The position numbers and the translations under genes are program-made. This document shows positions 1 through 64,000 of a stretch of DNA of 64,000 bases, piece after piece. Origin of the DNA: a virus. Lineage: Duplodnaviria > Heunggongvirae > Uroviricota > Caudoviricetes. The first letter of the stretch is position 1, and each line of letters begins with the position of its first letter. The stretch lies in IMG/VR virus record IMGVR_UViG_3300021387_000463, positions 107,001-171,000 of that record. The stretch is one strand, 5' to 3'. The notes under the pieces are model-generated. The model worked only from the letters and a program-made list of their open reading frames with translations. It was not told the DNA's origin and made no database searches.

Positions 1-11
1 CTGTAGATAAA

Positions 12-251
12 ATGAAAGACTATAATATTAAGACTCCAAGCTTTCCAAAAATGCCAGACATCAGAATGGATAGTGGCTTAAGCTCTCTTAATCTTTACAT
101 GGATAGCATTGATGTGTATTTCGATACACTCGATTCTTCTCTGAGGTCACTTTCTAAGGACTTGAGTGGCATTTCTAAGATTATAGGTGTTGACCTTAAT
201 AATGCAAATATCAAGTCATCAAGTTCTATATTTGATATACTTAAACTTTAA
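12..251 (+). CDS. hypothetical protein (79 aa)
   Basis: ORF on the coding strand, tightly followed by the next gene. Confidence 0.4.
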   Translation: MKDYNIKTPSFPKMPDIRMDSGLSSLNLYMDSIDVYFDTLDSSLRSLSKDLSGISKIIGVDLNNANIKSSSSIFDILKL

Positions 252-262
252 AGAAATAAAAA

Positions 263-685
263 ATGGCAATTGTAAATTTTCCACAAGAAATTAATGGTAT
301 AAGAGTTGTACAGAGTGATGAAGAGGTTGTAAAAGCCTTGAAGAACGGAGAAACTGTATGCCGTTATGAGTGGGGTGATTCTATGACCCCAGTACTGAAG
401 AATGGTGAGTATGCAAATCTTACACCCATTAAGGATATTAACGAGGTACAGAGAGGTGATGCAGTGTTCTGTAGAATGCCAGAGGGCTATTACATGACCC
501 ATATGGTTTGGGAAATCTCTCGCTGTGGTCACAATGGTAGACCTTGGTTTAAGATTGGTAGCACTGGCACATCAATCTATGGTTGGACACAAGATGTTCT
601 TGCTATCGCAACTGGCACTGACCATTATCAGAAGTTCACAAGAGAATATCGCAAGATGCTGAAGGGAAGTATTTGGAATCATTAA
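263..685 (+). CDS. S24-like peptidase (LexA/UmuD/signal-peptidase fold), paralog of 24726-25052
   Basis: GDSMTP motif (catalytic Ser context of S24 peptidases); 140 aa; paralog shares GNSMTP. Confidence 0.5.
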   Translation: MAIVNFPQEINGIRVVQSDEEVVKALKNGETVCRYEWGDSMTPVLKNGEYANLTPIKDINEVQRGDAVFCRMPEGYYMTHMVWEISRCGHNGRPWFKIGSTGTSIYGWTQDVLAIATGTDHYQKFTREYRKMLKGSIWNH

Positions 686-708
686 AATTCGTTAATTTTT
701 AGCGAAAA

Positions 709-740
709 ATTTGGTTTTCTCAAATATTTTTCATATCTTT
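709..740 (+). promoter_or_regulatory. Bacteroidetes sigma-A type promoter (TTTG -33 / TAtcTTTG -7)
   Basis: aaaaatTTGgttttctcaaatatttttcaTATCTTTGcaa. Confidence 0.55.
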
Positions 741-1027
741 GCAATATAAAACTTGAAATTTTTAAAAAAGACATTATATTTATAATAAACAAATTAAACA
801 ACGAATAGTATTATGATTACATTTAGTCTACATATAGAAGAGCAGCAGCCTAGAGGACTTGGATATGGTTATCCAAGACATGAAGGTGTGTCCGTATTCT
901 AATGTAGATTTACGTCATTTTATTATTATTGTAATCGAGAAAAGTGTGATTATATATAATGTATAGGTGGGTAGTCTACGGATTATCCACCTTAAACCGT
1001 TTAAAGATGTTAAAAATTAGCGAAAAA

Positions 1028-1059
1028 TTTGGTTATCTCAAAAATTTTCCATATCTTTG
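1028..1059 (+). promoter_or_regulatory. Bacteroidetes-type promoter
   Basis: aaaTTTGgttatctcaaaaattttccaTATCTTTGca; near-identical to the module at 709. Confidence 0.55.
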
Positions 1060-1086
1060 CATCGTGAATGAAAAACTAAAGACAAG

Positions 1087-1248
1087 ATGAACTTAAGAGA
1101 AATATTTTCAAAGCTATTCAAAAGACATAAACACAGATATGTTATAAGGTATGATGATAGAGAAGACTTCGATGAAGGAAGACATACCTTTAGAGTGACA
1201 CTCTGTGAAGAATGCGGAAAGATTAAAAGTATAGAACAAATCGCTTAA
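1087..1248 (+). CDS. small Cys-containing protein (~53 aa)
   Basis: ATG 25 nt after the promoter; CEECGK motif; below the ORF-track size cutoff. Confidence 0.3.
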   Translation: MNLREIFSKLFKRHKHRYVIRYDDREDFDEGRHTFRVTLCEECGKIKSIEQIA

Positions 1249-1253
1249 GATAT

Positions 1254-1339
1254 GCTGGGTTCGACTAGTGGTTTAGGTCGCAAGATTTTCAATCTTGTAC
1301 AGTGGTAAACTGTCAGGGGTTCGAATCCCCTACCCAGTA
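1254..1339 (+). tRNA. type-II tRNA-like; anticodon loop uuuucaa (formally UUC; TCA one position out of register)
   Basis: 7-bp acceptor with G1-U72; T arm agggg/ttcgaat/cccct; 3-bp D stem; long variable hairpin acagt/actgt; anticodon identity inconsistent with type II. Confidence 0.4.
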
Positions 1340-1346
1340 CAAAAAT

Positions 1347-1420
1347 GGCGGTATAGGCGAACTGATTAAGCCGTTGCCCTCTCAAGGCAGAGATTGCGAG
1401 TTTGAGCCTCGCTACCGCTA
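1347..1420 (+). tRNA. tRNA-Glu(CTC)-like
   Basis: acceptor ggcggta/taccgct; T arm gcgag/tttgagc/ctcgc; anticodon loop ctctcaa. Confidence 0.4.
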
Positions 1421-1524
1421 CTAGGACACTAAAATTATCGTTAAAAAAGAGTTCGAAAAACATAGTTGATACTATTTATATATAGAAAATAATTCTTATA
1501 TTTTATATGTAAATTAGTGTTATT

Positions 1525-2400
1525 ATGAGAAAAGTTGAATCATATGATAATGTTTTTAGTGCTGAAGAAAAAAAACAAATAATAAAAGACTATGTTGAAA
1601 ATTTTCTTAGTTTAAGAGAAATATATAAAAAATACAATATAAGGTCTAAAATATGGGTAGATAAACTTCTAGATGGTAAAAAAAGAAGCGTTTCTGATGG
1701 GGTGAAAATCGCCCATAAAAAATATCCAAATAGTTTTAAACTTTCAGAGAAAACAAAGGATAAAATAAGAAGAGCACATCTTATATGGATGAAAGAGCAT
1801 CCAGAACAAACTGCTTGGAGGCTGAAAAATATGTCATATCCAGAAAAATGTTTTCAAAAGATACTTGAAGATAATGGTTTGGATAAAAAGTATCTCATCT
1901 ATAGAGAGTATTCAGTATTTCCATATTTTATAGACTTTGCGTTTATAAATGAAAAAGTGGCAGTTGAAATAGATGGGTCTCAACACCTAGAAGAGAATAG
2001 AAAGAAAAGAGACGATGAAAAAGATGCATTGTTATTGTCTAAAGGATGGAAAGTTCTTAGGATAGCTGCAAATGAGGTTACTCACGATGGGACTAAGGCT
2101 TTGGAAGCTGTGTTAGAAATGCTTGGGAAAACGGTTATAAACTATGAGAAAGTAGGGGTACTTAAAGCACCAAAGACACGTGAGAAAGTTGTTCGTGGAG
2201 AAGATGGGTTATCTGATAAGGAGAGACTAAGAGCTTTTAATCAAAGAAGGGTTGAGAGACCAAGTAAAGAAGAACTTGGTAGACTACTCCAAGAGAGTAA
2301 TTTCACTGTAATAGGAAAGACTTATGGTGTATCTGACAATGCAATAAGAAGGTGGTGTAAAACATATGGATTACCATATAGAAAAAAAGATATGAAATAG
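1525..2400 (+). CDS. DUF559/Vsr-like endonuclease domain protein with C-terminal HTH (homing-endonuclease-like)
   Basis: YLIYREYSVFPYFIDFAF..VAVEIDGSQH..LLSKGWKVLRI resembles the Vsr/DUF559 PD-(D/E)xK core; C-terminal YGVSDNAIRRWCKTYGL motif is shared with the HNH protein at 4617. Confidence 0.55.
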   Translation: MRKVESYDNVFSAEEKKQIIKDYVENFLSLREIYKKYNIRSKIWVDKLLDGKKRSVSDGVKIAHKKYPNSFKLSEKTKDKIRRAHLIWMKEHPEQTAWRLKNMSYPEKCFQKILEDNGLDKKYLIYREYSVFPYFIDFAFINEKVAVEIDGSQHLEENRKKRDDEKDALLLSKGWKVLRIAANEVTHDGTKALEAVLEMLGKTVINYEKVGVLKAPKTREKVVRGEDGLSDKERLRAFNQRRVERPSKEELGRLLQESNFTVIGKTYGVSDNAIRRWCKTYGLPYRKKDMK

Positions 2401-2411
2401 AAAAAGATAGT

Positions 2412-2494
2412 GGGAACATACAGCAAGTAATTATTTATAAAATTAGTTACTAGATTTGGGTTTTAGATAAACGATTTTTTATTGTTCCCTTTTC
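2412..2494. repeat. TACAGCAA element copy: 5' GGGAACA-TACAGCAA ... 3' TGTTCCC + T-run
   Basis: gggaacatacagcaa at 2412-2426 and complementary tgttccc at 2483-2489 followed by tttt; ends 3 nt before tRNA-Gln. Confidence 0.45.
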
Positions 2495-2496
2495 AT

Positions 2497-2570
2497 TGGG
2501 CTTTAGTGGAATTGGCTAACACGTCAGATTCTGGCTCTGAAGATTGGGGGTTCGAGTCCCTCAAGCCCAA
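2497..2570 (+). tRNA. tRNA-Gln(CTG)
   Basis: U1-A72 acceptor tgggctt/aagccca; anticodon stem tcaga/tctga with loop ttctggc; T arm ggggg/ttcgagt/ccctc. Confidence 0.55.
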
Positions 2571-2756
2571 CGTTGAGCTTATTAGTCCCTGAAGAAATTC
2601 AAACTATGTAAGCCTTGTCGGAGAGCAAGTCTTTTTGAGACGTACATCTTGATGCCGATTGGTCGGAGGTAAATGAGAGATTGTATTATGTCTTTAACGA
2701 CTCTAAAGATTACTTAATCAGAAACTACTCTCCTTGTTTTAGATAACATATAGAAT

Positions 2757-3194
2757 ATGAGTATAGAGAAAAGTTTCGATGGTGCTTTCAAACGAATGAG
2801 AGACCGCAATTGGGAGAAGATATATGTGTTGGTAGATATACACGACACCATATTAAAAGCTTGCTACAATGACGAGGAAACGCATCAGTGGTTTCCATAT
2901 GCTAAAGAGGCTTTGGACATCATGAGTCATGCGCAGCAAATATCGCTCATTCTCTGGACATCAACCTATGATGACATCATCGCTGACTATCTCAAGCACT
3001 TTAAGGAGAATGGCATCACATTCGACATGGTGAACGTAAACCATGAGACAAAGAACACAGATTTGTCTTGCTTCGATAAAAAGACCTATTTCAATGTGGG
3101 TATCGATGACAAGTTTGGTTTTGATGCTGAAACAGATTGGGAAATATTGTACAACTACCTCGTTGAAGGTATAAGACTTGGCAAATTCAAGTAA
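2757..3194 (+). CDS. hypothetical protein (145 aa), weak HAD-like N-terminus
   Basis: ORF; VLVDIHDTIL only loosely resembles HAD motif I. Confidence 0.45.
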   Translation: MSIEKSFDGAFKRMRDRNWEKIYVLVDIHDTILKACYNDEETHQWFPYAKEALDIMSHAQQISLILWTSTYDDIIADYLKHFKENGITFDMVNVNHETKNTDLSCFDKKTYFNVGIDDKFGFDAETDWEILYNYLVEGIRLGKFK

Positions 3195-3405
3195 AATGAG
3201 TGACAGAGACTTAAAGATACTAAACGACAGAAAGAGCACTCTAGTGAACAAGATTAATTGGCATAAAGATAAGCTTGCAGAACTTGAGGGAGAGTTAAAA
3301 GGAATAAATAGTTTTATAAACAGTTCAAAATAAATAAAAGATATGTATTATTACGATTATTATTATAGTGGATAAAGTTTGATGGAGCAGTCTCGCACTT
3401 TCCAT

Positions 3406-3494
3406 CAATAAGCTTCGGAAGGCAGCAACGATGGTGGTGTTGTGCTAGACTGTAAATCTGGTCCCACAGGGTAAACATTGGGGGTTCGAATCCC
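3406..3494 (+). tRNA. tRNA-Tyr(GTA)-like, type II
   Basis: acceptor cggaagg/ccttccg; anticodon stem ctaga/tctgg with loop ctgtaaa; T arm ggggg/ttcgaat/ccctc; long variable region. Confidence 0.45.
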
Positions 3495-3601
3495 TCCCTT
3501 CCGACAAATGCTAACACAAGTCTTTAGGCAACCTCTCTAAGAGCAGCATAAGACTATAGAGGTAATAATGCAAGAATTCTAGAGTGTTGGTATTTTTAAA
3601 T

Positions 3602-3694
3602 CGGAAGGTAACGGCAGTGGTCTGTAAAACCACCCTGCTTAACAAATTGTCGTAGTGGACTCGCAGTAAGGGGGTTCAAATCCCTCCCTTCCGA
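3602..3694 (+). tRNA. aberrant tRNA-like paralog of 3406 (D region too short, extra 36-nt segment)
   Basis: same acceptor cggaagg/ccttccg and T arm; gtggtctgtaaaaccac hairpin sits too close to the acceptor to be the anticodon arm. Confidence 0.3.
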
Positions 3695-3703
3695 CATACA
3701 GAC

Positions 3704-3784
3704 TGTGGAGTTCCAGAGTGGTCAAATGGGGGGGTCTGTAAAACCTCTGCTTCGGCTTCGTAGGTTCAAATCCTACCTCCACAA
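3704..3784 (+). tRNA. tRNA-Tyr(GTA)-like, 13-nt variable region
   Basis: acceptor tgtggag/ctccaca; anticodon stem ggggt/acctc with loop ctgtaaa at the expected position; T arm gtagg/ttcaaat/cctac. Confidence 0.45.
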
Positions 3785-3794
3785 CAAAATAAAT

Positions 3795-3875
3795 CTAGGT
3801 GTAACTGGTAATAGGTTTCCAACTGCATTTGGAATGCAGGCGTAATGCATGGGGGTTCGAGTCCCTTCGCCTAGA
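3795..3875 (+). tRNA. tRNA-Pro(TGG)-like
   Basis: acceptor ctaggtg/cgcctag (one G-U); anticodon stem ctgca/tgcag with loop tttggaa; T arm ggggg/ttcgagt/ccctt. Confidence 0.45.
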
Positions 3876-3909
3876 CAAAAAGGAATCTTGCAGCAATAGG
3901 TAAGACATC

Positions 3910-3979
3910 AGACATGTAGCTCAATGGTTAGAGCCTTGGATTTTACCAAGAGATTAGGGTTCGACTCCCTACGTATCTT
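3910..3979 (+). tRNA. tRNA-like with 6-nt anticodon loop auuuua (UUU or UUA)
   Basis: canonical D arm ta-gctc-aatggtta-gagc and T arm taggg/ttcgact/cccta; anticodon stem cttgg/ccaag encloses only 6 nt; acceptor has 1 mismatch. Confidence 0.35.
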
Positions 3980-4007
3980 TGTTTAAAAGGATTCCGATTT
4001 TTAACAT

Positions 4008-4081
4008 GGTGGTTGTAGCTCAGTTGGTAGAGTACCAGATTGTGGCTCTGAGGGTCATGGGTTCGAATCCCATCTTCCACC
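4008..4081 (+). tRNA. tRNA-His(GTG)
   Basis: loop ttgtggc; extra 5' G(-1) opposite C73, typical of tRNA-His; T arm atggg/ttcgaat/cccat. Confidence 0.55.
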
Positions 4082-4096
4082 CAAAAAATTGTTACG

Positions 4097-4279
4097 ATGG
4101 TAAAAGTATTAAATAAAAACATAGCTAGATGCTCAAGATGCAATTGCCTTTTGGAATATAATGCATCTGACATTGAAGAGAAAGAATGCGGATATAGTGT
4201 TCAATCATACGCTGGAGAAACATATATTGGAAAGTTTATTACTTGTCCAAACTGTGGAAATAAATTTGAAGTGTCTTGA
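4097..4279 (+). CDS. small zinc-ribbon protein (60 aa)
   Basis: CSRCNC...CPNCGN paired CxxC motifs. Confidence 0.45.
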   Translation: MVKVLNKNIARCSRCNCLLEYNASDIEEKECGYSVQSYAGETYIGKFITCPNCGNKFEVS

Positions 4280-4298
4280 ACACATTTTTCTAAAAAAA

Positions 4299-4330
4299 TT
4301 TGGAATTTAAGATTTTTTTATATATCTTTG
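4299..4330 (+). promoter_or_regulatory. Bacteroidetes-type promoter feeding the tRNA/TACAGCAA unit at 4361
   Basis: aaTTTGgaatttaagatttttttataTATCTTTGca. Confidence 0.5.
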
Positions 4331-4360
4331 CATAGTATTTCATAGGCAACAAATACACAA

Positions 4361-4487
4361 GGAAACATACAGCAACTATTAAAGGTATAGCATTAAACTG
4401 ATAATTTAAGGGTCGTTGGTTCGAGTCCAACTCACGCTACCAAGGTTGGCGTGATAGCTAAGATGGATAGAATGTTTCCGATTTTTT
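4361..4487 (+). ncRNA. permuted/split tRNA-Ile(GAT) unit inside a TACAGCAA element
   Basis: 5' ggaaacatacagcaa (4361-4375); D-stem 3' strand tagc; anticodon arm ttaaa/ctgataa/tttaa; variable gggtc; T arm gttgg/ttcgagt/ccaac; acceptor 3' tcacgct-a-CCA (4431-4441); 5-nt linker aggtt; acceptor 5' ggcgtga (4447-4453) + ta + D-stem 5' gcta; 3' aatgtttcc gattttttt (4468-4487). No matching 5' acceptor upstream in normal order. Confidence 0.4.
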
Positions 4488-4564
4488 TAGGGGAGTGGGC
4501 CAGAGGTCAACGCCGCTTGCTTTGGGAGCAAGTTTTATCGCAGGTTCGAATCCTGTCTCCCCTA
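4488..4564 (+). tRNA. tRNA-Pro(TGG)
   Basis: acceptor aggggag/ctcccct; anticodon stem cttgc/gcaag with loop tttggga; T arm gcagg/ttcgaat/cctgt. Confidence 0.5.
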
Positions 4565-4616
4565 CAACTTGATGTAAATCAATAAATTACATAAACGGTG
4601 TAAATTGTTTTGAATT

Positions 4617-5600
4617 TTGGCTGATTTTTATGCGAGTTCGACTCTATATTATATAGAAATATGTAATTATATGGATGAATTAACAAAAAAAATCAGAGAA
4701 TTAAAATTTGAAAAGGGGTATTCAAATAGTCAAATTTCAAAAGAATTGGGAGTAACAATAGAAAAAGCAAAAAGAGTTACTTGTAAAAGATATGATGAAA
4801 CATTAAAAAAGAAGGAAATTAGAAAAAATGCTGAAAAAGAATTTGTTGATTTAGTAAAACGATATTTACCATTGTCTAATTCTTTAAATCATTTATGTAA
4901 CAATTTAGGGTTGAGAGGTGTAGACGGATATTATAAGAAACTAAAACGAATAATATCAGAATATAATCTATCTACTGAACATTTTGGTACTATTAAAATT
5001 AGCCGATTTGGTGTAGCTAGAAACAAAGTAACCGCAATGACGGACGAAGAATTTTTTGTAAAAGGTTCTAAACGTAGCGGAGACTCAATAATTAAAAGAT
5101 TAATTGAAGGTGAATATAAAGAATATAAATGTGAAAATTGTGGTATAAGTGAGTGGGATGGAAAACCATTGAGGCTGCAAGTCCACCATATAAACGGAGA
5201 CCATAACGACAATAGAGTTGAGAACATTCAGTTATTATGCCCAAATTGTCATGCACAAACTGACACATATGCAAGGCATAACACTACTAAGAATGGTGGG
5301 TTTGTTGTTAAAAACATTGAAGAGCTAAAAGATAGTATTAATTATGTCAAGCCAAAATATTGCAAAAAATGTGGCAAAGAAATAACTAATGGCAGTAATG
5401 AATATTGTTCTCATGAATGTGCTCAAAAAGCCTCTAGAAGATTTGAAGTATCATCAGCACAGTTGATAGAAGACTTCAAAGAACTTAAATCATTCACAGC
5501 AGTAGGTAGAAAATATAATGTTAGCGATAATGCAATAAGAAGAAGAGTTAAAAAACTTGGAGTATATGAAGAAGTAAGACAATTTATCACTCCAAGGTAA
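4617..5600 (+). CDS. HNH homing endonuclease with zinc ribbon and C-terminal HTH
   Basis: HHINGDHNDNRVENIQLLCPNCH HNH motif; CKKCGKEITNGSNEYCSHEC zinc ribbon; C-terminal YNVSDNAIRRRVKKLGV. Confidence 0.7.
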   Translation: MADFYASSTLYYIEICNYMDELTKKIRELKFEKGYSNSQISKELGVTIEKAKRVTCKRYDETLKKKEIRKNAEKEFVDLVKRYLPLSNSLNHLCNNLGLRGVDGYYKKLKRIISEYNLSTEHFGTIKISRFGVARNKVTAMTDEEFFVKGSKRSGDSIIKRLIEGEYKEYKCENCGISEWDGKPLRLQVHHINGDHNDNRVENIQLLCPNCHAQTDTYARHNTTKNGGFVVKNIEELKDSINYVKPKYCKKCGKEITNGSNEYCSHECAQKASRRFEVSSAQLIEDFKELKSFTAVGRKYNVSDNAIRRRVKKLGVYEEVRQFITPR

Positions 5601-5614
5601 AGACATTTGATGTT

Positions 5615-5950
5615 ATGGGTGAATATAAAAAAATCACAAAGGAAGATATTAATTTTCCAAAATATTGCCTCTTCTTTATCAAGAAAATACAAGAGGCAAT
5701 CGACAAGTCAAAGAGTGATTTGAGTTATGTGGAGTTTTTAAAGGTTGAGGTTGAAACAACCTACCCATATTGCTCTGAGGCATTCGATTTGATTGCAAAG
5801 ACATTCACAAGGAAGGGTCTTGAAATGAGGACACCAACCTATAAAATGAACAAAGTGGATGGGATACCACATTATCTATATAATTGGGGTGTGAGGAAGG
5901 AGGTTGACTACGATGACCTCCCTTTTGACGAATACTATGATATTTGGTAA
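5615..5950 (+). CDS. hypothetical protein (111 aa)
   Basis: ORF on the coding strand. Confidence 0.45.
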   Translation: MGEYKKITKEDINFPKYCLFFIKKIQEAIDKSKSDLSYVEFLKVEVETTYPYCSEAFDLIAKTFTRKGLEMRTPTYKMNKVDGIPHYLYNWGVRKEVDYDDLPFDEYYDIW

Positions 5951-5975
5951 ACAAGTTTTATTGTTATCATATCTT

Positions 5976-6069
5976 GGGAACTTACAGCAAGGTTAAGAGG
6001 ATAATTTTTTATTTGTTCAAAATGAAAATAGATAGTTCGAGCCTATCAAATGATAGTTCCCTTTTTTTT
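5976..6069. repeat. TACAGCAA element copy with internal T-arm-like hairpin
   Basis: gggaacttacagcaa (5976-5990); hairpin gatag/ttcgagc/ctatc (6031-6047); complementary agttccc (6055-6061) + ttttttttt. Confidence 0.4.
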
Positions 6070-6115
6070 ACTGACTAATATTTCTAAAAAAAATAATATA
6101 AGTAAGAAAAAAGTT

Positions 6116-7132
6116 ATGAAGAAAATTCTTTTAATGTTGGCACTCTTTAGTGCCGTAGTGAGTGCAAATGCACAGATTGCAACTGAAAACAGCAACGCTC
6201 TCGATAATTTGAGTATTGGTGTAACTGGTGGAGTATCAACTCCGCTTGATTTTAACTCAATCTTCCCACTTAACACAAATGTGGGTTTGAAGATTGCAAA
6301 GGATTTCACTCCAGCATTTGGAGTAGAGGCTGAAGGTATCGCATTCCTTAATGACAATCACTTCAGTGACATCAAAACTGCTGTAAAGGCAACAAACGTT
6401 GGTCTTAGTGGTGTATTTAATCTATCAAATATCTTTGGCGGTTATCAAGGTACTCCACGTGTGTTTGAGGTTAAGACCGTAACAGGTATTGGTTGGCTAC
6501 ATAGTTGGGACACACCAAATAACTTCTTGACATCTAAGACTGGTCTTGATTTCGTATTCAATGTTGGTAAGAAAAAGGCTCACAGCTTTGTATTGACACC
6601 AGCAGTGTATTGGAATCTTAATAAGTTCGGTAATGTTAAGTTTAATAAGCATGACTCACAGTTAGCTATTAACTTATCATACATTTACCACTTTAAGACA
6701 AGCAATGGAACACATCATTTCAAGACATACGATGTTGGCGCAATGATTAGCGAGATTGACCGCTTGAATGGCGCATTATCAGAGTGTGAGAGTCGTGAGC
6801 CACAAGTTAAGGAGGTAGAGAGAGTTGTAGAAAAAACTGTTACAGTAAATGAGCCTAATACAAAGTGGATTGTTCCATTTGAGTTTGGTAAGTCAAGTTT
6901 GACACCAGCTGCTGTATTTATCCTTAATCAGATTGGCGAGGATTCAATAGTAGAGATTACAGCAACGGCATCTCCAGAGGGTAGTAAGGAGTTTAATCAG
7001 AAGCTTTCTGAAATGAGAGCTGCAAAGGTTTCTGACTTTTTGACTAAGCGTGGAGTTAAGGTTGCAAGTGCTGAAGGTAAGGGAGTTGACTCTGAGAAGG
7101 GTAGGACTGCCATTGTGATAACTGTACAGTAG
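6116..7132 (+). CDS. OmpA-family outer-membrane protein (beta-barrel + peptidoglycan-binding domain)
   Basis: signal peptide MKKILLMLALFSAVVSANA; C-terminal SKEFNQKLSEMRAAKVSDFLTKRGV...GKGV resembles the OmpA_C motif; ORF-track start 6050 trimmed to the signal-peptide Met. Confidence 0.6.
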   Translation: MKKILLMLALFSAVVSANAQIATENSNALDNLSIGVTGGVSTPLDFNSIFPLNTNVGLKIAKDFTPAFGVEAEGIAFLNDNHFSDIKTAVKATNVGLSGVFNLSNIFGGYQGTPRVFEVKTVTGIGWLHSWDTPNNFLTSKTGLDFVFNVGKKKAHSFVLTPAVYWNLNKFGNVKFNKHDSQLAINLSYIYHFKTSNGTHHFKTYDVGAMISEIDRLNGALSECESREPQVKEVERVVEKTVTVNEPNTKWIVPFEFGKSSLTPAAVFILNQIGEDSIVEITATASPEGSKEFNQKLSEMRAAKVSDFLTKRGVKVASAEGKGVDSEKGRTAIVITVQ

Positions 7133-7332
7133 TGATTATGGTAGGAGAATAACGACAAACGCTTTGGCGGTGTTAATGCATGAAAACCGCAAGTTTGTCA
7201 GTCATCAAAAACTGTCTACATTCTCCTTTTCTTCAGATGACTAGATAAACGGTTGCTGCGAAAGGTAAACAGCTCACGGACTAATACCAAACCAGATTTG
7301 CTAATGGTAAATCACTAAGTTAGTTCACTTAT

Positions 7333-7403
7333 GCGAGTATCGTTCAATGGTAGGATGGGACGCCTCCAACGTTCAGATGTCGGTTCGATTCCGATTATTC
7401 GCT
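7333..7403 (+). tRNA. tRNA-Gly(TCC)
   Basis: acceptor gcgagta/tattcgc; anticodon stem ggacg/cgttc with loop cctccaa; T arm gtcgg/ttcgatt/ccgat. Confidence 0.55.
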
Positions 7404-7476
7404 CTTTTGAAAATAATTTGTCTTTCGAGACACATTTTTTGCTCTTTTGAAATATTTATATGTAAAGAGCTATATT

Positions 7477-8169
7477 ATGGAAATTGATATAAAAAGTGTT
7501 TTAGATAAATCAAAAACAATAAGTGATATTGCTAGAATAATTTTTGGAAAGCCTAACTATACAAACAGAGAAAAATGCAAAAAAATTCTTTCTGAGTATG
7601 GAATTGATTGGGAAAAATGGTTAGAAGAAAAAAAGATTAAGCCTAAGAAGTTTTGTCTTAATTGTGGGAAGGAAATAATTAATGGCGATTCTAGAAAAAA
7701 ATTTTGCAATTCATCTTGTGCAGCATCTTATAACAATTTAGGTATCGCTAGAAACTATAAAGGTGGTAAGAGAAAGGATGAAAAATCTTATTGCTTAAAC
7801 TGTGGTAAAGAAATAAAACGAGGTAAATTTTGTAATAATACTTGTCGTGCAGAATATAATGCAAAACAATATATTGAACGTTGGAAAAGAGGTGAAGAAA
7901 GTGGGTTAAAGGGTAAGTATGGCATTGCTTCTGCTGTTAGGCATTATATTTTTGAGAAAAACGAAAACAAATGTGAAATTTGTGGAAAAAGTTATGTAAA
8001 TCCGTATACTGGGTTGTCTGTTCTTCAAATTCATCATAAGGATGGCGATTGTACAAATAATAGAGAGGAAAACTTACAGTTATTATGTCCAACACATCAT
8101 GCAATGACCGAGAATTTTGGCAGTAGAAATCCAAATGCCACAAGAAAGGATAATAGAATGAGATATTAA
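7477..8169 (+). CDS. HNH homing endonuclease with two zinc ribbons
   Basis: HHKDGDCTNNREENLQLLCPTHH; CLNCGKEIINGDSRKKFCNSSC and CLNCGKEIKRGKFCNNTC; start moved to the internal Met after the promoter-like region. Confidence 0.65.
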   Translation: MEIDIKSVLDKSKTISDIARIIFGKPNYTNREKCKKILSEYGIDWEKWLEEKKIKPKKFCLNCGKEIINGDSRKKFCNSSCAASYNNLGIARNYKGGKRKDEKSYCLNCGKEIKRGKFCNNTCRAEYNAKQYIERWKRGEESGLKGKYGIASAVRHYIFEKNENKCEICGKSYVNPYTGLSVLQIHHKDGDCTNNREENLQLLCPTHHAMTENFGSRNPNATRKDNRMRY

Positions 8170-8171
8170 AT

Positions 8172-8243
8172 GACGGTGTAGCACAGTGGTTAGTGCGTCT
8201 GCTTGCCATGCAGAGGACGCCAGTTCGATTCTGGTCATCGTCT
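8172..8243 (+). tRNA. tRNA-Gly(GCC)
   Basis: acceptor gacggtg/catcgtc; anticodon stem ctgc/gcag with loop ttgccat; T arm gccag/ttcgatt/ctggt. Confidence 0.6.
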
Positions 8244-8267
8244 CATTAGACTAGAGAGTTGCACCAT

Positions 8268-8383
8268 GCCGTGTTAGTGTAAGATGGACAGCACAGCGCA
8301 AACAAGGCGACCCCAGTTTGGTACCAGCATATGCGTAAAGGGGTGTTTAAGTACTAACGTTGGTTCGAATCCAGCACACGGCT
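8268..8383 (+). tRNA. oversized tRNA-like gene (116 nt), anticodon unresolved
   Basis: perfect 7-bp acceptor gccgtgt/acacggc and T arm gttgg/ttcgaat/ccagc; body of ~95 nt contains acagc and caagg motifs. Confidence 0.35.
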
Positions 8384-8406
8384 CTATGAAACTGAAAACT
8401 GACAAT

Positions 8407-8604
8407 ATGGAAAAATGTATGCGTTGTGGGCATGAACTAATTATCGGAGGTAATTTCATGCTCAGTGACTTCAACGGAGAGGATTTAGCTGAAGATGATG
8501 ACGCAATGGTAACAAATGCTCATTGTCCACACTGCGGAGCTAGTTATGAGATATATGATACTCCTGAATCTGAAAAGAAGAATTATCCATATTGGAGTAA
8601 CTAG
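8407..8604 (+). CDS. small zinc-ribbon protein (65 aa)
   Basis: MEKCMRCGHE...CPHCGAS; the N-terminal part of ORF 8284-8604 overlaps a tRNA-like gene and was trimmed. Confidence 0.45.
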   Translation: MEKCMRCGHELIIGGNFMLSDFNGEDLAEDDDAMVTNAHCPHCGASYEIYDTPESEKKNYPYWSN

Positions 8605-8679
8605 CGGTGTATCCCCTCTGCCTTATACGCTGTTGAAAGGGTAATTGGTCACATGTGGGTTCAAGCCCCACCATCGCCA
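8603..8679 (+). tRNA. tRNA-like (good acceptor/T arm, non-canonical body)
   Basis: acceptor agcggtg/catcgcc (6/7 paired); T arm gtggg/ttcaagc/cccac; no clean D or anticodon arm found. Confidence 0.3.
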
Positions 8680-8722
8680 CGAAAAGAAAGTTCTTTCGTC
8701 TGACGGTTTACGTCAATAACAA

Positions 8723-8869
8723 GGAAACATCCAGCAAATACAGAGTTGTTATTAGAAATTGCTACCGAAACGGTATGTGGGTTCGACTCCCACACGTCTA
8801 TCTTAACGAGGGCGTTGGTGAAATTGGTATACACGGCTATTGTAGAACAAAATGTTTCCGAATTTTTTT
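8723..8869. repeat. TACAGCAA element copy with internal T-arm hairpin
   Basis: ggaaacatccagcaa (8723-8737); internal gtggg/ttcgact/cccac; complementary atgtttcc (8852-8859) + gaatttttttat. Confidence 0.4.
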
Positions 8870-8924
8870 ATATCAAAACGTATACACTTTTTGAAATTCA
8901 TGATATTTATATAAAAAGAATATT

Positions 8925-9377
8925 ATGAATAGCAAATTAGAGTATATAAAGGAAAATTTGGATATTATCAATGAAATGATTAAAGATAATAGACCTAAGT
9001 TTGAGATAGCTAGGATTTTGGGCGTTAAGTATGATACATTAAATAAGAATCTTAAGCTATTAGGAATTGAGTATGCAGGTAATCCAAACAGAAAAGGAAT
9101 GAAACATGAGGATGGTAAAATTTCTGCATATGAATACTTAGGTACTAACAAATTTATAACTGCTCCTAAACTAAGAAATAAATTAATAGAAGAGGGTATC
9201 AAAGGGGAAATATGTGAAAGGTGTGGAAATAGTACCTGGATGGGTGAGAAAATACCATTAGAGTTACATCATATAAATGGAAATCACTATGATAATAGAT
9301 TAGAGAATTTACAAATTCTATGTCCGAATTGTCATATGCAAGTACATGGTTATTCTAACACTAAGCACAAAGAATAG
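8925..9377 (+). CDS. HNH homing endonuclease (150 aa)
   Basis: CERCGNS...HHINGNHYDNRLENLQILCPNCH. Confidence 0.7.
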   Translation: MNSKLEYIKENLDIINEMIKDNRPKFEIARILGVKYDTLNKNLKLLGIEYAGNPNRKGMKHEDGKISAYEYLGTNKFITAPKLRNKLIEEGIKGEICERCGNSTWMGEKIPLELHHINGNHYDNRLENLQILCPNCHMQVHGYSNTKHKE

Positions 9378-9379
9378 AT

Positions 9380-9466
9380 GGGGTTGTGGCGCAACTGGTT
9401 GAGACGCACCACACTTAGGATGTGGAAGTCGAGAGACTTGTGGGGGTTCGAATCCCTTCAACCCTA
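9380..9466 (+). tRNA. tRNA-Leu(TAG), type II
   Basis: anticodon stem ccaca/tgtgg with loop cttagga; variable hairpin aagtc-gaga-gactt; acceptor ggggttg/caaccct. Confidence 0.55.
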
Positions 9467-9492
9467 CAAAATTCTAAATAAATCTTAAAATA

Positions 9493-9524
9493 TTTGGTTA
9501 TATCAGATTTTTTTAGTATCTTTG
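9493..9524 (+). promoter_or_regulatory. Bacteroidetes-type promoter
   Basis: taTTTGgttatatcagatttttttagTATCTTTGca. Confidence 0.55.
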
Positions 9525-9550
9525 CATCACGAAATTGAAAAACAAATGTT

Positions 9551-9730
9551 ATGGGAAGAATACTTTTTATATTGTTTGTGGCTTTTGTAATGGTGGTTGT
9601 AATCATGTTGATTAACAACTATCTCAACAAGAGAAATGGGAATAGAATGTCAAAGGAAGAGAAGAGAAAGTCTTTCAACGATGACATCGAGGCAGTAGCC
9701 AAGGAAATTAAAATGAGAAGAGAAGCATGA
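9551..9730 (+). CDS. small membrane protein (59 aa)
   Basis: ATG 26 nt after the -7 box; hydrophobic N-terminus ILFILFVAFVMVVVIML; overlaps the next ORF by ATGA. Confidence 0.45.
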   Translation: MGRILFILFVAFVMVVVIMLINNYLNKRNGNRMSKEEKRKSFNDDIEAVAKEIKMRREA

Positions 9731-10014
9731 TGTGGTATTTTATAATTGGATTCTTTGTTCTCATTACGATAGTATTCATGATACTGTTGTTACGTGAGAT
9801 TAAGAATGCCCCATTGGTTCCAGATACAATGCCTTTCTTAAGAGGTGATTACGTTCCAACTGGAGAAGAGTATTTCAAATACTTTAATACCTTCTGCAAG
9901 AATTGCAAATTCTTTGATGGAACTGCTACATGTTTGGCAGAACATAGTTTTGGTATCATTAATGAGCATAACACAAACACATGCAAAACAGAAAGTTTGT
10001 TTGAGCCGAAGTAA
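9727..10014 (+). CDS. small membrane protein (95 aa), Cys-rich C-terminus
   Basis: ORF; TM helix FIIGFFVLITIVFMILLL. Confidence 0.5.
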   Translation: MMWYFIIGFFVLITIVFMILLLREIKNAPLVPDTMPFLRGDYVPTGEEYFKYFNTFCKNCKFFDGTATCLAEHSFGIINEHNTNTCKTESLFEPK

Positions 10015-10020
10015 AAGAAT

Positions 10021-10095
10021 GGTGGGGTAGCTCAGTTGGATAGTAGCAACTGCCTTCTAAGCAGTAGGTCGAGGGTTCGAGTCCCTCCCTCATCA
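10021..10095 (+). tRNA. tRNA-Arg(TCT)
   Basis: D arm ta-gctc-agttggata-gtagc; anticodon stem actgc/gcagt with loop cttctaa; T arm gaggg/ttcgagt/ccctc. Confidence 0.6.
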
Positions 10096-10274
10096 CGAAT
10101 GCGGTTCGAGTCCGCTTCAGTGACCGAGATTAGGTAAATTCAACAAAGCAGTGTTCGATTCTTGCTTATCTCCACACTATGAGTTTCCAATGTTAACTCG
10201 TGGGGATTATGGTTAAGTTGAGGTCAAAAAAACGGTGTATCTAGGATGCCCAGTTGCGCCTAGCTGCATCAGTA

Positions 10275-10430
10275 GGAACGTACAGCAACATTTACTTATT
10301 TAAAAGATTTTGTATTAGATTCGTAAATGAGGATAAGAGAAGCACTAAATCATAATTGCGAGGCACTTATCCATGCTCTTCGGAGCAAATGTCTAGTCAT
10401 GACAGTAAATTGACCGTTCCTTTTTCTTTT
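10275..10430. repeat. TACAGCAA element copy (no tRNA body)
   Basis: ggaacgtacagcaa (10275-10288) ... complementary cgttcc (10415-10420) + tttttctttt; interior has the UUCG hairpin gctc-ttcg-gagc. Confidence 0.35.
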
Positions 10431-10750
10431 GTCGCAATTGACACAAAACATAGTGGAAGCGTACAGCATGTACTTAATCATCTTGTTACTAACGATTGCT
10501 GATTTTAGAGGTTTCCAATTAAACACTTGCAAGGGCAACCAGTAAGCGTACCTCTCTAATCTTTAATCACACTAGGCAAAGGGTTGAGGTAACGTATTAC
10601 TCTTGTGAAGATAGTAGCAAAGGCATGTGAGTGTAGGATAGGCGAGAGACGTTGAAGCATCTTCGCAAGGAGTTGTGGAGTCAACCTTGAAATATCGCCC
10701 TCATCGTAATAGCTGAATCTCCAACTAGAATAAACCTACGCTTCCTTCAT

Positions 10751-10824
10751 GCACCCATAGCTCAATGGATTAGAGCTTTTGATTACGAATCAAAGGGTTG
10801 TAGGTTCGAGTCCTACTGGGTGTA
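10751..10824 (+). tRNA. tRNA-Arg(ACG)
   Basis: ta-gctc-aatggatta-gagc D arm; anticodon stem tttga/tcaaa with loop ttacgaa; T arm gtagg/ttcgagt/cctac. Confidence 0.6.
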
Positions 10825-10848
10825 CACACTTTTTTTAAGGAGAATGTT

Positions 10849-11211
10849 ATGGTTATAGAGATAAATAAGAAACTTATTCTCAATGTATTTGAACAATGTT
10901 TAGTTGTTAAAGATGGTAAGTTGTTCAATACAAATACTAACGAGTATGAAGCCATTGAGGGTGATAAAGTTAAGTTTTGTTTCACCAATTATTTCGGAGT
11001 AGATTGTTGGGTTAGTGGAACAGTCGATGGATATACTTGTAATAGAAGAATCAAGTTAAGGGGTGTCCATGATTTATATGCAATTAAACATGGCACTAAG
11101 AAAACCATCAAGCATTTATCTGTAATAACAGACAGCGATTGCGAAGATGATGAAACAAACGCTTATGATGAAATGATGAAAGCTGAGTGGGAAGCTGCCT
11201 TAAGCGAATAA
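10849..11211 (+). CDS. hypothetical protein (120 aa)
   Basis: ORF with ribosome-binding-site-like aggagaa upstream. Confidence 0.5.
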   Translation: MVIEINKKLILNVFEQCLVVKDGKLFNTNTNEYEAIEGDKVKFCFTNYFGVDCWVSGTVDGYTCNRRIKLRGVHDLYAIKHGTKKTIKHLSVITDSDCEDDETNAYDEMMKAEWEAALSE

Positions 11212-11232
11212 ATAAAAAAAGTTCTCAAAAAA

Positions 11233-11264
11233 TTTGGAATTCTCAAATATTATCTATATCTTTG
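11233..11264 (+). promoter_or_regulatory. Bacteroidetes-type promoter
   Basis: aaTTTGgaattctcaaatattatctaTATCTTTGca. Confidence 0.55.
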
Positions 11265-11688
11265 CAATGTCAAAAGGTAATAATGAAGTAAGAATTTAAG
11301 AAAAATACAAAAAAATTCGTCAAAAACGAAACTTTTTGAATTTAAATATATAATTATAGAAAAAAATCAATACATTTTATATTATGATTACAGTAGTTAA
11401 AAATATCGTCAAAGCCAATGCTAGTTCATTTACATCAAGTAAGTGGAATGATGCCATTGTATCTAATTTTGATGCAAAAGGTAAGCAACAGCTATGCGGT
11501 GATATGGAAGTCTGATATAAGATGTAAGAAAATCTAGGCACTTACTTCACTATATATTTCCCAAGCTGTTGATGAACTCCTAAAAAAAGTAATCAGCAGC
11601 TTTTTTTGTTTGCTTAACTTTTCTTAACTCAGAAAATTTGGATAATAAAAAAATTTTTAGTATCTTTGCAAAAAAAATTGTGTTCGGA

Positions 11689-12027
11689 ATGAAAGTAGTA
11701 GTATGTATAGAGAGGCTTGAGGGACACGGAATAACATTTAGAGAGGGAGAGACATACTTTGCTAATATGGTGAATCCGCACTATTGGATAGTTGATTCGG
11801 TAGGTGTTAAGTCAGAGGACTTCTTGCTTCATTTCGAGGTTGTAGAGGAACTTATTGGGGATAAAGTTAGTGGAGGTACAGATGATGTAAATAAGAAGTT
11901 TGTAGAGGAAGAGAATGACTTCAAAGAGTTTCTTAAGAACTTCGGTTTCAATGATGATACAGAAGAGAAAAAAGAAGAAGATAAGGAATCATTACTCAAT
12001 AAAATAAAGGATTACATATTTGCGTAA
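11689..12027 (+). CDS. hypothetical acidic protein
   Basis: start moved to the Met after the -7 box (tatctttgca at 11661-11670). Confidence 0.45.
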   Translation: MKVVVCIERLEGHGITFREGETYFANMVNPHYWIVDSVGVKSEDFLLHFEVVEELIGDKVSGGTDDVNKKFVEEENDFKEFLKNFGFNDDTEEKKEEDKESLLNKIKDYIFA

Positions 12028-12034
12028 TCCATAT

Positions 12035-12107
12035 GGGTCGGTAGCAAAGATGGTCAATGCACCAGACTGAAAATCTGGCAATGGTGGTTCGAGTCCACCC
12101 CTACCCA
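12035..12107 (+). tRNA. tRNA-Phe(GAA)
   Basis: anticodon stem ccaga/tctgg with loop ctgaaaa; T arm ggtgg/ttcgagt/ccacc; acceptor 6/7 paired. Confidence 0.55.
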
Positions 12108-12124
12108 CATAAATAATAAATCAT

Positions 12125-12196
12125 AGTGGCGTAGTTCAGTGGTAGAGCACCTGTCTGTCTAACAGGGTGTCGTGGGTTCGAATCCCATCGTCACTG
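12125..12196 (+). tRNA. tRNA-Asp(GTC)
   Basis: anticodon stem cctgt/acagg with loop ctgtcta; acceptor agtggcg/cgtcact; T arm gtggg/ttcgaat/cccat. Confidence 0.6.
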
Positions 12197-12204
12197 CAAA
12201 ATAT

Positions 12205-12278
12205 GTGGGAGTAGCTGAGATGGTTTAGCGGTGGGTTGAAGCCCCACGTCAACGGTGGTTCGATTCCATCCTCTCACA
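12205..12278 (+). tRNA. tRNA-Phe(GAA)-like second copy (loop uugaagc)
   Basis: anticodon stem gtggg/cccac with loop ttgaagc; acceptor gtgggag/ctctcac. Confidence 0.4.
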
Positions 12279-12414
12279 CAAAGACCAGATTCAGAATGAG
12301 GCATTAGGATGACTACGAGGAGGAGGCTGAGAGACTGAAATCTAGAGCAGTTGAGCCGAATGTCTACTAAGTAAGTCCGCATCTGTGAGTTGCAACATCT
12401 GGTCTTTACTAAAT

Positions 12415-12506
12415 GGATGCACGCTGCGAAGAGAAACATAGCAATATGCCTCTACGGAGAACGACGTGGAAATGCGATTCCGCAGGTTCGAATCCTGCTG
12501 CATCCA
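12415..12506 (+). tRNA. type-II-length tRNA-like (92 nt), anticodon unresolved
   Basis: perfect acceptor ggatgca/tgcatcc and T arm gcagg/ttcgaat/cctgc; body contains gaaacatagcaa, a TACAGCAA-motif variant. Confidence 0.35.
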
Positions 12507-12612
12507 CAAGTTTGTCTAGCTAGATTTGATATCGGTTGAAACTAGATGCCACACTTAAAGGTTTCTCTATAGTCCAAGGTAGAGAGTGAAAATGAATTGC
12601 TTGGGCGCATAT

Positions 12613-12687
12613 AGGAGGTTAGCTCAGTTGGTTTAGAGCGATAGTCTTACAAACTATAGGTCATCGGTTCGACTCCGTTACCTCCTA
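12613..12687 (+). tRNA. tRNA-Val(TAC)
   Basis: acceptor aggaggt/acctcct; anticodon stem atagt/actat with loop cttacaa. Confidence 0.6.
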
Positions 12688-12694
12688 CAAACAT

Positions 12695-12767
12695 TGGGAG
12701 ATAGCACAGCGGTTAGTGCAGCGGACTGTTAATCCGCAGGTCGTGGGTTCGAATCCCACTCTCCCAG
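12695..12767 (+). tRNA. tRNA-Asn(GTT)
   Basis: anticodon stem gcgga/tccgc with loop ctgttaa; acceptor tgggaga/tctccca. Confidence 0.65.
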
Positions 12768-12782
12768 CAAAAAAATATAAAT

Positions 12783-12974
12783 ATGCATAAGATACGTAAT
12801 ACAAAACATCTGGAGCTCCTAGAGAAGTTGAAGGGTATAATCCCTACTGGTTGTAGTGAGCCGTTGTCCAAGAGAGTGTTGAGAGACCTTCTTGTAAGTA
12901 ACAATTGGGACGAACATAAAGTTCTACAATTGATTAAAAACGATGAATGGTGGTATCGTTATGCAAATGATTAA
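12783..12974 (+). CDS. hypothetical protein (63 aa)
   Basis: ORF between tRNAs. Confidence 0.35.
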   Translation: MHKIRNTKHLELLEKLKGIIPTGCSEPLSKRVLRDLLVSNNWDEHKVLQLIKNDEWWYRYAND

Positions 12975-12981
12975 AACATAT

Positions 12982-13069
12982 GTTTGGATGGCCGAGTGGT
13001 TTAAGGCAGCAGGCTGTTAACCTGCCGTGTGGTTTCGCTACACCATAGGTTCGAATCCTACTCCAAACG
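12982..13069 (+). tRNA. type-II tRNA (Ser/Tyr-like D arm, long variable arm) with anticodon GTT
   Basis: D arm tg-gcc-gagtggtttaa-ggc; anticodon stem gcagg/cctgc with loop ctgttaa; variable hairpin gtgt...acac; acceptor gtttgga/tccaaac. Confidence 0.4.
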
Positions 13070-13075
13070 CAATTA

Positions 13076-13158
13076 GGAGGCTGAGAGCACTGGAGAATAG
13101 TGTGCTATGCCATTGTTGAGGTGAGCATAGAAGATGGGTTCGATTCCCATAGCCCCCA
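13076..13158 (+). tRNA. tRNA-like (acceptor and T arm good, anticodon arm replaced by a 6-bp stem with 14-nt loop)
   Basis: T arm atggg/ttcgatt/cccat; acceptor ggaggct/agccccc; ctatgc...gcatag stem. Confidence 0.3.
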
Positions 13159-13339
13159 CTCCCAGACGTGGGTCTCAAACAACACTCAAAGATGTACATA
13201 TGAGTGGCTAGAGTTGTTAGACTGTGAAGTGGGACGAAGTAACCCACAACGTTAGCCATACGTCCGTTCAAGGTAGCAGCCATTTTATCTAGCCGTAAGG
13301 AAGCACTAAGCCAACGATACTGCTGCTGTGCATTGCTTG

Positions 13340-13410
13340 GGTCATGTAGTGTAACGGCTAGCACTTCACATTTGCAATGTGACAGAGGGGTTCAAATCCC
13401 ACATGTATCC
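13340..13410 (+). pseudogene. tRNA-Ala(TGC)-like pseudogene/fragment
   Basis: D arm and anticodon arm tcaca/tttgcaa/tgtga present; T stem weak; acceptor strands do not pair. Confidence 0.25.
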
Positions 13411-13426
13411 ACTTAATGTACACAAT

Positions 13427-13517
13427 GGAGGTGTACTCAAATTGGTGAAGAGGACGGTCTTGAAAACCGTTAGGTCGGTGATGAGTCGGCATGGGGGTTC
13501 GAATCCCTCCACCTCCG
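13427..13517 (+). tRNA. tRNA-Ser(TGA), type II
   Basis: anticodon stem acggt/accgt with loop cttgaaa; acceptor ggaggtg/cacctcc; long variable arm. Confidence 0.6.
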
Positions 13518-13543
13518 CAAGTTTAACTCATAAATTGAGAATA

Positions 13544-13939
13544 ATGGCAAAGAATATACACTTCAATATTAGTGAATATCGTAATATCTTTTGGATTATA
13601 GCTTCTGACAAAGAGAGTGGGTTATGGTATGGCACATTGACAGCAAGCTATGATGTCGAATATAATAGATATAAGCATCTTTGCAATGGCGATAAGATGT
13701 TGAAGATTGTTCGACTAGAAACAAGTCCAAATTATGTTGGAGAAGGTATTGCAAGTTCGTTGATGAATAAGTTCATTGATTATTATAAAGATTACAATAT
13801 GTATCTTCTTGTAAGTCCACAAGCACGAGAAAAGGACACTCTCAGGAGTGTAACGGATTTGAAGAAATTCTATGAGAAGTTTGGATTCCGTAAAACTGGA
13901 GAATTACTTCCAACGATGATTAGAAAGGCAACAATATAA
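13544..13939 (+). CDS. GNAT-family N-acetyltransferase (131 aa)
   Basis: C-terminal ...VTDLKKFYEKFGFRKTG resembles the GNAT acetyl-CoA binding/beta-bulge region; start trimmed to the Met after the tRNAs. Confidence 0.45.
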   Translation: MAKNIHFNISEYRNIFWIIASDKESGLWYGTLTASYDVEYNRYKHLCNGDKMLKIVRLETSPNYVGEGIASSLMNKFIDYYKDYNMYLLVSPQAREKDTLRSVTDLKKFYEKFGFRKTGELLPTMIRKATI

Positions 13940-14072
13940 TCGTTCTAGAAGGACACGCTAGGAACAGCAACCTAGAGAAGTTATCGTAGGCAACGAACAG
14001 ATTAGTATCATACAATCAAGGCTAAAAGGTTATAGTTGTACGAGATAGTGGAATGTAAGGAATCGATTCAAT

Positions 14073-14160
14073 GGAGAGTTACCCAAGTTGGTGAAGGGGG
14101 CACATTGCTAACGTGCTAGGTCTGTAAAAGGGCGCAGGGGTTCGAGTCCCTTACTCTCCG
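14073..14160 (+). tRNA. tRNA-Ser(GCT), type II
   Basis: anticodon stem gcaca/cgtgc with loop ttgctaa; acceptor ggagagt/actctcc; variable arm contains ggtctgtaaaa. Confidence 0.55.
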
Positions 14161-14179
14161 CAAGTTAAAAGGAAATGTT

Positions 14180-14485
14180 ATGGTTAGTTCCACGTTGAAC
14201 ATGGTCTCTTTGGGATTCATAATCATAGGAATGTTTATGTCCATGATAATAATGGAGAACAGAAGGGGACGATATATTGGATGGCTATTACTTTCAATAG
14301 GTATGTTTATCAATGCGTATGCACTGATATTTCTTGAGGGAAGATGGATATTATCTTTGTTCAACATAGGTGCAGGTATACTTGATTTATATCTATTCTT
14401 CTTTTGGAAGAGGAAATACAATGAGAGCAAGTTGTCCAATAGGGAAAAGTTTTTAGAAGAAATAATGAGTTTAAAAAAGAAATAA
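14180..14485 (+). CDS. small membrane protein (101 aa)
   Basis: three predicted TM segments. Confidence 0.5.
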   Translation: MVSSTLNMVSLGFIIIGMFMSMIIMENRRGRYIGWLLLSIGMFINAYALIFLEGRWILSLFNIGAGILDLYLFFFWKRKYNESKLSNREKFLEEIMSLKKK

Positions 14486-14489
14486 ACCA

Positions 14490-14735
14490 ATGGTTGTACA
14501 AGATATAAAGTCAATTGTGAAGGGTATTGCAGAGCTTCAGTATATAATGTCTGGGGGTATTGCAGTATATCATATCACATCAGTTGATAACAAGAAATAT
14601 CAGCTTGAGATTGACCTTAGTGACAAGAAAGATGTTGGGGAAACAGCAGCCTTTAAGCCAACTGAAAAAGCAATCCTTCTTATGAGGTGGATTAGAAAGG
14701 CAAACGAAAATGATACATTAATTGAAATAAAGTAA
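14490..14735 (+). CDS. hypothetical protein (81 aa)
   Basis: ORF. Confidence 0.45.
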   Translation: MVVQDIKSIVKGIAELQYIMSGGIAVYHITSVDNKKYQLEIDLSDKKDVGETAAFKPTEKAILLMRWIRKANENDTLIEIK

Positions 14736-14861
14736 AACGAATTTAAATATTAAATAAGCATATGAGAATGGTTAAAGTCATAAAACGTAAAAAGCGAAAG
14801 TAACGCTCTATAAGTTTCAACCACGTTGAGCTTCGAGCGTTATAGAAAGATACAAACAAAT

Positions 14862-14933
14862 GCGCTTGTAGCTTAGTGGTAGAGCACGTGTCTCTTAAAC
14901 ATGGGGTCAAGGGTTCGAATCCCTTCAGGCGCA
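14862..14933 (+). tRNA. tRNA-Lys(CTT)
   Basis: anticodon stem cgtgt/acatg with loop ctcttaa; acceptor gcgcttg/caggcgc. Confidence 0.55.
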
Positions 14934-14966
14934 CACTAATGTATATATGTATCTTACATGCAATTT

Positions 14967-15039
14967 GCGCCCATAGCTCAGTTGGTAGAGTACATGACTT
15001 TTAATCTTGGGGTCGAGGGTTCGAGTCCCTCTGGGCGTA
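14967..15039 (+). tRNA. tRNA-Lys(TTT)
   Basis: loop cttttaa; ta-gctc-agttggta-gagt D arm; acceptor gcgccca/tgggcgt. Confidence 0.6.
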
Positions 15040-15051
15040 CTGATTTTCTAA

Positions 15052-15141
15052 CCTCCGTTAGTTCATCGGTGAGTGCTCGAAAGAGACGAGAACACTAGTC
15101 TTTTAAACTAGGTGTGGTTGGTTCGACTCCAACACGGAGGA
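15052..15141 (+). tRNA. tRNA-Lys(TTT) variant with 25-nt D-loop containing an extra hairpin
   Basis: perfect acceptor cctccgt/acggagg; D stem gttc/gaac encloses atcggtgagtg-ctcg-aaagaga-cgag; anticodon stem ctagt/actag with loop cttttaa; T arm gttgg/ttcgact/ccaac. Confidence 0.5.
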
Positions 15142-15153
15142 CATTTTTCATAT

Positions 15154-15225
15154 GCTCCTATGGCAGAAGGGATTATGCACCAGACTCTTAATCTGGCTAT
15201 CAAGGTTCGAGTCCTTGTGGGAGTA
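15154..15225 (+). tRNA. tRNA-Lys(CTT)-like second copy
   Basis: anticodon stem ccaga/tctgg with loop ctcttaa; T arm caagg/ttcgagt/ccttg. Confidence 0.45.
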
Positions 15226-15246
15226 CCAATTTTAAAATGTTACGAA

Positions 15247-15735
15247 ATGGCAAATTGTGATAAAAACAATTGTAAGTTAGAAGAAAACTCTAGCTCAAGG
15301 TGGTCAAAGGAAGAGATAGAGAAAACTTTAAAAGAGTATTGGTCACGTGTTGACTATAAGGTTGGTGATTGGGTAGAAACATGTAGTTTCCTTCCAGGAA
15401 TTGTACAGAAGATAAACATTCGTTTCAATGATGACCCAAAGTACGATTGTTTTGAGGATGATGTGTTGATATTCTATCCGCATTATGCTTTCACTGAAAA
15501 GGAAGAATGGAAGGGCAAGTATTGTGGCGGTAGCTGTTGTTCAGCAAAACACTGCGGAGTACACAAGATAACTCCAGAATATGCTTGCAAGCTTATGTCA
15601 CTTGGTCATGACCGTCTTGAGAAGCTTTGGGATAAAGCCATCAAGGAAAAAGAGAAAGACATTAACACTGATAAAAAGTGGTCTGAATACGTAGAAGAAT
15701 TATATGCTAAAGAGTTCCCAAAGGGATTTGAGTAA
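15247..15735 (+). CDS. Cys-rich hypothetical protein (162 aa)
   Basis: MANCDKNNCK...YCGGSCCSAKHCG; start trimmed to avoid the tRNA overlap. Confidence 0.5.
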   Translation: MANCDKNNCKLEENSSSRWSKEEIEKTLKEYWSRVDYKVGDWVETCSFLPGIVQKINIRFNDDPKYDCFEDDVLIFYPHYAFTEKEEWKGKYCGGSCCSAKHCGVHKITPEYACKLMSLGHDRLEKLWDKAIKEKEKDINTDKKWSEYVEELYAKEFPKGFE

Positions 15736-15744
15736 CATACTCAT

Positions 15745-15817
15745 GCCTCGTTAGCTCAGTTGGTAGAGCACCACCCTTGTAATGTGGCTGTCGTGGGTTC
15801 GATTCCCTCACGAGGCT
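15745..15817 (+). tRNA. tRNA-Thr(TGT)
   Basis: loop cttgtaa; perfect acceptor gcctcgt/acgaggc. Confidence 0.6.
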
Positions 15818-15951
15818 CGATGCTAGGAGAAGTCATACAATAGACGTACAGACGTAATTTTGTGTGGTGAGGAATCTAGAACAGAACATACTAGTCTGTA
15901 ATGGTATGCCAAAGGTTCAATATCAGGGAAGGTTACTTTGGATTTAATAGT

Positions 15952-16088
15952 GGGTACACACAGCAAGTATAAATTTACACTTCAAACAGACTGTCAATTT
16001 GTGTAACGTGGGTTCGATTCCCACCCCCTCCGCAAAGAGAATTAAATAAACTGGAGGGGTTGAAATGTTGGTTTTATGTACCCTTTTA
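15952..16088 (+). ncRNA. permuted/split tRNA-Asp(GTC) unit inside a TACAGCAA element
   Basis: 5' gggtacacacagcaa (15952-15966); D-stem 3' strand ttca; anticodon arm acaga/ctgtcaa/tttgt; T arm gtggg/ttcgatt/cccac; acceptor 3' cccctcc-g (16025-16032); 20-nt linker; acceptor 5' ggagggg (16053-16059) + D-stem 5' tgaa; complementary tgtaccc (16076-16082) + ttttat. Confidence 0.4.
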
Positions 16089-16161
16089 TGGCTCGATAGT
16101 TCAGTTGGTAAAATACTCGATTTGTAATCCTGAGTCCTCAGTTCGAATCTGGGTCGAGCCT
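16089..16161 (+). tRNA. tRNA-like, anticodon arm irregular (loop contains uuuguaa; TGT or GTA)
   Basis: perfect acceptor ggctcga/tcgagcc; T arm ctcag/ttcgaat/ctggg; D arm ta-gttc-agttggtaa. Confidence 0.4.
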
Positions 16162-16166
16162 CAAAC

Positions 16167-16293
16167 GGTGACGTAGCTCAGTCGGTAGAGCACTAAAAAA
16201 TCAACGTGTTGCCTCGTGTGCGCAACCCACAGCAAATATTATGATGAATGGCTGTTAACCAAGGGGTCTGTGGTTCGAGTCCACACGTCACCG
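16167..16293 (+). tRNA. oversized tRNA-like gene (127 nt) with ~75-nt insertion after the D arm
   Basis: perfect acceptor ggtgacg/cgtcacc; canonical D arm ta-gctc-agtcggta-gagc and T arm tgtgg/ttcgagt/ccaca; insertion carries gcgcaac-CCACAGCAA and gctgttaacc. Confidence 0.35.
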
Positions 16294-16299
16294 CAACTT

Positions 16300-16372
16300 G
16301 CCTCGTTAGCTCAGTTGGTAGAGCGATTCTGTGGTATGGAATAGGTCGTGGGTTCAAGTCCCTCACGTGGCT
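16300..16372 (+). tRNA. tRNA-Thr(GGT)
   Basis: anticodon stem attct/ggaat with loop gtggtat; same acceptor/D arm family as 15745. Confidence 0.5.
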
Positions 16373-16374
16373 CA

Positions 16375-16572
16375 ATGGAAGAAAGGAAATGTTATTACGT
16401 CTGTTGCTTCATCGAGGGCAGAGAAAAGACGATTGAAATGCCTCCTAGAACTGGCCCTTTGACCTTATCAGAGGCTGAAGATGTGAGAAAGAAGAAGAGT
16501 AGTGGTAGGTATCGTAGGAAACTAAGATATAGGATTCTCGATGCAGAAAAAAACGAAATAGTAAAGTTATGA
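16375..16572 (+). CDS. small basic protein (65 aa)
   Basis: ORF starting right after the tRNA; KKKSSGRYRRKLRYR. Confidence 0.4.
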   Translation: MEERKCYYVCCFIEGREKTIEMPPRTGPLTLSEAEDVRKKKSSGRYRRKLRYRILDAEKNEIVKL

Positions 16573-16769
16573 GTCTTTGGACATTTTACACGATAGGATG
16601 CTTGATTGCGTTTGTATGGGGTACAAATGATTACTACGAGTTCAAGGTTAGAAATCGCATGTACAATGGGCGCATATTTGACGATATGGAAGATGCGTTT
16701 AATATGATGGTGTTTTCCCTAGGTTCATGGATTGCTGTTATCACACTTTTATTCAGTGATGATGATTAA
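16569..16769 (+). CDS. small membrane protein (66 aa)
   Basis: ORF with two hydrophobic helices; ATGA overlap. Confidence 0.45.
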   Translation: MSLWTFYTIGCLIAFVWGTNDYYEFKVRNRMYNGRIFDDMEDAFNMMVFSLGSWIAVITLLFSDDD

Positions 16770-16783
16770 TAAATCTTAAAAAA

Positions 16784-16815
16784 TTTGGTTGTTCCATTTT
16801 TTTTTCGTATCTTTG
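16784..16815 (+). promoter_or_regulatory. Bacteroidetes-type promoter
   Basis: aaaTTTGgttgttccatttttttttcgTATCTTTGca. Confidence 0.55.
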
Positions 16816-16843
16816 CATCATAATAACGTAATCTACGAATAAT

Positions 16844-17125
16844 ATGTTAGAAATAACAGAGAAAATATTGGCTAGCATCCATGCCACACCAATGACATAT
16901 AGCGAAATAAGTGATTTGCCATATCTTAAGACAATATCTCATTATGGTATTGATTTTTCAATTGAGACGTTGATTAAGAGAGACTTTATAATTGAGAAGA
17001 TTGTCGATAGACATCCATACCGTACAAAAGAGTATAGGAGAAAGTATGGCGAAGTTGTGAGAGTAAAATATCGTGCAACGAAGAAAGGTGAGAAGTATCT
17101 TGCTGAACATGGATATTTAGACTAA
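16844..17125 (+). CDS. hypothetical protein (93 aa)
   Basis: ORF 28 nt downstream of the promoter. Confidence 0.55.
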   Translation: MLEITEKILASIHATPMTYSEISDLPYLKTISHYGIDFSIETLIKRDFIIEKIVDRHPYRTKEYRRKYGEVVRVKYRATKKGEKYLAEHGYLD

Positions 17126-17278
17126 TCTATTAAAAAAATTTACTATATGGATAAGATTAAATGTGCGAAATGTGGAAAGGAAACTGAGATTGACATTAGC
17201 AAGGCCATCGATGCCGATGGTGAGGTGTTCAAATGTAATCATTGTGGTTATCCGTTTAGATACGCAAAATAATAATTT

Positions 17279-17668
17279 ATGAGAGAGTTAGACAAGTTTT
17301 CGAGGAATGGTGCAGAGTTATATAGTAACGCTGTAAAGGAGAGAGCAAATATCAACATCGAAAAAGCTGCCAACAGAATTATCAAGTATATCGCCTCAAG
17401 ATATGAGGGAGAAATCAAGGCAGCAATTGACCGTAATTACAATTGTAAGAAAATTGATATATCTTTGCCTAGAGGATGTAACCCTGAAAAGCTTAGCCCA
17501 AATAAGGCTGCATGGGGGAACATCTTGAATGAACTAGACAAGAGAGTGAATAAGCATTTTGGAGAACTTGGTTTCCATATTACCTTGTGTAATGGGAACT
17601 CATGTAACTGTTTGTTTGATTGCATCTGTAACAGAGGTGAGTTCGTTGCTAAAATAGTATGGGAATAG
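17279..17668 (+). CDS. Cys-rich hypothetical protein (129 aa)
   Basis: ORF; CNGNSCNCLFDCICNRG. Confidence 0.5.
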   Translation: MRELDKFSRNGAELYSNAVKERANINIEKAANRIIKYIASRYEGEIKAAIDRNYNCKKIDISLPRGCNPEKLSPNKAAWGNILNELDKRVNKHFGELGFHITLCNGNSCNCLFDCICNRGEFVAKIVWE

Positions 17669-17680
17669 TAACCCATAAAT

Positions 17681-17753
17681 GGGGCCATAGCTCAGTTGGC
17701 TAGAGCGTTACCCTTGCAAGGTAAATGTCGTGGGTTCGAGTCCCACTGGCTCC
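17681..17753 (+). tRNA. tRNA-Ala(TGC)
   Basis: G3-U70 pair present; anticodon stem ttacc/ggtaa with loop cttgcaa; T arm gtggg/ttcgagt/cccac. Confidence 0.65.
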
Positions 17754-17761
17754 ACTTAATT

Positions 17762-17833
17762 GGTAGATAGCACAGTAGGTTAGTGCAGCGGACTGTTAAT
17801 CCGCAGGTCGTGGGTTCGAGTCCCACTCTTCCA
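17762..17833 (+). tRNA. tRNA-Asn(GTT), second copy
   Basis: near-identical body to 12695 (gcgga/ctgttaa/tccgc). Confidence 0.6.
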
Positions 17834-17915
17834 GCAATATTTTTAGGCTTTTATGAAGCATTATGGGTTAATATATCGTTCTGTTCTAGTAATAGAGATA
17901 TGTTACTCGCTTCTG

Positions 17916-17985
17916 ATGCGGATAGTACAATGGTTAGTACAAGTTCTTATATAACTAAATTAGGGTTCGAGTCCCTATTCGCATG
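17916..17985 (+). tRNA. tRNA-Ile(TAT) candidate (AUA decoder)
   Basis: acceptor atgcgga/ttcgcat; D arm ta-gtac-aatggttag-tac; 4-bp anticodon stem agtt/aact with loop cttatat; T arm taggg/ttcgagt/cccta. Confidence 0.35.
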
Positions 17986-18006
17986 CTAATTTAAATAAGA
18001 AAAGGA

Positions 18007-18669
18007 ATGATAGCTGCTTTTGATACATATTATTATAATGGATATTCTTATACTGTAGCTGGAGTATTTAAGTCATGGAATGATAAAGATATTGCTTACT
18101 ATGCTACTAGTAAGAGGATGTGTATTGACGCAGAATACAAACCAGGAGAACTATATAAGCGTGAGCTTCCATGCATTATGCAATGTTTGGCATTATTACC
18201 ACTTAAGGATATTACGCTTATTATGGTAGATGGTTTTGTATGGCTTTCTGAGGATGGTAAAACCTTAACGAAGGGTTTGGGTGCTCACCTTCAAGATGCA
18301 ATCTTTAAGAAATATGGTGAGAAAATTACTGTTGTTGGTGTCGCAAAGAACAGATACCATGTAAATATACCAGATTGCTATGATATAGAGCGTGGTTTGG
18401 AATCAGCAAAGCCATTGTTTGTAACATGTAGTGAACACTGTCTTGCAGAACATTATTCAAACATGGTCAAGATTATGTATGGTGATTATAGAATACCAAA
18501 AATCTTGAAAGATGTAGACACTAGGACAAGAGAACTTGGGCATGAACATTCTGAGGAGATAGAAGCAGAACTTGAAAAAGAATATAACTCCAAACCCATA
18601 GATATATCAATTGGTGATTTTGATGAATTTATGGCAACTTGTGAAAAAAATGGTTTTAAATATAGATAG
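18007..18669 (+). CDS. nfi: endonuclease V (deoxyinosine 3' endonuclease; also cuts inosine-containing RNA)
   Basis: RELP, MVDGFVW, GLGAHL and VVGVAKNR align with E. coli Nfi blocks REYP, FVDGHGI, GVASHFG and IGVAKKR. Confidence 0.6.
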   Translation: MIAAFDTYYYNGYSYTVAGVFKSWNDKDIAYYATSKRMCIDAEYKPGELYKRELPCIMQCLALLPLKDITLIMVDGFVWLSEDGKTLTKGLGAHLQDAIFKKYGEKITVVGVAKNRYHVNIPDCYDIERGLESAKPLFVTCSEHCLAEHYSNMVKIMYGDYRIPKILKDVDTRTRELGHEHSEEIEAELEKEYNSKPIDISIGDFDEFMATCEKNGFKYR

Positions 18670-18782
18670 AAAAAAAATGAAGAAATGTGAAAAAAGAAAT
18701 AAAACTTGTGGACTATGTAAGTCTCTTTTGATAATCGCAGTGGCATATACAATGTCTATTCTTTTGGCTTTATATTTATAAT

Positions 18783-18853
18783 AGGTGGTTATGTTAATGG
18801 TAAACGGCATCTCTCCAAAAGATGAGAAAGGGGTTCGAATCCTCTACCGCCTG
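18783..18853 (+). tRNA. tRNA-Trp(CCA)
   Basis: anticodon stem catct/agatg with loop ctccaaa; acceptor aggtggt/accgcct. Confidence 0.55.
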
Positions 18854-18966
18854 CGATAATCCTTATCGAGTTTACCTCATTTTATGGGGGAGGAAAGCAC
18901 TACTTGCAGAGTCTAGAGATAGACTAAAACTTTAAGTGACGTGGTAGGCCGAGGAAGCTTACCTTT

Positions 18967-19206
18967 ATGAAAAGGAAATTTAATATCACTATGCAAATAC
19001 AGTATATAGCAATTATGGTGTATCTCCTAGTTGGTTTCGTACTATCATATTATTGGTTTATACGTGACTATGAAAAGGAATACAAAAAGAGTATTGAGGA
19101 TGGCGAAGCTGAAGAAAAAGGAATGTTCAGTTTAGTGATGTTACTTATGACAGTTTTATGGCTATTCATTTTGATTAAAAATCTAATAACGCAGAAAACT
19201 TTATGA
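18967..19206 (+). CDS. small membrane protein (79 aa)
   Basis: ORF, two TM helices. Confidence 0.45.
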   Translation: MKRKFNITMQIQYIAIMVYLLVGFVLSYYWFIRDYEKEYKKSIEDGEAEEKGMFSLVMLLMTVLWLFILIKNLITQKTL

Positions 19207-19385
19207 ATTTACCTAAATCATTCATCAAGAACAGAATGTTTGAAATTGGTAGGACTGTTATAACACATCCTAGAAAAAAAATTATTGAATTTTACCACAA
19301 AAAGATATCTTGGTGGATTGAAATTTATGGCATAAGACTTAAGCATAGTGGATATTATCTAATGTTAAAAAAGATTTGTTTCTAA
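19203..19385 (+). CDS. hypothetical protein (60 aa)
   Basis: ORF, ATGA overlap. Confidence 0.35.
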   Translation: MNLPKSFIKNRMFEIGRTVITHPRKKIIEFYHKKISWWIEIYGIRLKHSGYYLMLKKICF

Positions 19386-19972
19386 TGGAAGTTACAGTAT
19401 TTGACAAAAATCATATCAAGGTTGCTTATGGTGGGATTAGCAAAACTGATAGCAAACCAAAGGTTTCTTGGACTACTTTTCGTGAAAGAGTATTCCCAAA
19501 AGGTATGTCCATTACCACGATAAAGGAGAAATCTGAAGATGTGGTCAAAGAATCGCCACTAGGTTTCTATTATGAGTCAATACAAAAGGTAAAATATGAG
19601 GAACAAACTCCAGTTAGTGCAACTATTGAATTTCACAAAATACATATAAATCTATTTACAAAATATTATGTGATTACCTATCCAATATCTTGTAATGATG
19701 TTAAGATAGGATTTGATGCAAGACCTTGGGATATATGTATTGGCGATATGTCAATGAGAGAAAATTTTATAAAAGCTTTGAATAAAATTCTTGACAATAT
19801 ATTTGTATCTGCTGCCCCAATCAAGGGTATCGCTAGAACTAGGGAGAAGGTTTTCAAGGAAGTCTTTGGTAATACAAAGGGTTATAGCACTGTTGATAAC
19901 GAGGTAAAAATTATCTCTCATGGTTTTGACCCAAAGGAATCTTTTAGAAAGGTTAAAAAGAAGAAGAAATGA
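19376..19972 (+). CDS. hypothetical protein (198 aa)
   Basis: ORF. Confidence 0.5.
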   Translation: MFLMEVTVFDKNHIKVAYGGISKTDSKPKVSWTTFRERVFPKGMSITTIKEKSEDVVKESPLGFYYESIQKVKYEEQTPVSATIEFHKIHINLFTKYYVITYPISCNDVKIGFDARPWDICIGDMSMRENFIKALNKILDNIFVSAAPIKGIARTREKVFKEVFGNTKGYSTVDNEVKIISHGFDPKESFRKVKKKKK

Positions 19973-20589
19973 AGCATACAAAGAGATATATGGTGATATT
20001 CCAGAAATGGGGTAGGATAAAGTTTCACGAGGATAAGACTGAATATGACACGATTACTGAAGCAATGGAAGAAGCCAAACTCCTAGAGGAATTCTATGCT
20101 GATACTCCATGTCCAAAAAAACTTACTAATTATAATTGGTCTACTAAGAAGTATACCAACTATTACGAATGGGGTGAGACATATTTGGATGAAGCTCTTT
20201 GGGGGTATGTCATTCTAGACTTTGATGAAGAGAAAGTTGTAAAGTGGGGACATGACCAACTTAAGTATATCACCAAGGATGAAGATATAAGAAAAGTCAA
20301 AGACAGATTCTTCAGAAAAGAGGGTGAAGTACCAGATGACTACAAATGGGATATAGGCGAATATGAAGGTTGGCTTCAGTTCCGTTGGGGCAATGGTAGA
20401 AACTCAGTTGAATTCGGAGAGAATGCTGTTATAGACAGCAAAAATAATACTCAGAAGTGTGTGAGACGTTGCAGCATTAAAAAGAAGAAGTATCGCAATT
20501 TTACATATGATGAGAATGAAGAGTTAGAACTTGACAAACTTAATGAGGAAATATTGGCAGAATCTAAGGTTAGCGTAGATGGAAATTGA
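19969..20589 (+). CDS. hypothetical protein (206 aa)
   Basis: ORF, ATGA overlap. Confidence 0.5.
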   Translation: MKHTKRYMVIFQKWGRIKFHEDKTEYDTITEAMEEAKLLEEFYADTPCPKKLTNYNWSTKKYTNYYEWGETYLDEALWGYVILDFDEEKVVKWGHDQLKYITKDEDIRKVKDRFFRKEGEVPDDYKWDIGEYEGWLQFRWGNGRNSVEFGENAVIDSKNNTQKCVRRCSIKKKKYRNFTYDENEELELDKLNEEILAESKVSVDGN

Positions 20590-21003
20590 TAATGCACAGC
20601 TCAGTGACTTATACAAAATTAAGGGTAATATATTGAATGACATTTTGAATCTTAATGAGCAACTTAGCAAAAAGAAATTAGCCCTTTCAATAGTCAATAG
20701 CAGAATTAAGAAATTAGAAGAGAAATGAAAAATTGTTAAAAGATTTGGAAATCTCAAAAATTATATATATCTTTGCATTGTTAAACAATTTAATATCAAA
20801 TATTATGTTAGAATTTATTATCGGTTTAGTTGGTGGTTGGTTCGCCTACAAGTATAAGGATAAGGTGGGGCTGTAACCAAAAGGTATAGTGGGACAAGAG
20901 AACTGTAATAGTGGAATCTGAAACATAGCGAACAACGTGCCATAAGAAGCCTCAGGTCTTGTTGAAAGGGCGAATCACACTTTAAAAACAAACGCCCCCA
21001 AAT

Positions 21004-21087
21004 GCTTGAAGACATATGAATAGGTAACATCTACGAGACCCACAAGGGTTGACGGAATAGTAGGTTCAAATCCTACCGCAAGCACCA
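21004..21087 (+). pseudogene. tRNA 3' fragment ending in encoded CCA (T arm gtagg/ttcaaat/cctac, acceptor 3' cgcaagc-a-cca); 5' half degenerate
   Basis: no complementary acceptor 5' strand (gcttgaa pairs only 5/7); CCA is directly followed by the TACAGCAA 5' motif. Confidence 0.3.
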
Positions 21088-21088
21088 A

Positions 21089-21230
21089 GGAAACAGACAG
21101 CAATGGTTATTTTTTTAATAAGCCTTGTAAGCAGTGGGTCATGGGTTCGAATCCCATCGAGGGGTGTAAGCTCCTTGTAGCTCAGTCTGGTCTAGAGCAA
21201 CTTAAAATGTTAAAAACGTTTCCGATTTTT
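21089..21230 (+). ncRNA. permuted/split tRNA-like unit inside a TACAGCAA element
   Basis: 5' ggaaacagacagcaa; T arm atggg/ttcgaat/cccat; acceptor 3' cgagggg-t; 5-nt linker gtaag; acceptor 5' ctccttg (all 7 pair, 2 G-U) + complete D arm ta-gctc-agtctggtcta-gagc; 3' acgtttcc gattttt. Confidence 0.35.
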
Positions 21231-21248
21231 AATTAAAACGAAATAACA

Positions 21249-21809
21249 ATGGCAGTAGGTGTAATTATCGCAAGGCTTCAGCCAATACACAAGGGACACC
21301 TTGAGTTGGTCAGACAAGCTCTTAATGAGAATGACGAGGTTCTTATCCTTGTTGGTTCAGCAGACAAACTGAATAAGCGTAACCCAATTCCTATCGCAAT
21401 GCGTTTGGATTTGGCAAAGAGAGCAATAACTGAGGAGTTTGGTGAGGGCGCTGGCAAAGTTAAAGTAATGCCACTCAATGACCTTACAGATGAATCAGAT
21501 AATTCTCATGATTGGGGATTTTATCTCTACAGCCATATAGTTGGAATCACTAAGTCACTTGAATTTACCATTTATTATTCAGATGGATTTGAGATTATCA
21601 TGCAGTGGTTTCCTCCATTCATTACAAGAGACTTCGTTTCTTTTAAATTGAATGCTAGAGGTGCAATCCACAACAACTTGTCTGCAACAAAGGTAAGACA
21701 GATGATTCTCAAGGGTGATGAAAATGCTCTCGCAGAGGCAGTACCAACTTGTGTTGCTGAAAATGCGGTAATATTGAAACATTTCATTGAAGCATTTCAA
21801 GATGTATGA
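21249..21809 (+). CDS. nadM: nicotinamide/nicotinate mononucleotide adenylyltransferase (NadM-type NMNAT)
   Basis: ARLQPIHKGHLELV = (H/T)xGH nucleotidyltransferase motif in the archaeal/phage NMNAT context GRFQPxHKGH. Confidence 0.6.
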   Translation: MAVGVIIARLQPIHKGHLELVRQALNENDEVLILVGSADKLNKRNPIPIAMRLDLAKRAITEEFGEGAGKVKVMPLNDLTDESDNSHDWGFYLYSHIVGITKSLEFTIYYSDGFEIIMQWFPPFITRDFVSFKLNARGAIHNNLSATKVRQMILKGDENALAEAVPTCVAENAVILKHFIEAFQDV

Positions 21810-22024
21810 ATTATCAGTATGGAGAAGCGTTTTTGGAGATAACTTTCAAAGATGGCAATAAGGCACGAATTAAAAGGGATGCAATAACTGATATCTACTC
21901 ATACAAAGAAAATGGTGTTAGCATTGTAAAAGTATCCTTTGATAGAGGAAATAGTTCACATTATTATAGATTCGATGGAACTCTAGAAGAATTTGAACAA
22001 AATTCCAAGATTGTATATTTATAA
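21806..22024 (+). CDS. hypothetical protein (72 aa)
   Basis: ORF, ATGA overlap. Confidence 0.45.
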   Translation: MNYQYGEAFLEITFKDGNKARIKRDAITDIYSYKENGVSIVKVSFDRGNSSHYYRFDGTLEEFEQNSKIVYL

Positions 22025-22163
22025 TAGCTAGTTCCGTAGTACGATATATAAATTGGCAAGCGTATAACGTAGTTGTTCCTATAACGAACTCATAGCATAT
22101 TAGGAGGTTCAGAGAAACTTGTGTGGTGAAGAATCGGAAATCCGCAGACTAGCTTTTTTTCAT

Positions 22164-22237
22164 GTTGATGTAGCTCAGTAGGTTAGAGCACGTGACTGAT
22201 ACTCACGAGGTCAGGGGTTCAACTCCCTTCATCAACA
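22164..22237 (+). tRNA. tRNA-Ile(GAT)
   Basis: perfect acceptor gttgatg/catcaac; anticodon stem cgtga/tcacg with loop ctgatac; canonical D arm. Confidence 0.65.
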
Positions 22238-22780
22238 CAAAACATAATGGGCTTGAATGGTATAGAACGTTATGCGTCTGGTAAAGGACAAGCAGTGGGC
22301 ATACACTTCAAATAGCAAAAAAAACAAACGCAGAGAACGTAGATTCTCCTGCTTATGAGTACGCTATAGCTGCGTAAGCATGAGCCGAGAGGCTAGGCTC
22401 TTAGGAACAGAACATCCTAGCAAACTTTTTTTAGCTTCGTGCTAGATGGTGGAATCGGTGACTCTAGTCATCCCCCAAGTTTTCCTTGTTTTCTCAAAAT
22501 AAGGTGGCGGATTTTCGACAGCAATGTCAACTTTCCAATTTAAGCTTGTATAATCCTTTATGGGATGGTAATTGTGACGAGGGTTCGAATCCCTCCAGGT
22601 CCACTTAATAATCAGTCAGGGTTGGATGATGAAGTAAACTTTTACAGTAAAGTTATGCTATATTAGGATAAAAGTCATGTATTAATCTGTATAACATACA
22701 TGGAAGGGAATCTTTCATAAGTACATTGAAGAGGTTCGTGTAGCTGATTATTTTATAAAAGAAAAAAAGTTCTTTGAAAA

Positions 22781-22812
22781 TTTGGAAATCTCAAAAATTA
22801 TCTATATCTTTG
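22781..22812 (+). promoter_or_regulatory. Bacteroidetes-type promoter
   Basis: aaaTTTGgaaatctcaaaaattatctaTATCTTTGca. Confidence 0.6.
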
Positions 22813-22836
22813 CACTGTTAAACAAAACAATACATT

Positions 22837-23088
22837 ATGAGTAAGATATTAGAGAGCGAATTTAGAAAAGAGTTGTATAAGTCTCTTACTGAGGCTGGCT
22901 ACGAGAAGAAAGAAGCTCAAGCCATTGTAGGCAAGAAGTATTATGAGGCACTTAAAGTTGACCTTGTAGATAGAATGAAGAGACAGATTGCAAACATAGA
23001 AAGTGAGAATTCTGAGTTGGTACTCAGTGCAGAGGAATATAACAATGCTCTTACTGAGTTAGAAAAATTAAAAGAATTTGCAAAATGA
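22837..23088 (+). CDS. hypothetical coiled-coil protein (83 aa)
   Basis: ORF 25 nt after the promoter. Confidence 0.55.
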   Translation: MSKILESEFRKELYKSLTEAGYEKKEAQAIVGKKYYEALKVDLVDRMKRQIANIESENSELVLSAEEYNNALTELEKLKEFAK

Positions 23089-23332
23089 TGAAAAAAAGTT
23101 CCTAAAAAATTTGGAATTCTCGAAAATTATCTATATCTTTGCAAAGTGAAAAGAAATAAATGAGGAAACTAACAGCAAACATTTAAACATCAAACTGTAA
23201 ATTTGAACAACGTTTAAAAAGTTTCCGTTTTATTATATAACATAGCGGCAGAGTGAAACAGATTACACGCTAGGCTCATAACCTAGAAACACCAAGTGCG
23301 ACTCTTGCGTGCCGCCACTTGATTTGGAAGAT

Positions 23333-23443
23333 ACCAGAGGAGAACAGTCGTAAGGCTGATGTAGACAAATGGGCACTAAGTTCGTGCTTAGTGTGCTTCT
23401 TCAGAAGCTTCGTGGTGTGCAAATCCCACTCTTCCAACAAGGG
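23333..23443 (+). ncRNA. structured RNA repeat unit, copy 1
   Basis: direct ~111-nt repeat of 23504-23617; hairpin cactaag-ttcgtg-cttagtg vs catcaag-ttcgtg-cttgatg in copy 2 (compensatory changes). Confidence 0.4.
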
Positions 23444-23503
23444 AAATGCTTAAGGAAGCGAATAATTTGTGGTGTACAAAGTAAAAAAACACCTTTTGGT
23501 AAG

Positions 23504-23617
23504 TACCAGAGGAGAACTGTCAGCAATGGCAGATGTAGACAAATGGGCATCAAGTTCGTGCTTGATGTGGCTCTTCGGAGTCTTCAGCAGTGCAAATCTG
23601 CTCTTACCAACGATTCC
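23504..23617 (+). ncRNA. structured RNA repeat unit, copy 2
   Basis: see copy 1; shared taccagaggagaac...gatgtagacaaatgggca...gtgcaaatc. Confidence 0.4.
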
Positions 23618-24440
23618 AACATTGTAGGCTTCGGCTGAAAATGAGGAGTTTGGCTAGCTTTCGTAGCCAAATGAAGGATAATCCAGTGATGGGACTAAAT
23701 GTGATGTGAAATTGACCATAGTAGCATTGCAGATATGTAGGGGCAACCCTATGTATTTCACTGAAAAGCATATGGCACGGTCTACGCTGGGGGTAACACC
23801 CTAGGCGTAGGTTCTCAAGGGCTGAATGTCTTTGAGTGAGTGGTAACACAATAGATTGCCATATGGAACTCGATGCAATAGTCACCAGTTGGCGTGTTGG
23901 GTTCAGTTATATGCTAGTCTCAAGTTGAAATGCTTGAGAACCGTAAGGCTGATAGTATGTAATAGCAATTGGACTTGTGGTGAGTCTTTGTAGGGAGGCG
24001 ATTTCGTGGGTCGTGCTCAAAAGGCACGAATGCGATGGGTCGCACCTCGTCTTCCAATGGTCGTGCAAATTTCCAAAATTTGATTTGAAATATGGTTCAA
24101 ATGTTTATTTAGCAAAAGTGTGCGACACTAGGCAGCTAAAATGCACTTATCCTTCTGCAATATGAAGGGGTTGGGGACTCGCAAGGAATCCAACAAGAGA
24201 GTAAAAGTACTCGTCTGAGTCAACAGGAGGCATCCTGTGAATCCGCAAGAGCTTGGCGAAGAACTGAAATCTATGATGCTGTACCGAAAGGTTTAAACTA
24301 GTAAGTGTTTGGTTGTTTTCGCAAAACCTCCGTGCATGGTGTCTACGGCTATCGTAAGGTAGCGTGTGAACAGCAACGTCCAACCGTTGTGAAATGACAT
24401 CTACAACAAGACAATGTTCTCAGTCTTTTGTTTTTACATA

Positions 24441-24564
24441 GGGAGTTAGCTTAATGGTCAGAGTAATTTTGTTGCGATTTAAGCTACAACACAGTCTCGA
24501 CTTCGGAACAGATTGATGCTTTAACTGATAATGAAAAAATGGTGGTTCGAGTCCATCACTCCCT
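24441..24564 (+). tRNA. oversized tRNA-like gene (124 nt)
   Basis: acceptor gggagtt/cactccc (6/7); T arm ggtgg/ttcgagt/ccatc; body contains ctgataa (Ile-type loop) and a UUCG hairpin. Confidence 0.3.
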
Positions 24565-24725
24565 GCGTACCGTTTTGGGGCACTTTTTGAGTAAACAAAG
24601 TGTTAAACTTTGGCACTAGATAGCTACTAGGTGTTATGGGTTGGAAAGTTTGAATCCCTTGGGGGTTTGTAGAATGTAATGTTTTTAACCAACTGTTTTT
24701 GATACGGCTTAATATTTAATTATAT

Positions 24726-25052
24726 ATGAGAGACTTTACTTATAGTGGTTTCGAAAACCAAGAGGCATGTAACCATTTAAGAAATGGAGAAACTTGTAAG
24801 GTTACTGGTATTGGAAACTCTATGACTCCCATATTAAAGTCGAGGCAAGCAGTAATATGCGAACCAGTAAAAGATGATACTAAACTTAACAAACGAGACA
24901 TTGTACTTTGTAAAGTAAGGGGTCATCATTATTTGCATTTAATACATGCCATCAAGAATGATAATGAATACCTTATTGGTAATAATCATGGTCATATGAA
25001 TGGTTGGGTATCCAAAAAGCAAATCTATGGTAAAGTCGTAGAAGTTCTCTAA
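24726..25052 (+). CDS. S24-like peptidase paralog (108 aa)
   Basis: GNSMTPILKS...VLCKVRG; homologous to 263-685. Confidence 0.5.
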   Translation: MRDFTYSGFENQEACNHLRNGETCKVTGIGNSMTPILKSRQAVICEPVKDDTKLNKRDIVLCKVRGHHYLHLIHAIKNDNEYLIGNNHGHMNGWVSKKQIYGKVVEVL

Positions 25053-25106
25053 GGTCACAAAAGGCAAATTAGGGTTCGATTCCCTAGTGACTGACAATAT
25101 GTTTAT

Positions 25107-25179
25107 GGGCTGTATGGTGTAGTTGGCTAACACGACTCCCTTGCACGGAGTAATTGCGGTTCGAATCCGATATGGTCCA
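25107..25179 (+). tRNA. tRNA-Ala(TGC)-like second copy
   Basis: anticodon stem actcc/ggagt with loop cttgcac; acceptor gggctgt/atggtcc pairs with 3 G-U; weak T stem. Confidence 0.4.
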
Positions 25180-25616
25180 CTAAGGTTTGGAATAATGCTA
25201 CGATGAGTAGGTAGAGAGTTTCGTAGTGTGGCTCTACCAGTTTCCAAAACCTTAAACAATAAACTTACGATAGAGGCGTAGATATACAAGCGTGGGTACA
25301 TTTGTCGCAAGGGTACACACTAAGAAGAATGTAGATTGAGGTATGTAACAATGTCTATATAGTTCCACTAGCATATGGAATACTATCTCATTCGATGCTA
25401 CCTAATGGTGTGTGAAGCACTCTGTGAAGTTCCTATGAGTGGATGGGTAAAAATAAGTCTTCAGCAGAGAAAGCCAGATTCCTGATAAAGTATATCCGTA
25501 AGTTTTTAAACATTGCGAGTTAGACTGGAGGTAGTCCCAGCACGGTCTCATAAGCCGTTCTACGTGAGTGCAACTCTCACACTCGCTACAACACTAATGT
25601 TTTGTGAACATTATTA

Positions 25617-25677
25617 AGGAAGCTTACAGCAATGTAAAAAGACCGCAACTCTTGGCCTAAGACTAGCTTCCGATTTT
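25617..25677. repeat. TACAGCAA element, minimal copy (no tRNA body)
   Basis: ggaagcttacagcaa ... complementary agcttcc + gattttt. Confidence 0.4.
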
Positions 25678-25789
25678 TAATAACAATTTTAAAGTTTAAT
25701 TAATTATGAAGAAAATTAGTAATTGGTAGGGCTTTGACCAATTTTGGTAGCTGAGCACGATTCGTGGTCCTGATGTATTCTTAATTTGG

Positions 25790-26167
25790 ATGGGAAAAGT
25801 AGTGAATAAGTTAAAATCATTAGTTAATAACAAACAAATTAAAGAATATATTAATATGGAAAAGAAAATTTTTACAGAAAAGGAAACCACTAGAGAACAG
25901 TATCTTAAGTTTAAGGAATTCATTAAGTCAGACGCATATAAAGACCATTCTGACTATGTAGCTTACTACATTTTTAAACATCGTATCGAGGGTGCAGACC
26001 GTGACGCATATCTTGAGGATGAGGTTAGAAACCGTTGTTACAAGATGTTGCACAGTGGTCGTTGGGGTGTAAGCGGTGGTGACATGACCGAGAGTTATGT
26101 CATTCCAGCATTCAAGAACGCAGTAATCAAGGTGTATAACAAGTATGCAGACCCAACAGAAGAATAA
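25790..26167 (+). CDS. hypothetical protein (125 aa; start uncertain, internal Met at 25856)
   Basis: ORF. Confidence 0.45.
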   Translation: MGKVVNKLKSLVNNKQIKEYINMEKKIFTEKETTREQYLKFKEFIKSDAYKDHSDYVAYYIFKHRIEGADRDAYLEDEVRNRCYKMLHSGRWGVSGGDMTESYVIPAFKNAVIKVYNKYADPTEE

Positions 26168-26466
26168 TGGAGAAGAGAAAGTTATACGTTTTGATTGACA
26201 AGTCGCTCAAACCTGTGTACGGTTGCGTACAAGGTGGTCATGCAGTTGCGCAATGGATGCTAGAACATCCTCACAGTAGAGAGTGGCAAAATGATTATTT
26301 GATTTACTTAAGTGCTGATGTACCTAAGTGGAGGAGAAAGCTAGAAAGCTTAGATGTTGAGTACACAGAGTTCAAAGAACCTGACCTCGATTTCAAAGTA
26401 ACAGCTCTAGCAGTCTTCGGACACGAAGAGTTATTCAAAAGGTTGAAGGTTGTTACCGAAGACTAA
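26167..26466 (+). CDS. hypothetical protein (99 aa)
   Basis: ORF, TAATGG overlap. Confidence 0.5.
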   Translation: MEKRKLYVLIDKSLKPVYGCVQGGHAVAQWMLEHPHSREWQNDYLIYLSADVPKWRRKLESLDVEYTEFKEPDLDFKVTALAVFGHEELFKRLKVVTED

Positions 26467-26477
26467 CAACATACAAA

Positions 26478-26515
26478 AACGTCATAGGCTCTTGAGCTTG
26501 TGACGTTTTTTTGTT
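26478..26515 (+). terminator. rho-independent terminator
   Basis: cgtcataggctcttgagcttgtgacg hairpin + tttttttg. Confidence 0.5.
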
Positions 26516-26567
26516 TTTTTAATAATAAAAATTTGGTTATCTCAGATTTTTTTTGTATCTTTGCACT

Positions 26568-26813
26568 ATGAAGAAATTTTGGTTTTTGAACATAGTAATA
26601 ATATTTGTTACAGCATTAAGCTTCGTCAGTTGCGATGAGTGCGTTACTGACGATAAAGGTGTTGTTAGATGTGTCGAAACAACTGAGGGACATAATAACT
26701 ATGGTAAGAAATATAAGGTAGATATACGTATCAAATCTGGATACAACACATTTGATTATACTTTATATACCAATAAATCATATCGTGTAGGAGATTCAGT
26801 TTATATCAAATGA
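26568..26813 (+). CDS. small lipoprotein (81 aa)
   Basis: signal peptide + lipobox FVSC; start right after the -7 box. Confidence 0.5.
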   Translation: MKKFWFLNIVIIFVTALSFVSCDECVTDDKGVVRCVETTEGHNNYGKKYKVDIRIKSGYNTFDYTLYTNKSYRVGDSVYIK

Positions 26814-27130
26814 GAAAAGCAATAGATTTAAAAGTAGGTGAGGAAGTGATTTATCTCTATGCACATCAAGAGATAAAGACATCTACTGTTGTTGAGAAGC
26901 CTATAGATAACAATGAAAGACCAAAGTTTATGGTTGGTAGAATTGACCTTGCTAATGGTGATTATCTCATTCGTGGTGCATCGACAATATATGATTCAGT
27001 TGAAGAGGCAAAAGAAGAGTTGATAAAGAAACTTGAGGAACTAATAGAAACATATGAAGGTAAGAAAGATTTTATTGAGGCATCTATTTGTATCTTTAAG
27101 TCAAAAATTAGAAGTCTAAAGGGAGAATAA
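26810..27130 (+). CDS. hypothetical protein (106 aa)
   Basis: ORF, ATGA overlap. Confidence 0.5.
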   Translation: MRKAIDLKVGEEVIYLYAHQEIKTSTVVEKPIDNNERPKFMVGRIDLANGDYLIRGASTIYDSVEEAKEELIKKLEELIETYEGKKDFIEASICIFKSKIRSLKGE

Positions 27131-27141
27131 TCAATTAATAT

Positions 27142-27226
27142 GGGCATATGGCTGAGTGGTCGATAGCGGCAGTCTCTAAAACTGTTATGGCGAAAGTCAT
27201 CGTGGGTTCGAATCCTACTATGCTCA
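27142..27226 (+). tRNA. amber suppressor tRNA, anticodon CTA, type II (Ser/Leu/Tyr-like body)
   Basis: acceptor gggcata/tatgctc all paired; D arm tg-gctg-agtggtcgata-gcgg; anticodon stem gcagt/actgt with loop ctctaaa at the expected position; long variable arm; T arm gtggg/ttcgaat/cctac. Confidence 0.5.
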
Positions 27227-27454
27227 CTACGGCTGGTGTATCCATAGTGGATGCTGAAATAAGTGAGACAGCGCAAGCCATGTAAGAAGTGGCAGATGAA
27301 GCAGCAATGCGGTGCGAGGATTAGTCCCTTGCCCTAGTTCCTTGATGGTTAAGAGGATACCTTCATGGTTGATACAGGTAAACCTAATTTACTATTATGA
27401 TAGAATATCTCAAAAAATTAGAAGCAACGATGTGCAAGCATAAATGGGAGGATT

Positions 27455-27685
27455 ATGGATATGAAGTTGGTAATCCTTTCGTTAAGATGTATCGTTGTAA
27501 AAAGTGTGGGGAAGTTAAAAGAGTTAATGTTGACCCTTGGTGATATGGCAAGCGAAAATAAAAAGAAAAAAGGAAAGAACTCTTATTTGGCAAAAGCCAA
27601 TAAGACTACTGACAAGTTGAAGAGAATTAACTTCTACAACAAGGTGAATAGAGCCGAGAACAAGTGTAAGGTTAATGAGTGTTAA
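27455..27685 (+). CDS. small Lys-rich protein (76 aa); an alternative 37-aa zinc-ribbon frame starts at 27431
   Basis: ORF; frame choice ambiguous. Confidence 0.35.
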   Translation: MDMKLVILSLRCIVVKSVGKLKELMLTLGDMASENKKKKGKNSYLAKANKTTDKLKRINFYNKVNRAENKCKVNEC

Positions 27686-27720
27686 AGTTGAATTAATCAT
27701 TTGGTTAGTTCAACTTTTTT
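27684..27720 (+). terminator. terminator hairpin + T-run, doubling as the spacer of the next promoter
   Basis: agttgaa-ttaatcatttggttag-ttcaact + tttttttcg, then tatctttaca. Confidence 0.45.
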
Positions 27721-27757
27721 TCGTATCTTTACATCAGAAATTTAAAAACAAGGAAAT

Positions 27758-28243
27758 ATGAAGAAAGGAATTTTATTTGTATTTGTTTCAGTGGTAATGT
27801 GTCTAACATCTTGTAATCATGATGTTATTATGGCTGATTTCATGTATGCATTTTGTGATTATGAGTGTAGGGAGAGCCAAGTCAATTGTGAGTGCATCCA
27901 AAAGGTATATGATACAAAGGGTGGGTATAGACCAAATGCAAAGGAACTGAGTGATTCACTTACCTATGTTTTCGAGAATATTGCAACTGAGTGCTTTGAC
28001 TCGCTGTATATCAAGTATGGTGATGCCATAGTGAAGAAGTTGGTATATAGGCAAAACGGTATTGTTCTTGAGAATAAGGAAATGTTGCATAAGTTCTACG
28101 TCAATAAATCCGTATCAAAGATAATGAACAACGTAGCTTTGCAGATTAAGACACAGACCATCCTTAACCCTTCTGAAGAGGATAAACTAGAGGAAATCAG
28201 AGAGGCTTTCGGAGAAGGTGGGTATAATTATTACAGTGACTAG
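27758..28243 (+). CDS. lipoprotein (161 aa)
   Basis: signal peptide MKKGILFVFVSVVMCLTSC, lipobox LTSC. Confidence 0.55.
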   Translation: MKKGILFVFVSVVMCLTSCNHDVIMADFMYAFCDYECRESQVNCECIQKVYDTKGGYRPNAKELSDSLTYVFENIATECFDSLYIKYGDAIVKKLVYRQNGIVLENKEMLHKFYVNKSVSKIMNNVALQIKTQTILNPSEEDKLEEIREAFGEGGYNYYSD

Positions 28244-28336
28244 ACTGTTAATGTCCTATAATTAATGTTAATATTGAGGAAGGTATTTGCCTTTCTCAAT
28301 TTTTTTTAATATATTTGCCTAAAATATTGTTTAATC

Positions 28337-28726
28337 ATGAAATGCGTAGAATATAAGATTGTAAACAGTTTCGAGGAAGCCATAAGTAAGAGGGGTATTT
28401 TTTTCGAAGTACTCATTCTTAGTAATAATGGATATGGGGTTAGGAGACGTTTGATGACAGCAAAGTATCAAAATCATGACCGTAAGTATCTCACAGTAAC
28501 CATATATGACAAGTGGGGTAGATGGTTGAATGATTTCAGCATTTATGTGAAGCGTGATAATGACCAAGATAATGATGTTAAAAACAATGTATTGCATTAT
28601 TATGGAGGTATGTTAACCACATCTAGGGACTACGCATATACTTATGTAATGGGCGTATTAAAAAACAAGATGGCAGACTTAAGGCGTAAAGCCAATCAAT
28701 TACATGAAACCGTATACTCGATATAA
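28337..28726 (+). CDS. hypothetical protein (129 aa)
   Basis: ORF. Confidence 0.5.
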   Translation: MKCVEYKIVNSFEEAISKRGIFFEVLILSNNGYGVRRRLMTAKYQNHDRKYLTVTIYDKWGRWLNDFSIYVKRDNDQDNDVKNNVLHYYGGMLTTSRDYAYTYVMGVLKNKMADLRRKANQLHETVYSI

Positions 28727-28729
28727 AAG

Positions 28730-29158
28730 ATGGCAAAAGAGAAAGTTACAATAAAGTATAAAACAGCTAATACATTTGCTGACATCTTCAATGATAAGAG
28801 TGGCACCTTCTATGAGGTGTTCTTAAAACCAACAAAGGGAAATACAGTTAAGAGATATTTGGCTATGGGAACAATAAGTTCTTATGGTGATAGAAGATGT
28901 GTATGCCAATGCTACTCAAAGGTTGGACGACCAGTTTTTAGTTGGTACAATGGCATAAAATCTTTTGAAGTCAATAAGGATGCTGAGAAAGGTTTAGAGA
29001 TAACATCTGCAAAGGTTCAGTGCGACTATCACCTTTACACGGCATATGTCTCAAGGGAAGATGCTTTTCATGCAGCCATGCATGGTCTTAAGTTACAGAA
29101 ACTTAAGATTAACAAGCAAATTATCAAGTTACAGAACGATTTATATTCAGAAGAATAA
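28730..29158 (+). CDS. hypothetical protein (142 aa)
   Basis: ORF. Confidence 0.5.
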   Translation: MAKEKVTIKYKTANTFADIFNDKSGTFYEVFLKPTKGNTVKRYLAMGTISSYGDRRCVCQCYSKVGRPVFSWYNGIKSFEVNKDAEKGLEITSAKVQCDYHLYTAYVSREDAFHAAMHGLKLQKLKINKQIIKLQNDLYSEE

Positions 29159-29649
29159 TGGAGATAGAAGAATTAGCAAAGAGAGTGGCAATAGCCTTAA
29201 TGGATAAGAACTATAAGATTGCTACTGCTGAAGAATGTACAGCTGGGTTGATTGGTGCTGCAATTGCAAGCCAAGACTATGCTCAGAGGTGGTACAAGGG
29301 TACAGTTGTGGCATACGATGAAACAATCGCTTGCAAGGTTCTTGATGTCCAAGACTATACCATTAAGAGAAATGACTTTGTTAGTCCTCAAGTGGTTAGT
29401 CAGATGGCTTTGACAACACTGTATAAGTTTGATGTTAACGTAGCCCTTGCTATCACTGGTTATGTAGATGGATATGGAAGCACGGATATTCCAGCTGGTG
29501 ATGTTCAAATATGTGTTGCTAGACTTGTCAACAAATCAGTGTCATTTAGCTATAAGAAGGTAAGAGTTAAGAACAAAGAGAGAGGTAAGAACATTGAGGA
29601 AGCAATCAAGGAGTCTCTTATCCTCATAATGGAAACAATAGTAGGGTAG
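29158..29649 (+). CDS. pncC: CinA C-terminal domain protein / NMN deamidase (PncC-like)
   Basis: KIATAEECTAGLIGAAIAS matches the conserved CinA_C block (..ATAESCTGGL..). Confidence 0.55.
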   Translation: MEIEELAKRVAIALMDKNYKIATAEECTAGLIGAAIASQDYAQRWYKGTVVAYDETIACKVLDVQDYTIKRNDFVSPQVVSQMALTTLYKFDVNVALAITGYVDGYGSTDIPAGDVQICVARLVNKSVSFSYKKVRVKNKERGKNIEEAIKESLILIMETIVG

Positions 29650-29651
29650 AT

Positions 29652-30035
29652 ATGGAAAAATGTCCGTTTTGTGAAATAGAAAAAAGAATTGATGAATCTA
29701 GAATCATTTATCAAGATTCGACTTGGATTGCGATATTAGACAATTATCCAGTGTCAGAAGGTCATACTCTCTTAATACCAAAGAGACACTGTAAAAGCTA
29801 TTTCGATTTAAATTTTATTGAACTTGAGAGTGTCGGTGTTACAATTGGTATTGTTAAGAGAATATTAGACACAAAGTATAAGCCAGATGGTTATAACATT
29901 GGAATAAATTGTGGCGAGGCTGCTGGTCAAACCGTTATGCATTGTCACATCCATATTATACCTCGTTATAATGGGGACTGTGAAAATCCTAGAGGTGGCG
30001 TAAGGAGAGTAATTCCAGAGAAACAGCATTACTAA
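29652..30035 (+). CDS. HIT-family hydrolase
   Basis: histidine triad HCHIHIIPR; SEGHTLLIPKRH. Confidence 0.6.
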   Translation: MEKCPFCEIEKRIDESRIIYQDSTWIAILDNYPVSEGHTLLIPKRHCKSYFDLNFIELESVGVTIGIVKRILDTKYKPDGYNIGINCGEAAGQTVMHCHIHIIPRYNGDCENPRGGVRRVIPEKQHY

Positions 30036-30403
30036 TGAAACGCATATTGATATTATTCTTATTAGCTCTGACTCTTGGGACAGTAAATGCCACTGAAAAT
30101 ACTGTGAAGCCATTTACTGAATCTTGTGTTAAAATCGGATATAAACTTGATGAGTTTAGTCCAACAAAACAAGAAAAGAGGGTGGAAAAAAAGGAGGAAG
30201 CTAAAACTGAAGAAACGGAAGGACTTACTCCAGAGGAAAAGAGAAAAATTAAAGAGGCATTTAAGCATTTTGGGGTATCTTTCTTGGAAGCTTTTGTGTT
30301 TTGTCTCATGTGTGGTATTGCTTGCTTTATAGTAATGGTTGGATATTTCATTATCTTACGTATTATCATAAATTTACAGCACAAATATGCTAAAAAAGGT
30401 TAA
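30035..30403 (+). CDS. secreted/membrane protein with KE-rich linker (122 aa)
   Basis: signal peptide, C-terminal TM. Confidence 0.5.
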   Translation: MKRILILFLLALTLGTVNATENTVKPFTESCVKIGYKLDEFSPTKQEKRVEKKEEAKTEETEGLTPEEKRKIKEAFKHFGVSFLEAFVFCLMCGIACFIVMVGYFIILRIIINLQHKYAKKG

Positions 30404-30449
30404 CAAATTTTGATGTTTCAAGTATTTTTCGTATATTTGCATCGAAATC

Positions 30450-30523
30450 GGACTTGTAGCTCAGTTGGTTAGAGCAACAGACTCATAATCTGGAGGTCGT
30501 GGGTTCAAGCCCCTCCGAGTCCA
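30450..30523 (+). tRNA. tRNA-Met(CAT) (elongator or Ile2-type)
   Basis: loop ctcataa; canonical D arm ta-gctc-agttggtta-gagc; acceptor ggacttg/cgagtcc. Confidence 0.6.
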
Positions 30524-30647
30524 CAACACATAGACATTGTAAACAGAGCAAGATGGTAATAGGCCGTTACTCTCTTGAAGTTCGTTAACTTTGAAGTGTG
30601 TTCTAGGTATACTTAGGCTTCGTTTGTTGGGCGTTATCAGCAAACAT

Positions 30648-30723
30648 TGCGGAGTGGCGCAGTTGGCTAGCGTACTAGGGGTACATGTCCTAGGGGTCAG
30701 TGGTTCGAGTCCACTCTCCGCTA
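30648..30723 (+). tRNA. tRNA-like with unpaired 1-72 (initiator-like); anticodon loop contains acaug (CAT or ACA)
   Basis: T arm agtgg/ttcgagt/ccact perfect; acceptor tgcggag/ctccgct with 1:72 mismatch; tg-gcgc-agttggcta-gcgt D arm; anticodon stem register ambiguous. Confidence 0.35.
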
Positions 30724-30765
30724 CAACTAATATAAAATAAGTAAACTAATATAAAATAAGTAATT

Positions 30766-31149
30766 ATGAATTTTGCAGAAATTGACAGATTAAAGGGTAA
30801 GGATATTACGTTTGAGGAGTTTTACAAAGCACCTTACAAGCAAGATTCATTCTGCCCTATTTACGGATTCAGTTCGAATGGTATGAAGTGCTTCAGTGCT
30901 TTCACTGATAAGGCACAAGATGAACTTGCCAATATAATCAAACTCTTGAATGGTGAGGGTGGCAAAAAATACGACAAGAAAGACGTTGTAGTTGACAAAG
31001 CCGAACTTTATATCAAGGGTAATTTCATCCTTGTTCGTGGATGGGGAGAGTTAACTGGTAATGGAGCTTTGGCTCTACCAATTGACAAGGCATCTAAGAT
31101 ACAGAATGACTTCATTGATTGGATTGTCAAGACAATTACAAAGGATTAA
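30766..31149 (+). CDS. hypothetical protein (127 aa)
   Basis: ORF. Confidence 0.5.
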   Translation: MNFAEIDRLKGKDITFEEFYKAPYKQDSFCPIYGFSSNGMKCFSAFTDKAQDELANIIKLLNGEGGKKYDKKDVVVDKAELYIKGNFILVRGWGELTGNGALALPIDKASKIQNDFIDWIVKTITKD

Positions 31150-31226
31150 CAAGAATTAACGAAAATAATTTGGTTATATCAAATAAATTTCATATCTTTG
31201 CACCGAAATCCAAAAATAAAATAGAT

Positions 31227-31571
31227 ATGAACAACAACAACAATAATAAGATTGATAGAGCTATCGATGTTTTGAGAACTCTTCATAAAGTAGTTTTGGC
31301 TGAAGAAAATGGAAGTGCAGAACACGTTTCTGAATATTTTTCTTCTAAAGAGATTAGTAGAGTAATAAATGAACTTGGAGGGTGTATCGAATCCAATTTG
31401 TCTAATGCTGAAATAGAAGAAGCAGTTAATGACTTTGTTTCAGAGAACAAGGGTAAGACACTTGAAGAACTTCTAAAAATATCTAAGGGTTGGGTTGCTG
31501 ATTCAGACTTAAATAAAGCTGCAAGAAGTGGTTTTTACAATCGTTTGATGAAAAAGTTCCCCAAAAAATAG
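31227..31571 (+). CDS. hypothetical protein (start trimmed to the Met after the promoter)
   Basis: -7 box at ~31190; MNNNNNNKIDRAI. Confidence 0.5.
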   Translation: MNNNNNNKIDRAIDVLRTLHKVVLAEENGSAEHVSEYFSSKEISRVINELGGCIESNLSNAEIEEAVNDFVSENKGKTLEELLKISKGWVADSDLNKAARSGFYNRLMKKFPKK

Positions 31572-31598
31572 AAATTATTAACTTTTAAAATAAAGAAT

Positions 31599-32432
31599 AT
31601 GAAGAAGTTTTTAACAATGTTTTCATTCGTCATTATGTTGACGATGAGTATGACAATGACCTCTTGTATTGGCTGTACCACAGTTAATGCTGACGAGGAG
31701 ACAGTTCTGATTGACAAGCCTTGGTTCTTGGGTCATGGTGGCGTACAGAATGAGCCAGTTGAGACTGGTCTTGAGTGGATTTGGTGGTCTACTGACACAG
31801 AGACTTTCAAGATTGTACCTTTCAAGCATCAAGTAGACATGGATGACTTGTTCAGTGATGACAATACTCCGTTGGACTTCCATACCATTATCATCACACA
31901 GATTCAGAAGGGTAAGTCACCAATTCTCTTGCAGAACTACGGTACTGATTGGTTCAACACAAACCTTTACAACTACTACTGTAATCTTGTGCGAGACCAT
32001 ATCTCACAGCACAGTCCCTTTGACCTCATGTCCAATCGAGCGATTCTGAATGAGATTGATACAAAGGTACTCAAGCAGATGCGGAGCTATGTAGCAGAGT
32101 TGTCCAAGGAGAAGGAGTTCCCTGTAACGATTCGTCAGGTAACGATTGGTAAGGCAATTCCTAATAAGGAGCAGCTTGCGGAAATGAATAAGACAGCGAA
32201 GGCAGTGCAAGCAAAGCAGACTCAAGAGCGACAGGTTGAGGTTGAGTTAGCTCGTGAGAAAGCTGAACGTCAGAGGGCAAAGGCTGATAAGGCTTATCGA
32301 GAGGAACTTGGTCTTAGTACGCAAGACTTCATTAGTCTGAAGTGGATTGAGACTATTGCAGCTAAGAATGGCGCAAATATTGATGTGATGGTTGGTGGTG
32401 GTTCTACCCCAATGTGGAACATCAAGCATTAA
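31599..32432 (+). CDS. lipoprotein (277 aa) with C-terminal coiled/charged region
   Basis: signal peptide + lipobox MTSC; ...QVEVELAREKAERQRAKADKAYREE. Confidence 0.5.
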   Translation: MKKFLTMFSFVIMLTMSMTMTSCIGCTTVNADEETVLIDKPWFLGHGGVQNEPVETGLEWIWWSTDTETFKIVPFKHQVDMDDLFSDDNTPLDFHTIIITQIQKGKSPILLQNYGTDWFNTNLYNYYCNLVRDHISQHSPFDLMSNRAILNEIDTKVLKQMRSYVAELSKEKEFPVTIRQVTIGKAIPNKEQLAEMNKTAKAVQAKQTQERQVEVELAREKAERQRAKADKAYREELGLSTQDFISLKWIETIAAKNGANIDVMVGGGSTPMWNIKH

Positions 32433-32640
32433 CGATACAAGGATGGGCGAGTTTTCCTTTTTTTAAACAGATATTGAGGGTATGGTGTCTGTTAAACTCG
32501 CAGATTGGCTTGTCTTAAGAAGCTGAGTGGGTTGTCGGAATTCGGCTCTGTGGGGTAAATTAAACCGTCTCGTTGGCTGAGTACAGCCGTTGCTTTTAGG
32601 GGAAGTGAGCAACGCTAGCAAAATCATTTCCCCTTTTTAT

Positions 32641-32712
32641 ATCTCCTTCGTCTATCGGTTAGGACACGTGGCATCGCAAGTCGGAAGAGAGGTTCGATTC
32701 CTCTAGGAGATT
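32641..32712 (+). tRNA. tRNA-like (72 nt), anticodon arm irregular (loop caucgca)
   Basis: perfect acceptor atctcct/aggagat; T arm agagg/ttcgatt/cctct; D arm tc-gtc-tatcggttag-gac. Confidence 0.35.
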
Positions 32713-33069
32713 CAATAAAGTGATTTGGCATAATTTAAGGTAAATACTGCATGTGAAGTAAGCCATGTGGGATAGTGGTTTCAAATCCACTTGCACCATT
32801 GGAGACGATGGGTTCACAAACAATATAATTAGCTGTTGCGGACGTAATTTGATAAAGGTCTACCACAGGGCAGAGAAAGCAATAGGAGATAATTACGTAA
32901 TAAGACCTATGGGCGTACTCAGTTAAGAGGGGATAATGGTTAAAACTAGCCTGCCCCTAGCAGCTAATTTACCAAAAGTCATGGTGGTGTAGCACGTGAT
33001 ACTCAATAAGACTTCGGTTAACCATCATAGTTCGTGAGACATACGTATATCGTTTATAGCGAACAAACT

Positions 33070-33208
33070 GTGCGGTTCGTCTAGTGGTTTAGGACAACGT
33101 TTAAAAAAGTTTTTTAACGTTTCCGTTAGGAAATAGACAGCAGATGTATTATTGAAAAATTATGCATTCCAAGCCGTAAACAGAGGTTCGAATCCTTTAC
33201 CGCACTCT
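33070..33208 (+). tRNA. oversized tRNA-like gene (139 nt), paralog of 32641 with ~85-nt insertion
   Basis: perfect acceptor gtgcggt/accgcac; same D arm tc-gtc-tagtggtttag-gac; insertion has the palindrome aacgtttaaaaaagttttttaacgtt and hairpin tttcc-gtta-ggaaa followed by TAGACAGCAG. Confidence 0.3.
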
Positions 33209-33228
33209 AATCATTTATTTTATTAATA

Positions 33229-34200
33229 ATGGCAGAATTAACAGACATCTTTAGTGCAATGACAGCCAACGAGACCATCGAAGTTGCCAAAGAGCAAAAG
33301 AATCCGAAGAAACTCTACAAGGAGTTTTGGTTTGAGAACGAGGTGTGCTGCTTATTTGCAGATGCTAATGTCGGTAAGAGTATCCTTGCCGTACAGATTA
33401 GCAATGCCATTGCTGAAAAACTACCAAAGGATGAATACATATTATATTATGACTTTGAGTTAAGTAAGAAGCAGTTTGAGCTTCGTTACACTGACGAGAA
33501 GAATAAGAGTACTTTCAAGTTCAATGATAGGTTCATCCGAGTGGAGCTTAACGCTGATAAGGTGAAAGAATATTGTGAGACCACAAAGGCTAGTTTTGAT
33601 GACATCATCATGGATGCAATCGAAGCCAACATCAAGAAATACAACTCGAAGATTCTGATTGTTGATAACCTCAGTTGGTTGGTCAATATGAAAGATACCG
33701 CCACTACTGCTGGTAAACTCATGCAGAAACTTTGTACAATTAAGAAGAAATATGGTGCTAGCATCTTAGTTCTTTCTCATACACCGAAGAGAAACTTGGG
33801 TTCTCCGTTGACTCAGAACAGTTTGAGTGGTAGCAAGAAATTGACTAATTTCTTTGATGCGATGTTCGCAGTTGGAATGAGTATCAAAGACCCTTCAGTT
33901 AGATACATCAAGCAGATTAAGGTGCGTACTGGTGAGTTCAAGTATGGTGCTAACCATGTTTACCTCTGCAAGATTGAGAAGAGTGGTAGTTTCTTAGGAT
34001 TTACTCATATTGGTTTCTCTAGTGAGGATGAACAACTCAAGAAAGAGACTGTTTCTAGAGCTACAAAGGCTGTAAAGGCTCATAAGGTAAAGAGAGGTCG
34101 TAAATCTAGAAGAATGTATCGCAGTGAGTTAGCAGCAGCACAGATAGACTTGGTAAGTCAGATGGCAGATGAAGCTTTTGATATTTTTTACAAAAGTTAA
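33229..34200 (+). CDS. RecA-like P-loop ATPase (AAA_25/DnaB-like fold)
   Basis: Walker A ADANVGKS; Walker B ILIVDNLSWL; LVLSHTPK. Confidence 0.5.
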   Translation: MAELTDIFSAMTANETIEVAKEQKNPKKLYKEFWFENEVCCLFADANVGKSILAVQISNAIAEKLPKDEYILYYDFELSKKQFELRYTDEKNKSTFKFNDRFIRVELNADKVKEYCETTKASFDDIIMDAIEANIKKYNSKILIVDNLSWLVNMKDTATTAGKLMQKLCTIKKKYGASILVLSHTPKRNLGSPLTQNSLSGSKKLTNFFDAMFAVGMSIKDPSVRYIKQIKVRTGEFKYGANHVYLCKIEKSGSFLGFTHIGFSSEDEQLKKETVSRATKAVKAHKVKRGRKSRRMYRSELAAAQIDLVSQMADEAFDIFYKS

Positions 34201-34467
34201 CATTTAAAATTTGGAAATTACAAAAATTACCTATATCTTTGCACTGTCAATAAGACAATAAAACAGTATTATTAATAACACATTATCTAATACTATGATA
34301 AACACACAAAGAAAAATCCTTAAGAGATTTTAACAAAAAAAACTTCTCAAAAATTTGGAAATCACAAAAAAAGGATATATCTTTGCAATGTCAAACAGAG
34401 ACAACAAACAAACAACAAACAAATAACATTTATAGTTCACATTATTAACTTTTAAAACTTAAACAAA

Positions 34468-34821
34468 ATGGGAAAGTTTTTGCAGATGATGAGTCAGAAT
34501 GACTCAAAGGCTCTTGTAGCACGTGCGTCACAGATTAATGTGCAGGCTCAGATTGCACAGGACAATATCGTTCAGAAGCTGAAGAACGACATTGCCGAGG
34601 TAGAGATTGAGATTCAGAATCTCACCGACTTCGCACCAGACACAACTCAGTCACTCCGTCCAGGCGTGAAGGGTTGGAATCCAACCAAGTGGGCATCTGA
34701 CCTTCAGGATGCTAAGACTCGTCTTTACGAGTTGAACATCGAGCTGAAGATTGCCGAGGCTACCAAGAAGGAGTTCTTCGGTGATGACGAGGATGCAGCA
34801 CTCGCACCTGCTGAGGATTAA
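34468..34821 (+). CDS. hypothetical coiled-coil protein (117 aa)
   Basis: ORF preceded by two tandem promoter modules (34205-34250, 34345-34390). Confidence 0.55.
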   Translation: MGKFLQMMSQNDSKALVARASQINVQAQIAQDNIVQKLKNDIAEVEIEIQNLTDFAPDTTQSLRPGVKGWNPTKWASDLQDAKTRLYELNIELKIAEATKKEFFGDDEDAALAPAED

Positions 34822-34857
34822 GAACTAGCAATAGCTCTTATTACTGAGTGAAAACAA

Positions 34858-34889
34858 GGTGGGCATTCAGCCTTGAATGTCCACCTTTA
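34858..34889 (+). terminator. rho-independent terminator
   Basis: ggtgggcattca-gcct-tgaatgtccacc hairpin + tttag. Confidence 0.5.
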
Positions 34890-34969
34890 GTCTAAAAATT
34901 AGTTATTAACAAACAAACACGAAGAGACTTATGTGGAATTACAGACAACTTAGTCGCAGAGAGAGTCCA

Positions 34970-35461
34970 ATGGCTGAAATTCTTAGCCGTTGCTCTAGCA
35001 AAGCTAACATCAATCTAGTGATTTACCACCTCTCTGAGAATCATGTGGAGTGTGCGACAGTACCTGATGTGGACAAGTTCCGTCTTGGTGAGACTGCACG
35101 TACAATTAAGGCTGATTCACAGCACAATCACGCAATTCTTGCATACGACCTTGGTACTAACGAGGTTTACAAGATTGAGGATGTTCCAGAGTTGCCAGTA
35201 GCATCTGCGGTACTGCTTTGCGTAGTTACCGAGTTGATGAACGGTGCAGTTCTGCCTCGTGAGAATCAGTATGGTACTCCAGTTGCTCGTAGAACAGCAG
35301 CTCCTACAAACAACGTTGCTCGTGGAGCTAACGGACGTTTCGTAAGACAAGAGCCTCAGTTCGAGGAGACAGATGAGGAGCAAGCTCCTAGACCTACTAG
35401 AGTCGTTGACGAGGGCGCACCTGTTATTAGGGGACACCGCTTCCGTCTTGGTAAGCACTAA
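34970..35461 (+). CDS. hypothetical protein (163 aa)
   Basis: ORF; GC-richer than its neighbours. Confidence 0.5.
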   Translation: MAEILSRCSSKANINLVIYHLSENHVECATVPDVDKFRLGETARTIKADSQHNHAILAYDLGTNEVYKIEDVPELPVASAVLLCVVTELMNGAVLPRENQYGTPVARRTAAPTNNVARGANGRFVRQEPQFEETDEEQAPRPTRVVDEGAPVIRGHRFRLGKH

Positions 35462-35520
35462 AAACCAAACAAAGGTTTATCATTTCGGAGAATGGATGGT
35501 AAACCTTTTATTTTTTAAAT

Positions 35521-35593
35521 GCCCCATTAGTTCAGATGGATAGAGCATTTGTTTCCTAAACAAACTGTCACTGGTTCGAGCCCAGTATGGGGT
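35521..35593 (+). tRNA. tRNA-Arg(CCT)
   Basis: anticodon stem tttgt/acaaa with loop ttcctaa; ta-gttc-agatggata-gagc; acceptor gccccat/atggggt. Confidence 0.6.
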
Positions 35594-35610
35594 ACATAAA
35601 CTTAAGAAAT

Positions 35611-35796
35611 ATGAATAGACCGCATGAAGAAGAATTTCAGAAATACTTATGGAATATGCACTGCAATGGTGATATATTTGCTGAGTATTGGAGGCCATTT
35701 ACATACGATGAATGGTTGAGAAACGGAAAACCTATTGAAGATGGTGGAGTTAAACTAAGTGATGGTACAGAGCACTTAACCACATTCCGTTATTAA
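35611..35796 (+). CDS. hypothetical protein (61 aa)
   Basis: ORF trimmed to avoid the tRNA. Confidence 0.35.
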   Translation: MNRPHEEEFQKYLWNMHCNGDIFAEYWRPFTYDEWLRNGKPIEDGGVKLSDGTEHLTTFRY

Positions 35797-35821
35797 TACT
35801 TTTCAAAATCTATTTATATTT

Positions 35822-36124
35822 ATGAGCAAGAAACGAGGTAGAGCTTACAGAAGGTGGAAGACCTTCATAAAATATGTAGCCAAGCTTAAGGAACGCATGG
35901 GATGGTATGTAGATGACCCAAATGCACCAAGAGGACATAGGCATCCAAGCAGTTGGAAGGAACTAGATAAGGATGAAAATAACAGCTATGTTAAAATGCT
36001 CAAGAAAACATCTACAAAGTGGTCTTCTAAATGGGAAGATGCATATGACAATTTACGCATCAAAAAGCTCCGTAGAGAGGATAAAACCCTAATAGACGAA
36101 GAGTTGAGGGGAAAAGAAGAATAA
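35822..36124 (+). CDS. basic hypothetical protein (100 aa)
   Basis: ORF. Confidence 0.45.
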   Translation: MSKKRGRAYRRWKTFIKYVAKLKERMGWYVDDPNAPRGHRHPSSWKELDKDENNSYVKMLKKTSTKWSSKWEDAYDNLRIKKLRREDKTLIDEELRGKEE

Positions 36125-36475
36125 TCGTCTTAAAATTGAATTCTCATGATTATTTGCAACGAAACTTGCCAACTATACTACAAATGTGATTGTAGGAACT
36201 TACGCCAAAGATGTGTCTTTGATATGGGTATTCCTTTTGACAAGGAAGAGGATGATGATGAATTCATTGATAGGCTTACTTATTGAAAGTAACGATAAAA
36301 GTCTTAGGATTGAGATATAAACAAATATAATGATTAAAATTAATGAATGATAGAATAATAAAATTAATGTAGAGGTTTATATCGATTTCCGTTTGTTTCA
36401 CCTACTTACACGTGGAGAGATTGGGAAGCATGGACTTCGTGGCTAATGTGGCAGCATTAGCCATTTAAAGAGAAA

Positions 36476-36754
36476 ATGTTGTGTAAACTAAATATAAACG
36501 TTATGTTAAAACTTATTTCAAAAGCACTATTGCCCATTGCAATGATATTTGCGGCTTTATTTGGAGCTTCATGGGCTGAAGGATGCCCTCAGTATTGGTA
36601 CATCGTTGGTATTGTGATTCTCTTCTTAATGAGTTGTGCAATAGACTATGTTATAGATAAGTTAGGTAGTGTAGAGTTCTACAAGAACTGTGGATTATCT
36701 ATGTGGGAAATGACTAAGAAAATAAATAATAAAAAGAAAGGAAAAGTAAAATGA
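36476..36754 (+). CDS. small membrane protein (92 aa)
   Basis: 2-3 TM helices; ATGA overlap with the next gene. Confidence 0.5.
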   Translation: MLCKLNINVMLKLISKALLPIAMIFAALFGASWAEGCPQYWYIVGIVILFLMSCAIDYVIDKLGSVEFYKNCGLSMWEMTKKINNKKKGKVK

Positions 36755-38058
36755 AGAAAATTGTTTTATTTATGCTTGCAATGATTGCTTTTGGTTCTTG
36801 TTCAAAGCATGATTTTGCAGAGTATTCTTACGCTGAACAGCAGAAGGATAAGTTCGAGTCTGCATTTGTTGAGGAGTTCGGAACACCAGCTTCTGACCAA
36901 GATTGGGGTTTTGACAACGTAACATTGTTTGACTACACGCAAGCAAGTACACGTGGCCATGATGTGAATCGTAATCAGTGGCAAGGAAAATACATTATTC
37001 CTGCAAATGTAACTGCTGAAGAAGAGCAAGCTGTTCTTGACAAACTTGCAGAAGGTTCTGGTGACAGAGATTCTAAGATGATTGAGGATTGGCCTAATTT
37101 CTTTGTTTACCATGTTCATAAGGGAACAGATGTTTATTACGACCATGCTGGACAAAGCATTGGCGTTGCATCAGACCATATGAATCACTTACAAGCAGTG
37201 TTCCCAGATGGTACAATGGACCATATCAACGACTTCAACAGTGGTCAGCAGAATGCTAATTGGTGGACGATTGAGGGTGCAACTCTTATGTTGAATTCGT
37301 CAACATCAGATTTCGCTTACCACAATTCAACCGACAGCAAATATCATAACAACTATGTTGTGATTGATGGTGCTACTATTGGTTATCCTGGTTTCTATTA
37401 CATTTGTTTCGATTTTTTGGCAAATGGTGACATTGAGCAGCCTAGCAACAAGAATATGGGTGTTGATAGAAACTACAACTACACTGATTGGATTATTCGT
37501 ATTAGTCCAGCTGTTTTTGATATGACTGGTGCTGTTCGTATTATTGCTGAAGACTTGGGTGCTGACCAAGGAAGTGACTTTGACTACAATGATGTTGTAT
37601 TCGATGTAAAGCTTGCTAATGATTGGGATGCATCTTGGGGTTCAAATGGAGATAACAGACTTAAGGCTTATATAACACTACGTGCAGCAGGTGGTACTCT
37701 TCCTCTTACAGTGGCTGGGGTTGAGGTACACAGCAAGTTTGGCGTTGCCGCAAACCATATGCACAATACAAATGCTTATGGCGAAGGAATCAATTATAAC
37801 AGTGGCGTTAGTTTCGTAGCAGACCTCGGTCCTGCTGAATGGAACTTACAAGGAAGTGACATTGCTAAGAATCTTATTCCTATTGTCGTAACATACAAGA
37901 ATGGAGAGACAGCAACTCTTAGCTGCGAGACTGGTAAAGCTCCAGAAAAGATTTGTGTTAAGCCTGATTTCAAATGGCAAGAGGAATACATCAACATTAG
38001 AAAGAAGTATCCTTTGTTCTCTGCTTGGGTTCTCGACAAAACTGTTAATTGGCAGTAA
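36751..38058 (+). CDS. lipoprotein, paralog A (435 aa)
   Basis: signal peptide + lipobox FGSC; shared motifs DFDYNDVVFDV and KICVKPDFKWQ with 38111-39355. Confidence 0.6.
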   Translation: MKKIVLFMLAMIAFGSCSKHDFAEYSYAEQQKDKFESAFVEEFGTPASDQDWGFDNVTLFDYTQASTRGHDVNRNQWQGKYIIPANVTAEEEQAVLDKLAEGSGDRDSKMIEDWPNFFVYHVHKGTDVYYDHAGQSIGVASDHMNHLQAVFPDGTMDHINDFNSGQQNANWWTIEGATLMLNSSTSDFAYHNSTDSKYHNNYVVIDGATIGYPGFYYICFDFLANGDIEQPSNKNMGVDRNYNYTDWIIRISPAVFDMTGAVRIIAEDLGADQGSDFDYNDVVFDVKLANDWDASWGSNGDNRLKAYITLRAAGGTLPLTVAGVEVHSKFGVAANHMHNTNAYGEGINYNSGVSFVADLGPAEWNLQGSDIAKNLIPIVVTYKNGETATLSCETGKAPEKICVKPDFKWQEEYINIRKKYPLFSAWVLDKTVNWQ

Positions 38059-38110
38059 ACTATCAACAGCCACACTGTACCCCCACAAGGGGACAATGTG
38101 GCTTTAATAT

Positions 38111-39355
38111 TTGTTTAATATGCATAGAATCTTATATTATATCATATTATTGGCTGTATTTATCTCTTGTGAAAAGCAAATGACTATATCACAAGAGTCT
38201 CAAAACATATCTAGTTATAACGAAGACTTTAGGAATAAAGTTGGAAATCCTAGTGGTTCACAAGAATGGGGAGATTGGTGTCTTCACATTCCGTCATTCA
38301 CTAGGTCTGTTAATAGCGATACTACAACATGGGATAGATACAGAGAAGTCACATATCCATCTGATGAAGATATAAACGATATTATATCTACGTTTAATGA
38401 ATACTATGATGGTATTAATATGGTAACATTACCAGAAGGGGATTATTGGGTTAAAACAATATATAAGGATACTTTACACCTTTATATATCTCCAGATTGG
38501 CATGGTGCTTGGTTTTATGCATATGAGAAAATGCCTACTATAAGCGTATATAGTCAATCTGAGAAAAGATATGAACCAATAGAAGGTATTGATTCATTAG
38601 TTCTCATTGAAAACCTTGATGAATATGATAGTATAATGCCTCAATTCGCATATTTCAATGAGTTATACAGTGAAAATCATTTTGAACAAAGAACTATTGA
38701 ATACAATGGTATATACTATGTTGGATTTGATTTTTACGCTGATGGCTTTATAGAGGGTGGTGGAGACGATTACTTTATCATGAATGTTGTAGAAAGAGAC
38801 TACATATATCGTGATATGATAATCATGTTAATACCAGCATATAAATTAGGACAAGAAGAGGTGTATGATGAAAAAAGGGTAATGTGCGAAGATTTGTCAA
38901 ACAATCATGATTTTGATTTCAATGACCTTGTATATGATGTTGCTATCGTCAAATTAGATGACGTTCTAAAGACTAAAATCACAGTGCAAGCAGTTGGTAC
39001 AAATCAATCGATAATAATAGCCACTAAGGAGGCACATGAATTATTCGGTACACAAGAGGCAATTATTAACACTAACCCAAGTATGCCTAGAAGAGAACCA
39101 CAGTCTTTCTATATTGATGAAGTTATAGAGGATATAAGGGATATTGAAGTCTCTACATTTTACAATAACAAAATCTACTTTCTTGGAAATGAAAAGGGAG
39201 AACCAACACAGAGAATATGTGTAGATACTAACACAAAATGGGGAAATGAAGGATATGTTTTCTGGATAACTTATCCTAGATTTAAGGAATGGGTCAGCGA
39301 CCCTTCAGTTACTGATTGGGAAAAATATTGCAATACCGAGCTTGTTTTTAAATGA
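38111..39355 (+). CDS. lipoprotein, paralog B (414 aa)
   Basis: signal peptide + FISC; DFDFNDLVYDV and RICVDTNTKWG. Confidence 0.6.
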   Translation: MFNMHRILYYIILLAVFISCEKQMTISQESQNISSYNEDFRNKVGNPSGSQEWGDWCLHIPSFTRSVNSDTTTWDRYREVTYPSDEDINDIISTFNEYYDGINMVTLPEGDYWVKTIYKDTLHLYISPDWHGAWFYAYEKMPTISVYSQSEKRYEPIEGIDSLVLIENLDEYDSIMPQFAYFNELYSENHFEQRTIEYNGIYYVGFDFYADGFIEGGGDDYFIMNVVERDYIYRDMIIMLIPAYKLGQEEVYDEKRVMCEDLSNNHDFDFNDLVYDVAIVKLDDVLKTKITVQAVGTNQSIIIATKEAHELFGTQEAIINTNPSMPRREPQSFYIDEVIEDIRDIEVSTFYNNKIYFLGNEKGEPTQRICVDTNTKWGNEGYVFWITYPRFKEWVSDPSVTDWEKYCNTELVFK

Positions 39356-39413
39356 AAGCAACATTATATTTATTATATACATGGGTAAATAATAAGTATA
39401 AAGGTAAGACAAA

Positions 39414-40010
39414 ATGATAATCGGTTCAACTAACTCCTTAACATATAGCCGCCCAAGCAGTTGGTGGCACAATATGCTATGGTGGCGTACTAGACACCAA
39501 GAAGTAGACTATGAGCTACAATATAGGTTCTATGGTGTAAGATTATTCGAATTCAAATTATACGTAAACAAGAATAAACGAATAGTAGTTAGAAGTGAGA
39601 ATGCGATATACTCTATATTCTCATTCTATGAGATATTGGATTTCTTCAATAAGATGGGTGATGTAACTCTTTTAATTACTCTCAATGAAACACTTGATGA
39701 ATACATGTTGGATTATAATCATGCGATTGAGAAGAAGTTTATAGAATCTTGTCGTATTATGGAAACCATCTACAAAGATATAATGTTTTGTGGAGGCTAT
39801 AGAGAATATGATGAAAAGCAGTTATATGAATTTGAATGGGAAAAGAAGAATGGCATGCCTAACATACTAGCTCCAGATGACTGGTCAGTAGCATATAGAT
39901 TTGTTCAGAAATGGTGTCCATTCCTACTCAAGAAGCTCAATAGGTACTACATTAAGAAATATGAGTATTTCAAAGGATTCTTAATGCTCAGTTACGTAAA
40001 CAGACGTTAG
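39414..40010 (+). CDS. hypothetical protein (198 aa)
   Basis: ORF. Confidence 0.5.
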   Translation: MIIGSTNSLTYSRPSSWWHNMLWWRTRHQEVDYELQYRFYGVRLFEFKLYVNKNKRIVVRSENAIYSIFSFYEILDFFNKMGDVTLLITLNETLDEYMLDYNHAIEKKFIESCRIMETIYKDIMFCGGYREYDEKQLYEFEWEKKNGMPNILAPDDWSVAYRFVQKWCPFLLKKLNRYYIKKYEYFKGFLMLSYVNRR

Positions 40011-40021
40011 GAATATTTATA

Positions 40022-40141
40022 TTAGGGGATAGTGTAATGGTAACACGCTGTAATTTCCGTTACCTTTGAGGTAACATTACAGCAATCATTAGGAAAATAG
40101 CTTTTGGTGCCAGTATTGGAGGTTCGAATCCTTCTCCCCTA
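40022..40141 (+). tRNA. oversized tRNA-Gln(TTG)-like gene (120 nt) with insertions flanking the anticodon arm
   Basis: perfect acceptor tagggga/tccccta; D arm ta-gtg-taatggtaa-cac; anticodon arm gttac/ctttgag/gtaac; preceded by gtaatttccg and followed by ATTACAGCAA; T arm ggagg/ttcgaat/ccttc. Confidence 0.35.
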
Positions 40142-40148
40142 GCAAACA

Positions 40149-40234
40149 TGGCGAGGTGCCAGAGTGGACAATTGGGGCACTCTCATAAGGTGTTAGTTTC
40201 GGCTACCGTTGGTTCGAATCCAACCCTCGCTACC
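40149..40234 (+). tRNA. type-II tRNA with anticodon CAT and encoded CCA
   Basis: acceptor ggcgagg/cctcgct; D arm tg-cca-gagtggacaat-tgg; anticodon stem gcact/ggtgt with loop ctcataa; variable arm; T arm gttgg/ttcgaat/ccaac; a-cca. Confidence 0.4.
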
Positions 40235-40235
40235 A

Positions 40236-40344
40236 AGGGAACTTACAGCAAGTATAACTCGTGAAGGAATGGTCTACTTGAAAGTCTAAAAAACTTTTGC
40301 GCAGTTTGCGCTTGTGGGTTCGAATCCCACCGAAAATCAGTTCC
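40236..40344. repeat. TACAGCAA element copy abutting the CCA end; internal T-arm hairpin
   Basis: gggaacttacagcaa (40236-40250); gtggg/ttcgaat/cccac; complementary agttccc (40338-40344). Confidence 0.35.
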
Positions 40345-40859
40345 CTAACTTATACTTAACCATAAGGTTTTAAGTTTTTGTATTATTTTATTTTTATCGA
40401 AAGGAGCATCCAGCAATGGGTGCTCTGATTTTTTATGCAACTTGATGTAAATCAAAGGTCTGATATAAATCAAGATTGAGCGTGATTTTTATGTTTTTTC
40501 TTGGAATATTTTGGGTATTTGAGTTTTTTTTAATATCTTTGCATCGTTAATCAAAAACAGTGTGTTCGCACACAACTTAAATTGACATAGGTCAAATAGT
40601 GGTTAGTTTTTCATAAAAAATGCATTTTGAATGATTGACATTGTGGCGTTTGGTTATATATATTAAATGAAGTGCAAGACCAAATGTATGAGCAACGGCT
40701 TGGGAAATCAATAGTCTAGGCTAATTTGTAAGTAAGTGCATTGTGGTTGGGTATCGGTTAAAATTGGAGGAAGTAAGTGTACCGATTTCGGCCACAATTA
40801 ATTAAAAGTGAGAAGTAAGTAAAATAAGTAAGTGTAAAATTAAAGAAAGGGAAATTATT

Positions 40860-41234
40860 ATGAAGAAGTATTTTTTAATGTTGGTGATGTTGTTCACCAT
40901 GAGCGTATATTCATTCGCAGAGGATAATAACGCAACAGAGATTGAGCGTATCGAGAGATACAATGTTAAGGTTAATACCAAGAAATTGGCTAACTACCTT
41001 CAGTTGTCAAGTGACCAAATGGATGCTGTAGAGACAGTGGCAGACGAGTTTAGTAATGACTTGATGTTTGCAGCAGTACAAGATGGTGAGACAAGTCGTA
41101 AGGCAGTAACCAAGAACTTGATTGAGAAGAATGTTAAGTACATGTCTTACATTCTTAACAAGGTTCAGATGCATAAGTATCTTACAGTGCTTAATGCAAC
41201 TATGAACAATAGGAATATAACAGTAAACGAGTAA
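40860..41234 (+). CDS. secreted protein (124 aa)
   Basis: signal peptide MKKYFLMLVMLFTMSVYSFA. Confidence 0.5.
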   Translation: MKKYFLMLVMLFTMSVYSFAEDNNATEIERIERYNVKVNTKKLANYLQLSSDQMDAVETVADEFSNDLMFAAVQDGETSRKAVTKNLIEKNVKYMSYILNKVQMHKYLTVLNATMNNRNITVNE

Positions 41235-41513
41235 GAATTTTAAAGTGAAGTAATTTTATGAAGACAATAAAGAAGTGTTTAAGATGGTACATAAATGCGT
41301 TTGGTAACGCATACAATACAGAAAAATGCTATAGGTACTATAGATTATATTAAAATTTCTTTTCAATGGTCGGTGTTGTGAAACACTGACCATTTTATAA
41401 GTTAAACTGTGTTAATTAATTTGTTTATCTAGATTTTTTTATGTATCTTTGCATAAAGTACTAAATATATAAGATTTAATAGACAAAATATTTTTTATTA
41501 AGAGAAAATAAGA

Positions 41514-42077
41514 ATGGATAAGAAATTGGTTAACCAGCCTTGTTATGACAAAGAAGGCAATTTTATCGGATGGTTTAGCCGTTCAATGGCAGCAGCAATC
41601 TTCATCTATTGTAGAGACAAAGATGGCGATTGGTGCGTTCTTGCGTCAGAGCGAGGCGAGGAAGCTGCTGACTTTAGAGGTTTTTGGAATTGCACATGCG
41701 GTTACTTGGATTTTGGGGAAACCACCAAGGATTGCGCAATGAGGGAGCTGTATGAGGAAACTGGACTACTCATAGATGAAAAGCTAGTCAAGTTTGTGGC
41801 TTATGAGGATAGTCCAGAGGCGAATAAGCAGAATGTTACATTCCGTTTTGCAGCATTCATCGATGACGCAATTACAGACGAATTTACCTTCTCTAAAAAG
41901 CACAATGAGGGTAAGGAAGTAGGAGAAATCAAATGGATTAAGATATCAGACGTGGACAAATACATGTGGGCATTTAACCATGACAAAAGAATAAAAGAGA
42001 TTTTTGCAACTAGGGAAAAGAAACTTTCTTGGGTTGACAAAGTAAAACGTTTCATTGGCAAATTTCTTAAAAAATGA
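41514..42077 (+). CDS. Nudix hydrolase (ADP-ribose pyrophosphatase-like)
   Basis: Nudix box GYLDFGETTKDCAMRELYEETGL. Confidence 0.65.
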   Translation: MDKKLVNQPCYDKEGNFIGWFSRSMAAAIFIYCRDKDGDWCVLASERGEEAADFRGFWNCTCGYLDFGETTKDCAMRELYEETGLLIDEKLVKFVAYEDSPEANKQNVTFRFAAFIDDAITDEFTFSKKHNEGKEVGEIKWIKISDVDKYMWAFNHDKRIKEIFATREKKLSWVDKVKRFIGKFLKK

Positions 42078-42436
42078 AGTTCGAAAACATATTACCAACA
42101 ATCAGCATTGTTGAACAAGCAAGAAAGAACTCCAAATATAACACTAGGAAGAGTGCGCTTAACAAGAAATGGACTAGGTATCTCAAGAACAGAAAGCTGT
42201 TTGATGAATACATGGTGTATCTTGCAGGACACGATGCCATAGGAGTTGAACCTAAGACATATAAGCAGATTTCAAACATTTGCTATAATATGAATGGAAA
42301 ATCATTCAACGTTCCTTCAAGTTTCGGTAAACTCATCAGTGTTGATTGGGTTAATGAGTTTAAGAATTTTTTCGAGGAGAACGTTAAGTGGTACGAGTTC
42401 AAACACAAACTCTGGTTTGCAGCAAATTTTGGATAA
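42074..42436 (+). CDS. hypothetical protein (120 aa)
   Basis: ORF, ATGA overlap. Confidence 0.5.
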   Translation: MKFENILPTISIVEQARKNSKYNTRKSALNKKWTRYLKNRKLFDEYMVYLAGHDAIGVEPKTYKQISNICYNMNGKSFNVPSSFGKLISVDWVNEFKNFFEENVKWYEFKHKLWFAANFG

Positions 42437-42541
42437 TAAGCAAATTTTTATTAAAACATTTGGAATTCTCAAATATTTTGTATATCTTTGCATACTGAAA
42501 ATATAAACTAATTAAATAATAAATTAAAAAAGGATAAGAAA

Positions 42542-42715
42542 ATGAAGAAATTACTTTTTGCGTTCATTGCAACTGTAGCAATGACATTTGCAGCTTGCGG
42601 TGGTCAGACTGCATCAAATCAGACTGCAACAGATTCTGATAGTATTGCAGTAGTTGACTCTATCGACTCAATCGCAGTTGATTCTGCTGTTGTTGATAGT
42701 GTAGTTGCAGAGTAA
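42542..42715 (+). CDS. small lipoprotein (57 aa)
   Basis: promoter at ~42455-42490; lipobox FAACGG; below the ORF-track cutoff. Confidence 0.4.
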   Translation: MKKLLFAFIATVAMTFAACGGQTASNQTATDSDSIAVVDSIDSIAVDSAVVDSVVAE

Positions 42716-42800
42716 TCTAATTTAGACTACAAACACAACTTAAATAACGCTAGCTGATGGTATGGGACATATTATCAACTAGCGTTTATCTGTTTAATAT

Positions 42801-43553
42801 ATGGCAAAGAAAAATATAGCAAAATCCCAAAGGATTGGGGTTACGGAAAACGGTGAGGTTGCTTTCCACTTGGAGGCATTTGATAACCTCTATGAAGGTA
42901 ATATAATCATTACCAAAAGATTAAGCAATGGCTTGATTGATAAACTTATAGAACATCAAGACAAGATAATACTCCATCTTTCCATAACTGGTATGGGTCA
43001 AAGTCGTATTGAGCCATTTGTACCAAAGGCAGAGGAAACATATAAGAAACTCATAGAATTGCTTGAGAAGGGTTTTCCAATTACTCACGTTGTTCTTAGA
43101 GTTGACCCAATAGTCCCCACCAATAAAGGATTAGAGACTGCCCTAGGTGTTATAACAGCCTTTAGTGGACTTGGCATCAAGAGACTTAGATTCTCCTTCC
43201 TAGACAACTATAAACACGTTAAGAAGCGTTTTAAGGAGGAAGGTATAGCAGAGCTTTATGGTGGAGAATTTCACGCTCCATTGGAATTAAGACAAGAATA
43301 TGCAAAAAAGATTGAAGAAGTTGCTCACGATGGTGGTTTTGAAACAGTAGAGGCTTGTGGAGAACCTGGAATTGAAAGTGTTTCTTGTCTTTCGCAGAGA
43401 GACGTAGATATATTGGGTTTAACGGATAAGATAACTCTTGAGGGTTCAGCAGAACAAAGAGAGGGTTGTGGATGTCCAGCCAATAAATCAGAATTGTTAA
43501 GAATTAGACCACACCAATGTGAGAACAAATGTCTATATTGTTATTGGAGGTAA
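42801..43553 (+). CDS. hypothetical protein with C-terminal Cys cluster (250 aa)
   Basis: EGCGCPANKSEL...CENKCLYCYW. Confidence 0.5.
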   Translation: MAKKNIAKSQRIGVTENGEVAFHLEAFDNLYEGNIIITKRLSNGLIDKLIEHQDKIILHLSITGMGQSRIEPFVPKAEETYKKLIELLEKGFPITHVVLRVDPIVPTNKGLETALGVITAFSGLGIKRLRFSFLDNYKHVKKRFKEEGIAELYGGEFHAPLELRQEYAKKIEEVAHDGGFETVEACGEPGIESVSCLSQRDVDILGLTDKITLEGSAEQREGCGCPANKSELLRIRPHQCENKCLYCYWR

Positions 43554-43556
43554 CTT

Positions 43557-44351
43557 ATGAAAATTATAACACGAGGAAAAATCAAGGATTTTTATGACTA
43601 TCTAATGGGTGTCTTGGGGCAAGACGAATTGGTTGTATATGACCGTAGAGAATGTTTTCCAATTGACCCAACAAAGAAATGGGATAATTGCTACGACAGT
43701 AAGCACTGTTATCCTTGCTCTTGTTCTGATTATCAAAACAGCAACATAGAGAAATGGTTCAGTAAAAACCGTGTCTATGGTGATAAGAAAAGAGAAACCA
43801 TTCACAGATGGTCAACAAAGAAAGTTCTTGAGTATAAGGAACAGAAAGAGGCAACTGAAGGACTAAGCTGGCGTAAGAAAGACAGCGTTAGGAATTCTTG
43901 GCAAGACATCAAGGAAGGAGAAGTGTTTCATTTTGTTCTTGAGGTAGGCTACCACCATTATTATTTCGAGGTTGAAAGATACATCGATGATGAGGATGAA
44001 AACAGAATACACCTCAATTATGGACTTATAGAGAAGAAAGACATCAGCAAAGATGAAAAGATTTCTTATGCTCCAATATGTCTTTGTCCTATTTCACACC
44101 ACAAGTATTGGTATGCTGGTAGCAATGACCGTTTTGAGGTTAGTGAAAGGGATAGAGAACAAGCAATTGATAACCCTATCCTTTATTCTACATACATCCC
44201 CAAGTTCATTGATGCATATGAAATGTGGAATAACCTATATGAGTATATTTCATCATTGAGGGATAAGGATTTTGAAGATACAAGAACAAACGAACAACAC
44301 ATAGAATCACATGGATTTGACAAAAAAATCAGCTTCCGTCACAGAAAATGA
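43557..44351 (+). CDS. hypothetical protein (264 aa)
   Basis: ORF. Confidence 0.5.
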   Translation: MKIITRGKIKDFYDYLMGVLGQDELVVYDRRECFPIDPTKKWDNCYDSKHCYPCSCSDYQNSNIEKWFSKNRVYGDKKRETIHRWSTKKVLEYKEQKEATEGLSWRKKDSVRNSWQDIKEGEVFHFVLEVGYHHYYFEVERYIDDEDENRIHLNYGLIEKKDISKDEKISYAPICLCPISHHKYWYAGSNDRFEVSERDREQAIDNPILYSTYIPKFIDAYEMWNNLYEYISSLRDKDFEDTRTNEQHIESHGFDKKISFRHRK

Positions 44352-44406
44352 CTATAAACTTTTCATAAAACGTGTTGTGATACTGTTTTTGAAAGAGACT
44401 AAACTA

Positions 44407-44745
44407 ATGCATTATTGGTATGACTACACATTGTCAGCAGAATATTCTAATTTTCTTGATAATTATAGTCATACTCCAATTTGGTATGATAGGGAGGATT
44501 GTATGGAAGTCTTTGGTATGTGTGATTTCACTGGTTTTATAAATAAAAACTATAAAAAAATAGATTTTAATGTGTATTATCTCTTCGCTGTTTTTTTGGC
44601 GATATTTAATAAGGAAGAATACCAAAAATGGAACATTCGTCTTGGCAACGGTATAGATACTGAAGAATTCATTCTTAATATGAAGGGTGACTACTATTCT
44701 AAATTCATTGACAATTGGGTTAAACTTAAAAACGCCTTAGAATGA
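44407..44745 (+). CDS. hypothetical protein (start uncertain; ORF opens at 44311)
   Basis: ORF. Confidence 0.4.
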   Translation: MHYWYDYTLSAEYSNFLDNYSHTPIWYDREDCMEVFGMCDFTGFINKNYKKIDFNVYYLFAVFLAIFNKEEYQKWNIRLGNGIDTEEFILNMKGDYYSKFIDNWVKLKNALE

Positions 44746-45026
44746 AAATTAATATTGAACTTAGTGATGAAGATGTAGCAAACGTACTTGCAATATCCAA
44801 TTTCGTGACTGAGAAAGTGCTTGTTTGGTACAATAAACTAGATGATGATTGCTATCATCTTGAGGAACTAGGCAGTTATCAGATGGTGGTAGCTTATCCG
44901 AAGTATCATAGACCAGAAATTCTTGAGAAGGAAAAAATCATGGTCGATGATGTTAAGCACATGGGAGTAACAGAAGTTGTCAATGAGCTTTTCAATGAGT
45001 TGCTTATCAATAAACTTTGGAAATAA
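44742..45026 (+). CDS. hypothetical protein (94 aa)
   Basis: ORF, ATGA overlap. Confidence 0.45.
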   Translation: MKINIELSDEDVANVLAISNFVTEKVLVWYNKLDDDCYHLEELGSYQMVVAYPKYHRPEILEKEKIMVDDVKHMGVTEVVNELFNELLINKLWK

Positions 45027-45063
45027 CATCGCAGTTGACCCAAATAAATTTAAAATATAAGAA

Positions 45064-45399
45064 ATGAAAACGTTTTTAGATTATTACAAGACTTATCAAA
45101 AAGATAAAAGTTTTAGGTTTTCACTTTACTACATTGTAAAGGGTAAATCACCAAGAGTTGAAGAAAGTGATGGTTGCACATTTCGCACTGATAACGATGG
45201 GTGGATAAGTATCTGTAGACCACCACAAAAAGGATGGGGTTGGATGAGGCGTGTAATGCATAATGCGTGTCCAATGTATTTTGGATTGTTTAAAAAGGAA
45301 GAAGACCTTAATACTTCCATACTCAAAGACAATTGGAATCACACAGCAAAAACAGCATATCTAAACAAGGAGGATGCAGAAAAAGAATTAATAAAATAG
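45064..45399 (+). CDS. hypothetical protein (111 aa)
   Basis: ORF. Confidence 0.5.
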   Translation: MKTFLDYYKTYQKDKSFRFSLYYIVKGKSPRVEESDGCTFRTDNDGWISICRPPQKGWGWMRRVMHNACPMYFGLFKKEEDLNTSILKDNWNHTAKTAYLNKEDAEKELIK

Positions 45400-45446
45400 G
45401 TCAACACCTATATTATTACCTAAACTTTTTAGTTAACATAAATTAA

Positions 45447-45478
45447 CGTGGGATTTTTGGAAATCTCACGTTTTTTTT
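45447..45478 (+). terminator. terminator hairpin whose loop carries the -33 TTTG of the next promoter
   Basis: cgtgggatttttggaaatctcacg + tttttttt, then tatacctttgca. Confidence 0.5.
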
Positions 45479-45514
45479 ATACCTTTGCACAAAGTTTAAT
45501 CAAAAACATTTTTT

Positions 45515-46048
45515 ATGACCAATTTTAAGATTATTGCTTGCATTAACCAAAAGAGGGTTTTAGGTAACGATGGTAAGCTATTGTATCACATTGGTAACGA
45601 CTTAGCCAATTTCAAACGTATGACAGTTGGCAATGTTGTAATCATGGGTAGAAAGACCTTCGAATCACTGCCAAATGGTGCGCCATTGAAGGACAGAATT
45701 AACATTATTATTACTAGTAATGAGGAGTATGGTGTTGACGCAAATTTTGAAAATGTGTACATCGTACACTCAGTGGAAGATGCAATTGAGTTATGCGATG
45801 CTTTCTTCTCAGATAAGGAAGTATTCGTTATTGGAGGTGAGAGCATTTATCGTCAGTTCATGGAGAAAGACCTTGTTAATGAAATGAGGTTGACTATCGT
45901 AAACGATGATGCTGATGGTAATGCTGTGTTTCCAGAGTATAATGAAGAGGATTGGTATGTGTACTACAAATCAATGGCTCAAGTTAGCTCATGGGAGGGT
46001 GTTGATAAATCATTCTATTTTGAAGTTCTATTGAAAAAGAAAGAATAA
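45515..46048 (+). CDS. folA: dihydrofolate reductase
   Basis: IIACINQKRVLGNDGKLLYHIGNDLANFKRMTVGNVVIMGRKTFESLP...VFVIGGESIY matches DHFR signature blocks. Confidence 0.75.
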   Translation: MTNFKIIACINQKRVLGNDGKLLYHIGNDLANFKRMTVGNVVIMGRKTFESLPNGAPLKDRINIIITSNEEYGVDANFENVYIVHSVEDAIELCDAFFSDKEVFVIGGESIYRQFMEKDLVNEMRLTIVNDDADGNAVFPEYNEEDWYVYYKSMAQVSSWEGVDKSFYFEVLLKKKE

Positions 46049-46407
46049 TGGTTGAAAACAATGAAATCGCAGAAACATTATTGTCACGTGAGTCCATTGT
46101 AAGTAGGGCAAAGGAAAAATGGGATGCTAAACCTAGTGCTGAAAAAGTTCGTTCAAGTCACAAGTACAAGCATATCTTCGAGAAGCTTCAGTTACCATCT
46201 GTTGATTGGGACAATGAATTTTCCAAACTCTCTAAAAGTCAGACTAACATTCTGATAAAAGGTGAATTGATTCGTACATATGATTCAATGCCGAATAGGG
46301 TAAAAACAAAAATCAAAAACCAATTTGGATTATCATCTTTCTCAAGCAAGTGGTTCAGACTATCCCCTAGTGACAAAAAGATTTTGCTTAATTCTATACT
46401 AAGATGA
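46048..46407 (+). CDS. hypothetical protein (119 aa)
   Basis: ORF, TAATGG overlap. Confidence 0.45.
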   Translation: MVENNEIAETLLSRESIVSRAKEKWDAKPSAEKVRSSHKYKHIFEKLQLPSVDWDNEFSKLSKSQTNILIKGELIRTYDSMPNRVKTKIKNQFGLSSFSSKWFRLSPSDKKILLNSILR

Positions 46408-46655
46408 AGGAAAGCAAAAACGAAAAGTTTAAGAGAGATTATAGGGATATATGTTATTTCGTTGACCACGTTAAAAATGTAGATTTTAGGATTAGTCTTA
46501 TCAAGAGCCTTGGTTACAAAATCGGTGTTAACATCGTTAAGGAAGGATTCGATAAGGAGAAGACAATCACATTAGGTAAGCGAAAAGAGTACAGAATACA
46601 GATTGCTCCAGTTTTACCACATTCGCCATTAGTGCAGTGTGCAATAGTGGAATAA
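46404..46655 (+). CDS. hypothetical protein (83 aa)
   Basis: ORF. Confidence 0.45.
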   Translation: MKESKNEKFKRDYRDICYFVDHVKNVDFRISLIKSLGYKIGVNIVKEGFDKEKTITLGKRKEYRIQIAPVLPHSPLVQCAIVE

Positions 46656-46688
46656 CTTGTATTAATAAAAGTTAAAGTTTTGTCAATA

Positions 46689-46721
46689 TTTTGGTTTAAT
46701 TAAAAAAATACTATATCTTTG
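46689..46721 (+). promoter_or_regulatory. Bacteroidetes-type promoter
   Basis: aTTTGgtttaattaaaaaaatacTATATCTTTGca. Confidence 0.55.
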
Positions 46722-46748
46722 CAAAAAATAATCAAACGTATATTAGAA

Positions 46749-48299
46749 ATGAATGACTCTAAAGAATTAAATGAGAAGAAAGAGGGTATCGTTGATACCA
46801 CTCCAAAGGGAGAAGAGCAGACAACTACTCCTAAAGTAGATAATAACTCTGAGGGTACTAAGGAAGTATCTGGTGAGATTGTCTCAGTTATTCTCGACAA
46901 GGAAGTTTCCGTCCGTTTCGATGACAAGGAAGGGGCTGTATTACCTTATGACAAATTTAAGGAGAAGCCTATGGTTGGTGACACCGTAACGGTACGTCTT
47001 GAAAAGAAGAACAATGATATGGTGGTAACTGACATCGTATCACATGAGAGACCCAATAAGGAGTCTGAAACATCTAATGAGGAAGATGATGTGGAAGAGG
47101 TTGAAGTAGAGACCGACCCCATCGATGATGAAATGGACTTAGCCTATCTGGACAAGGACTTTGTTCTTGAAACTATGTCCGTTCCTAGTGATACCCACAA
47201 CGAGTTTCGTTTGGTAGTTTACGTCATTCAGTTTGCAAGACGTAACGGCATCAAGTATGAATTTGACGATTACGGTAACGTATATCTTACAAAGGGTGAG
47301 CTTGCCGAAGGTGAGTATTATCCTTGTGTAACCTCTCACCTTGATAGTGTTCAGCATAAGCAGCAGCCTTACATCTTTGCTGGTGTTCCTCTTGACCTTA
47401 AGTGTGAACGCACTAAGGACAATGAGCATAAGGTCTTTGTAGATACCAAGGGACAAGACCGAATTGGTATCGGTGCTGACGATAAGGGCGGTGTATGTAT
47501 CTGTCTTTCAATGTTTGAACACCTTGAGAAGCTTAAGGCTTGTTTCTTCCTTTGTGAAGAGATAGGTTGCCTTGGTTCTAAGGAGCTTAACAAGGAGTGG
47601 TTCAAAGACGTTGGTTACTGTATCGGTTATGACTCTCCAGATTTGATTCGTGCTGCATGGTCATGCGCAGGTGTCAAGCTCTTCTCCTACGAGTTCTATG
47701 AGAAGTGGATGAAGCCAGTGTGTGATGAGTGGGGTCTTAAGGACTGTTTCTACTCAGAGCCTATCACTGACGTGATGGAGATTCGTAAGCAAGTTGGTGT
47801 TATGTGTATGAACTTTGGTAATGGTGGTTACAACGCTCACTCAGAGAGCGAGTACATCATTCTAGAGCACATGGACCACGCTTGTGGTATGGGTCTTGCT
47901 CTTATTGACCATATCGGTTGTACACGTCACTACTTGAAGCACACATCTTCAACTTATGGTACATCTAAGGGTACATACAAGAAAGAGGGTGGCTTCTATA
48001 TCCGCACTGATGTGGATGATACCAAGCAGTTAGAGAGTCTTGGTGACAACAAGCGTAGAGGTACAACCACATATTACGGTGGTAGCGGTTATAACTCTAA
48101 TCGTAGCACTGTTACCAAGGATGAACAGCTCAACTTTGAGATTGTTAAGTATATTGTCAATCGTTACGATGGACATATCTTGGCAATCAAGGACGAGGTG
48201 CTTGAGGCAATCAAGGGCATCTGTGAGAAGTCAGGTGTTGACTACTCATTGTTCGAGACAGAGGTGAGTGAGAAATTCAGTAATGATATTAAATTTTAA
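46749..48299 (+). CDS. M20/M28/M42-like metallopeptidase with acidic N-terminal domain
   Basis: IGIGADDKGGVCI, HSESEYIILEHMDHACGMGL; start placed after the -7 box. Confidence 0.45.
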   Translation: MNDSKELNEKKEGIVDTTPKGEEQTTTPKVDNNSEGTKEVSGEIVSVILDKEVSVRFDDKEGAVLPYDKFKEKPMVGDTVTVRLEKKNNDMVVTDIVSHERPNKESETSNEEDDVEEVEVETDPIDDEMDLAYLDKDFVLETMSVPSDTHNEFRLVVYVIQFARRNGIKYEFDDYGNVYLTKGELAEGEYYPCVTSHLDSVQHKQQPYIFAGVPLDLKCERTKDNEHKVFVDTKGQDRIGIGADDKGGVCICLSMFEHLEKLKACFFLCEEIGCLGSKELNKEWFKDVGYCIGYDSPDLIRAAWSCAGVKLFSYEFYEKWMKPVCDEWGLKDCFYSEPITDVMEIRKQVGVMCMNFGNGGYNAHSESEYIILEHMDHACGMGLALIDHIGCTRHYLKHTSSTYGTSKGTYKKEGGFYIRTDVDDTKQLESLGDNKRRGTTTYYGGSGYNSNRSTVTKDEQLNFEIVKYIVNRYDGHILAIKDEVLEAIKGICEKSGVDYSLFETEVSEKFSNDIKF

Positions 48300-48308
48300 T
48301 CTAATATT

Positions 48309-50837
48309 ATGATAGGTACAAGCATTAGAAGCGTCAGACACTTATTCAGAGTGTCTGATGCCTCTTTGAAAACAGTTCTTATTAAGTTCAAGGAAAACGC
48401 ATGGGATATTTGTAAGGTAGTTAAATTCCCTAAAGGTAGTGCATTTGGAGAAACTATGTTTATCTTCAATAACTACATTCGTCAAAGCCATTGGAGTTTT
48501 GACTCAATTCTTGTGTCAAATGAATTCAGAAAACTTTTCAAAATAGAAGACGTAACTGCTTATGCTTGTCGTGCCATATCTGTTAACAGCAGTGAATTTT
48601 CCTCTTTGGCTGGATATTTCCAAGAGATTACCTTACTTCCAGATTCTTTCGAAAGTGATTACGAAAAGTTCTTGAAAGACAATAACAAGATGGTGACAAA
48701 CTTGTGCAGCAAGTATGGCATTGCCACAAGGGACATTAAGATGAAAAGACTATACATCTATTCTGATGGTTCTAAGAACTTCTTCCAGTGGGCAGTAAAC
48801 TCTTACTATCAGAATGGAACATCTATGTCTGTGCTCAAGAATATTCTCCTTTGGAACGAATCTTATAAACAGCTTTCAAAGAACTTAGAGAAGGGTACAA
48901 TTACGGCATATACGTCAAAGGATTCAATCGTTAAGCTCTTAAAGGAGTTGGTAGAGTTGAGAAAAGAGAAGAGAATTAACGACTCAATCAACTCATTCAA
49001 CACAGCGCAGAAGAAACTCTTCAAGAGCAATAAATTGGCTGATGCGGATAAGCAAGCCCTCTGGCGTCTTTCACGTCTTTCAGAGACAAAGAGAATTAAT
49101 TTCATCAAAAAAGTATCATCAATTACCGATTTCAATGAGTTATTGAGACAGCTTCGTTTTGCGACTAGCGTACATTTCTCATGGAATAAGGAATCATTCA
49201 TGGACTTTCTTGAGAATGTTGAGGGTATCAAATACGAGAAGATATACGACAACGAAAAAGTTGTTCTTGTTAAGGTTATCGATTACGAAACCATTAAGCA
49301 GCTTGGTAAGACCACTAACTGGTGTATCTCCAAGAACAAGTCATACTGGAACAACTATATCGAAAACTATCATGGTGTAACCACACAGTATATGATTTTC
49401 GACTTCTCTAAGTTAGAGGATGACAAATTATCTATTGTTGGATTCACCACAACTCGCAACAAGGGTATCACTTCAGCTCATAACTTTGTTAATGAGAATC
49501 TTATGGGTGGCGAAGAGGGAGAGCAAGTATTCCTTAACTCATTTATATCTAGGTTCAAGGAATCCAAGAACATCTATTCTGTGCTTGCAGATGATGGTAT
49601 CGATATTACCCTTGTTGTTCAGTATGACATGCCACCTTATAAGTGGGATGAAAACAGCCTCATGGACTACTTGTATGAGTGTGTAAATCCAGAGAATGTT
49701 GATGTCATTAAGAAGAGTGAAGGTAAAGTTGTTCTTTCCATCACGGATGAAAATATCCGTTACTTCCTTGGTGATGCATACCATGACAATATCCCAAGCG
49801 ATTATTGGAATTATCAGCACATCTTGTTCATTGATTTCAACAAGAGCGTATATGATGTTAACAAACTTCAGTTCGCAATTATTGAGGAAGGTGGCGGTGA
49901 TGAGGACTATTGCATGGGTCTGTACAATGAGAGGGCACTTGGTGCTAATCAGAACTTTGACACAAAACTTATTGAGTTCGGTTTGCCGTACAATACAATA
50001 AGACGTACAAATGACCCTTACGTAAGACTGAGAAATGGTTTGTTCTCATACAACACACCAATGATTAAGGCTTGTGTGGCTGAGTGTGGTAAGGATGTTA
50101 TCAAGAAGATGATTACTAAGGATGTTGGTACTGATACATTCTATGACATGATTCTCAGAACAGTAAGAAACCACATGTCATTTGACTATCTCAACCTTAT
50201 CTATGACAATGGTCTTAAGTTGACAGATATATTCTCAGCAAGTTATGTTGGTGATATACTCAAACAGTTTGTCCATGACATGAGGAACTTGAGTAGAGCA
50301 ACTACCATGTTCAAGAATATCAAGGCTGTAAGCGAAGAGAACATCAAGAACTTCTATGATGGGAATTATGGAAGGGATGATACCAAGTATATCGGTTTCT
50401 TTGTTGCAATCAAGATGATTATTGACAAGGAGAAAGGTCTATCGAGCCGAGACTATAATTCAATGTTCAAGAGGACTTTGAACTTTATAGCAAACGATAG
50501 CAAGAATTCCCAGCTCTATGACGAGTTGTTTAACATGTTCAAGGACAAGATGGATTATTCATTAGCAGATGACGCAACATATTGTATTATCAAGTATGCG
50601 ATTTACCGCGGTGGTGAAGAGACAAAGAAATTCATCGAAAACAAGACCAAGGAATCTTCGAATGTAAAGAAATACTATGAGACCATCAAGAGGGACTTTG
50701 AGAAATTAACTACCTCTTCAAAGGTGAATAGTGCTAGCGCAAGAAATAATGGAGTATATACAGTTCGTCTTGAGAATCCTATAGACCATCTTGAGTTTGA
50801 ATATGCAGTAGCTCCAAACGGTGATATTGGATTCTAA
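48309..50837 (+). CDS. large hypothetical protein, paralog A (842 aa)
   Basis: shares the central block TNWCISKNKSYWNNY...FDFSK...GFTTTRNKG with 51127-53187 (TKWCITREESYFRQY...FDFGR...GFTMENGRG). Confidence 0.65.
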   Translation: MIGTSIRSVRHLFRVSDASLKTVLIKFKENAWDICKVVKFPKGSAFGETMFIFNNYIRQSHWSFDSILVSNEFRKLFKIEDVTAYACRAISVNSSEFSSLAGYFQEITLLPDSFESDYEKFLKDNNKMVTNLCSKYGIATRDIKMKRLYIYSDGSKNFFQWAVNSYYQNGTSMSVLKNILLWNESYKQLSKNLEKGTITAYTSKDSIVKLLKELVELRKEKRINDSINSFNTAQKKLFKSNKLADADKQALWRLSRLSETKRINFIKKVSSITDFNELLRQLRFATSVHFSWNKESFMDFLENVEGIKYEKIYDNEKVVLVKVIDYETIKQLGKTTNWCISKNKSYWNNYIENYHGVTTQYMIFDFSKLEDDKLSIVGFTTTRNKGITSAHNFVNENLMGGEEGEQVFLNSFISRFKESKNIYSVLADDGIDITLVVQYDMPPYKWDENSLMDYLYECVNPENVDVIKKSEGKVVLSITDENIRYFLGDAYHDNIPSDYWNYQHILFIDFNKSVYDVNKLQFAIIEEGGGDEDYCMGLYNERALGANQNFDTKLIEFGLPYNTIRRTNDPYVRLRNGLFSYNTPMIKACVAECGKDVIKKMITKDVGTDTFYDMILRTVRNHMSFDYLNLIYDNGLKLTDIFSASYVGDILKQFVHDMRNLSRATTMFKNIKAVSEENIKNFYDGNYGRDDTKYIGFFVAIKMIIDKEKGLSSRDYNSMFKRTLNFIANDSKNSQLYDELFNMFKDKMDYSLADDATYCIIKYAIYRGGEETKKFIENKTKESSNVKKYYETIKRDFEKLTTSSKVNSASARNNGVYTVRLENPIDHLEFEYAVAPNGDIGF

Positions 50838-50842
50838 ACGCT

Positions 50843-51028
50843 ATGTTTAAAATAATTCTACTTTTTATAGCAATAGGCTTTACTGTTTTTTCAGTGAATT
50901 ATAAGTTTAGCAAAGCAGTAAGGTTTATTGCTTACAACGAAGAAGAAACCCAAGCTGGGGCTTATGCGGACATCTTTCTTTGTATAGGTATCACAGTTCT
51001 GTGGACAATATATTTTTCACTATTTTAA
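50843..51028 (+). CDS. small membrane protein (61 aa)
   Basis: two TM helices. Confidence 0.45.
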   Translation: MFKIILLFIAIGFTVFSVNYKFSKAVRFIAYNEEETQAGAYADIFLCIGITVLWTIYFSLF

Positions 51029-51126
51029 GGTTTGTTAACTTGAAAAATTTGTTATTCAATATTTTTTTGTATAACTTTGCATCGACAAACAATTTTTGAA
51101 ACAAAACATACTTAATAGAATAAAAC

Positions 51127-53187
51127 ATGACTTACAACAAGAAACAAATGCAGCCTTTGATTGATAAGTATGCTATCAATCCTGAGACTAACAAGCTGTT
51201 TGCTAGTGTTTGTGAAATGTTTGACGGACAGCCAAACTATCAGATTTGGGCAGTAAAGATGGTTTTCTCCAAATCATTAAACATGGACCAGCTTGAAGCA
51301 ATTCACGAATGGGTCACTAAGAACCAAACCCTAGTGAAATCACTTGAGAAACAGAACATTGTATCTTATTCAACAAAGAATGCTATTTCTCAGTTATTCA
51401 ACGAAATGAATGGTCTTGATAACCTTTCAGTTATTAAAGATACAATCAGTCGCTTCAATACTGACCAGAGAAAGATGCTTACTAGCAGCTTGCTTCCAAG
51501 AGAGTATACTGCATTAGAGGGATATTCTAACCCTAACATTAAAAAGTGGGCTGACATCTTTAGAAAGTTCAACCGTCTTCCATTTGACCGTAAGAACAAG
51601 TTCTTCAGTAACTGTTCTAAGTTGAGAGACCTTAACAATTTGCAGAGTGCCATCGTTACTTGTCTTGAGACATCATACGAATGGAACAAGGAAGACCTTT
51701 TGGCATACGTAGCAAACGTGACAACTGACTGTGAGGTTGTGCTCGACAATGGTAACTTCGTTATCGTTCATGTTCCTTCATTCAAGTCAAGTAAACTTCT
51801 TTGTGGTAATGGACGTACCAAATGGTGTATCACTCGTGAAGAGAGCTACTTCCGTCAGTACGTGACTGACCAGAGCAATAGAGACCAGTACTTCTTGTTC
51901 GACTTTGGCCGTAAGGAAAGTGATGCATTCGCACACATCGGTTTCACAATGGAGAATGGACGTGGCTTCTACTGCGCTCAGACTTGTAACAACTCTAGTA
52001 TGGTAGGTGGTTACACACAGAATGGTGAGACCCTTAACATCAGCCAAGCACTTGAGAGAGCTGGTTGTAAGATGTCTCTCTTCTTACGTCTTAACGCTCT
52101 TGTGAACTACAAGTGGGAACTTGATTCTATTGTGAATCTCATTAAGAGCAAACCAAACGATTTCGCCATTGCTTATGAGAAAGATGGACGTTTGATTATC
52201 AACGTTCTTAACACTCAAGCAGTTAAGACCCTTATCGGTCACTCACTCATTAACAATAGCAATTTCATAGTTGACAACAATAACAAGGTGTACGTATTCA
52301 TTGACACCAATGTTAAGTATAACGATGATAGGGCACTTATCGCAATGCACTATCAGAAAGACCAATACGGTACTCTCTCATTGAAGAGAATGTGTGACCC
52401 ATTCAACACCGATATTACCAAGGCTGGTTATTTGTCAAAGGTTGGTATTACCACTGACAACTATCTCAACCGTGAGGCTATCGACCCACAAGTATTGCTT
52501 CACAAGCTTATCGATGAGAACGATGAGATTGGCGCATTGAAACTTCTTGAGAAAGAGGGTAAGGACTTTAACGTCAACTACGAGTTCAATCAGAGAATTC
52601 CTATTATCTCTGCTGTGAACAACAAGATGTACAACTTGTTCGAGAAGATTGTAAGCCATCCTAAGTTTGATTCTTCAATCGAGGACGGTTTCGGTGAGAC
52701 CCTTCTTGAGTCACTTATTTATCTCTATGGTAGTGACGAGATTTCAGCCTCTAAAGAGGAAGAGAAGTCTCTTAAGAGAATGATTACCGCAATCTTGAAG
52801 TCTGATACATACGACTTCAACGCGAAAGACCTTAACTCTGACACTGCAATCAACATTGCATGTGAATATCCAAAGATGCTGTGGATTGTTGAGGCTCTTG
52901 CATCTAAGAAGAGTGTTGACATCAACATTGTTAATGATTTTGAGTGTGCAGCCCTTGGTGACTGTATCCGTAATAAGAACCTTGAAGCATTGAAGATTAT
53001 CGGTAAGAGACCTGATGTTAAGGTTAGGGAAGAGGATAAGAAACTCGCTAAGACCTATGGCATCAACTTGGGTGACTACATCAAGCCTGATGAGAAGATT
53101 TTCGGTAGTTTCAAGTTCGAGGAAACTGAGGACGATGGTAAGACCACATCTAAGTCAGAAATGGAAATGGCTATGGCTGCTTCATAA
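51127..53187 (+). CDS. large hypothetical protein, paralog B (686 aa), C-terminal ankyrin-like repeats
   Basis: paralog of 48309-50837; own promoter at ~51040-51090. Confidence 0.65.
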   Translation: MTYNKKQMQPLIDKYAINPETNKLFASVCEMFDGQPNYQIWAVKMVFSKSLNMDQLEAIHEWVTKNQTLVKSLEKQNIVSYSTKNAISQLFNEMNGLDNLSVIKDTISRFNTDQRKMLTSSLLPREYTALEGYSNPNIKKWADIFRKFNRLPFDRKNKFFSNCSKLRDLNNLQSAIVTCLETSYEWNKEDLLAYVANVTTDCEVVLDNGNFVIVHVPSFKSSKLLCGNGRTKWCITREESYFRQYVTDQSNRDQYFLFDFGRKESDAFAHIGFTMENGRGFYCAQTCNNSSMVGGYTQNGETLNISQALERAGCKMSLFLRLNALVNYKWELDSIVNLIKSKPNDFAIAYEKDGRLIINVLNTQAVKTLIGHSLINNSNFIVDNNNKVYVFIDTNVKYNDDRALIAMHYQKDQYGTLSLKRMCDPFNTDITKAGYLSKVGITTDNYLNREAIDPQVLLHKLIDENDEIGALKLLEKEGKDFNVNYEFNQRIPIISAVNNKMYNLFEKIVSHPKFDSSIEDGFGETLLESLIYLYGSDEISASKEEEKSLKRMITAILKSDTYDFNAKDLNSDTAINIACEYPKMLWIVEALASKKSVDINIVNDFECAALGDCIRNKNLEALKIIGKRPDVKVREEDKKLAKTYGINLGDYIKPDEKIFGSFKFEETEDDGKTTSKSEMEMAMAAS

Positions 53188-53212
53188 CCAACTCCATGAA
53201 AAACATAGAAAA

Positions 53213-53246
53213 AGTGATATGCAATGGACACATATCACTTTTTTTA
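53213..53246 (+). terminator. rho-independent terminator
   Basis: agtgatatg-caatggaca-catatcact + ttttttt. Confidence 0.55.
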
Positions 53247-53256
53247 TTCCCAAAAA

Positions 53257-53288
53257 TTTGGAAATTAACAAAAATATACATATCTTTG
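53257..53288 (+). promoter_or_regulatory. Bacteroidetes-type promoter
   Basis: aaaTTTGgaaattaacaaaaatatacaTATCTTTGca. Confidence 0.55.
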
Positions 53289-53327
53289 CATATATAAGCA
53301 ATATGTTGAACTTAAACCTAACAAAAA

Positions 53328-54803
53328 ATGAATGTTTATAATTTTAAGAAAATTGAGAAATGTTATGTGTTTGGAAACATAGACAGAAACATGGATAGGT
53401 TTATCAAAACCATAACATCTAATATTTCAAAATTTAAAAAAGAAGAGCATCCAAAGGAAATCGAAAGACAAGAGAGACTAAAAAAGCGTGAAGCAGATAG
53501 GCTAGCTAATGATGGGCTTGGTGGAGGTCTTGGTTTACATAATCCATATGACGCTCATTTACAACAGCGTAGAGTTAATAGACGTGACGCTGGTATGGAC
53601 CTAGACCCTTCACCATTTGCATGGAATATTGGGGATAGTGATAAGAAAATGTTTACTAGAAAGGTAGATTCAAGTTACAATGACAGTGTAATCATCGTTA
53701 GTGGTAACTGTGGTATTGGAAATAAGAGCAAGAAGTATTACGAGGAAACATTTAGTAAACTAGATAAGATTCTTGGTGATAACAATTGCTTTGTCTTATT
53801 CGTAAGAGGTAACAACGATAACCCTTCTATCTTCAACAACATGGAAATTGACTTTGAACATATTAAGGCAATTCCAGATTATTCAGTGGTTGCAATGAAG
53901 ACATTCAACTGTCTCTGTATCGGTGGTAGTGTCTCAATGGATAAGGAGTGGAAACTAGCTCAAGAAGAACTTTATGGAAAGAAACTCTATTGGGAGGATG
54001 AAGCCCCTAAATATCATGAAAAGCAACTGAAGGAAATACTTGATGCCTATAACATCAATTGTATTATTACAAGCACTTGTCCGAGCTTTGCATATCCTGG
54101 AACTAATGCTTTTAAGAAAAGCAAGTGGTTCTATCGTGATAAGAAAATTGTTTCTGAATTTTCAAAGGAGAGAAAAATCATGGACAAAATATATGAGCAG
54201 ATTATGGACTCTGAATCAAAACCATATATGTGGATTTATGGCAGATTTAAGATGTATCACACAGACAAGATTAACGATATTGTTTTCTGTTCATTGGCTT
54301 CTTATGGAATGATACAAGTTAACTCTCAACTGAGTGCTTTCTTCGGTGTTGATACATCCAAGACACTTGAGACCAATGCGCACACATTCGACCATATTCT
54401 CAATGAAGAACTAAACGGTGCTGCAAGACTAAGACCACATGAAATCGAAGATGAGGCGATGGAAATTGGTGATGAAGACATTGCAGAAGGTGATGATGAG
54501 GAAATGGCAAACGATGTAGCTGAAGAGGTTGAGGCTGCTCCAAGAGAGAATGTAGCTGCTACTGCAAATACAGTTGAAGAAGCAAGAGAAACACTTGACC
54601 GAATGATTCAAGAAATAAGAGCTGCTGACAACTACACATATGCCGATTATGCTACAATATTTAACCAAGCAAGGAATATGACAGTGGGGGGCAATGACAT
54701 ATACACAATAAGGGCACAAGCTCCTCAAGAACTAAGAGCTGTTACACTCGAAGATATAGACCGAGTTGCACCAGTCATGGGAAACGGAACTAGAAATGGC
54801 TAA
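53328..54803 (+). CDS. hypothetical protein (491 aa), weak phosphoesterase-like features, acidic C-terminus
   Basis: SGNCGIGNKS and VRGNNDNP only loosely resemble P-loop / GNHD motifs. Confidence 0.45.
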   Translation: MNVYNFKKIEKCYVFGNIDRNMDRFIKTITSNISKFKKEEHPKEIERQERLKKREADRLANDGLGGGLGLHNPYDAHLQQRRVNRRDAGMDLDPSPFAWNIGDSDKKMFTRKVDSSYNDSVIIVSGNCGIGNKSKKYYEETFSKLDKILGDNNCFVLFVRGNNDNPSIFNNMEIDFEHIKAIPDYSVVAMKTFNCLCIGGSVSMDKEWKLAQEELYGKKLYWEDEAPKYHEKQLKEILDAYNINCIITSTCPSFAYPGTNAFKKSKWFYRDKKIVSEFSKERKIMDKIYEQIMDSESKPYMWIYGRFKMYHTDKINDIVFCSLASYGMIQVNSQLSAFFGVDTSKTLETNAHTFDHILNEELNGAARLRPHEIEDEAMEIGDEDIAEGDDEEMANDVAEEVEAAPRENVAATANTVEEARETLDRMIQEIRAADNYTYADYATIFNQARNMTVGGNDIYTIRAQAPQELRAVTLEDIDRVAPVMGNGTRNG

Positions 54804-55563
54804 TACAAATAGTAAATTCTTCTCTGTGATGGTGATTGGAGAAAATCACAGAGATTTAATGTCAAAGTATTCACTTGACTTAGAGGTTGACTCTTATGTT
54901 AAGTATGAATATCTTAAAGCTGATAAATACCTAAACAGTTCAATCAAGGCTCTAGACAATATCTTATCCAATGCTGATAAGATAGGTCTAGAACCTTCAG
55001 TGAAGGAAAGTCTATCGAATAGGATTAAAATCCTTAATCAGATGACACCATTTGAATACTACAGAGAGTTGACAGATGGTATGTACTATGACGAGAATGG
55101 CAATGCCCTTTCAACAGAAAACCAAGAGGGACATTGGAAGACTGCTAGAATAGGTAGGAATTTCTCACTACCACTTAAACTAAAGGATGGCAGTGAGGTA
55201 TATTCAGCAAAAGTTGGCGATGTGGATTGGGAAATCATGAACGAGCCACCAAAACTATATGAGGCTGCATGGGAAATGGTAATGGAAGGACGAGAACCTA
55301 CTGATGAAGAGGAAGAACAAGTCTATAAGTCCATGAAGGATAAGACTGTATATTTCTCTAAGTTCAAAAGCAAGGAGGATTACGTCACATACAGCACCTC
55401 TTACTGGAATTATGCCTTTGTAGACGAAAACGGATGGGTAGATGTAGATAGTGATAAGGAAGGGGAACAACATTGGATTGCAACGTTTTATGACAGATTC
55501 ATAAAAAATTTAGACCCTAACCAATTGGTCACAATCTATGAATGTAGTGTTAATAATGGTTAA
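54796..55563 (+). CDS. hypothetical protein (256 aa)
   Basis: ATG overlapping the upstream stop; MANTNSKFF. Confidence 0.5.
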   Translation: MANTNSKFFSVMVIGENHRDLMSKYSLDLEVDSYVKYEYLKADKYLNSSIKALDNILSNADKIGLEPSVKESLSNRIKILNQMTPFEYYRELTDGMYYDENGNALSTENQEGHWKTARIGRNFSLPLKLKDGSEVYSAKVGDVDWEIMNEPPKLYEAAWEMVMEGREPTDEEEEQVYKSMKDKTVYFSKFKSKEDYVTYSTSYWNYAFVDENGWVDVDSDKEGEQHWIATFYDRFIKNLDPNQLVTIYECSVNNG

Positions 55564-55642
55564 GATTATTTAAAGGAATGGGATAACGTTTTGTTATCTC
55601 ATTTTTTTTTCATATATTTGCATAGAGAAATACTGTAGTGAA

Positions 55643-56026
55643 ATGGATAGTTTGTCTGAATATGGAGAAAAATATAGGAGAATCCTAACATATTTCCTTA
55701 AGAAAAAGGGAATATACGAGGATTTTGTTGCTAACGCCAAACACTTTAGTACTAAGATGATTAGTAAAAACAATCATCTTCGTGGGAGACAATACTATAA
55801 TGACATATTCAATCATACTGCTTGGGATAATGAGGGACTTGTTGGACTTTTCGAAAAGTTTTTCTCTTTCACAAGTGCTAAATATCCAAAAAACATTAAG
55901 GAACATGATGGTACATGTAAAGAATTAAATATATTCGCTAGATATAACTATTGGATTAGTCTGTTAAAAGAATGGCAAAACTTCATATATAGAAGAGAAT
56001 ACGAAGAAATAACAACATTAATATAA
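55643..56026 (+). CDS. hypothetical protein (127 aa)
   Basis: ORF after a promoter-like tcatatatttgca. Confidence 0.5.
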   Translation: MDSLSEYGEKYRRILTYFLKKKGIYEDFVANAKHFSTKMISKNNHLRGRQYYNDIFNHTAWDNEGLVGLFEKFFSFTSAKYPKNIKEHDGTCKELNIFARYNYWISLLKEWQNFIYRREYEEITTLI

Positions 56027-56977
56027 ATGGATTTATTACTTAAACAATTTAGAGGACGATTCATTGAAGATAATCAGCTACCAATTACAACAGTTGAAAA
56101 TCCCTACTTCGATGAAAGAATCAAGATGCTTGAGGGTGAATTCCATGCACAACTCAAATATCTCTTACTTATGGAAACAGTAAGGGATAACTTTGGCAGT
56201 AACATGCAGAAATTCCTTGAGCATAGACATAGCGTTAAAGACCAGATTTTGAGTCACATACTCAATTCTGAAGGCTACAAGACAATGTTGGCTGACAAGT
56301 CCCCATTGGAGGATTGTAAGCTTATTGTAGGCGCAAATGAGATTTACACAGAGCAGCAAGATGGTGGTTTGTTCTTGTCATTTGATATGATTAAGGCAAA
56401 CTTCCAAGCACTTCGCTATGTTGACCCAAGCATTGTGCGTGATTGTGATACTTGGGAAGAGTTCGTAGCTTGCTTCACTGATGTGAAATACCTCGCCTCC
56501 GCAAAGCAAGTAAGACAAGAGGTATTGGGTAAACTCAATGGTAAAAGATTGGCAGCTATTGAGAAATACCACTCTAACGAGTTTGCAAAAGAGTTCAAGT
56601 ATAGATTGGGAATATATGGTTTCTCACCATTCTCAATCAAGACTGACGAGATTATCTTCAAGTTTAATGGCACTGAGAAGGAATTTGAGTCATTCAACGC
56701 TGGAGACCAAGAGTATAAGGGTTTCAAGTTCCGTGTGAACAAATTCAAGCTCCATATGAGAACCTTCAAGAGAGCATTCTCTGATAAACTCATAAATGTA
56801 TTCGAAAAGGAAGACTTCTTAGATGGTCATAGACGCAATTTAAAGTGCGTTCCTGCCACTTATTACCCACAAGTGTATAAACTACTCAATGGGATGGAGA
56901 TAAGCGATTCTGACCTAGTTTTCACTAGCGACCATGAATTGTGTAAGTATATGAAGCCTATTGAGTTGGAGAAATGA
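56027..56977 (+). CDS. hypothetical protein (316 aa)
   Basis: ORF. Confidence 0.5.
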   Translation: MDLLLKQFRGRFIEDNQLPITTVENPYFDERIKMLEGEFHAQLKYLLLMETVRDNFGSNMQKFLEHRHSVKDQILSHILNSEGYKTMLADKSPLEDCKLIVGANEIYTEQQDGGLFLSFDMIKANFQALRYVDPSIVRDCDTWEEFVACFTDVKYLASAKQVRQEVLGKLNGKRLAAIEKYHSNEFAKEFKYRLGIYGFSPFSIKTDEIIFKFNGTEKEFESFNAGDQEYKGFKFRVNKFKLHMRTFKRAFSDKLINVFEKEDFLDGHRRNLKCVPATYYPQVYKLLNGMEISDSDLVFTSDHELCKYMKPIELEK

Positions 56978-57180
56978 CGAACATAAGTAAAGATTTTGCA
57001 TATTATCTTAAGCAAAGACGTGCATTCTCCAACTTCGTAAGATATACTAAAAGGGATGAGGGACACGTTACTTGGTGTTATTTCAATTGGGATGATACCA
57101 AAGAGGGAGTGGCTTATTGGCAAGACATATTCAATGGCTTTATACCTTTTATAGAAAAGAAATACGATTATATAAATTAG
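56974..57180 (+). CDS. hypothetical protein (68 aa)
   Basis: ORF, ATGA overlap. Confidence 0.4.
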   Translation: MTNISKDFAYYLKQRRAFSNFVRYTKRDEGHVTWCYFNWDDTKEGVAYWQDIFNGFIPFIEKKYDYIN

Positions 57181-57186
57181 AAATAG

Positions 57187-58581
57187 ATGGAAATATTCAA
57201 AGACGAAAGAATAAAGAAAGTCTTAGCGAAGATTCAGAATGCCATTAAACTGACTGCCTTTGAGGGGCATGTTTATGTGGTTGGTGGTGCGGTGAGAGAC
57301 GCACTGTTGAACCTTCCAGTCAAGGACTTGGATTTCGTGGTAGAGATACCTAATGGTGGAGTAATGCTTGCCCATCTTCTTGCTTCAAAGGAGAAGTGTT
57401 ATGTGATGGGTAAGAATCCAGTAATATTCGAGACCTATGGTACTGCAAAGCTGAATCTCTTTAAGGATGAAGACCTCAAAGACTTTGACCTTGAATTCGT
57501 TCAGACTAGAAAGGAGCAGTATCACAAGGAGAGCAGAAACCCAGATACAGTGTTTGGTTCAATCGAGGAAGATGCAGCACGTAGGGACTTAACCATTAAC
57601 TCATTGTACTACAATGTTACTGATGGTAAGTTGTACGATTTCAACCAAGGTGTTGATGACTTGGTTAACCAAGTGATTAAGACCCCAACTGACCCAGATG
57701 TTATCTTTGACGATGACCCACTACGTATCTTGAGAGTTATCAGATTCTCTTGCAGATATGGCTGGGGTATCGAGAAGAACACTTGGTTGGGCATGGTTAA
57801 GAATGCACATCGTATCAAGATTATCTCACAAGAGAGAATCACTGATGAGATTTCCAAGATTATAACTGGTCCAAACGCTTCTGTTGGTATCCGCAAGATG
57901 TTGTTCTGTGGCATCTTGAATAGGGTAATGCCAGACATCTACGACTTAACCAACGCATATGAATCAAAGAATCCAATGCTTACCTCATTTGACCACACAA
58001 TGTTAGTTCTTGATAAGGTACAGCCTTATATTGAGAATAGACTTGCTGCATTGTTTCATGATGTAGGTAGAATCGCAACTGAGGGAAATAGGGGTATCTC
58101 TCAAGATTCATTCAGTGCTGATGTTGCTAGCTGTGACTTGAAAGCGATGAAATTCCCAAAGAATATTATCAATTCTGTTGAGAACGCAATCAAATATCAC
58201 AGATTCTTCAGAAACTACGCTGATGGCACTGTTCCACCAGACAAGAAGATAAGAAAGTTTATCAACGAGTGTGGTGACAACATTGGAAACGTGGTTGACT
58301 TGATGAATGCTAACAACTTGTATCAGACCTACGATAAGAAGAAGAGACAAGTATTGGATATTCTGAATAGAATTGAAGAGCTAGATGAGCTTGAAGAGGC
58401 TAAGAACGTTAAGCTGCCTATCGATGGAAAAGATTTAATGGCAGAATTTAATCTTAAAAGTGGCCCTCAGATTGGTATACTCATGGAACACTTGAAAGAG
58501 GCTTATTTCGAGAATCCGAAGATTACCAAGGAAGAGTGCTTCAAGTTGGTTGAGGATAAGATTAAAGTCTTGGCAGTCTAA
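57187..58581 (+). CDS. cca: CCA-adding enzyme (tRNA nucleotidyltransferase, class II) with HD domain
   Basis: VVGGAVRDALLNLPVKDLDFVV head-domain motif; RDLTINSLYY; HD motif LFHDVGR. Confidence 0.7.
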   Translation: MEIFKDERIKKVLAKIQNAIKLTAFEGHVYVVGGAVRDALLNLPVKDLDFVVEIPNGGVMLAHLLASKEKCYVMGKNPVIFETYGTAKLNLFKDEDLKDFDLEFVQTRKEQYHKESRNPDTVFGSIEEDAARRDLTINSLYYNVTDGKLYDFNQGVDDLVNQVIKTPTDPDVIFDDDPLRILRVIRFSCRYGWGIEKNTWLGMVKNAHRIKIISQERITDEISKIITGPNASVGIRKMLFCGILNRVMPDIYDLTNAYESKNPMLTSFDHTMLVLDKVQPYIENRLAALFHDVGRIATEGNRGISQDSFSADVASCDLKAMKFPKNIINSVENAIKYHRFFRNYADGTVPPDKKIRKFINECGDNIGNVVDLMNANNLYQTYDKKKRQVLDILNRIEELDELEEAKNVKLPIDGKDLMAEFNLKSGPQIGILMEHLKEAYFENPKITKEECFKLVEDKIKVLAV

Positions 58582-58733
58582 CTCTGCCAAGTCTTTTTTC
58601 TTTATATATTATATTATTTAATATATTAATTAAAATATATAATAATATATTAAAATATAATAAATATTATATTAGTTATTTTTTTATTTAAAATATTTTT
58701 AGTATCTTTGCAAAAAGTATAAAGTATATCAAT

Positions 58734-58988
58734 ATGGGAACATTATGTAAAAATTGTCCTGTAAGGAATTCACATAAGGAAAATGGTCAACCGTGTACCG
58801 TTGCTTTTGCAATGAGGTACGGCAATAGTTGTGTCAATCTTGACATAACAGAACAGCTATTCAACAAAGAATTAGAAGAACTGTCCAAGAAAAAGGAAGA
58901 GGACAAAAAGAAAAAGACTGAGACCAAGAAGCCTAGAACAACAAAGAAGAAAGAAACGGAAAAAGTAGAAATTTTAAAAACAGAATAA
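58734..58988 (+). CDS. small Cys/Lys-rich protein (84 aa)
   Basis: ORF after the promoter at ~58690-58725. Confidence 0.45.
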   Translation: MGTLCKNCPVRNSHKENGQPCTVAFAMRYGNSCVNLDITEQLFNKELEELSKKKEEDKKKKTETKKPRTTKKKETEKVEILKTE

Positions 58989-58992
58989 ACAT

Positions 58993-59568
58993 ATGGGAAG
59001 AAAAATTTTAATTATCGTTGATGGTCAGTATGACTTTCTTGAGGGTGGTGCTCTTGCAGTAGAAGGTGGTAAAGATGCTATGACCAATCTCACCGAGTTC
59101 ATTGAGAAGCATTACAAGGAGTATGATGGCATATTCTTAACTGCTGATTGGCATCCAATCACTCACTGTTCATTCAAGGATAATGGTGGTATCTGGCCAA
59201 CTCACTGCGTACAGTTCTCACATGGTGCTGCAATATATCAGCCAATTCTTGATGTGTTAGACGATTTAAAGGTTGACTACGATGTTCTTACGAAGGGCTG
59301 TGACGAAGACCATGAGGAGTATTCTATCTTCAAGAATGTTACCTCAGAGGCATATCTCAAAGCCATGAACAAACACAACGAGATTGGTGTTGTTGACATT
59401 TGTGGTATCGCTGGAGACTACTGTGTGCTTGATACCATCAAGGATGGGCTTATGGAATTTCCGAATGCCGAGTTCCATGTTATCAAGGAGTGTGTTGCAT
59501 CAATCGATGGTGGCGCAACATTGAACAAGTTTATTGACGATAACGAAAGGGTTTTATGTCACGAATAG
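58993..59568 (+). CDS. pncA: isochorismatase-family hydrolase, nicotinamidase (PncA)-like
   Basis: ILIIVDGQYDF, catalytic Cys context DICGIAGDYCVLDT. Confidence 0.55.
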   Translation: MGRKILIIVDGQYDFLEGGALAVEGGKDAMTNLTEFIEKHYKEYDGIFLTADWHPITHCSFKDNGGIWPTHCVQFSHGAAIYQPILDVLDDLKVDYDVLTKGCDEDHEEYSIFKNVTSEAYLKAMNKHNEIGVVDICGIAGDYCVLDTIKDGLMEFPNAEFHVIKECVASIDGGATLNKFIDDNERVLCHE

Positions 59569-59804
59569 ATATGGACATTAAGGAATATCAAGGCATGAGG
59601 AACAAGATTAAAAACTTGGAATCTGCCTTGAATTCCGTTTCTATGGAGGCTGCTACCAACAAAGAGATTATCGAGAAAGTTAAGGCTCTAGTAGTAGACC
59701 TTGAGGGGGAAGGATTTTTTAACCGCTTGTTTAGATGGAAAAGTGTGATTGAACCTTTTAAGGAGTTGTTAGAGACACATGGGCAGATTCAAGAGGAAAA
59801 GTAA
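59556..59804 (+). CDS. hypothetical protein (82 aa)
   Basis: ORF. Confidence 0.4.
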   Translation: MSRIDMDIKEYQGMRNKIKNLESALNSVSMEAATNKEIIEKVKALVVDLEGEGFFNRLFRWKSVIEPFKELLETHGQIQEEK

Positions 59805-60459
59805 AAAGCGATACCATATACCCAAAAACGCAGTAGAGCAATATATTGAAAAGGTTAGAAAGCCAAAAAGCAAGATTGTAGTTTGGACTTCACCTATAAA
59901 AGACAATAGGAGATTGGTTGGCTTATTCAGAAAACTATTTTTGGTACTTAAGAAAAACAAGAAATTCGGAAACTTCATAGAATGTTTTAAGCCAATTGAG
60001 AAAAAAACGCAATACGGTACTGCTGATAGTGTACGAACATGCTTGGGTGGCAACTTTAATTATAGCCAAGCACGTATTCTGATTGGAAGCAACTTTTTTG
60101 TACCAATTGAAAGAAATATGTTGACACCAAATGGTATCGCAAATACACCAATTGGAAATGTGATATGGCTTGACTACTTGCTTGAAAAGAATTGGCATCA
60201 TAAAAGAGATACTGATTTAGGTAAACGAGACATAGCTGAAATGTATCTGAGGGATGCGTATGAGGAAAAAGGCATCACAAAGTCTAAAGTTCCAAACGAA
60301 ATGGCGTTTTCAATGCGAATGGGGACAATACTAGCCTCAATATTCTATTTGATAATTACCTTTATGCTCTATTGGTTTATATCGCCATTGGCTGCTTTGA
60401 TATACAGCTTGATTACGGCTTTTATAATTGTTTACTTCCTCTTCAGTTTCCCAAATTAA
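59779..60459 (+). CDS. basic protein with C-terminal TM helices (226 aa)
   Basis: ORF. Confidence 0.45.
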   Translation: MGRFKRKSKKRYHIPKNAVEQYIEKVRKPKSKIVVWTSPIKDNRRLVGLFRKLFLVLKKNKKFGNFIECFKPIEKKTQYGTADSVRTCLGGNFNYSQARILIGSNFFVPIERNMLTPNGIANTPIGNVIWLDYLLEKNWHHKRDTDLGKRDIAEMYLRDAYEEKGITKSKVPNEMAFSMRMGTILASIFYLIITFMLYWFISPLAALIYSLITAFIIVYFLFSFPN

Positions 60460-60515
60460 TTAACAACATTTAACACCATCCATTTGGTGAGTTCAAAAAT
60501 ATTTCGTATCTTTAC

Positions 60516-60992
60516 ATGGAGAAATTGACGATAGATGTATTCAGACATTTTAGGTTTTTCTTGAAAAAGAATAAACAGTATGACTTGTTCATGCGAAATT
60601 TCAGAAGACAGCCATTTCAGATTTATCACGTATTTGATTCGAAGATTCCGAATTACATACAGATAATGATGAAAGATTCTGTAGATGGGATTGGAAATCG
60701 ATACTTCAAGGAATTCGGTGCAATGCATCTTATCTTTAGGTCATTTAATTGGTCTGGAGATTGTTGCACAACCAAAACAAATTCGAAGCATTGGGCTACG
60801 GTTGGTCTTAAATGGGCGTTATATTGCATAAGGCATAACATCGACATATGCACAGATGAACGGCTTGGGAGACTTATAGAGTATTGGAATTCTAATGGAT
60901 GGATTAATATTAGCAAGCTATCCTTTGAAGATAAAATAATAGTAAATCAGTTAAAACGAAAATATAATAATTATGGGGTTACAAGTGTATGA
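60516..60992 (+). CDS. hypothetical protein (158 aa)
   Basis: promoter-like tcgtatctttaca upstream. Confidence 0.5.
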   Translation: MEKLTIDVFRHFRFFLKKNKQYDLFMRNFRRQPFQIYHVFDSKIPNYIQIMMKDSVDGIGNRYFKEFGAMHLIFRSFNWSGDCCTTKTNSKHWATVGLKWALYCIRHNIDICTDERLGRLIEYWNSNGWINISKLSFEDKIIVNQLKRKYNNYGVTSV

Positions 60993-61908
60993 TAAGATTG
61001 ATACAATCTATAAAAGATACCAGTTTGATGGTAAGGATTGTCCAAATAAGGATTGGTTAAAGTTCAAGAATAAGATTATTCTTGGTGAGTTCTCAAACAA
61101 GGAGGCTGAGTATCTGTTCAACTGTCTTTGGGAAGCATATAGTAAGTTAGACGGAACAAACTCTAAAATTGCATTCTTCCCCTCAACTAGTGAGATTCGT
61201 GTTGAGGGTAAGACCGAGAAAGCTCAGTCACAGCATGGACAGTTCGAAATGCTTGAGAAGATTGGTGAGCGTATCAAGCCACAGCTTTGCGCAATGTTCC
61301 CAAAGGAGTCAGCAAGGTTTGCTCCAGTTAAAGAGGGAAATAAGGTTCAGTATTATGCAACTAGGGTTGAGTATGCAACGGCATTTAATCCTATAGTTGA
61401 TTTTAAAAAGGCAGAACCTACTGCCAATGGATTGTATGGTGTTCAGCTAGAGGAAGTTCCTATATACATCTACGGTGAGTATTTCGGTACTGGTATTCAG
61501 AAGTATGGTTCTCGCTACATTCAGAATGGTAACGGTTTCCGTGTATTCGACATTAAACAGCAAGGTTGGTGGTTGCCAAAGGAGAATCGTGATGCAATGT
61601 GCAAAGGTCTTGGTCTTGAGACTGTGCCTTTCTTGGGTGTTATGACCTTGCGTGACATTGAGGATATGGTACGTAAGGGCTTCACTACCAAGTTTGAGGG
61701 AGCTGCTGACCCAACAATGCTTGAGGAGGGTATTGTAGCACGTCCCATCATTCCTCTTTACAGTGGCAATGGTAGTTCCACTCGTGTCATCGTTAAGGTG
61801 AAGTACTGTGATTACGTTGAGTATGATGCTGTACGCAAACAATTCTCTGATAAGGAGTTCACTGAGTTCGACACTTGGTATCATGAGAATATCGAAAGTA
61901 AAAAATAA
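60973..61908 (+). CDS. RNA ligase (Rnl2-like ATP-dependent nucleotidyltransferase)
   Basis: motif I KLDGTN (adenylylation lysine, cf. T4 Rnl2 KIHGTN); motif IV-like EEGIVARP; motif V-like RVIVKVKY. Confidence 0.55.
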   Translation: MGLQVYDKIDTIYKRYQFDGKDCPNKDWLKFKNKIILGEFSNKEAEYLFNCLWEAYSKLDGTNSKIAFFPSTSEIRVEGKTEKAQSQHGQFEMLEKIGERIKPQLCAMFPKESARFAPVKEGNKVQYYATRVEYATAFNPIVDFKKAEPTANGLYGVQLEEVPIYIYGEYFGTGIQKYGSRYIQNGNGFRVFDIKQQGWWLPKENRDAMCKGLGLETVPFLGVMTLRDIEDMVRKGFTTKFEGAADPTMLEEGIVARPIIPLYSGNGSSTRVIVKVKYCDYVEYDAVRKQFSDKEFTEFDTWYHENIESKK

Positions 61909-61911
61909 GAT

Positions 61912-62181
61912 ATGAGAGAGTTTACAAGAATTACATTGAGGTTGTTGATGTGTCTTTTCCTACTTGTAGGATGTGGTGCTAACATCTACTATTTGTCTGA
62001 AGTTACTGATGACAATGATTACGCTAGTTATCGGAGAAAAGCTAAGACACGTCACAGTGTTACCTATGATAGTAATGGCTACAATGAATATCAGCAGCCA
62101 CAATCTATCATAGAGTATGATACCCTCAAGGTAGACTTAACTGAGGATTATCCAATACAACTTAGAGAATTTCATTACTAA
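61912..62181 (+). CDS. small secreted/lipoprotein (89 aa)
   Basis: signal peptide LLMCLFLLVGCG. Confidence 0.45.
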   Translation: MREFTRITLRLLMCLFLLVGCGANIYYLSEVTDDNDYASYRRKAKTRHSVTYDSNGYNEYQQPQSIIEYDTLKVDLTEDYPIQLREFHY

Positions 62182-62639
62182 TGGGCGAAGTTATTGCAAA
62201 ATTGCGTGATAAGGAAGTAACTATGTACTCCAAATTTAACATTGGAGATTATGTGAAAGTGGTGAATACTGGACATCAGTATTCATCATATAACACAGCC
62301 TTCGAGTTCTTTTGGGGTAACACAGAAAGATTCTATCTTCCTTATAGTGTTGGTGAATATGAGAATGAAAGCGACTTTCAAGCAGCAATGGCAAGAATAC
62401 CGCAACGTTGGAAAGTCATTAACATGGCTGTTCATGACTTCTCACCAGACGTTATACTCTATCATATAAGAAGTGAAGAAGGTAAAAACTGTGTTGTGAA
62501 TGATGGGGCTATTGAGCTTATAGATTTCCACCATAGAAACAGAGAACATGTTAGCAAAATCATGATTTATCAATTACCTGCCAATGGTAGGGTCATGAAA
62601 CATAAATGGACAGAAAAATTATATAAAATAATAAAATAA
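62181..62639 (+). CDS. hypothetical protein (152 aa)
   Basis: ORF, TAATGG overlap. Confidence 0.5.
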   Translation: MGEVIAKLRDKEVTMYSKFNIGDYVKVVNTGHQYSSYNTAFEFFWGNTERFYLPYSVGEYENESDFQAAMARIPQRWKVINMAVHDFSPDVILYHIRSEEGKNCVVNDGAIELIDFHHRNREHVSKIMIYQLPANGRVMKHKWTEKLYKIIK

Positions 62640-62646
62640 CAGAATT

Positions 62647-63840
62647 ATGATTTATAGTATACTCGATTCAGACCTCTATAAATTTACGATGTCTAATGCT
62701 TATTTTCAGTTGTATCCTGATGCTGAAGGTACGTTTGCTTTTAATGACCGTAACAATGAGGTTTATGACAAGAAGTTCTTGGAAATGCTTCAATTAGAGT
62801 TCGCTCGTCTTTGTGAACTTAAGTTGACAACGGAAGAGTACATGTATGTGTCTCAGATTCGTTTTTTAGCAACCAACTACACTGAGTGGTTGAAGAACTT
62901 TAAGTTTGAGTTTGACAAGATTAAGTTCTGGCTCGATGACGAGGGACATCTTCACATTGAGGTAACTGACAAGATGTATAAGGTAACTCTTTACGAAGTA
63001 CCTATCCTTGCCACAGTTGCCGAGTGTCGTAACAAGTGGCTTGGTGTACACATTGATAATGCAAGGGTGATTGAAATCCTCGATAAGAAGATTGACTTTG
63101 CCAATGAGCATCAGTTGTATTTCTCTGAATTCGGTACAAGACGTAGAGCTTCTGCTGCAAGTCATGACCTCATTGTAAGACGTTTGAAGGAGCGTTGCCC
63201 AATCTATTGCGTTGGTACATCCAATGTGTATTTGGCAATGAAGTATAACATGATGCCTAGTGGAACTTGCGCACATGAGTGGATTATGTTCCACGCTGGT
63301 ATTGGCGGTTTTAAGACTGCTAACCTCACAGCCCTTAACGATTGGATTAAGGTGTATCAAGGTGACTTGGGTATTTCGTTGATTGATACCTATACCACAG
63401 CTTCATATCTCCACACACTTACGCTTAAGCAAGCTAAGTTGCTTGATGGCTTCCGTCAAGACAGTGGTGATGAATACCGCATCGGTAACATGATTATCGA
63501 TAAGCTGCATGAAATGCGCATCGACCCAACAAGCAAGACCATTGTCTTCAGCAATGCGCTTAACTTTGAGAAGTATGCTGAGATTGCTCGTTACTTTAAG
63601 GGACGCATCAAGGTATCCGCTGGTATTGGTACAAACCTTACTTGTGACCTTGGTATTGATGGCTACAAGCCAGCCAATATCGTGATGAAACTCGCTAAAT
63701 GCCGTTACAGTCCTCGTGATTTCTGGGAGTATGTCATCAAGATTTCCGATGACCTTGGAAAGCACATGGGTCGTAAAGACCTATTCGACATTGCTGCCAA
63801 GGAGTTGCACTTTGAAGAGCTTGGTGTTAAAGTAAATTAA
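62647..63840 (+). CDS. pncB: nicotinate phosphoribosyltransferase (NAPRTase, PncB-like)
   Basis: N-terminal ILDSDLYKFTM and C-terminal SAGIGTNLTCD are NAPRTase family hallmarks. Confidence 0.6.
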   Translation: MIYSILDSDLYKFTMSNAYFQLYPDAEGTFAFNDRNNEVYDKKFLEMLQLEFARLCELKLTTEEYMYVSQIRFLATNYTEWLKNFKFEFDKIKFWLDDEGHLHIEVTDKMYKVTLYEVPILATVAECRNKWLGVHIDNARVIEILDKKIDFANEHQLYFSEFGTRRRASAASHDLIVRRLKERCPIYCVGTSNVYLAMKYNMMPSGTCAHEWIMFHAGIGGFKTANLTALNDWIKVYQGDLGISLIDTYTTASYLHTLTLKQAKLLDGFRQDSGDEYRIGNMIIDKLHEMRIDPTSKTIVFSNALNFEKYAEIARYFKGRIKVSAGIGTNLTCDLGIDGYKPANIVMKLAKCRYSPRDFWEYVIKISDDLGKHMGRKDLFDIAAKELHFEELGVKVN

Positions 63841-63850
63841 ATAAAATTAA

Positions 63851-63882
63851 CGTGAGATATTTGGTTATCTCACGTTTTTTTT
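63851..63882 (+). terminator. terminator hairpin overlapping the next promoter's -33 element
   Basis: cgtgagatatttggttatctcacg + tttttttt. Confidence 0.5.
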
Positions 63883-63891
63883 ATATCTTTG
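63860..63891 (+). promoter_or_regulatory. Bacteroidetes-type promoter
   Basis: TTTGgttatctcacgttttttttaTATCTTTGca. Confidence 0.5.
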
Positions 63892-64000
63892 CAACTAAGA
63901 AACTGAATATTATTGTCGGCAAAGATGATATTGGAAAAAGATAAAGTATACAAAATAAGGCATAAAGGTGAACATTCATTAACCTATTTGAGAGATTACA

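Follow-up and report, generated by a model that had tools for sequence, protein, structure and literature searches.

The window, by which we mean the whole 64-kb stretch of viral DNA that was analysed, looks like part of a large phage and has all its genes on the + strand. At 15952-16088 it carries a tRNA-Asp-shaped gene in which the back half is encoded ahead of the front half (the Asp unit). The original prediction had placed here the D-stem 3' strand, the anticodon arm, the T arm and the acceptor 3' strand, followed by a linker, the acceptor 5' strand and the D-stem 5' strand. Every one of these elements was found at the position given for it, and the layout is as follows.

15952-15958, + strand: 5' strand of the terminal (clamp) helix (strand B), GGGTACA; pairs 7/7 with 16077-16083 and covaries in homologues
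15961-15966, + strand: single-stranded motif CAGCAA, 2 nt (ca) past the helix strand; recurs in about 15 units of the window and on other contigs
15967-15980, + strand: AU-rich spacer (y) of 14 nt between the motif and the tRNA body; variable in length and sequence among homologues
15981-15984, + strand: D-stem 3' strand, ttca; pairs with 16061-16064 and is paired in 11/11 homologues
15986-16002, + strand: anticodon arm, acaga-ctgtcaa-tttgt, with the anticodon GTC at 15993-15995; Asp(gtc) by ARAGORN once de-permuted
16003-16007, + strand: variable loop, gtaac, as read from the sequence
16008-16024, + strand: T arm, gtggg-ttcgatt-cccac; paired in all homologues, and the place where the partial Rfam matches align
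16025-16031, + strand: acceptor 3' strand, cccctcc, followed by the discriminator G at 16032; 7/7 complementary to 16053-16059
16033-16052, + strand: AU-rich linker of 20 nt closing the acceptor stem; no encoded CCA, fast-evolving while the stems are kept
16053-16059, + strand: acceptor 5' strand, ggagggg; 7/7 complementary to the acceptor 3' strand
16060 and 16061-16064, + strand: U8 connector (t) and D-stem 5' strand, tgaa
16065-16076, + strand: 5' part of the D loop, atgttggtttta, with G18G19
16077-16083, + strand: 3' strand of the terminal (clamp) helix (strand A), TGTACCC; pairs 7/7 with GGGTACA
16084-16089, + strand: U-rich tail, ttttat; the next tRNA (Thr) begins at 16090

A single nucleotide, a, stands between the D-stem 3' strand and the anticodon arm, and one nucleotide only separates the acceptor and D stems. 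The termini of the unit form a plain 7-bp helix with unequal single strands beside it, one of them 2 nt + CAGCAA + 14 nt and its counterpart 0-12 nt. G73 agrees with the rule for the identity of bacterial tRNA-Asp. A canonical tRNA-Asp(gtc) is also present in the window, at 12125-12197, as had been predicted. The flank upstream is 133 nt long, and 30 nt lie between the acceptor 5' strand and the next tRNA. A group I or group II intron, or a permuted intron-exon arrangement, was rejected as an explanation of the locus, since these flanks are too short and no such model matched.

In genomic order, no tRNA was called by ARAGORN at 15952-16088, and Rfam gave no tRNA there either at the gathering threshold or at E ≤ 10. 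The two halves were re-joined at 63 different D-loop junctions, and ARAGORN reported tRNA-Asp(gtc) in 50 of the 63 constructs. The re-joined unit is a complete cloverleaf with a 7-bp acceptor stem, the T loop TTCGATT, a D loop that contains GG and an anticodon loop of 7 nt that contains U33. A search with the T loop plus a D-arm string as the pattern found homologues in the same permuted order on 29 viral contigs of 47-410 kb. The string TTGAAATGTTGG, itself part of the search pattern, was common to all 29 loci. A 409-kb contig (L128, IMGVR_UViG_3300028048_000038) was nearly identical to the window.

Covariation was analysed in an alignment of 11 diverse copies (A1) over five helices, namely the terminal helix, the D, anticodon and T stems and the acceptor stem, which is split by the linker. 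All 27 base pairs were kept, with the permuted cloverleaf paired in 291 of 291 cells, while 41-54% were paired in slid-partner controls. Changes on both sides were seen in 11 pairs, and 0 of 500 shuffles reached the observed values. By helix, these changes included 3 pairs in the terminal helix, 3 in the anticodon stem and 4 in the acceptor stem, and the terminal helix strand appeared among the homologues as GGGTACA, GGAAACA and AGAATAC. In 11/11 aligned homologues the 7-bp acceptor stem was closed by a fast-evolving linker. Comparison of the window with L132 and L058 showed that the linker and the spacers drift and the stems stay. Since the stems are kept with compensatory changes while the linker and spacers drift, both chance and a decayed pseudogene are ruled out. 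These results bear out the permuted tRNA-Asp(GTC) of the original prediction, including its helix formed by the flanks inside the D loop, and they are the opposite of the loss of pairing in homologues that it had named as the contrary outcome. The Asp locus encodes a circularly permuted tRNA-Asp(GUC)-shaped RNA whose D-loop break is bridged by a terminal helix.

On one and the same body, members of the Asp-type family carry the anticodons GTC, GTT, GTG or GTA, which together make up the queuosine-type GUN set of four. The discriminator follows the anticodon, with G73 in GTC and GTT copies, mostly A73 in GTA copies and A73 in GTG copies. As far as sequence can tell, this tracking suggests a real aminoacylation identity rather than mimicry alone. 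Two features are atypical for working tRNAs, namely the single nucleotide from the acceptor stem to the D stem and the lack of G-1/C73 in His-type copies.

The Ile unit of the window (4361-4479) has the same plan and the same module as the Asp unit. Its D loop is broken 3' of GG, as is that of the Asp unit, and the two breaks agree within a few nucleotides. The earlier claim that the Ile and Asp units have a break point and a flanking element in common was therefore true on both counts, but it was too narrow, because the module occurs about 15 times in the window and also with other break points (29/30), topologies and cargo. The module consists of a helix strand of 6-9 bp, 1-3 nt, CAGCA(A/G), the cargo and the complementary strand, behind which G and a U/A-rich run usually stand. 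In the window it is carried by about 12 open and 3-4 hairpin-closed units. The window has 26 copies of ACAGCAA against 10.8 expected, and 25 of the 26 are on the + strand. The unit finder was keyed on [CAT]AGCA[AG], and presence of the motif in the found set is thus partly by construction. Units, and likewise clades, have helices of different sequence whose strands stay complementary (GGGTACA, GGAAACAT, AGGAACG, GGAAGCT, AGAATAC and GTTTACT). For this reason, a reading of the module as inverted repeats that belong to a mobile element at the DNA level was rejected.

When viral contigs were scanned for one variant of the helix, 119 loci were recovered, and in about 25 the complementary strand lay at a suitable distance. 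The loci fetched, 1.27 Mb in all, yielded 197 candidate units, some of them chance matches, with a bimodal distribution of lengths (55-93 nt and 110-165 nt). Across other phage contigs, module units number in the hundreds. Their cargo is of several kinds. Full permuted tRNAs have either the D-loop break (Asp type, Ile) or a 29/30 break in the anticodon stem (Thr at 21089-21223 in the window, and Gly among others on other contigs). 'Bottom halves' consist of a short D stem and an anticodon arm, as in AGC-a-TCAAA-CTTTTAA-TTTGA-caac-GCT; Lys-UUU loops are the commonest among them, and their anticodon stems vary among copies yet stay paired. Other units enclose an anticodon arm together with a T arm, a tRNA-Lys in normal order (3882-3995) or non-tRNA RNAs (10274-10421 and 10456-10746). 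The D-loop GG is kept only in units that have a T arm.

The minimum-energy fold of the Asp unit pairs CAGCA with UGUUG of the D loop. This pairing was rejected as a general feature, because units of the Ile, Thr and bottom-half kinds lack the partner. The two spacers were likewise not accepted as pairing with each other, since their only matches were AU-rich and at chance level.

The module also occurs inside out, as a closed hairpin followed by CAGCAA, within otherwise perfect tRNAs of the window.

16167-16293: hairpin-interrupted tRNA Asn(GTT)
33070-33206: hairpin-interrupted tRNA Gly(TCC)
40023-40142: hairpin-interrupted tRNA Gln(TTG)

The Asn hairpin covaries between the window and L128 (GTTGC/GCAAC vs GTTAC/GTAAC). 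Among the tRNAs that carry the module at 29/30 is the window's single Gln(UUG) gene. Gly(TCC), split at 29/30, has the hairpin form in the window and the permuted form in L024, which indicates that the hairpin and permuted topologies are interchangeable in evolution. A further hairpin with CAGCAA, at 22496 in the tmRNA, was not accepted as a module insertion; it lies on a low-confidence linker in a tmRNA of normal size and is probably due to chance. Promoter boxes of the Bacteroidota type (TTTG ... TAnnTTTG) stand ahead of several units, and predictions for the + strand gave neither an intrinsic terminator nor a sigma-70 promoter. The module as a promoter plus terminator was rejected as a full explanation, since its strands covary, so that both must be in the RNA, and since the next tRNA lies 6 nt past the U run. 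Whichever mechanism holds, the module implies a dedicated trans-acting factor.

The window contains 44 tRNAs found by ARAGORN and a tmRNA (22249-22604), and ORFs for HNH and DUF559 endonucleases are interspersed in its tRNA array. It also encodes a CCA-adding enzyme (57187-58581) and NAD-salvage genes. Among those of its ORFs that were scanned against Pfam, PHROGs and NCBIfam, there was no ligase or other RNA-joining enzyme, no splicing endonuclease and no TROVE domain. RtcB signature motifs were absent from the six-frame translations of 1.27 Mb of related loci. Among GenBank phages there was no near match to the region and no homologue of the Asp or Ile unit. A search of 185,579 GTDB species genomes gave no units of the permuted size and 4 matches to short units, all in metagenome-assembled genomes (MAGs). 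These results indicate that the module is essentially confined to phage contigs. The scarcity in GenBank and GTDB, taken with the promoter boxes, points to a family of uncultivated phages, probably with Bacteroidota hosts.

ORFs around the unit arrays were clustered. In a clade of ~180-kb phages, a 600-aa protein (Pfam DUF2828/DUF7788, with a DxSxS motif) is encoded just upstream of arrays that include Asp-type units. A sequence search of the PDB with this protein found nothing. An AlphaFold model was used next (pLDDT 71.7), and its six best PDB matches were all Ro60 (E 2e-7 to 8e-6), with alignments over the full length (~590 aligned columns). Judged from the predicted structure, the 600-aa phage protein has a Ro60 fold. 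We then fetched 53 loci by the Ro60-fold gene alone, at 41-99% identity. They held 188 module units on the strand of the gene and 9 on the other strand. An Asp-type permuted unit lay 2-6 kb downstream of the Ro60-fold gene in 18 of the 26 close-clade loci, and in the diverged loci L191 and L177 tandem units begin directly past its stop codon.

Previous work located bacterial Y RNAs no more than 4 kb from Ro60 and on its strand, and described in them a stem formed by their ends, a tRNA-like domain and, near the 5' end, the short motif GNCGAAN0-1G (Chen et al. 2014, PMC4201824). The placement of the units, downstream of the Ro60-fold gene on the same strand, matches that by which Y RNAs were discovered. 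In Mycobacterium smegmatis YrlA the 7-bp acceptor stem is closed; it is cut by RNase P RNA in vitro, and in vivo it is cleaved and CCA is added (PMC4201824). It has also been reported that the Ro60 of Thermus phage phiLo binds the phage-encoded Y-like RNAs Yrl1/2 (PMC12135203), and for jumbo phages TROVE proteins accompanied by a tRNA-like partner have been described (PMC7824862). An HMM search found no Ro60-like ORF in the 64-kb window or in window-type loci, and no window-type contig was among the loci recovered by the Ro scan. Clades that possess the Ro-like gene have it inside large tRNA/tmRNA arrays, and its adjacency to the units may therefore reflect no more than a shared 'RNA region'.

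By analogy with these RNAs, we tentatively favour the view that the Asp unit may be a two-piece Y-RNA-like tRNA mimic, with an acceptor end opened by RNase P and given CCA and with the module as a protein handle. The transcript would fold as a cloverleaf, an L-shaped tRNA body in which the linker closes the acceptor stem and the open D loop is held by the 7-bp clamp helix. Such a body fits the finding that GG is kept only in units with a T arm. RNase P would cut 5' of G1, and 3' trimming and CCA addition would then remove the linker and open the acceptor end. The predicted product is a two-piece tRNA-like RNA joined by the acceptor stem, the D stem and the clamp helix. The clamp helix and CAGCAA could serve as the handle for a common protein, like the Ro60-binding stem and 5' motif of Y RNAs, and a Ro60-like protein is the best candidate. 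The RNA may act as a tRNA mimic or as a spare tRNA in an RNP, and the likely setting is a phage-host conflict over tRNA cleavage and repair. The loops present (Lys-UUU, the GUN set and Gln-UUG) presumably resemble the targets of known anticodon nucleases, which we take as a lead and not as a result.

The mimic is supported by precedents for its maturation in M. smegmatis YrlA and in two-piece tmRNA, by the CCA-adding enzyme of the window, by the linkage of units to the Ro60-fold gene in related clades and by the partial Rfam matches to permuted tmRNA. In addition, the module stands on bottom halves, which could never be aminoacylated, on a normal-order tRNA, on non-tRNA RNAs and as hairpins in tRNAs. 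Such a range is more readily explained by a shared trans-acting factor that binds the module than by a splice signal dedicated to tRNAs. Against the mimic, a module retained at 29/30 should block decoding, which argues for its removal. The tracking of the anticodon by the discriminator, the difference between CAGCAA and GNCGAAN0-1G and the lack of a Ro60-like ORF in the window also count against it. We consider a Y-RNA-like two-piece mimic at least as likely as a contiguous tRNA product.

A contiguous product would arise if the module were a protein-dependent intron-like element, cut and ligated at the exon borders in the D loop, with the resulting circle opened at the linker by RNase P and 3' processing to give tRNA-Asp as in Cyanidioschyzon merolae. 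In that case, ...AUGUUGG(N0-5) would join directly to UUCAAACAGA. This main rival is possible but rather doubtful. The de-permuted sequence is a good tRNA, its discriminator follows the anticodon within the family, and an insertion retained at 29/30 should be incompatible with decoding. The closed hairpins in otherwise canonical Asn, Gly(TCC) and Gln(TTG) tRNAs also agree with removal, the more so as the Asn stem covaries between orthologues and as the two forms of Gly(TCC) 29/30 (permuted in L024) imply that the topologies are functionally equivalent. However, the borders show no bulge-helix-bulge, and the spacers from helix to exon vary over 0-20 nt, which makes a ruler from the helix unlikely. 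We know of no splicing endonuclease in bacteria or phages. Neither an RtcB signature (1.27 Mb of related loci) nor a ligase or RNA-joining enzyme (window ORFs scanned) turned up, and no known ribozyme in Rfam matches the region. Moreover, the module frames cargo with no need of splicing (bottom halves, the normal-order tRNA and the non-tRNA RNAs), and the His-type members without G-1/C73 and the one-nucleotide connector of the Asp-type body are atypical of a working tRNA. A wider form of the same idea, which we regard as unlikely, is a protein-dependent pathway of tRNA splicing or circularisation in the bacterial world that is new and needs no bulge-helix-bulge. The module would then represent small mobile tRNA introns of a new class, excised from D loops as well as from anticodon stems, and removal independent of topology could have let tRNA genes permute repeatedly.

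The module may instead be a generic cassette for processing and stability, that is, a leader-trailer duplex, in places a terminator with its U run, in which CAGCAA and the spacers offer entry to nucleases. The module would be discarded and a nicked two-piece tRNA-Asp left, with no ligation and no RNP. Such a cassette would account for the framing of all cargo kinds, even the normal-order tRNA at 3882-3995, which RNase P would free anyway, and it agrees with the G and U/A-rich run that usually follows the 3' helix strand, with the promoter boxes ahead of several units and with the AU-rich, unconserved spacers. We nevertheless hold it to be improbable. With the next tRNA 6 nt past the U run there is no room for a promoter, so that an efficient terminator is not expected here, and no intrinsic terminator was predicted. 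The closed-hairpin version in tRNAs has no end-forming role, and the recurrence of CAGCAA across clades with wholly different helices, although partly by construction, points to specific recognition. Still far less probable is that recombination, in an array with many homing endonucleases, scrambled a tRNA-Asp gene and left the unit as non-functional debris. The HNH and DUF559 ORFs within the array and the canonical tRNA-Asp(GTC) already present at 12125-12197 would suit this origin. It is contradicted by the permuted order kept on 29 contigs, by intact stems with 11 compensatory pairs beside a drifting linker and spacers, and by one body diversified to the anticodons GTC, GTT, GTG and GTA.

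No description of permuted tRNA genes in phages or bacteria was found in the literature searched, which describes permuted tRNA genes from a few algae and archaea only, and tRNA-mimicking Y RNAs without anticodon arms. What is new here is a large conserved family of permuted, complete, anticodon-bearing tRNAs in big uncultivated phages, probably of Bacteroidota hosts. One recognisable module links permuted tRNAs, hairpin-interrupted tRNAs and RNAs with an anticodon arm only. Standard tRNA finders miss all of these, and tRNA repertoires of phages are therefore under-counted. If the factor is a Ro60-like protein, the Ro/Y-RNA system would be expanded to real tRNA bodies, probably as a counter to tRNA-cleaving nucleases of the host. 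Should the module be spliced out, this would be an RNA-processing pathway new to bacteria and categorically new. For testing either idea, the family offers a concrete sequence signature and many natural variants.

Among known systems, the only Rfam models touching the Asp unit were those of permuted tmRNA, and both matches were partial (RF04321, 19.8 bits vs a threshold of 47; RF01850, 25.2 vs 84). Rfam gave no ribozyme, intron or Y RNA in the window at the gathering threshold or in 15820-16300 at E ≤ 10. Like the Asp unit, two-piece tmRNA has the order T arm, acceptor 3' strand, intervening segment and acceptor 5' strand. It is a bacterial precedent for a permuted gene, in which the segment is excised and the pieces stay paired without ligation. 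Unlike two-piece tmRNA, the Asp unit lacks a tag reading frame and pseudoknots and has an anticodon arm, and only 30 nt follow its acceptor 5' strand.

Permuted tRNA genes are reportedly present in Cyanidioschyzon merolae, some green algae and archaea. As in the Asp unit, the 3' half lies upstream of the 5' half, a short linker joins the acceptor ends and the termini are paired. One of the breaks known from these genes is in the D loop, as in the module family, and in both groups intron-bearing and permuted versions coexist. Such coexistence is expected if permuted genes arose by tandem duplication of intron-bearing genes. The algal and archaeal genes have a bulge-helix-bulge, processed by a splicing endonuclease and a ligase through a demonstrated circular intermediate. 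The Asp unit, in contrast, has no bulge-helix-bulge (no 3-nt bulges 4 bp apart) and a different conserved terminal element. Its setting also differs, being a phage of bacteria, with a tmRNA and Bacteroidota-type promoters.

YrlA-type Y RNA has a stem formed by the ends, a short motif 3' of the 5' strand and a permuted tRNA-like domain, as does the Asp unit. [quoted passage not shown] Both Y RNAs and module units come as several different RNAs per genome, and in related phage clades the units lie a few kb downstream of a Ro60-fold gene on its strand, as Y RNAs do with Ro60. A same-strand Ro60-fold gene within ~4 kb is seen for Asp-type units of another clade and for units of diverged clades, and none was found in the window or in window-type loci. 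YrlA has no anticodon arm, and its ends exit at the position of the anticodon stem, whereas the Asp unit has a full GUC arm, G73 and a D-loop exit; sister units of the Asp unit exit via 29/30. CAGCAA resembles GNCGAAN0-1G in position and kind but not in sequence. Also unlike YrlA, the module occurs as a hairpin in normal-order tRNAs. The YrlA model of Rfam (RF02553) did not match the Asp unit; a nearby match (17.8 bits vs 69, E 0.48) spans two tRNAs at 16105-16218, and no YrlA was found at the gathering threshold in the Ro-anchored loci scanned. The Asp unit thus departs in at least one defining feature from each of YrlA Y RNA, the algal and archaeal permuted tRNAs and two-piece tmRNA, and the module family to which it belongs is apparently a widespread, undescribed group of phage tRNA-like RNAs.

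The module that encloses the permuted tRNA-Asp(GTC), a strand of a covarying helix followed by CAGCAA and closed by the complementary strand, also framed permuted tRNAs elsewhere in the window:

4361-4479, Ile(GAT) unit, broken in the D loop
21089-21223, Thr(TGT) unit, broken between anticodon-stem positions 29 and 30
8723-8859 and 12430-12568, two units with permuted tRNA parts, including T arms

None of these four units was called by ARAGORN. The cargo could also be reduced to an anticodon-arm-like hairpin alone or to an anticodon arm with a T arm, as in the short units at 2412-2489, 23164-23226, 25618-25671, 5976-6061 and 40236-40346, with tcaaa-ctgtaaa-tttga (GTA) as an example of the hairpin. 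In other viral contigs, units of this bottom-half class were more numerous than any other, and their commonest loops were those of Lys-UUU (CTTTTAA). A tRNA in normal order was enclosed as well: tRNA-Lys(TTT) lay inside a module at 3882-3995, framed by GGAATCTT g CAGCAA ... AGGATTCC gattttt, and was labeled 'tRNA-???' by ARAGORN at 3910-3979.

The module was also found inside tRNAs. Three tRNAs were canonical apart from an insert:

16167-16293, Asn(GTT)
33070-33206, Gly(TCC)
40023-40142, Gln(TTG), the window's sole Gln-UUG gene

Each insert, of about 50-70 nt, interrupted the 5' strand of the anticodon stem and ran from a first spacer through a closed hairpin and CAGCA(A/G) to a second spacer. 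The insert is the helix and CAGCAA module, with its topology reversed relative to that of the permuted units. A tRNA-Ile(GAT)-like gene at 24440-24565 carried an insert of about 55 nt without CAGCAA, in which GTTG...CAAC was followed by ACAGTC; this may be a diverged module or another kind of insert. Anticodon-loop inserts of about 80-105 nt were observed in tRNAs of two related phage contigs, all on the minus strand (L089 10094-10269, 10379-10556 and 2740-2890; L008 611-771). These inserts begin at ctgt/atacgg and lack the CAGCAA module, and they are therefore a tRNA intron of another kind. Within the phage tmRNA (22249-22604), a hairpin AAAAT...ATTTT followed by cga CAGCAA was present at 22496-22530. 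This match is probably a coincidence, because it aligns to a low-confidence linker and the tmRNA is of normal size.

An endonuclease V-like ORF (18007-18669) adjoins the tRNA and unit arrays and is conserved in phages of the window type; its cluster was also found in L122 and three other loci. EndoV enzymes are able to cleave inosine-containing RNA, and the ORF is a candidate RNA-processing factor. The window also encodes an amber-suppressor-type tRNA with anticodon CTA (27142-27227, labeled Pyl by ARAGORN), a CCA-adding enzyme (57187-58581) and an NAD-salvage set consisting of a cytidylyltransferase-like protein (21249-21809), which may be an NMN adenylyltransferase, CinA (29158-29649), Nudix (41514-42077) and NAPRTase (62647-63840). 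Together with the tmRNA, these genes are consistent with a phage that is equipped for translation- and NAD-related conflicts.

The Ro60-fold protein (TROVE and vWA), at present annotated only as DUF2828/DUF7788, was encoded at L123 7051-8851 and at 52 more loci (L150-L202). It was abundant among phages with contigs of about 180 kb, with 2,499 member sequences in one cluster. The Ro60-fold gene was followed by a DUF7873 gene in a setting of tRNA/tmRNA arrays, and oversized tmRNAs (490-570 nt), a RAGATH-34 RNA and a RAGATH-1 hammerhead ribozyme were found nearby.

Module-framed RNAs of other kinds were also detected. One of about 130-175 nt, without tRNA features, was conserved across three phage contigs:

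10274-10421, window
13667-13805, L094, minus strand
4030-4204, L024, minus strand

Another unit, of 291 nt (10456-10746), was framed by GGAAGCGTA CAGCAt ... TACGCTTCC and had a counterpart on the minus strand of L094 (13841-14060). An Rfam search with this unit gave no match. Its cargo includes gtgtaggataggcgagagacgttgaag...caaccttgaaatatcgccctcat, which we take to be closely similar to the L1-stalk region of 23S rRNA (helices 76-78), and the unit may imitate the site to which ribosomal protein L1 binds.

Follow-up and report, generated by a model that had tools for sequence, protein, structure and literature searches.

Does a phage genome carry tRNA genes whose two halves lie in reversed order, and can such a gene still specify a complete tRNA? 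This question is raised by positions 21004-21230 (+ strand) of the window, the whole 64,000-nt stretch of viral DNA analysed here, where a reading from the sequence alone had described a tRNA 3' fragment with CCA followed by a permuted tRNA-like unit. To our knowledge, no permuted tRNA gene had been known outside algae and archaea, and both permuted and split tRNA genes have been regarded as an oddity of a few members of these groups, tied to the BHB/splicing-endonuclease system. With roughly even confidence, we read window positions 21089-21223 (+) as a circularly permuted tRNA-Thr(UGU) gene of a huge bacteriophage.

The tRNA halves of this Thr unit are reversed, with the 3' half first and then the 5' half, and the split falls inside the anticodon stem. 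Along the + strand the order is the 5' strand of a helix termed P1, AGA, CAGCAA, an A/U-rich stretch, tRNA positions 30-73, a 5-nt linker, tRNA positions 1-29, a second A/U-rich stretch, the 3' strand of P1 and a U run. P1 is a 6-bp helix that closes the unit, its 5' strand (GGAAAC, 21089-21094) beginning 1 nt past the upstream CCA and pairing with its 3' strand (GUUUCC, 21218-21223). The 5' strand is followed by a junction AGA and the CAGCAA motif (21095-21103, with the motif at 21098-21103), and the sequence at 21089-21103, which comes after a single A (21088) following the upstream element, reads GGAAACAGACAGCAA. The A/U-rich 3' module part (Y', 21104-21121), which ends at tRNA position 30, probably pairs with the A/U-rich 5' module part (X, 21203-21217), and across homologues the lengths of Y' (10-19 nt) and X (8-17 nt) change together. 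The tRNA 3' portion (positions 30-73, 21122-21165) opens with the anticodon-arm portion 30-43 (21122-21135), consisting of GC (positions 30-31), the anticodon loop CUUGUAA (21124-21130, with UGU at 21126-21128) and GCAGU (positions 39-43), and continues between this loop and the T arm with the variable loop GGGUC; the T arm itself (ATGGG-TTCGAAT-CCCAT, 21141-21157), the acceptor 3' strand CGAGGGG (21158-21164) and the discriminator U (21165) complete it. The acceptor-closing linker GUAAG (21166-21170) leads into the tRNA 5' portion (positions 1-29, 21171-21202), which comprises the acceptor 5' strand CTCCTTG (21171-21177; 7/7 pairs, two of them G-U), TA (21178-21179), the D arm GCTC-AGTCTGGTCTA-GAGC (21180-21198), A26 (21199) and ACU (positions 27-29, 21200-21202), such that the T arm and acceptor 3' strand (21141-21164) precede the acceptor 5' strand and D arm (21171-21198) on one strand. 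The GAUUUUU tail after P1 (21224-21230), common to most window units, is a possible transcript end; a generic terminator scan made no call at this tail because the stem encloses 120 nt. Downstream of the unit, an ORF for a cytidylyltransferase/NMNAT-like protein (PF01467, Pfam) begins at 21249.

Every feature quoted in the sequence-only reading was present upon direct inspection of the sequence, including the acceptor pairing with its two G-U pairs, the D arm behind it and the end of the unit (GTTTCC, then GATTTTT) ahead of the NMNAT gene, and its claim of a permuted unit is borne out for 21089-21223, which groups with an Ile unit (4361-4479) and an Asp unit (15952-16083) of the window. Its account of the anticodon region has to be revised. 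No clean anticodon arm had been recognised, the break had been placed between the D arm and the anticodon region and the copy had been thought possibly degenerate, whereas the arm is in fact intact but split, with positions 27-29 at 21200-21202 and positions 30-43 at 21122-21135, the break lies inside the anticodon stem at 29/30, and the re-formed arm (ACUGC-CUUGUAA-GCAGU, anticodon UGU) is perfect.

When 21202 was joined to 21122, giving a junction that reads AGAGCAACU|GCCUUGUAAGC, and the acceptor linker was opened, the product was a 76-nt tRNA-Thr(UGU) that ARAGORN folds as a perfect cloverleaf. Un-permuting yielded valid tRNAs in 21/21 units tested (ARAGORN), the similarly tested unit L005 reaching up to 84% overall identity to ordinary tRNA-Thr genes, and un-permuting or module removal also gave tRNAs from the window Ile unit and from the normal-order Gly (33070), Gln (40023) and Asn (16167) genes. 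In at least 120 ordinary tRNA-Thr genes the spliced core GAGC-A-ACNGN-NUUGUAA-NCNGU-NGGUC occurs without interruption. The junction is 29/30 in Thr, Gly, Met, Glu and Val units from independent phages, and the Ile and Asp units are broken at about 26/27. Within the 64-kb window ARAGORN overlooked at least five permuted or interrupted tRNA genes; two intact ordinary tRNA-Thr(UGU) genes are also encoded there, which counts against the Thr unit as a source of tRNA, and tRNA-Gln(UUG) occurs only as a module-containing gene, which counts in favour of maturation. Since standard tRNA finders miss such genes, phage tRNA repertoires, and the inferences on genetic code and codon adaptation drawn from them, are incomplete.

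The acceptor ends differ among the isotype families. A C follows the discriminator (N-C-A-A) in 40/42 ordinary tRNA genes of the window, with the full CCA encoded in two, and a signature of the N-C-A-A type was found in 20/30 acceptor linkers of permuted units from isotype families other than Thr, whilst the Ile permuted unit encodes ACCA. This trailer signature argues that the linkers of these other families are processed as tRNA 3' trailers. Linkers measure 16-22 nt in the Gly, Met, Glu, Val and Asp families and 5-7 nt in the Thr family, where they lack C74, and pairs 1:72 and 2:71 of the Thr family are non-canonical (C-G and U-G in the window unit) compared with G-C and C-G in ordinary tRNA-Thr. 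The short linker without C74 and the odd acceptor end make for a weaker case for aminoacylation of the Thr copy.

Every helix of the structure, including the split anticodon helix, is backed by covariation. In an alignment of 16 units (A1), 27 pairs were 100% paired, a figure that is partly by construction since the sequences were chosen for pairing, and 14 pairs showed double changes. The covariation score was 0.588 vs 0.162 in shuffles, with 0/500 shuffles reaching 0.588, and pairing in slid controls was only 34-47%. Compensatory changes across independent phage contigs occurred in 7/7 acceptor pairs and 3/3 split-helix pairs, and RNAalifold independently predicted P1, the T arm, the acceptor hairpin and the D arm. 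This covariation of the acceptor strands and of the split anticodon helix from phage to phage ties the two halves to each other, and the suggestion that they might derive from two separate, independently decayed pseudogenes fails. At least nine Thr homologues from different phages are conserved as a unit, substitutions in their acceptor, T and split anticodon helices compensating one another, and an independent covariance-model match (L035:7970-8101, 121 bits) follows the same rule with AUG/CGU. In three other phage contigs, L023, L020 and L024, the Thr unit occurs in syntenic position, ahead of a tRNA and tmRNA; in the window a normal one-piece tmRNA lies at 22249-22606. A scan for permuted cores that was blind to the module found 35, of which 30 had CAGCAR within 75 nt upstream, against a chance expectation of ~4%, and recurrence of the permuted architecture is far above chance. 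The same pattern searched for in 185,579 bacterial and archaeal genomes gave 120 matches, approximately the chance level; GTTTCC closes six of these and one (L172) looks genuine. Among GenBank phages there were no close relatives and only generic tRNA matches, and the GenBank phage search gave one distant protein match to a 635-kb uncultured phage.

P1 and CAGCAA recur together as a module, with ~14 copies in the window in addition to those in dozens of huge-phage contigs. The module flanks the permuted Ile, Asp and Thr tRNAs of the window and forms a contiguous insert of 49-64 nt in its normal-order Asn, Gly and Gln genes, where insertion is at 28/29-29/30 and P1 is closed by a loop; overall, insertion sites range from 26/27 to 32/33 and the structured module is about 50-65 nt long. 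CAGCAA (rarely CAGCAG, UAGCAA or CAGCAC) is kept in all units, whilst P1 varies by covariation (GGGAAC/GUUCCC, GGAAUC/GAUUCC, GGGUAC/GUACCC, GGAAGC/GCUUCC, GUAAGC/GCUUAC, AAAAAC/GUUUUU and others). A D-stem-like pairing of CAGC with a downstream GUUG worked in a single small unit and is not general. Some modules enclose just an anticodon-arm-like hairpin (23164-23226 and 2412-2489) or just a T arm (5976-6061 and 40237-40345), and one has nothing recognisable inside (25618-25671); such copies without a complete tRNA count against the splicing reading, being at least as compatible with an independent function of the module as with an intron. We found no publication that describes the permuted tRNA-Thr unit or its P1-CAGCAA module. 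We tentatively suggest, at somewhat less than even confidence, that huge phages possess an undescribed tRNA intervening element, neither group I nor BHB, which also exists in a natural permuted intron-exon form, and that some of their tRNAs mature via a circle. Such an arrangement would mean that some phage tRNAs, tRNA-Thr included, pass through a circular intermediate and, if true, that a phage-encoded or RNA-catalysed cleavage-ligation pathway is at work in the bacterial cell.

The most likely maturation pathway, as deduced from the arrangement of the unit, would comprise module removal, ligation at 29|30 and opening of the acceptor end. P1 and the A/U-rich pairing would draw the transcript ends together, so that the anticodon stem re-forms with a discontinuity at 29/30. 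The module halves would then be cut away and the 29|30 nick, held in duplex by strand 39-43, sealed to give a circular tRNA, the candidate sealing enzyme being the phage RNA ligase encoded at 60973-61908 (PF09414, Pfam), possibly acting after end-healing. RNase P and 3' trimming would open the 5-nt acceptor linker, although ligation and linker opening could take place in the opposite sequence, and CCA would be added last, putatively by the phage CCA-adding enzyme encoded at 57187-58581 (Pfam). Neither PF01974 nor RtcB domains were detected in the 38 window ORFs run through Pfam, which include all 18 ORFs of at least 250 aa in the 64-kb window, and typing of the RNA ligase, the metallophosphoesterase-like protein and the EndoV-like protein (18007-18669) against PDB and NCBIfam gave no informative matches.

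Permuted tRNA genes have been described in Cyanidioschyzon merolae, some green algae and Thermofilum pendens (PMC3978253, PMC3218864). As in these algal and archaeal genes, the 3' half of the phage units precedes the 5' half on one strand with a short acceptor-end linker, leader and trailer pair, intron-containing and permuted forms coexist within one genome, and breaks or introns also fall at non-canonical sites within or near the anticodon stem. The algal and archaeal type depends on a BHB and the archaeal/eukaryal splicing endonuclease, whereas the phage leader and trailer form P1 and CAGCAA in a phage context that encodes tmRNA, with no splicing endonuclease among the 38 Pfam-searched ORFs. 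Inspection of the junctions of 16 units revealed no 3-nt bulges 4 bp apart, and in place of a BHB the leader and trailer form P1, the CAGCAA bulge and a probable A/U-rich pairing.

The module resembles group I introns of bacterial and phage tRNA genes in its insertion in the anticodon region, and PIE constructs in the order 3' intron half, exon, 5' intron half, which would give a circular exon. Group I introns are at least 200 nt long, with a conserved P3-P9 core and a terminal G. The module, in contrast, is far shorter (49-64 nt in the normal-order genes), has no P3-P9 core and no Rfam intron match, ends in A or U rather than G just ahead of the exon, and is inserted in a stem and not in a loop. 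HDV-like theta ribozymes adjoin phage tRNAs and are compact nested double pseudoknots in which the P1 partner follows shortly downstream (PMC10879173). The Thr unit is likewise a small structured RNA that begins at most 1 nt past the CCA end of a tRNA-like phage gene, and its phage lineage has an amber-suppressor tRNA, but the theta fold is incompatible with it: its P1 partner is 120 nt away (21218-21223), across the whole tRNA; there was no partner for GGAAACA within the next ~100 nt and no HDV-family Rfam match at E <= 10. In two-piece tmRNA (RF04321), too, the acceptor 5' strand comes after the T arm, the acceptor 3' strand and CCA, yet a permuted tmRNA is rejected by a score of 10.3 bits vs a threshold of 47 and by the lack of a tag reading frame and of pseudoknots. 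An apparent frame ending in UAAUAA in the window copy has no counterpart in L020 or L023, and inspection revealed no reading frame consistent among the homologues. Hammerhead, twister and hatchet ribozymes were rejected, there being no conserved core sequences and no Rfam matches.

A serious alternative to splicing, which we nevertheless rate as less likely, is that the module is retained and the unit is a tRNA mimic of Y-RNA-like architecture, in which P1, the CAGCAA bulge and the 3' U run form a protein-binding handle and the permuted tRNA body serves as effector or bait, sister units carrying a T arm or an anticodon arm alone; such an RNA might lure away host nucleases that attack tRNAs or tether an enzyme that binds tRNA. 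The layout is indeed that of Y RNAs, with an end-formed terminal stem, a 5'-strand motif, a variable inner module and a U tail (10.1101/312249; PMC4201824), and the Thr unit and its homologues give weak YrlA matches of 31-40 bits. Modules with partial or no tRNA content, conservation of CAGCAA by sequence and of P1 by covariation, as expected of a protein-binding site, and the short closed linkers and non-canonical acceptor end of the Thr family point the same way. A mimic would, however, have no need for an exact 3 + 2 = 5-bp anticodon stem and a 7-nt loop with U33 and R37, nor for anticodons that suit the isotype and recreate the cores of genuine tRNA-Thr, Gly, Met and others, and it would leave the ordinary tRNA ends and trailers of the module-bearing normal-order genes, and the 3'-trailer signature in the linkers of most families, unaccounted for. 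Moreover, given established ribosome-tRNA contacts, an arm retained at 29/30 or 26/27 would block decoding, such that these genes would be dead weight, yet they are conserved. The narrower proposal of a true YrlA family member partnering a phage or host Ro60/Rsr is largely refuted, and we give it very little weight. YrlA has been described as resembling a circularly permuted tRNA; its terminal stem encloses a T arm, an acceptor-like hairpin and a D arm, and in M. smegmatis it is cut by RNase P and receives CCA (PMC4201824; 10.1101/312249). The Thr unit shares the end-formed terminal stem around a T arm, closed acceptor-like hairpin and D arm in identical order, and RF02553 is its best Rfam match (21111-21220, 31.9 bits, E = 5e-5 locally). 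That score nevertheless compares with a gathering threshold of 69, the terminal-stem columns are mispaired in the alignment and the motif GNCGAAN0-1G (PMC4201824) is missing, the 5' strand of the Thr unit reading GGAAACAGACAGCAAUGG. YrlA lacks an anticodon loop, whereas the Thr unit has a complete, isotype-specific anticodon arm with an intact loop as well as normal-order sister genes, and neither an rsr gene beside the unit nor any TROVE/Ro60 domain was found among the 38 Pfam-searched ORFs of the 64-kb window.

The P1-CAGCAA...P1'-U-run module could also be primarily transcript punctuation, a terminator or processing signal with the tRNA parts as passengers, which seems to us improbable. A (G)AUUUUU ends nearly every window unit, many units lie just ahead of ORFs or the next tRNA, and minimal versions of 54-63 nt resemble hairpins with a U tract; against this, many IMG/VR homologues have no U run after the P1 3' strand, inside normal-order tRNA genes the module has a loop-closed P1 and lacks the U run, and the supposed passengers are under clear structural selection. 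Least credible, at a level comparable to that of a true YrlA, is non-functional debris, be it what remained after an interrupted tRNA gene was duplicated in tandem or a pair of decayed tRNA pseudogenes that abut by chance. Wherever copies of one tRNA lie in tandem, a T arm and acceptor 3' strand are automatically followed, across a spacer, by a pairing acceptor 5' strand and a D arm; the covariance model does detect such tandem junctions (model positions 33-112, 30-49 bits), and tandem duplication, which we count in favour of debris, is the accepted origin of permuted tRNA genes. Decay is nonetheless at odds with the compensatory substitutions in at least nine homologues conserved as a unit, with the constant bounding of the unit by P1 and its partner strand, with the synteny in L023, L020 and L024 and with flanks that hold no remnants of the missing halves; nor are the homologues recent copies of one element, because their stems are 40-60% divergent.

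Dozens of phage permuted or interrupted tRNA genes built on a different module would imply either a hitherto unknown RNA cutting-and-joining pathway or a new family of tRNA-mimicking RNPs. If the former is true, such a pathway in infected bacteria would provide a role for the RNA ligases and CCA-adding enzymes of huge phages. The natural permuted intron-exon layout is also of possible interest for circular-RNA engineering.

The element directly upstream of the Thr unit is a separate tRNA-like minihelix of ~84 nt (21004-21087, +) ending in ACCA. The sequence-only reading had taken its 3' end for a bare fragment with no usable 5' half; the T arm (GTAGG-TTCAAAT-CCTAC, 21060-21076), the acceptor 3' strand CGCAAGC (21077-21083), A (21084) and encoded CCA (21085-21087) are all present as described, but the element also has its own 5' strand, GCTTG (21004-21008). 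Its middle is not tRNA-like and contains an ACAA-capped hairpin (ACCC-ACAA-GGGU, ~21039-21050), it has neither a D arm nor an anticodon arm, and it was called by neither ARAGORN nor Rfam. A search of the window for an alternative 5' half for the T arm at 21060-21087 gave no candidate with both a matching acceptor strand and a D arm that was convincing in its tRNA context. The minihelix is conserved, with homologues at the equivalent location in L023, L020 and L024, and its acceptor pairs at 5/7 positions in the window, 6/7 in L023 and 7/7 in both L020 and L024.

The segment at 21089-21223 (+) is very probably a permuted tRNA-Thr(UGU) gene that is broken at 29/30, framed by a conserved module (the 6-bp closing helix P1, here GGAAAC/GUUUCC, with CAGCAA and A/U-rich segments) and part of a large phage family. 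Each element listed in the sequence-only reading was found at its coordinates, and neither ARAGORN nor Rfam at gathering thresholds gave a call within 21004-21230. That reading had recognised no clean anticodon arm and had tentatively placed the break between the D arm and the anticodon region, but the arm is present in split form. The D arm is followed by A26 and then ACU (21199-21202), and GC-CUUGUAA-GCAGU lies at 21122-21135, 5' of the variable loop GGGUC; ACU plus GC pair fully with GCAGU around a canonical 7-nt loop (C32, U33, UGU, A37, A38), which places the break between 29 and 30, in the 5' strand of the anticodon stem. ARAGORN called the un-permuted, joined unit as tRNA-Thr(UGU), with no flaw in the cloverleaf. 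Treating units in this way yielded valid tRNAs in 21/21 tested, and the 29/30 junction is shared by Thr, Gly(UCC), Met(CAU), Glu(UUC) and Val(UAC) units of different phages. The spliced sequence aligns well to the window's own tRNA-Thr genes, and the spliced core GAGC-A-ACNGN-NUUGUAA-NCNGU-NGGUC is contiguous in at least 120 ordinary tRNA-Thr genes from IMG/VR, to which a unit tested likewise, that of phage contig L005, has at most 84% overall identity. Judged by its sequence, the product looks like a real tRNA-Thr.

Covariation was assessed using an alignment of 16 units, in which the sequences had been chosen for pairing beforehand and the 27 pairs of the proposed structure were 100% paired, 14 of them with changes on both sides. 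The covariation score was 0.588, compared with 0.162 ± 0.020 in shuffles (reached by 0/500), and slid controls paired at only 34-47%. Covariation extends to each of the three split-helix pairs (C-G, U-A, A-U, G-U; G-C, A-U; U-A, G-C, C-G) and to 7/7 pairs of the acceptor stem. Unaffected by the selection for pairing, RNAalifold also predicted P1, the T arm, the acceptor hairpin and the D arm, and a covariance model recovered new full-length members, for example L035:7970-8101 in another phage contig (121 bits; split helix AUG/CGU). A scan for permuted cores that was blind to the module, and likewise unaffected by that selection, found 35, with CAGCAR no more than 75 nt upstream in 30. The alternative of two adjacent genes predicts a match to part of the model, as seen at junctions of tandem ordinary tRNAs, which match its middle only (positions 33-112, 30-49 bits), and the Thr unit differs from that signature.

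The module recurs across the window, where 13 T arms lie outside called tRNAs and many of these have GGRAAC-NNN-CAGCAA upstream, its first six bases pairing with a GTTYCC that lies 3' of the T arm and usually precedes (G)ATTTTT. Once the T-arm requirement was removed, approximately 14 modules were found. P1 shows compensatory variants (GGAAAC/GUUUCC, GGGAAC/GUUCCC, GGAAUC/GAUUCC, GGGUAC/GUACCC, GGAAGC/GCUUCC and AGGAAC/GUUCCU; in other phages GUAAGC/GCUUAC, AAAAAC/GUUUUU or GGAUGG/CCAUCC), whilst CAGCAA is invariant across units. In IMG/VR the pattern GGAAAC-N3-CAGCAA-N25-55-GGTTCGA gave 68 matches in 55 loci, mostly on 100-520-kb contigs, and 58 of the 68 are closed by GTTTCC. Matches in 596 Gb of bacterial and archaeal genomes were about as numerous as expected by chance, with only 6/120 closed and one looking genuine, so the family is essentially phage-specific. 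The sole convincing member outside the viral collection is a permuted unit in L172, a locus in genome_contigs (~1306-1430, +), and its acceptor linker encodes ACCA (GGACGGC-ACCA-UACUAA-GCCGUCU).

In three normal-order tRNA genes of the window the module is an uninterrupted insert at 28/29-29/30, with P1 closed by a small loop: tRNA-Asn(GUU) (16167-16293; insert 16195-16248, 54 nt), tRNA-Gly(UCC) (33070-33206; insert 33100-33163, 64 nt) and tRNA-Gln(UUG) (40023-40142; insert 40051-40099, 49 nt). Deleting the insert gave valid tRNAs in each case; all three genes were missed by ARAGORN, the Rfam tRNA model detected only the Asn gene (45 bits), and the window has no intact copy of tRNA-Gln(UUG). 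Opening P1 and closing the acceptor in this design gives, by circular permutation, the layout of the permuted units. Two other permuted units, Ile (4361-4479) and Asp (15952-16083), have the whole anticodon arm in the 5' piece and are thus broken at ~26/27, and in another Gly family the break falls at 31/32 or 32/33; the module therefore occupies several positions around the anticodon stem. A tRNA at 24440-24565 (Ile GAU-like loop CUGAUAA) has an insert of ~50 nt, a hairpin followed by CAGUCU in place of CAGCAA, which may be a divergent relative of the module.

Among known systems, the closest analogue in logic is the permuted tRNA genes of algae and archaea, which have the same topology and, like the window, combine intron-containing and permuted versions; those genes require BHB motifs, not seen at the junctions of the phage units, and a splicing endonuclease, not seen among the window ORFs scanned. 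A permissive Rfam scan gave one notable match, to the Y RNA-like YrlA (RF02553) at 21111-21220 (31.9 bits against a threshold of 69), resting on the order T arm, closed acceptor hairpin and D arm, with the terminal-stem columns mispaired. The closed-acceptor topology is common to YrlA and the Thr unit; the two differ in defining motif, gene neighbourhood and anticodon arm, and membership fails on score, the GNCGAAN0-1G motif and rsr linkage. Group I introns, theta ribozymes and permuted tmRNA were ruled out by size, fold and Rfam. In the literature searched, where journal coverage was partial and an earlier description is possible, bacteriophages were nowhere described as carrying permuted tRNA genes or the P1-CAGCAA module.

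We propose that the module would be removed from the transcript of the Thr unit, 29|30 ligated and the acceptor opened to give a working tRNA, a route to which we assign an even chance. The main rival, possible but rather unlikely in our estimate, is a tRNA mimic in which the module is retained. It is a serious one because the overall layout is that of Y RNAs (PMC4201824; 10.1101/312249): the terminal stem bears a conserved motif in its 5' strand, the inner module varies, and a U tail follows. It is also favoured by modules of the window with incomplete or no tRNA content: a Tyr-like anticodon hairpin (GUA) only at 23164-23226, a Pro-like one (UGG) at 2412-2489, a T arm plus anticodon-like hairpin at 5976-6061 and 40237-40345, no recognisable content at 25618-25671, a normal-order tRNA-like sequence with a 6-nt anticodon loop at 3882-3995, and a module lacking a complete permuted tRNA at 10274-10421. 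A lone T arm is also among the contents noted for this set. Permuted units with a long, class II-like variable arm (8723-8859 and 12430-12568; also L003, L026, L015, L051 and L052) yielded no reconstructed clean anticodon arm, and some have an AAUUGC strand complementary to both module CAGCAAUU and exon GCAAUU, a complementarity that suggests alternative pairings.

C directly follows the discriminator in 40/42 ordinary tRNA genes of the window, typically as N-C-A-A-A, and only 2/42 encode full CCA; this lineage-specific signature fits dependence on the phage CCA-adding enzyme (57187-58581). N-C-A also occurs in 20/30 acceptor linkers of permuted Gly, Met, Glu, Val and Asp units, and the Ile linker encodes ACCA, which suggests that such linkers undergo the processing of tRNA 3' trailers. 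The Thr family differs in having short linkers, of 5-7 nt counted after the discriminator (UGUAAG here), and no C74; its 1:72 pair is variable, and 2:71 is U-G in four of the Thr homologues inspected by hand, this unit among them; ordinary tRNA-Thr has G1-C72 and C2-G71. The window also encodes an RNA ligase (60973-61908; PF09414), a metallophosphoesterase-like protein (53328-54803) and an EndoV-like protein (18007-18669); searches gave no finer typing of these or of the CCA-adding enzyme, and no splicing endonuclease, RtcB or Ro60 domain was detected among the window ORFs scanned.

The tRNA-like minihelix at 21004-21087 (+) is an element separate from the permuted unit. Its T arm had been read as lacking a usable 5' half, but GCUUG (21004-21008) pairs with CAAGC in the 3' strand of the acceptor; the middle has an ACAA-capped hairpin but neither D nor anticodon arm, and the element ends in ACCA, 1 nt 5' of P1. 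Homologues occupy the same place in contigs L023 (6/7 acceptor pairs, ACCA), L020 and L024 (both 7/7, GCUA), and the consensus fold of the four sequences is weak. Similar minihelices (acceptor and T arm, no D or anticodon arm) at 8603-8680 and 12415-12506 lie just 5' of, or overlap, P1-CAGCAA modules, and the genuine tRNA-Met at 40150-40235 abuts module 40237-40345 via CCA-A-GG in the same manner. Further 5', non-coding 20866-21003 is conserved with L023 (e.g. GTGGGACAAGAGAAC..GTAATAGT..CTTGTTGAAAGGG), has no Rfam match and may be another structured RNA; its CTGTTGAAAGGG motif recurs at 8633-8644, and L023, L020 and L024 have an extra conserved block of ~190 nt upstream that the window lacks.

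The source is a huge phage; the window is low in GC (37%) and carries 44 ARAGORN tRNA genes and a one-piece tmRNA (22249-22606), all on the + strand. We found no close relatives among GenBank phages; several window elements have near-identical copies in IMG/VR contigs of ~410 kb, one of which, L023, is syntenic around the Thr unit. A GOLLD-like RNA at 23993-24426 (+; 73.6 bits, gathering 150, E = 4e-17) adjoins the insert-containing tRNA 24440-24565, an arrangement kept in L023 (1330-1751, -; 74.8 bits). An amber-suppressor tRNA (CUA) at 27142-27227 (+), labelled 'Pyl' by ARAGORN, hints at TAG recoding, so ORF calls with table 11 may be truncated. NAD-salvage genes are spread over the window (21249-21809, 41514-42077, 58993-59568 and 62647-63840), comprising an NMNAT-like cytidylyltransferase, a NUDIX protein, an isochorismatase/nicotinamidase-like protein and NAPRTase, a set similar to the NAD+ systems that jumbo phages of the gastrointestinal tract are reported to have (PMC11662467). 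A Band-7/SPFH gene (31599-32432) adjoins tRNA genes, and band-7-associated tRNA and RtcB systems are mentioned in 10.1101/312249. Within the tRNA array, the EndoV-like gene is accompanied by three free-standing endonuclease-like ORFs (DUF559, HNH and HNH_3) at 1525-2400, 4617-5600 and 7447-8169.

Follow-up and report, generated by a model that had tools for sequence, protein, structure and literature searches.

The phage routes for rebuilding NAD+ that have experimental tests in the literature are limited to NARP1, NARP2 and NARP3, none of which is deamidated. NARP1 employs Adps and Namat, and NARP3 employs PnuC and NadR (PMC13464706); NARP2, from Vibrio phage KVP40, consists of Nampt together with a bifunctional Nmnat-Nudix protein and has been shown to counter NAD+ depletion (bioRxiv 10.1101/2024.02.11.579819). 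With respect to the deamidated, Preiss-Handler pathway, its genes have been known in silico in gut jumbo phages since 2024, when clustered pncB, nadD and nadE genes, along with phage pncA genes, were described from sequence alone in jumbo phages of gut metagenomes (Li et al., Microbiome 2024, PMC11662467). The cellular counterparts are the bacterial pyridine nucleotide cycle (PncA, PncB, NadD, NadE and PncC) and the Francisella route, in which NadM and NadE* carry NaMN through NMN to NAD (Sorci et al. 2009, as given in PMC7824862).

The window considered here, a stretch of 64,000 nucleotides, belongs to a ~400-kb jumbo phage sampled from gut or rumen, whose host is most likely one of the Bacteroidales. 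It also encodes 43 tRNAs and one tmRNA. Judging from its sequence, four of the five enzymes that make up a deamidated (Preiss-Handler) NAD+ salvage route of the phage are probably encoded in the window (Table 1). The set is a scattered copy of one already reported in phages: its genes are spread over ~42 kb of the window, or ~75 kb if NadE is counted, and they lie 17-20 kb apart in unrelated surroundings. A preliminary description of this DNA had presented five genes as a dispersed but complete set. All five ORFs were found on the + strand exactly where it had placed them, and profile searches (Pfam, NCBIfam) agreed with the superfamily named for each. PncA, PncB, the NadM/archaeal-type adenylyltransferase and the Nudix hydrolase are genuine, whereas the supposed CinA/PncC enzyme is without the catalytic residues of PncC. 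Nor is the set complete, as PncA and PncB yield NaMN, which makes an NAD synthetase obligatory, and the window has no NadE.

Table 1. Features of the window that bear on NAD+ salvage, with their coordinates in the window.
Feature	Coordinates	Strand	Evidence or remark
Stand-alone NadM/archaeal-type NMN/NaMN adenylyltransferase	21249..21809	+	HIGH-family motifs, fold, profiles
CinA-fold protein, outside the pathway	29158..29649	+	PF02464; Glu26 and Ala58 at the catalytic sites
Nudix hydrolase, probably ADP-ribose/NAD-related type	41514..42077	+	Nudix box, fold, cassette homologs
CCA-adding tRNA nucleotidyltransferase (context, outside the pathway)	57187..58581	+	PF01743, PF12627, PF13735
Co-directional string u84, PncA, u82, u226, u158, RNA ligase, u89, u152, PncB	58734..63840	+	Tight packing
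PncA, nicotinamidase (nicotinamide -> nicotinate + NH3)	58993..59568	+	PDB sequence matches, triad, metal site
RNA ligase between PncA and PncB (context)	60973..61908	+	PF09414, 58 bits; position conserved in syntenic block
PncB, class-I nicotinate phosphoribosyltransferase (nicotinate + PRPP -> NaMN)	62647..63840	+	NCBIfam, Pfam, AHEW motif

Considering the kind of sample and the pathway steps, the window resembles the gut jumbo phages of Li et al. It differs from them in that its genes are scattered rather than clustered, its adenylyltransferase is of the archaeal/NadM type rather than the NadD type, and a tRNA-repair block that includes NADAR encloses its PncA and PncB; a further difference is that a Nudix gene is the constant companion of the cassettes found here. 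NARP2, a classical salvage route, shares with the window the start from nicotinamide, a PRPP-dependent phosphoribosyltransferase, the association of a NadM-type adenylyltransferase with a Nudix domain, and the fact of being phage-encoded. However, NARP2 has a Nampt, whereas Pfam scans found no Nampt/NadV in the window; the window route, unlike NARP2, would pass through nicotinate and NaMN and need NadE, and it has its adenylyltransferase and its Nudix in two genes 20 kb from one another where NARP2 has a fusion. NARP1 and NARP3 have the same proposed purpose as the window set, the rebuilding of NAD+ during infection, but differ in chemistry and proteins; the ORFs of the window that were scanned include neither the Prs-like Adps nor Namat, PnuC or NadR. 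Compared with the bacterial pyridine nucleotide cycle, the phage PncA, PncB and NadE are ordinary family members, while the adenylyltransferase is NadM-type instead of NadD and the CinA-fold protein does not have the PncC dyad. The Francisella route, as outlined in PMC7824862, is like that of the phage in that PncB is followed by a pair made up of a NadM-type adenylyltransferase and an enzyme of the NadE family; there NadE* amidates NaMN, whereas the substrate of the phage NadE may be either NaMN or NaAD.

PncB lies above the cut-offs of two NCBIfam models, NF003704 (404.6 bits; cut-off 379) and TIGR01514 (378.3 bits; cut-off 269.55), and has both Pfam domains of the family, PF17767 (NAPRTase_N, 96 bits) and the catalytic barrel PF04095 (158 bits). 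Its AHEW motif contains His210, invariant in four phage PncBs, which from Salmonella PncB we take to be the phospho-histidine. The predicted activity is a nicotinate-specific, ATP-stimulated phosphoribosyl transfer. A quinolinate-specific enzyme, which the preliminary description had named as an outcome that would overturn its proposal, is not what the NCBIfam profiles indicate: this phosphoribosyltransferase, the sole one found in the window, is of the nicotinate type. The nearest cellular homologs are in rumen Bacteroidales MAGs (64-67% identity), and PncB of the window type occurs on three IMG/VR contigs. The PncB of the closest relatives is merely 32% identical to it, yet exceeds the TIGR01514 cut-off, and the genes that flank it there are mostly 62-98% identical to those of the window (43-57% for two small ORFs). 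NAPRTase function is thus retained at this locus through an in-situ replacement of the gene.

PncA scores 38.9 bits against PF00857, and its sole NCBIfam match is the nicotinamidase PRK11609 (78.6 bits, under the cut-off of 174). Eight of its nine PDB sequence matches are named nicotinamidase or pyrazinamidase, the exception being the weakest, and the top match is P. horikoshii 1ILW (E 6.5e-25). The catalytic triad, Asp10/Lys101/Cys144, is kept and aligns with that of 1ILW. As the criterion that parts nicotinamidases from other isochorismatase-fold hydrolases we used the Asp-His-His metal site, which is conserved here as Asp52, His54 (in DWHP) and His71 (in THCVQ). Triad, metal site and PDB relatives agree that this isochorismatase-like protein is a nicotinamidase, as first proposed, and not an unrelated member of the fold. 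PncA adjoins or neighbours PncB in each relative examined.

The adenylyltransferase matches the HIGH nucleotidyltransferase family PF01467 with 32.9 bits. When the curated NMNAT models PRK01153 and TIGR01527 were applied, its best NCBIfam match was archaeal NMNAT, although below cut-off in both cases (PRK01153, 56.3 bits, cut-off 127; TIGR01527, 51.4 bits, cut-off 181.2). The sequence profiles place NMNAT well over PPAT (56 vs 27 bits). His14 and His17 of the H-x-G-H motif, and Ser145, Thr147 and Arg150 of a C-terminal S-x-T-x-x-R (ISSTxxR-type) motif, are invariant in all 28 of the family members compared. Foldseek searches of the PDB with an AF2 model (pLDDT 88.4) gave M. thermoautotrophicum NMNAT and the NadM structure 2QJO as best matches, with TM-scores of 0.70-0.78 and ahead of PPAT (4YP5, E 4.6e-10, TM 0.70/0.77; 2QJO, TMq 0.76; PPAT, E 2e-8). 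The motifs and the archaeal NMNAT/NadM-like fold bear out the NMNAT originally assigned here. Judging from PncB and NadE as its cassette partners, the substrate would be NaMN, or else NMN made by NadE.

The Nudix protein scores 52 bits against PF00293 and has an intact Nudix box (GX5EX7REUXEEXGU) from Gly63 to Leu85, in which Gly63, Glu69, Arg77, Glu78, Glu81, Glu82 and Gly84 are invariant across the family; the original assignment therefore holds. A proline downstream of the box is a heuristic for ADPR-type Nudix enzymes, and Pro101, 16 residues past it, is nearly invariant in the family. The folds nearest to the AF2 model (pLDDT 89.3) are 2FML, the NrtR Nudix domain with ADPR (3GZ8) and RenU, with TM-scores of merely 0.54-0.63; Dcp2, RppH and YmfB come marginally behind. 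NadM-Nudix profile models match the window protein weakly (E 9e-5), and the best profile matches of its cassette orthologs are NadM-Nudix and NrtR models. It is probably an enzyme of the ADP-ribose/NAD-related type.

The search for the fifth enzyme within the window found no match to NadE (PF02540) among the ~45 ORFs scanned with Pfam and nothing by tblastn with the E. coli and Phosso proteins as queries; by the same means (Pfam on ~45 ORFs; tblastn) no NadV/NAMPT, Prs, NadR or PnuC was found there. A contig of a strain 91-96% identical to the window, on the other hand, has a NadE (TIGR00552, 133.8 bits; cut-off 63.65) 9.4 kb upstream of the gene that is the first complete one in the window. 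NadE is also present in three relatives with the window-type PncB, and the 412.5-kb IMGVR_UViG_3300011989_000257 has NadE, NMNAT, Nudix, PncA and PncB, their order matching that of the window. Judging from this strain and the collinear relatives, NadE very probably lies in the source genome as well, ~10-11 kb upstream of where the window begins. The source contig, 100% identical to the window, was followed to within one gene of that position, and in an exact-peptide-word scan of IMG/VR for NadE the two closest relatives were not among the matches.

In other phages, homologs of these genes form compact cassettes. Sinorhizobium phage Phosso has NadE, PncB, Nudix, NMNAT and a PncA homolog clustered on one strand, and its NMNAT is homologous to the window adenylyltransferase (hhalign 96%). 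In Agrobacterium phage Atu_ph07, the Nudix gp238, the nucleotidyltransferase gp237 (a homolog of the window enzyme) and the PncA homolog gp236 are consecutive, with PncB 3 kb off; this comparison covers homologs of PncA, PncB, the nucleotidyltransferase and Nudix, NadE lying outside it. The gut contig MT835470 holds PncA, PncB, NadE, an AAA ATPase, a nucleotidyltransferase and Nudix in one tight string, its nucleotidyltransferase being NadD-type, unlike the NadM/archaeal type of the window. The PncA-PncB-NadE-NTase-Nudix cassette is found at 68 of 80 IMG/VR NadE loci, the nucleotidyltransferase of the gut cassette being NadD-type and not of the window's kind. Since other phages have these families together in a compact cassette, and the 412-kb relative keeps their order, the grouping of PncA, PncB, adenylyltransferase and Nudix in the window exceeds what chance would be expected to give, and the functional link first suggested for these four genes is backed by the clustering of their homologs.

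How far the window set reaches, and whether it is a pathway at all, can be read in other ways. The fifth gene of the preliminary description encodes a CinA-fold protein that would, as an NMN deamidase, turn NMN into NaMN and make the window self-sufficient. The domain is real, above the Pfam cut-off for PF02464 (99 bits) and above that of TIGR00199 (76.5 bits; cut-off 68.9), and JGI annotates some of its homologs as PncC-family amidohydrolases. Nevertheless, at the position of the PncC nucleophile (the Ser of the E-S-C-T-G-G block, Ec Ser29/At Ser31) it has Glu26, and at that of the general base (Ec Lys61/At Lys63) Ala58. All 47 clade members are substituted at both sites (E 45, Q 2 at the first; A 40, I 4, L 2, V 1 at the second), and the nearest 50%-identity representatives have E, Q, H, A or C at the nucleophile position. 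In the E. coli and A. tumefaciens enzymes, Ser-to-Ala and Lys mutants are inactive (PMC5384747, PMC8231969). The phosphate binders, which in E. coli are Tyr56 and Arg142, are kept as Tyr53 (column Y 43, F 4) and Arg142 (column R 36, K 8). Moreover, CinA was found in none of the NAD-salvage cassettes examined, nor at the syntenic site of one PncA/PncB-positive relative, and NMN deamidation would still require NadE, which the window does not have. Because its Ser/Lys dyad is replaced and it never joins the cassette, we conclude from these residues and contexts that the CinA-fold protein is not an NMN deamidase and not part of the route, and consider the five-enzyme set highly improbable. At the other extreme, the four remaining genes might be independent of each other, with the Nudix serving in house-cleaning or decapping, the nucleotidyltransferase adenylating another substrate, and only PncA and PncB linked. 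The distances of 17-20 kb between the genes would fit this, as would Dcp2 and RppH among the fold neighbours of the Nudix and PPAT as a close one of the nucleotidyltransferase. In addition, the window-type adenylyltransferase, with 858 clusters and no fewer than 108 IMG/VR sites, is far commoner than the window-type PncB with its three IMG/VR contigs, and its function may for that reason be separate from PncA/PncB; at none of 80 IMG/VR loci did it have a salvage gene within 10 kb. However, Nudix and nucleotidyltransferase homologs adjoin each other and PncA/PncB in Phosso and Atu_ph07, the MT835470 cassette includes a Nudix of 45% identity that likewise adjoins the nucleotidyltransferase near PncB, and the profile scores favour NMNAT over PPAT. 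Full independence seems to us quite unlikely.

A different purpose for PncA and PncB, compatible with a Preiss-Handler route, is that they mainly serve phage RNA repair and NAD-consuming housekeeping rather than counter-defence, recycling the nicotinamide freed by NAD-using repair enzymes or by ADP-ribosyl processing. The two genes lie in a string with gaps of at most 56 nt and several overlaps; the CCA-adding enzyme is a conserved upstream neighbour of PncA, and a NADAR gene (TIGR02464, 138 bits) is located two genes beyond the window end. The resulting block, CCA enzyme - PncA - RNA ligase - PncB - (NADAR), is kept in nine IMG/VR loci (eight jumbo-phage contigs). The tRNAs and the tmRNA of the window, an RtcB upstream and a second RNA ligase downstream point the same way; so do the CCA enzyme adjoining four IMG/VR cassettes and, in MT835470, a HAD_SAK_2 gene for RNA repair that lies 1.5 kb away from the Nudix. 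Against this, we detected no KptA/Tpt1 or other NAD-consuming repair enzyme among the scanned ORFs, most gut cassettes are without RNA-repair neighbours, and RNA ligases of the PF09414 family are not known to use NAD+. Published comparative genomics does connect NADAR and RNA repair with the NAD+/ADPr network in jumbo phages (PMC9503650). On balance we regard RNA repair as a possible, if somewhat unlikely, main purpose of the pair.

In the salvage route that we favour, PncA would deamidate nicotinamide, the base freed by NAD-cleaving enzymes, to nicotinate; PncB would join this to PRPP to give NaMN, the NadM/archaeal-type adenylyltransferase would form NaAD, and an ammonia-type NadE, from the gene expected ~10-11 kb upstream or else from the host, would complete NAD+. 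The Nudix hydrolase would most likely cleave ADP-ribose or a related dinucleotide to AMP and ribose-5-phosphate, thereby removing the other cleavage product and supplying host PRPP synthesis. Family membership, catalytic residues, folds and the clustering of the genes in other phages are observed, whereas we infer what the adenylyltransferase and the Nudix act on, that the source genome itself has a NadE, and how the phage would gain, namely by sustaining NAD+ during infection, including against NAD-depleting defences. By analogy with NARP1-3, an anti-defence purpose (Thoeris, DSR, SIR2), as initially proposed for these genes, is plausible.

A broader and more speculative reading, which we think rather doubtful, is that the CinA-fold proteins are a phage radiation of former NMN deamidases, their dyad lost and their Tyr/Arg kept, that are now non-catalytic nucleotide binders or have acquired new chemistry and, separately, that the cassette is a fourth, deamidated NAD+ pathway directed against NADase defences. 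If this were true, the CinA-fold proteins, as binders, would soak up or sense a nucleotide derived from a pyridine or from ADP-ribose, and PncA-PncB-NadE-NTase-Nudix would constitute a fourth NAD+ reconstitution pathway, one that beats NADase defences in phages of the Bacteroidales.

Coding in the window is entirely on the + strand, with a GC content of ~0.37, and 43 tRNA genes along with a tmRNA lie within 1254-40235. Two of the Rfam tRNA matches are unusually long (16167-16293 and 24440-24565) and may hold insertions, and one tRNA (27142-27227) has a CUA anticodon and is thus amber suppressor-like. HNH and DUF559 endonuclease-like ORFs are found among the tRNA genes (1525-2400, 4617-5600 and 7447-8169); the first two lie where the two strain contigs compared either diverge from the window or fail to match it, which suggests that they are mobile homing elements. 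A megablast search with the PncA-PncB region found no near-identical DNA among the GenBank phages. An identical PncB protein is encoded on a 412,362-bp ENA scaffold and on an 83-kb scaffold (sample SHIW14-1), a 100-kb SHIW14-1 scaffold is 100% identical over the first 10,685 bases of the window, and IMG/VR contains collinear relatives of 317-412 kb. These identical scaffolds and collinear relatives indicate that the window is a piece of a ~400-kb jumbo phage from gut or rumen metagenomes. The host is likely a member of the Bacteroidales; the Prevotella Lak megaphages encode homologs of the window Nudix protein.

Positions of the salvage genes and of other features in the window and in related contigs
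Feature	Sequence	Position	Remarks
Adenylyltransferase (NMNAT)	window	21249-21809	
CinA-like protein	window	29158-29649	
ORF upstream of the CinA-like gene	window	28730-29158	142 aa
Nudix	window	41514-42077	
PncA	window	58993-59568	
PncB	window	62647-63840	
tmRNA	window	22249-22604	tag AENVDSPAYEYAIAA
Endonuclease V-like protein	window	18007-18669	
HinT-like HIT protein	window	29652-30035	downstream of the CinA-like gene; HCHIH motif, residues 97-101
DUF1848	window	42801-43553	
DHFR	window	45515-46048	
526-aa protein	window	46719-48299	weak S1/CSD-TOTE and M20/M28 peptidase matches
Ankyrin-repeat protein	window	51127-53187	686 aa
NADAR-domain gene	homologous loci L001 and L002	11620-12132	~270-780 bases past the window end; TIGR02464, 138 bits
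NadE	IMGVR_UViG_3300011989_000257	309.5 kb	
NMNAT	IMGVR_UViG_3300011989_000257	277.6 kb	
Nudix	IMGVR_UViG_3300011989_000257	260.1 kb	
PncA	IMGVR_UViG_3300011989_000257	240.8 kb	
PncB	IMGVR_UViG_3300011989_000257	235.8 kb	

The five ORFs from which the preliminary description had assembled a complete NAD+ salvage set all lie exactly where it placed them, and most of its assignments stand. PncB is secure (NF003704, 404.6 versus a cut-off of 379; TIGR01514, 378.3 versus 269.55), with both NAPRTase Pfam domains present and His210 contained in an AHEW motif. Its nearest cellular homologs, at 64-67% identity, are in rumen Bacteroidales MAGs, where the flanks are without phage genes, followed by those of Bacteroides and Alistipes (48-51%); these cellular sequences came from an alignment-based contig scan, a single-sequence PncB scan having given nil. 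PncA can likewise be accepted as a nicotinamidase, since its catalytic triad (Asp10/Lys101/Cys144) and metal site (Asp52/His54/His71) are complete and eight of its nine PDB sequence matches carry the name nicotinamidase or pyrazinamidase, with P. horikoshii PncA ranked first (E 6.5e-25); nicotinamidase is also its sole NCBIfam match, at 78.6 bits and under the cut-off of 174. The motifs and fold of the adenylyltransferase fit an archaeal NMNAT/NadM: its profiles put NMNAT far ahead of PPAT, yet under the curated NCBIfam cut-offs, and its AlphaFold model (pLDDT 88.4) is nearest to M. thermoautotrophicum NMNAT and NadM (TM 0.70-0.78, E ~5e-10) and then to PPAT (E 2e-8). In this family of 858 clusters, His14, His17, Ser145, Thr147 and Arg150 are invariant. 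In the Nudix protein the Nudix box is intact, and its family, conserved among jumbo phages, comprises 275 clusters; the folds closest to its model (pLDDT 89.3) are those of 2FML, of the NrtR Nudix domain with ADP-ribose and of RenU, with other Nudix classes almost as near. The genes neighbouring it have no PHROGs, Pfam or NCBIfam match.

The one protein that must be withdrawn from the set is the presumed CinA/PncC NMN deamidase. It does have the CinA fold (PF02464, 99 bits), but the catalytic dyad is gone. In PncC, mutagenesis has identified this dyad as a serine (E. coli Ser29, A. tumefaciens Ser31) and a lysine (Lys61, Lys63), with Tyr56 and Arg142 binding phosphate; the Ser-to-Ala, Lys-to-Gln and Lys-to-Ala mutants are inactive, although E. 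coli S29A and K61Q still bind NMN (PMC5384747, PMC8231969). The window protein reads A-E-E-C-T-A-G where real NMN deamidases have A-E-S-C-T-G-G. Throughout its 47-member clade, which is found on contigs up to 413 kb, the serine column holds Glu (45 members) or Gln (the other 2) and the lysine column holds Ala, Ile, Leu or Val without exception, while the Tyr and Arg are retained. In a search of 1.84 billion representatives, the nucleophile position of the nearest relatives was occupied by E, Q, H, A or C and the canonical ESCTGG plus Y-x4-K reappeared only among more distant ones. The wider group of CinA-fold proteins with these replacements and without the dyad (proteins P0001-P0048 and P0308-P0333) has members on 235-413 kb contigs. 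Moreover, the gene is missing from its syntenic position in one PncA/PncB-positive relative and occurs in none of 80 cassette loci. For these reasons it should not be counted in the salvage route; the protein may be a non-catalytic nucleotide binder or may have an altered chemistry. The gene is translationally coupled to the ORF just upstream, which is kept in distant relatives (~130-140 aa) and has no PHROGs, Pfam or NCBIfam match. The HIT gene downstream was considered as a partner and rejected, as HIT, which relatives retain even when they have lost the CinA-like gene, occurs without CinA in locus L012, and CinA without HIT in L004-L006. For annotation in general, phage CinA-domain matches should not be called NMN deamidase.

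PncA and PncB belong to a tightly packed string of genes (58734-63840, gaps of at most 56 nt) that includes an RNA ligase, with a CCA-adding enzyme upstream and, two genes downstream of PncB and just beyond the window end, a NADAR-domain gene. This block of CCA enzyme, PncA, RNA ligase, PncB and NADAR is kept at nine IMG/VR loci on eight contigs. Both anti-DarT activity and ADP-ribose processing have been ascribed to NADAR proteins. The four uncharacterised ORFs between PncA and PncB (u152, u226, u158 and u89) and the neighbouring d114 have no PHROGs, Pfam or NCBIfam match. Most of the surrounding genes share 62-98% identity with their counterparts in the two closest relatives (two small ORFs, 43-57%), whereas the phosphoribosyltransferase that these relatives encode in place of PncB shares only 32%; it is longer (439 aa) and still above the TIGR01514 cut-off. 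The same locus encodes a 439-446-aa NAPRTase, 30-33% identical to the 397-aa window PncB, in L090 (15145-16464), L091, L093-L096 and L099. With neighbours so similar and the enzyme so different, the Bacteroidales-like window PncB has replaced an older phage PncB in place, which argues that NAPRTase function is under selection here. The mosaic in PncA is the complement of this one: 82-88% identity in the two closest relatives and 47% in a relative with a window-type PncB.

The claim that the set is complete fails within the window, where there is no NadE: a scan of ~45 window ORFs detected neither it nor NadV, Prs, NadR or PnuC, tblastn gave none either, and they are likewise missing from the 10 kb downstream. 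Relatives with a window-type PncB do, however, carry NadE, and in IMGVR_UViG_3300011989_000257 the order NadE-NMNAT-Nudix-PncA-PncB is collinear with the window. A strain contig whose DNA is 91-96% identical encodes a 301-aa NadE (TIGR00552, 133.8 versus 63.65) 9.4 kb upstream of the first complete window gene. With a 2.1-kb insertion taken into account, the predicted place of NadE is 10.3 to 11.2 kb ahead of the window start; the source scaffold, which is 100% identical, was examined up to one gene short of this spot, and the 15 NadE cluster members listed, out of 29, include none on the source contigs. We consider it very probable that the source genome encodes NadE. The region 10 kb upstream of the window, as seen in loci L272-L274, contains a tyrosyl-tRNA synthetase, NadE, a radical SAM protein, an RtcB RNA ligase, SSB and TelA, which extends the theme of translation and RNA repair. 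Several members of the L272 NadE cluster (P0295-P0302) were named 'nicotinamide-nucleotide amidase' by JGI, which looks like a mis-annotation.

The genes that are dispersed here are compact elsewhere. In Phosso, a cultured Sinorhizobium jumbo phage, NadE, PncB, a MutT-like Nudix, an annotated NMNAT and a "hydrolase" that is in fact a PncA homolog are grouped on one strand; its NMNAT and Nudix are homologous to those of the window (hhalign 96% over 151 columns, and E 9e-9, respectively). Agrobacterium phage Atu_ph07 has gp238 (Nudix), gp237 (nucleotidyltransferase) and gp236 (a PncA homolog) in succession, with PncB 3 kb off. The human-gut contig MT835470 has a tight co-directional string of PncA, PncB, NadE (PF02540, 119 bits), an AAA ATPase, a nucleotidyltransferase and Nudix, its PncB, PncA and Nudix being 50%, 42% and 45% identical to the window proteins. 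An IMG/VR scan anchored on NadE with phage-derived probes gave 169 sites, of which 80 were kept; all five genes occur together in 68 of these, in the exact order PncA-PncB-NadE-nucleotidyltransferase-Nudix in 46. A probe based on E. coli and B. subtilis NadE sequences was too narrow: the 15 IMG/VR contigs that it matched were all unrelated. PncA, PncB, the adenylyltransferase and Nudix are therefore a real set, with NadE as its fifth member. Orthology between the gut cassette nucleotidyltransferase and that of the window was rejected, the former being of NadD type and the latter of archaeal/NadM type, so the lineage that supplies the adenylylation step differs from phage to phage. With at least 108 IMG/VR sites, many of them in ~185-kb gut phages, the window-type adenylyltransferase is much commoner than PncB of the window type, and no salvage gene lies within 10 kb of it in the 80 loci examined; it may thus also act on host-made mononucleotides. 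ONIZ01000001.1 (L284), filed as 'uncultured Firmicutes bacterium RUG343', is, at 410,106 bp, the same size as the jumbo-phage contig IMGVR_UViG_2799112330_000002 (L219) and has phage-like PncA and PncB, so that it probably represents a phage genome that was mis-binned.

Bacteria commonly counter phages by depleting NAD+. Given the family identities, catalytic residues, folds and clustering of the salvage genes, a pathway can be proposed by following the pyridine nucleotide cycle established for bacteria. PncA would convert nicotinamide to nicotinate, PncB would turn this into NaMN with the use of PRPP and ATP, the adenylyltransferase would form NaAD and NadE would produce NAD+; alternatively, as in Francisella, NadE could make NMN first, with the NadM-type enzyme acting last. 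The Nudix enzyme would probably split ADP-ribose into AMP and ribose-5-phosphate, a PRPP precursor. By analogy with NARP1-3, a plausible purpose is NAD+ upkeep against NADase defences. An overlapping alternative is that the module supplies NAD+ to phage processes that depend on it and are tied to RNA repair; against this, no KptA/Tpt1 domain was found among the ~45 window ORFs scanned.

The experimentally proven phage routes are NARP1 (Adps and Namat), NARP2 (Nampt and Nmnat) and NARP3 (PnuC and NadR) (10.1101/2024.02.11.579819, PMC13464706). None of these goes via nicotinate, as the window route would, and we found no experimental work on a nicotinate route in phages in the literature. The comparative surveys of 2021 and 2022 dealt with NadV, NadM and NadR only, but Li et al. 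2024 described in silico Preiss-Handler clusters (pncB, nadD, nadE) plus pncA in gut jumbo phages (PMC11662467). Unlike those clusters, the window genes are dispersed; the window is a dispersed new case of a kind already described computationally. What is new is modest: how constantly Nudix accompanies the other genes and how widely the five-gene cassette occurs, the replacement of PncB in place, and the recognition of a phage CinA-like clade without the deamidase dyad. Together, the window and the compact cassette, which at least 68 IMG/VR contigs and two jumbo phages in culture possess, point to a fourth route of NAD+ rebuilding. Gut and rumen phages of likely Bacteroidales hosts commonly encode this route, which is under selection, as shown by the host-like copy that took the place of PncB, and which is testable in the cultured phages Phosso and Atu_ph07.
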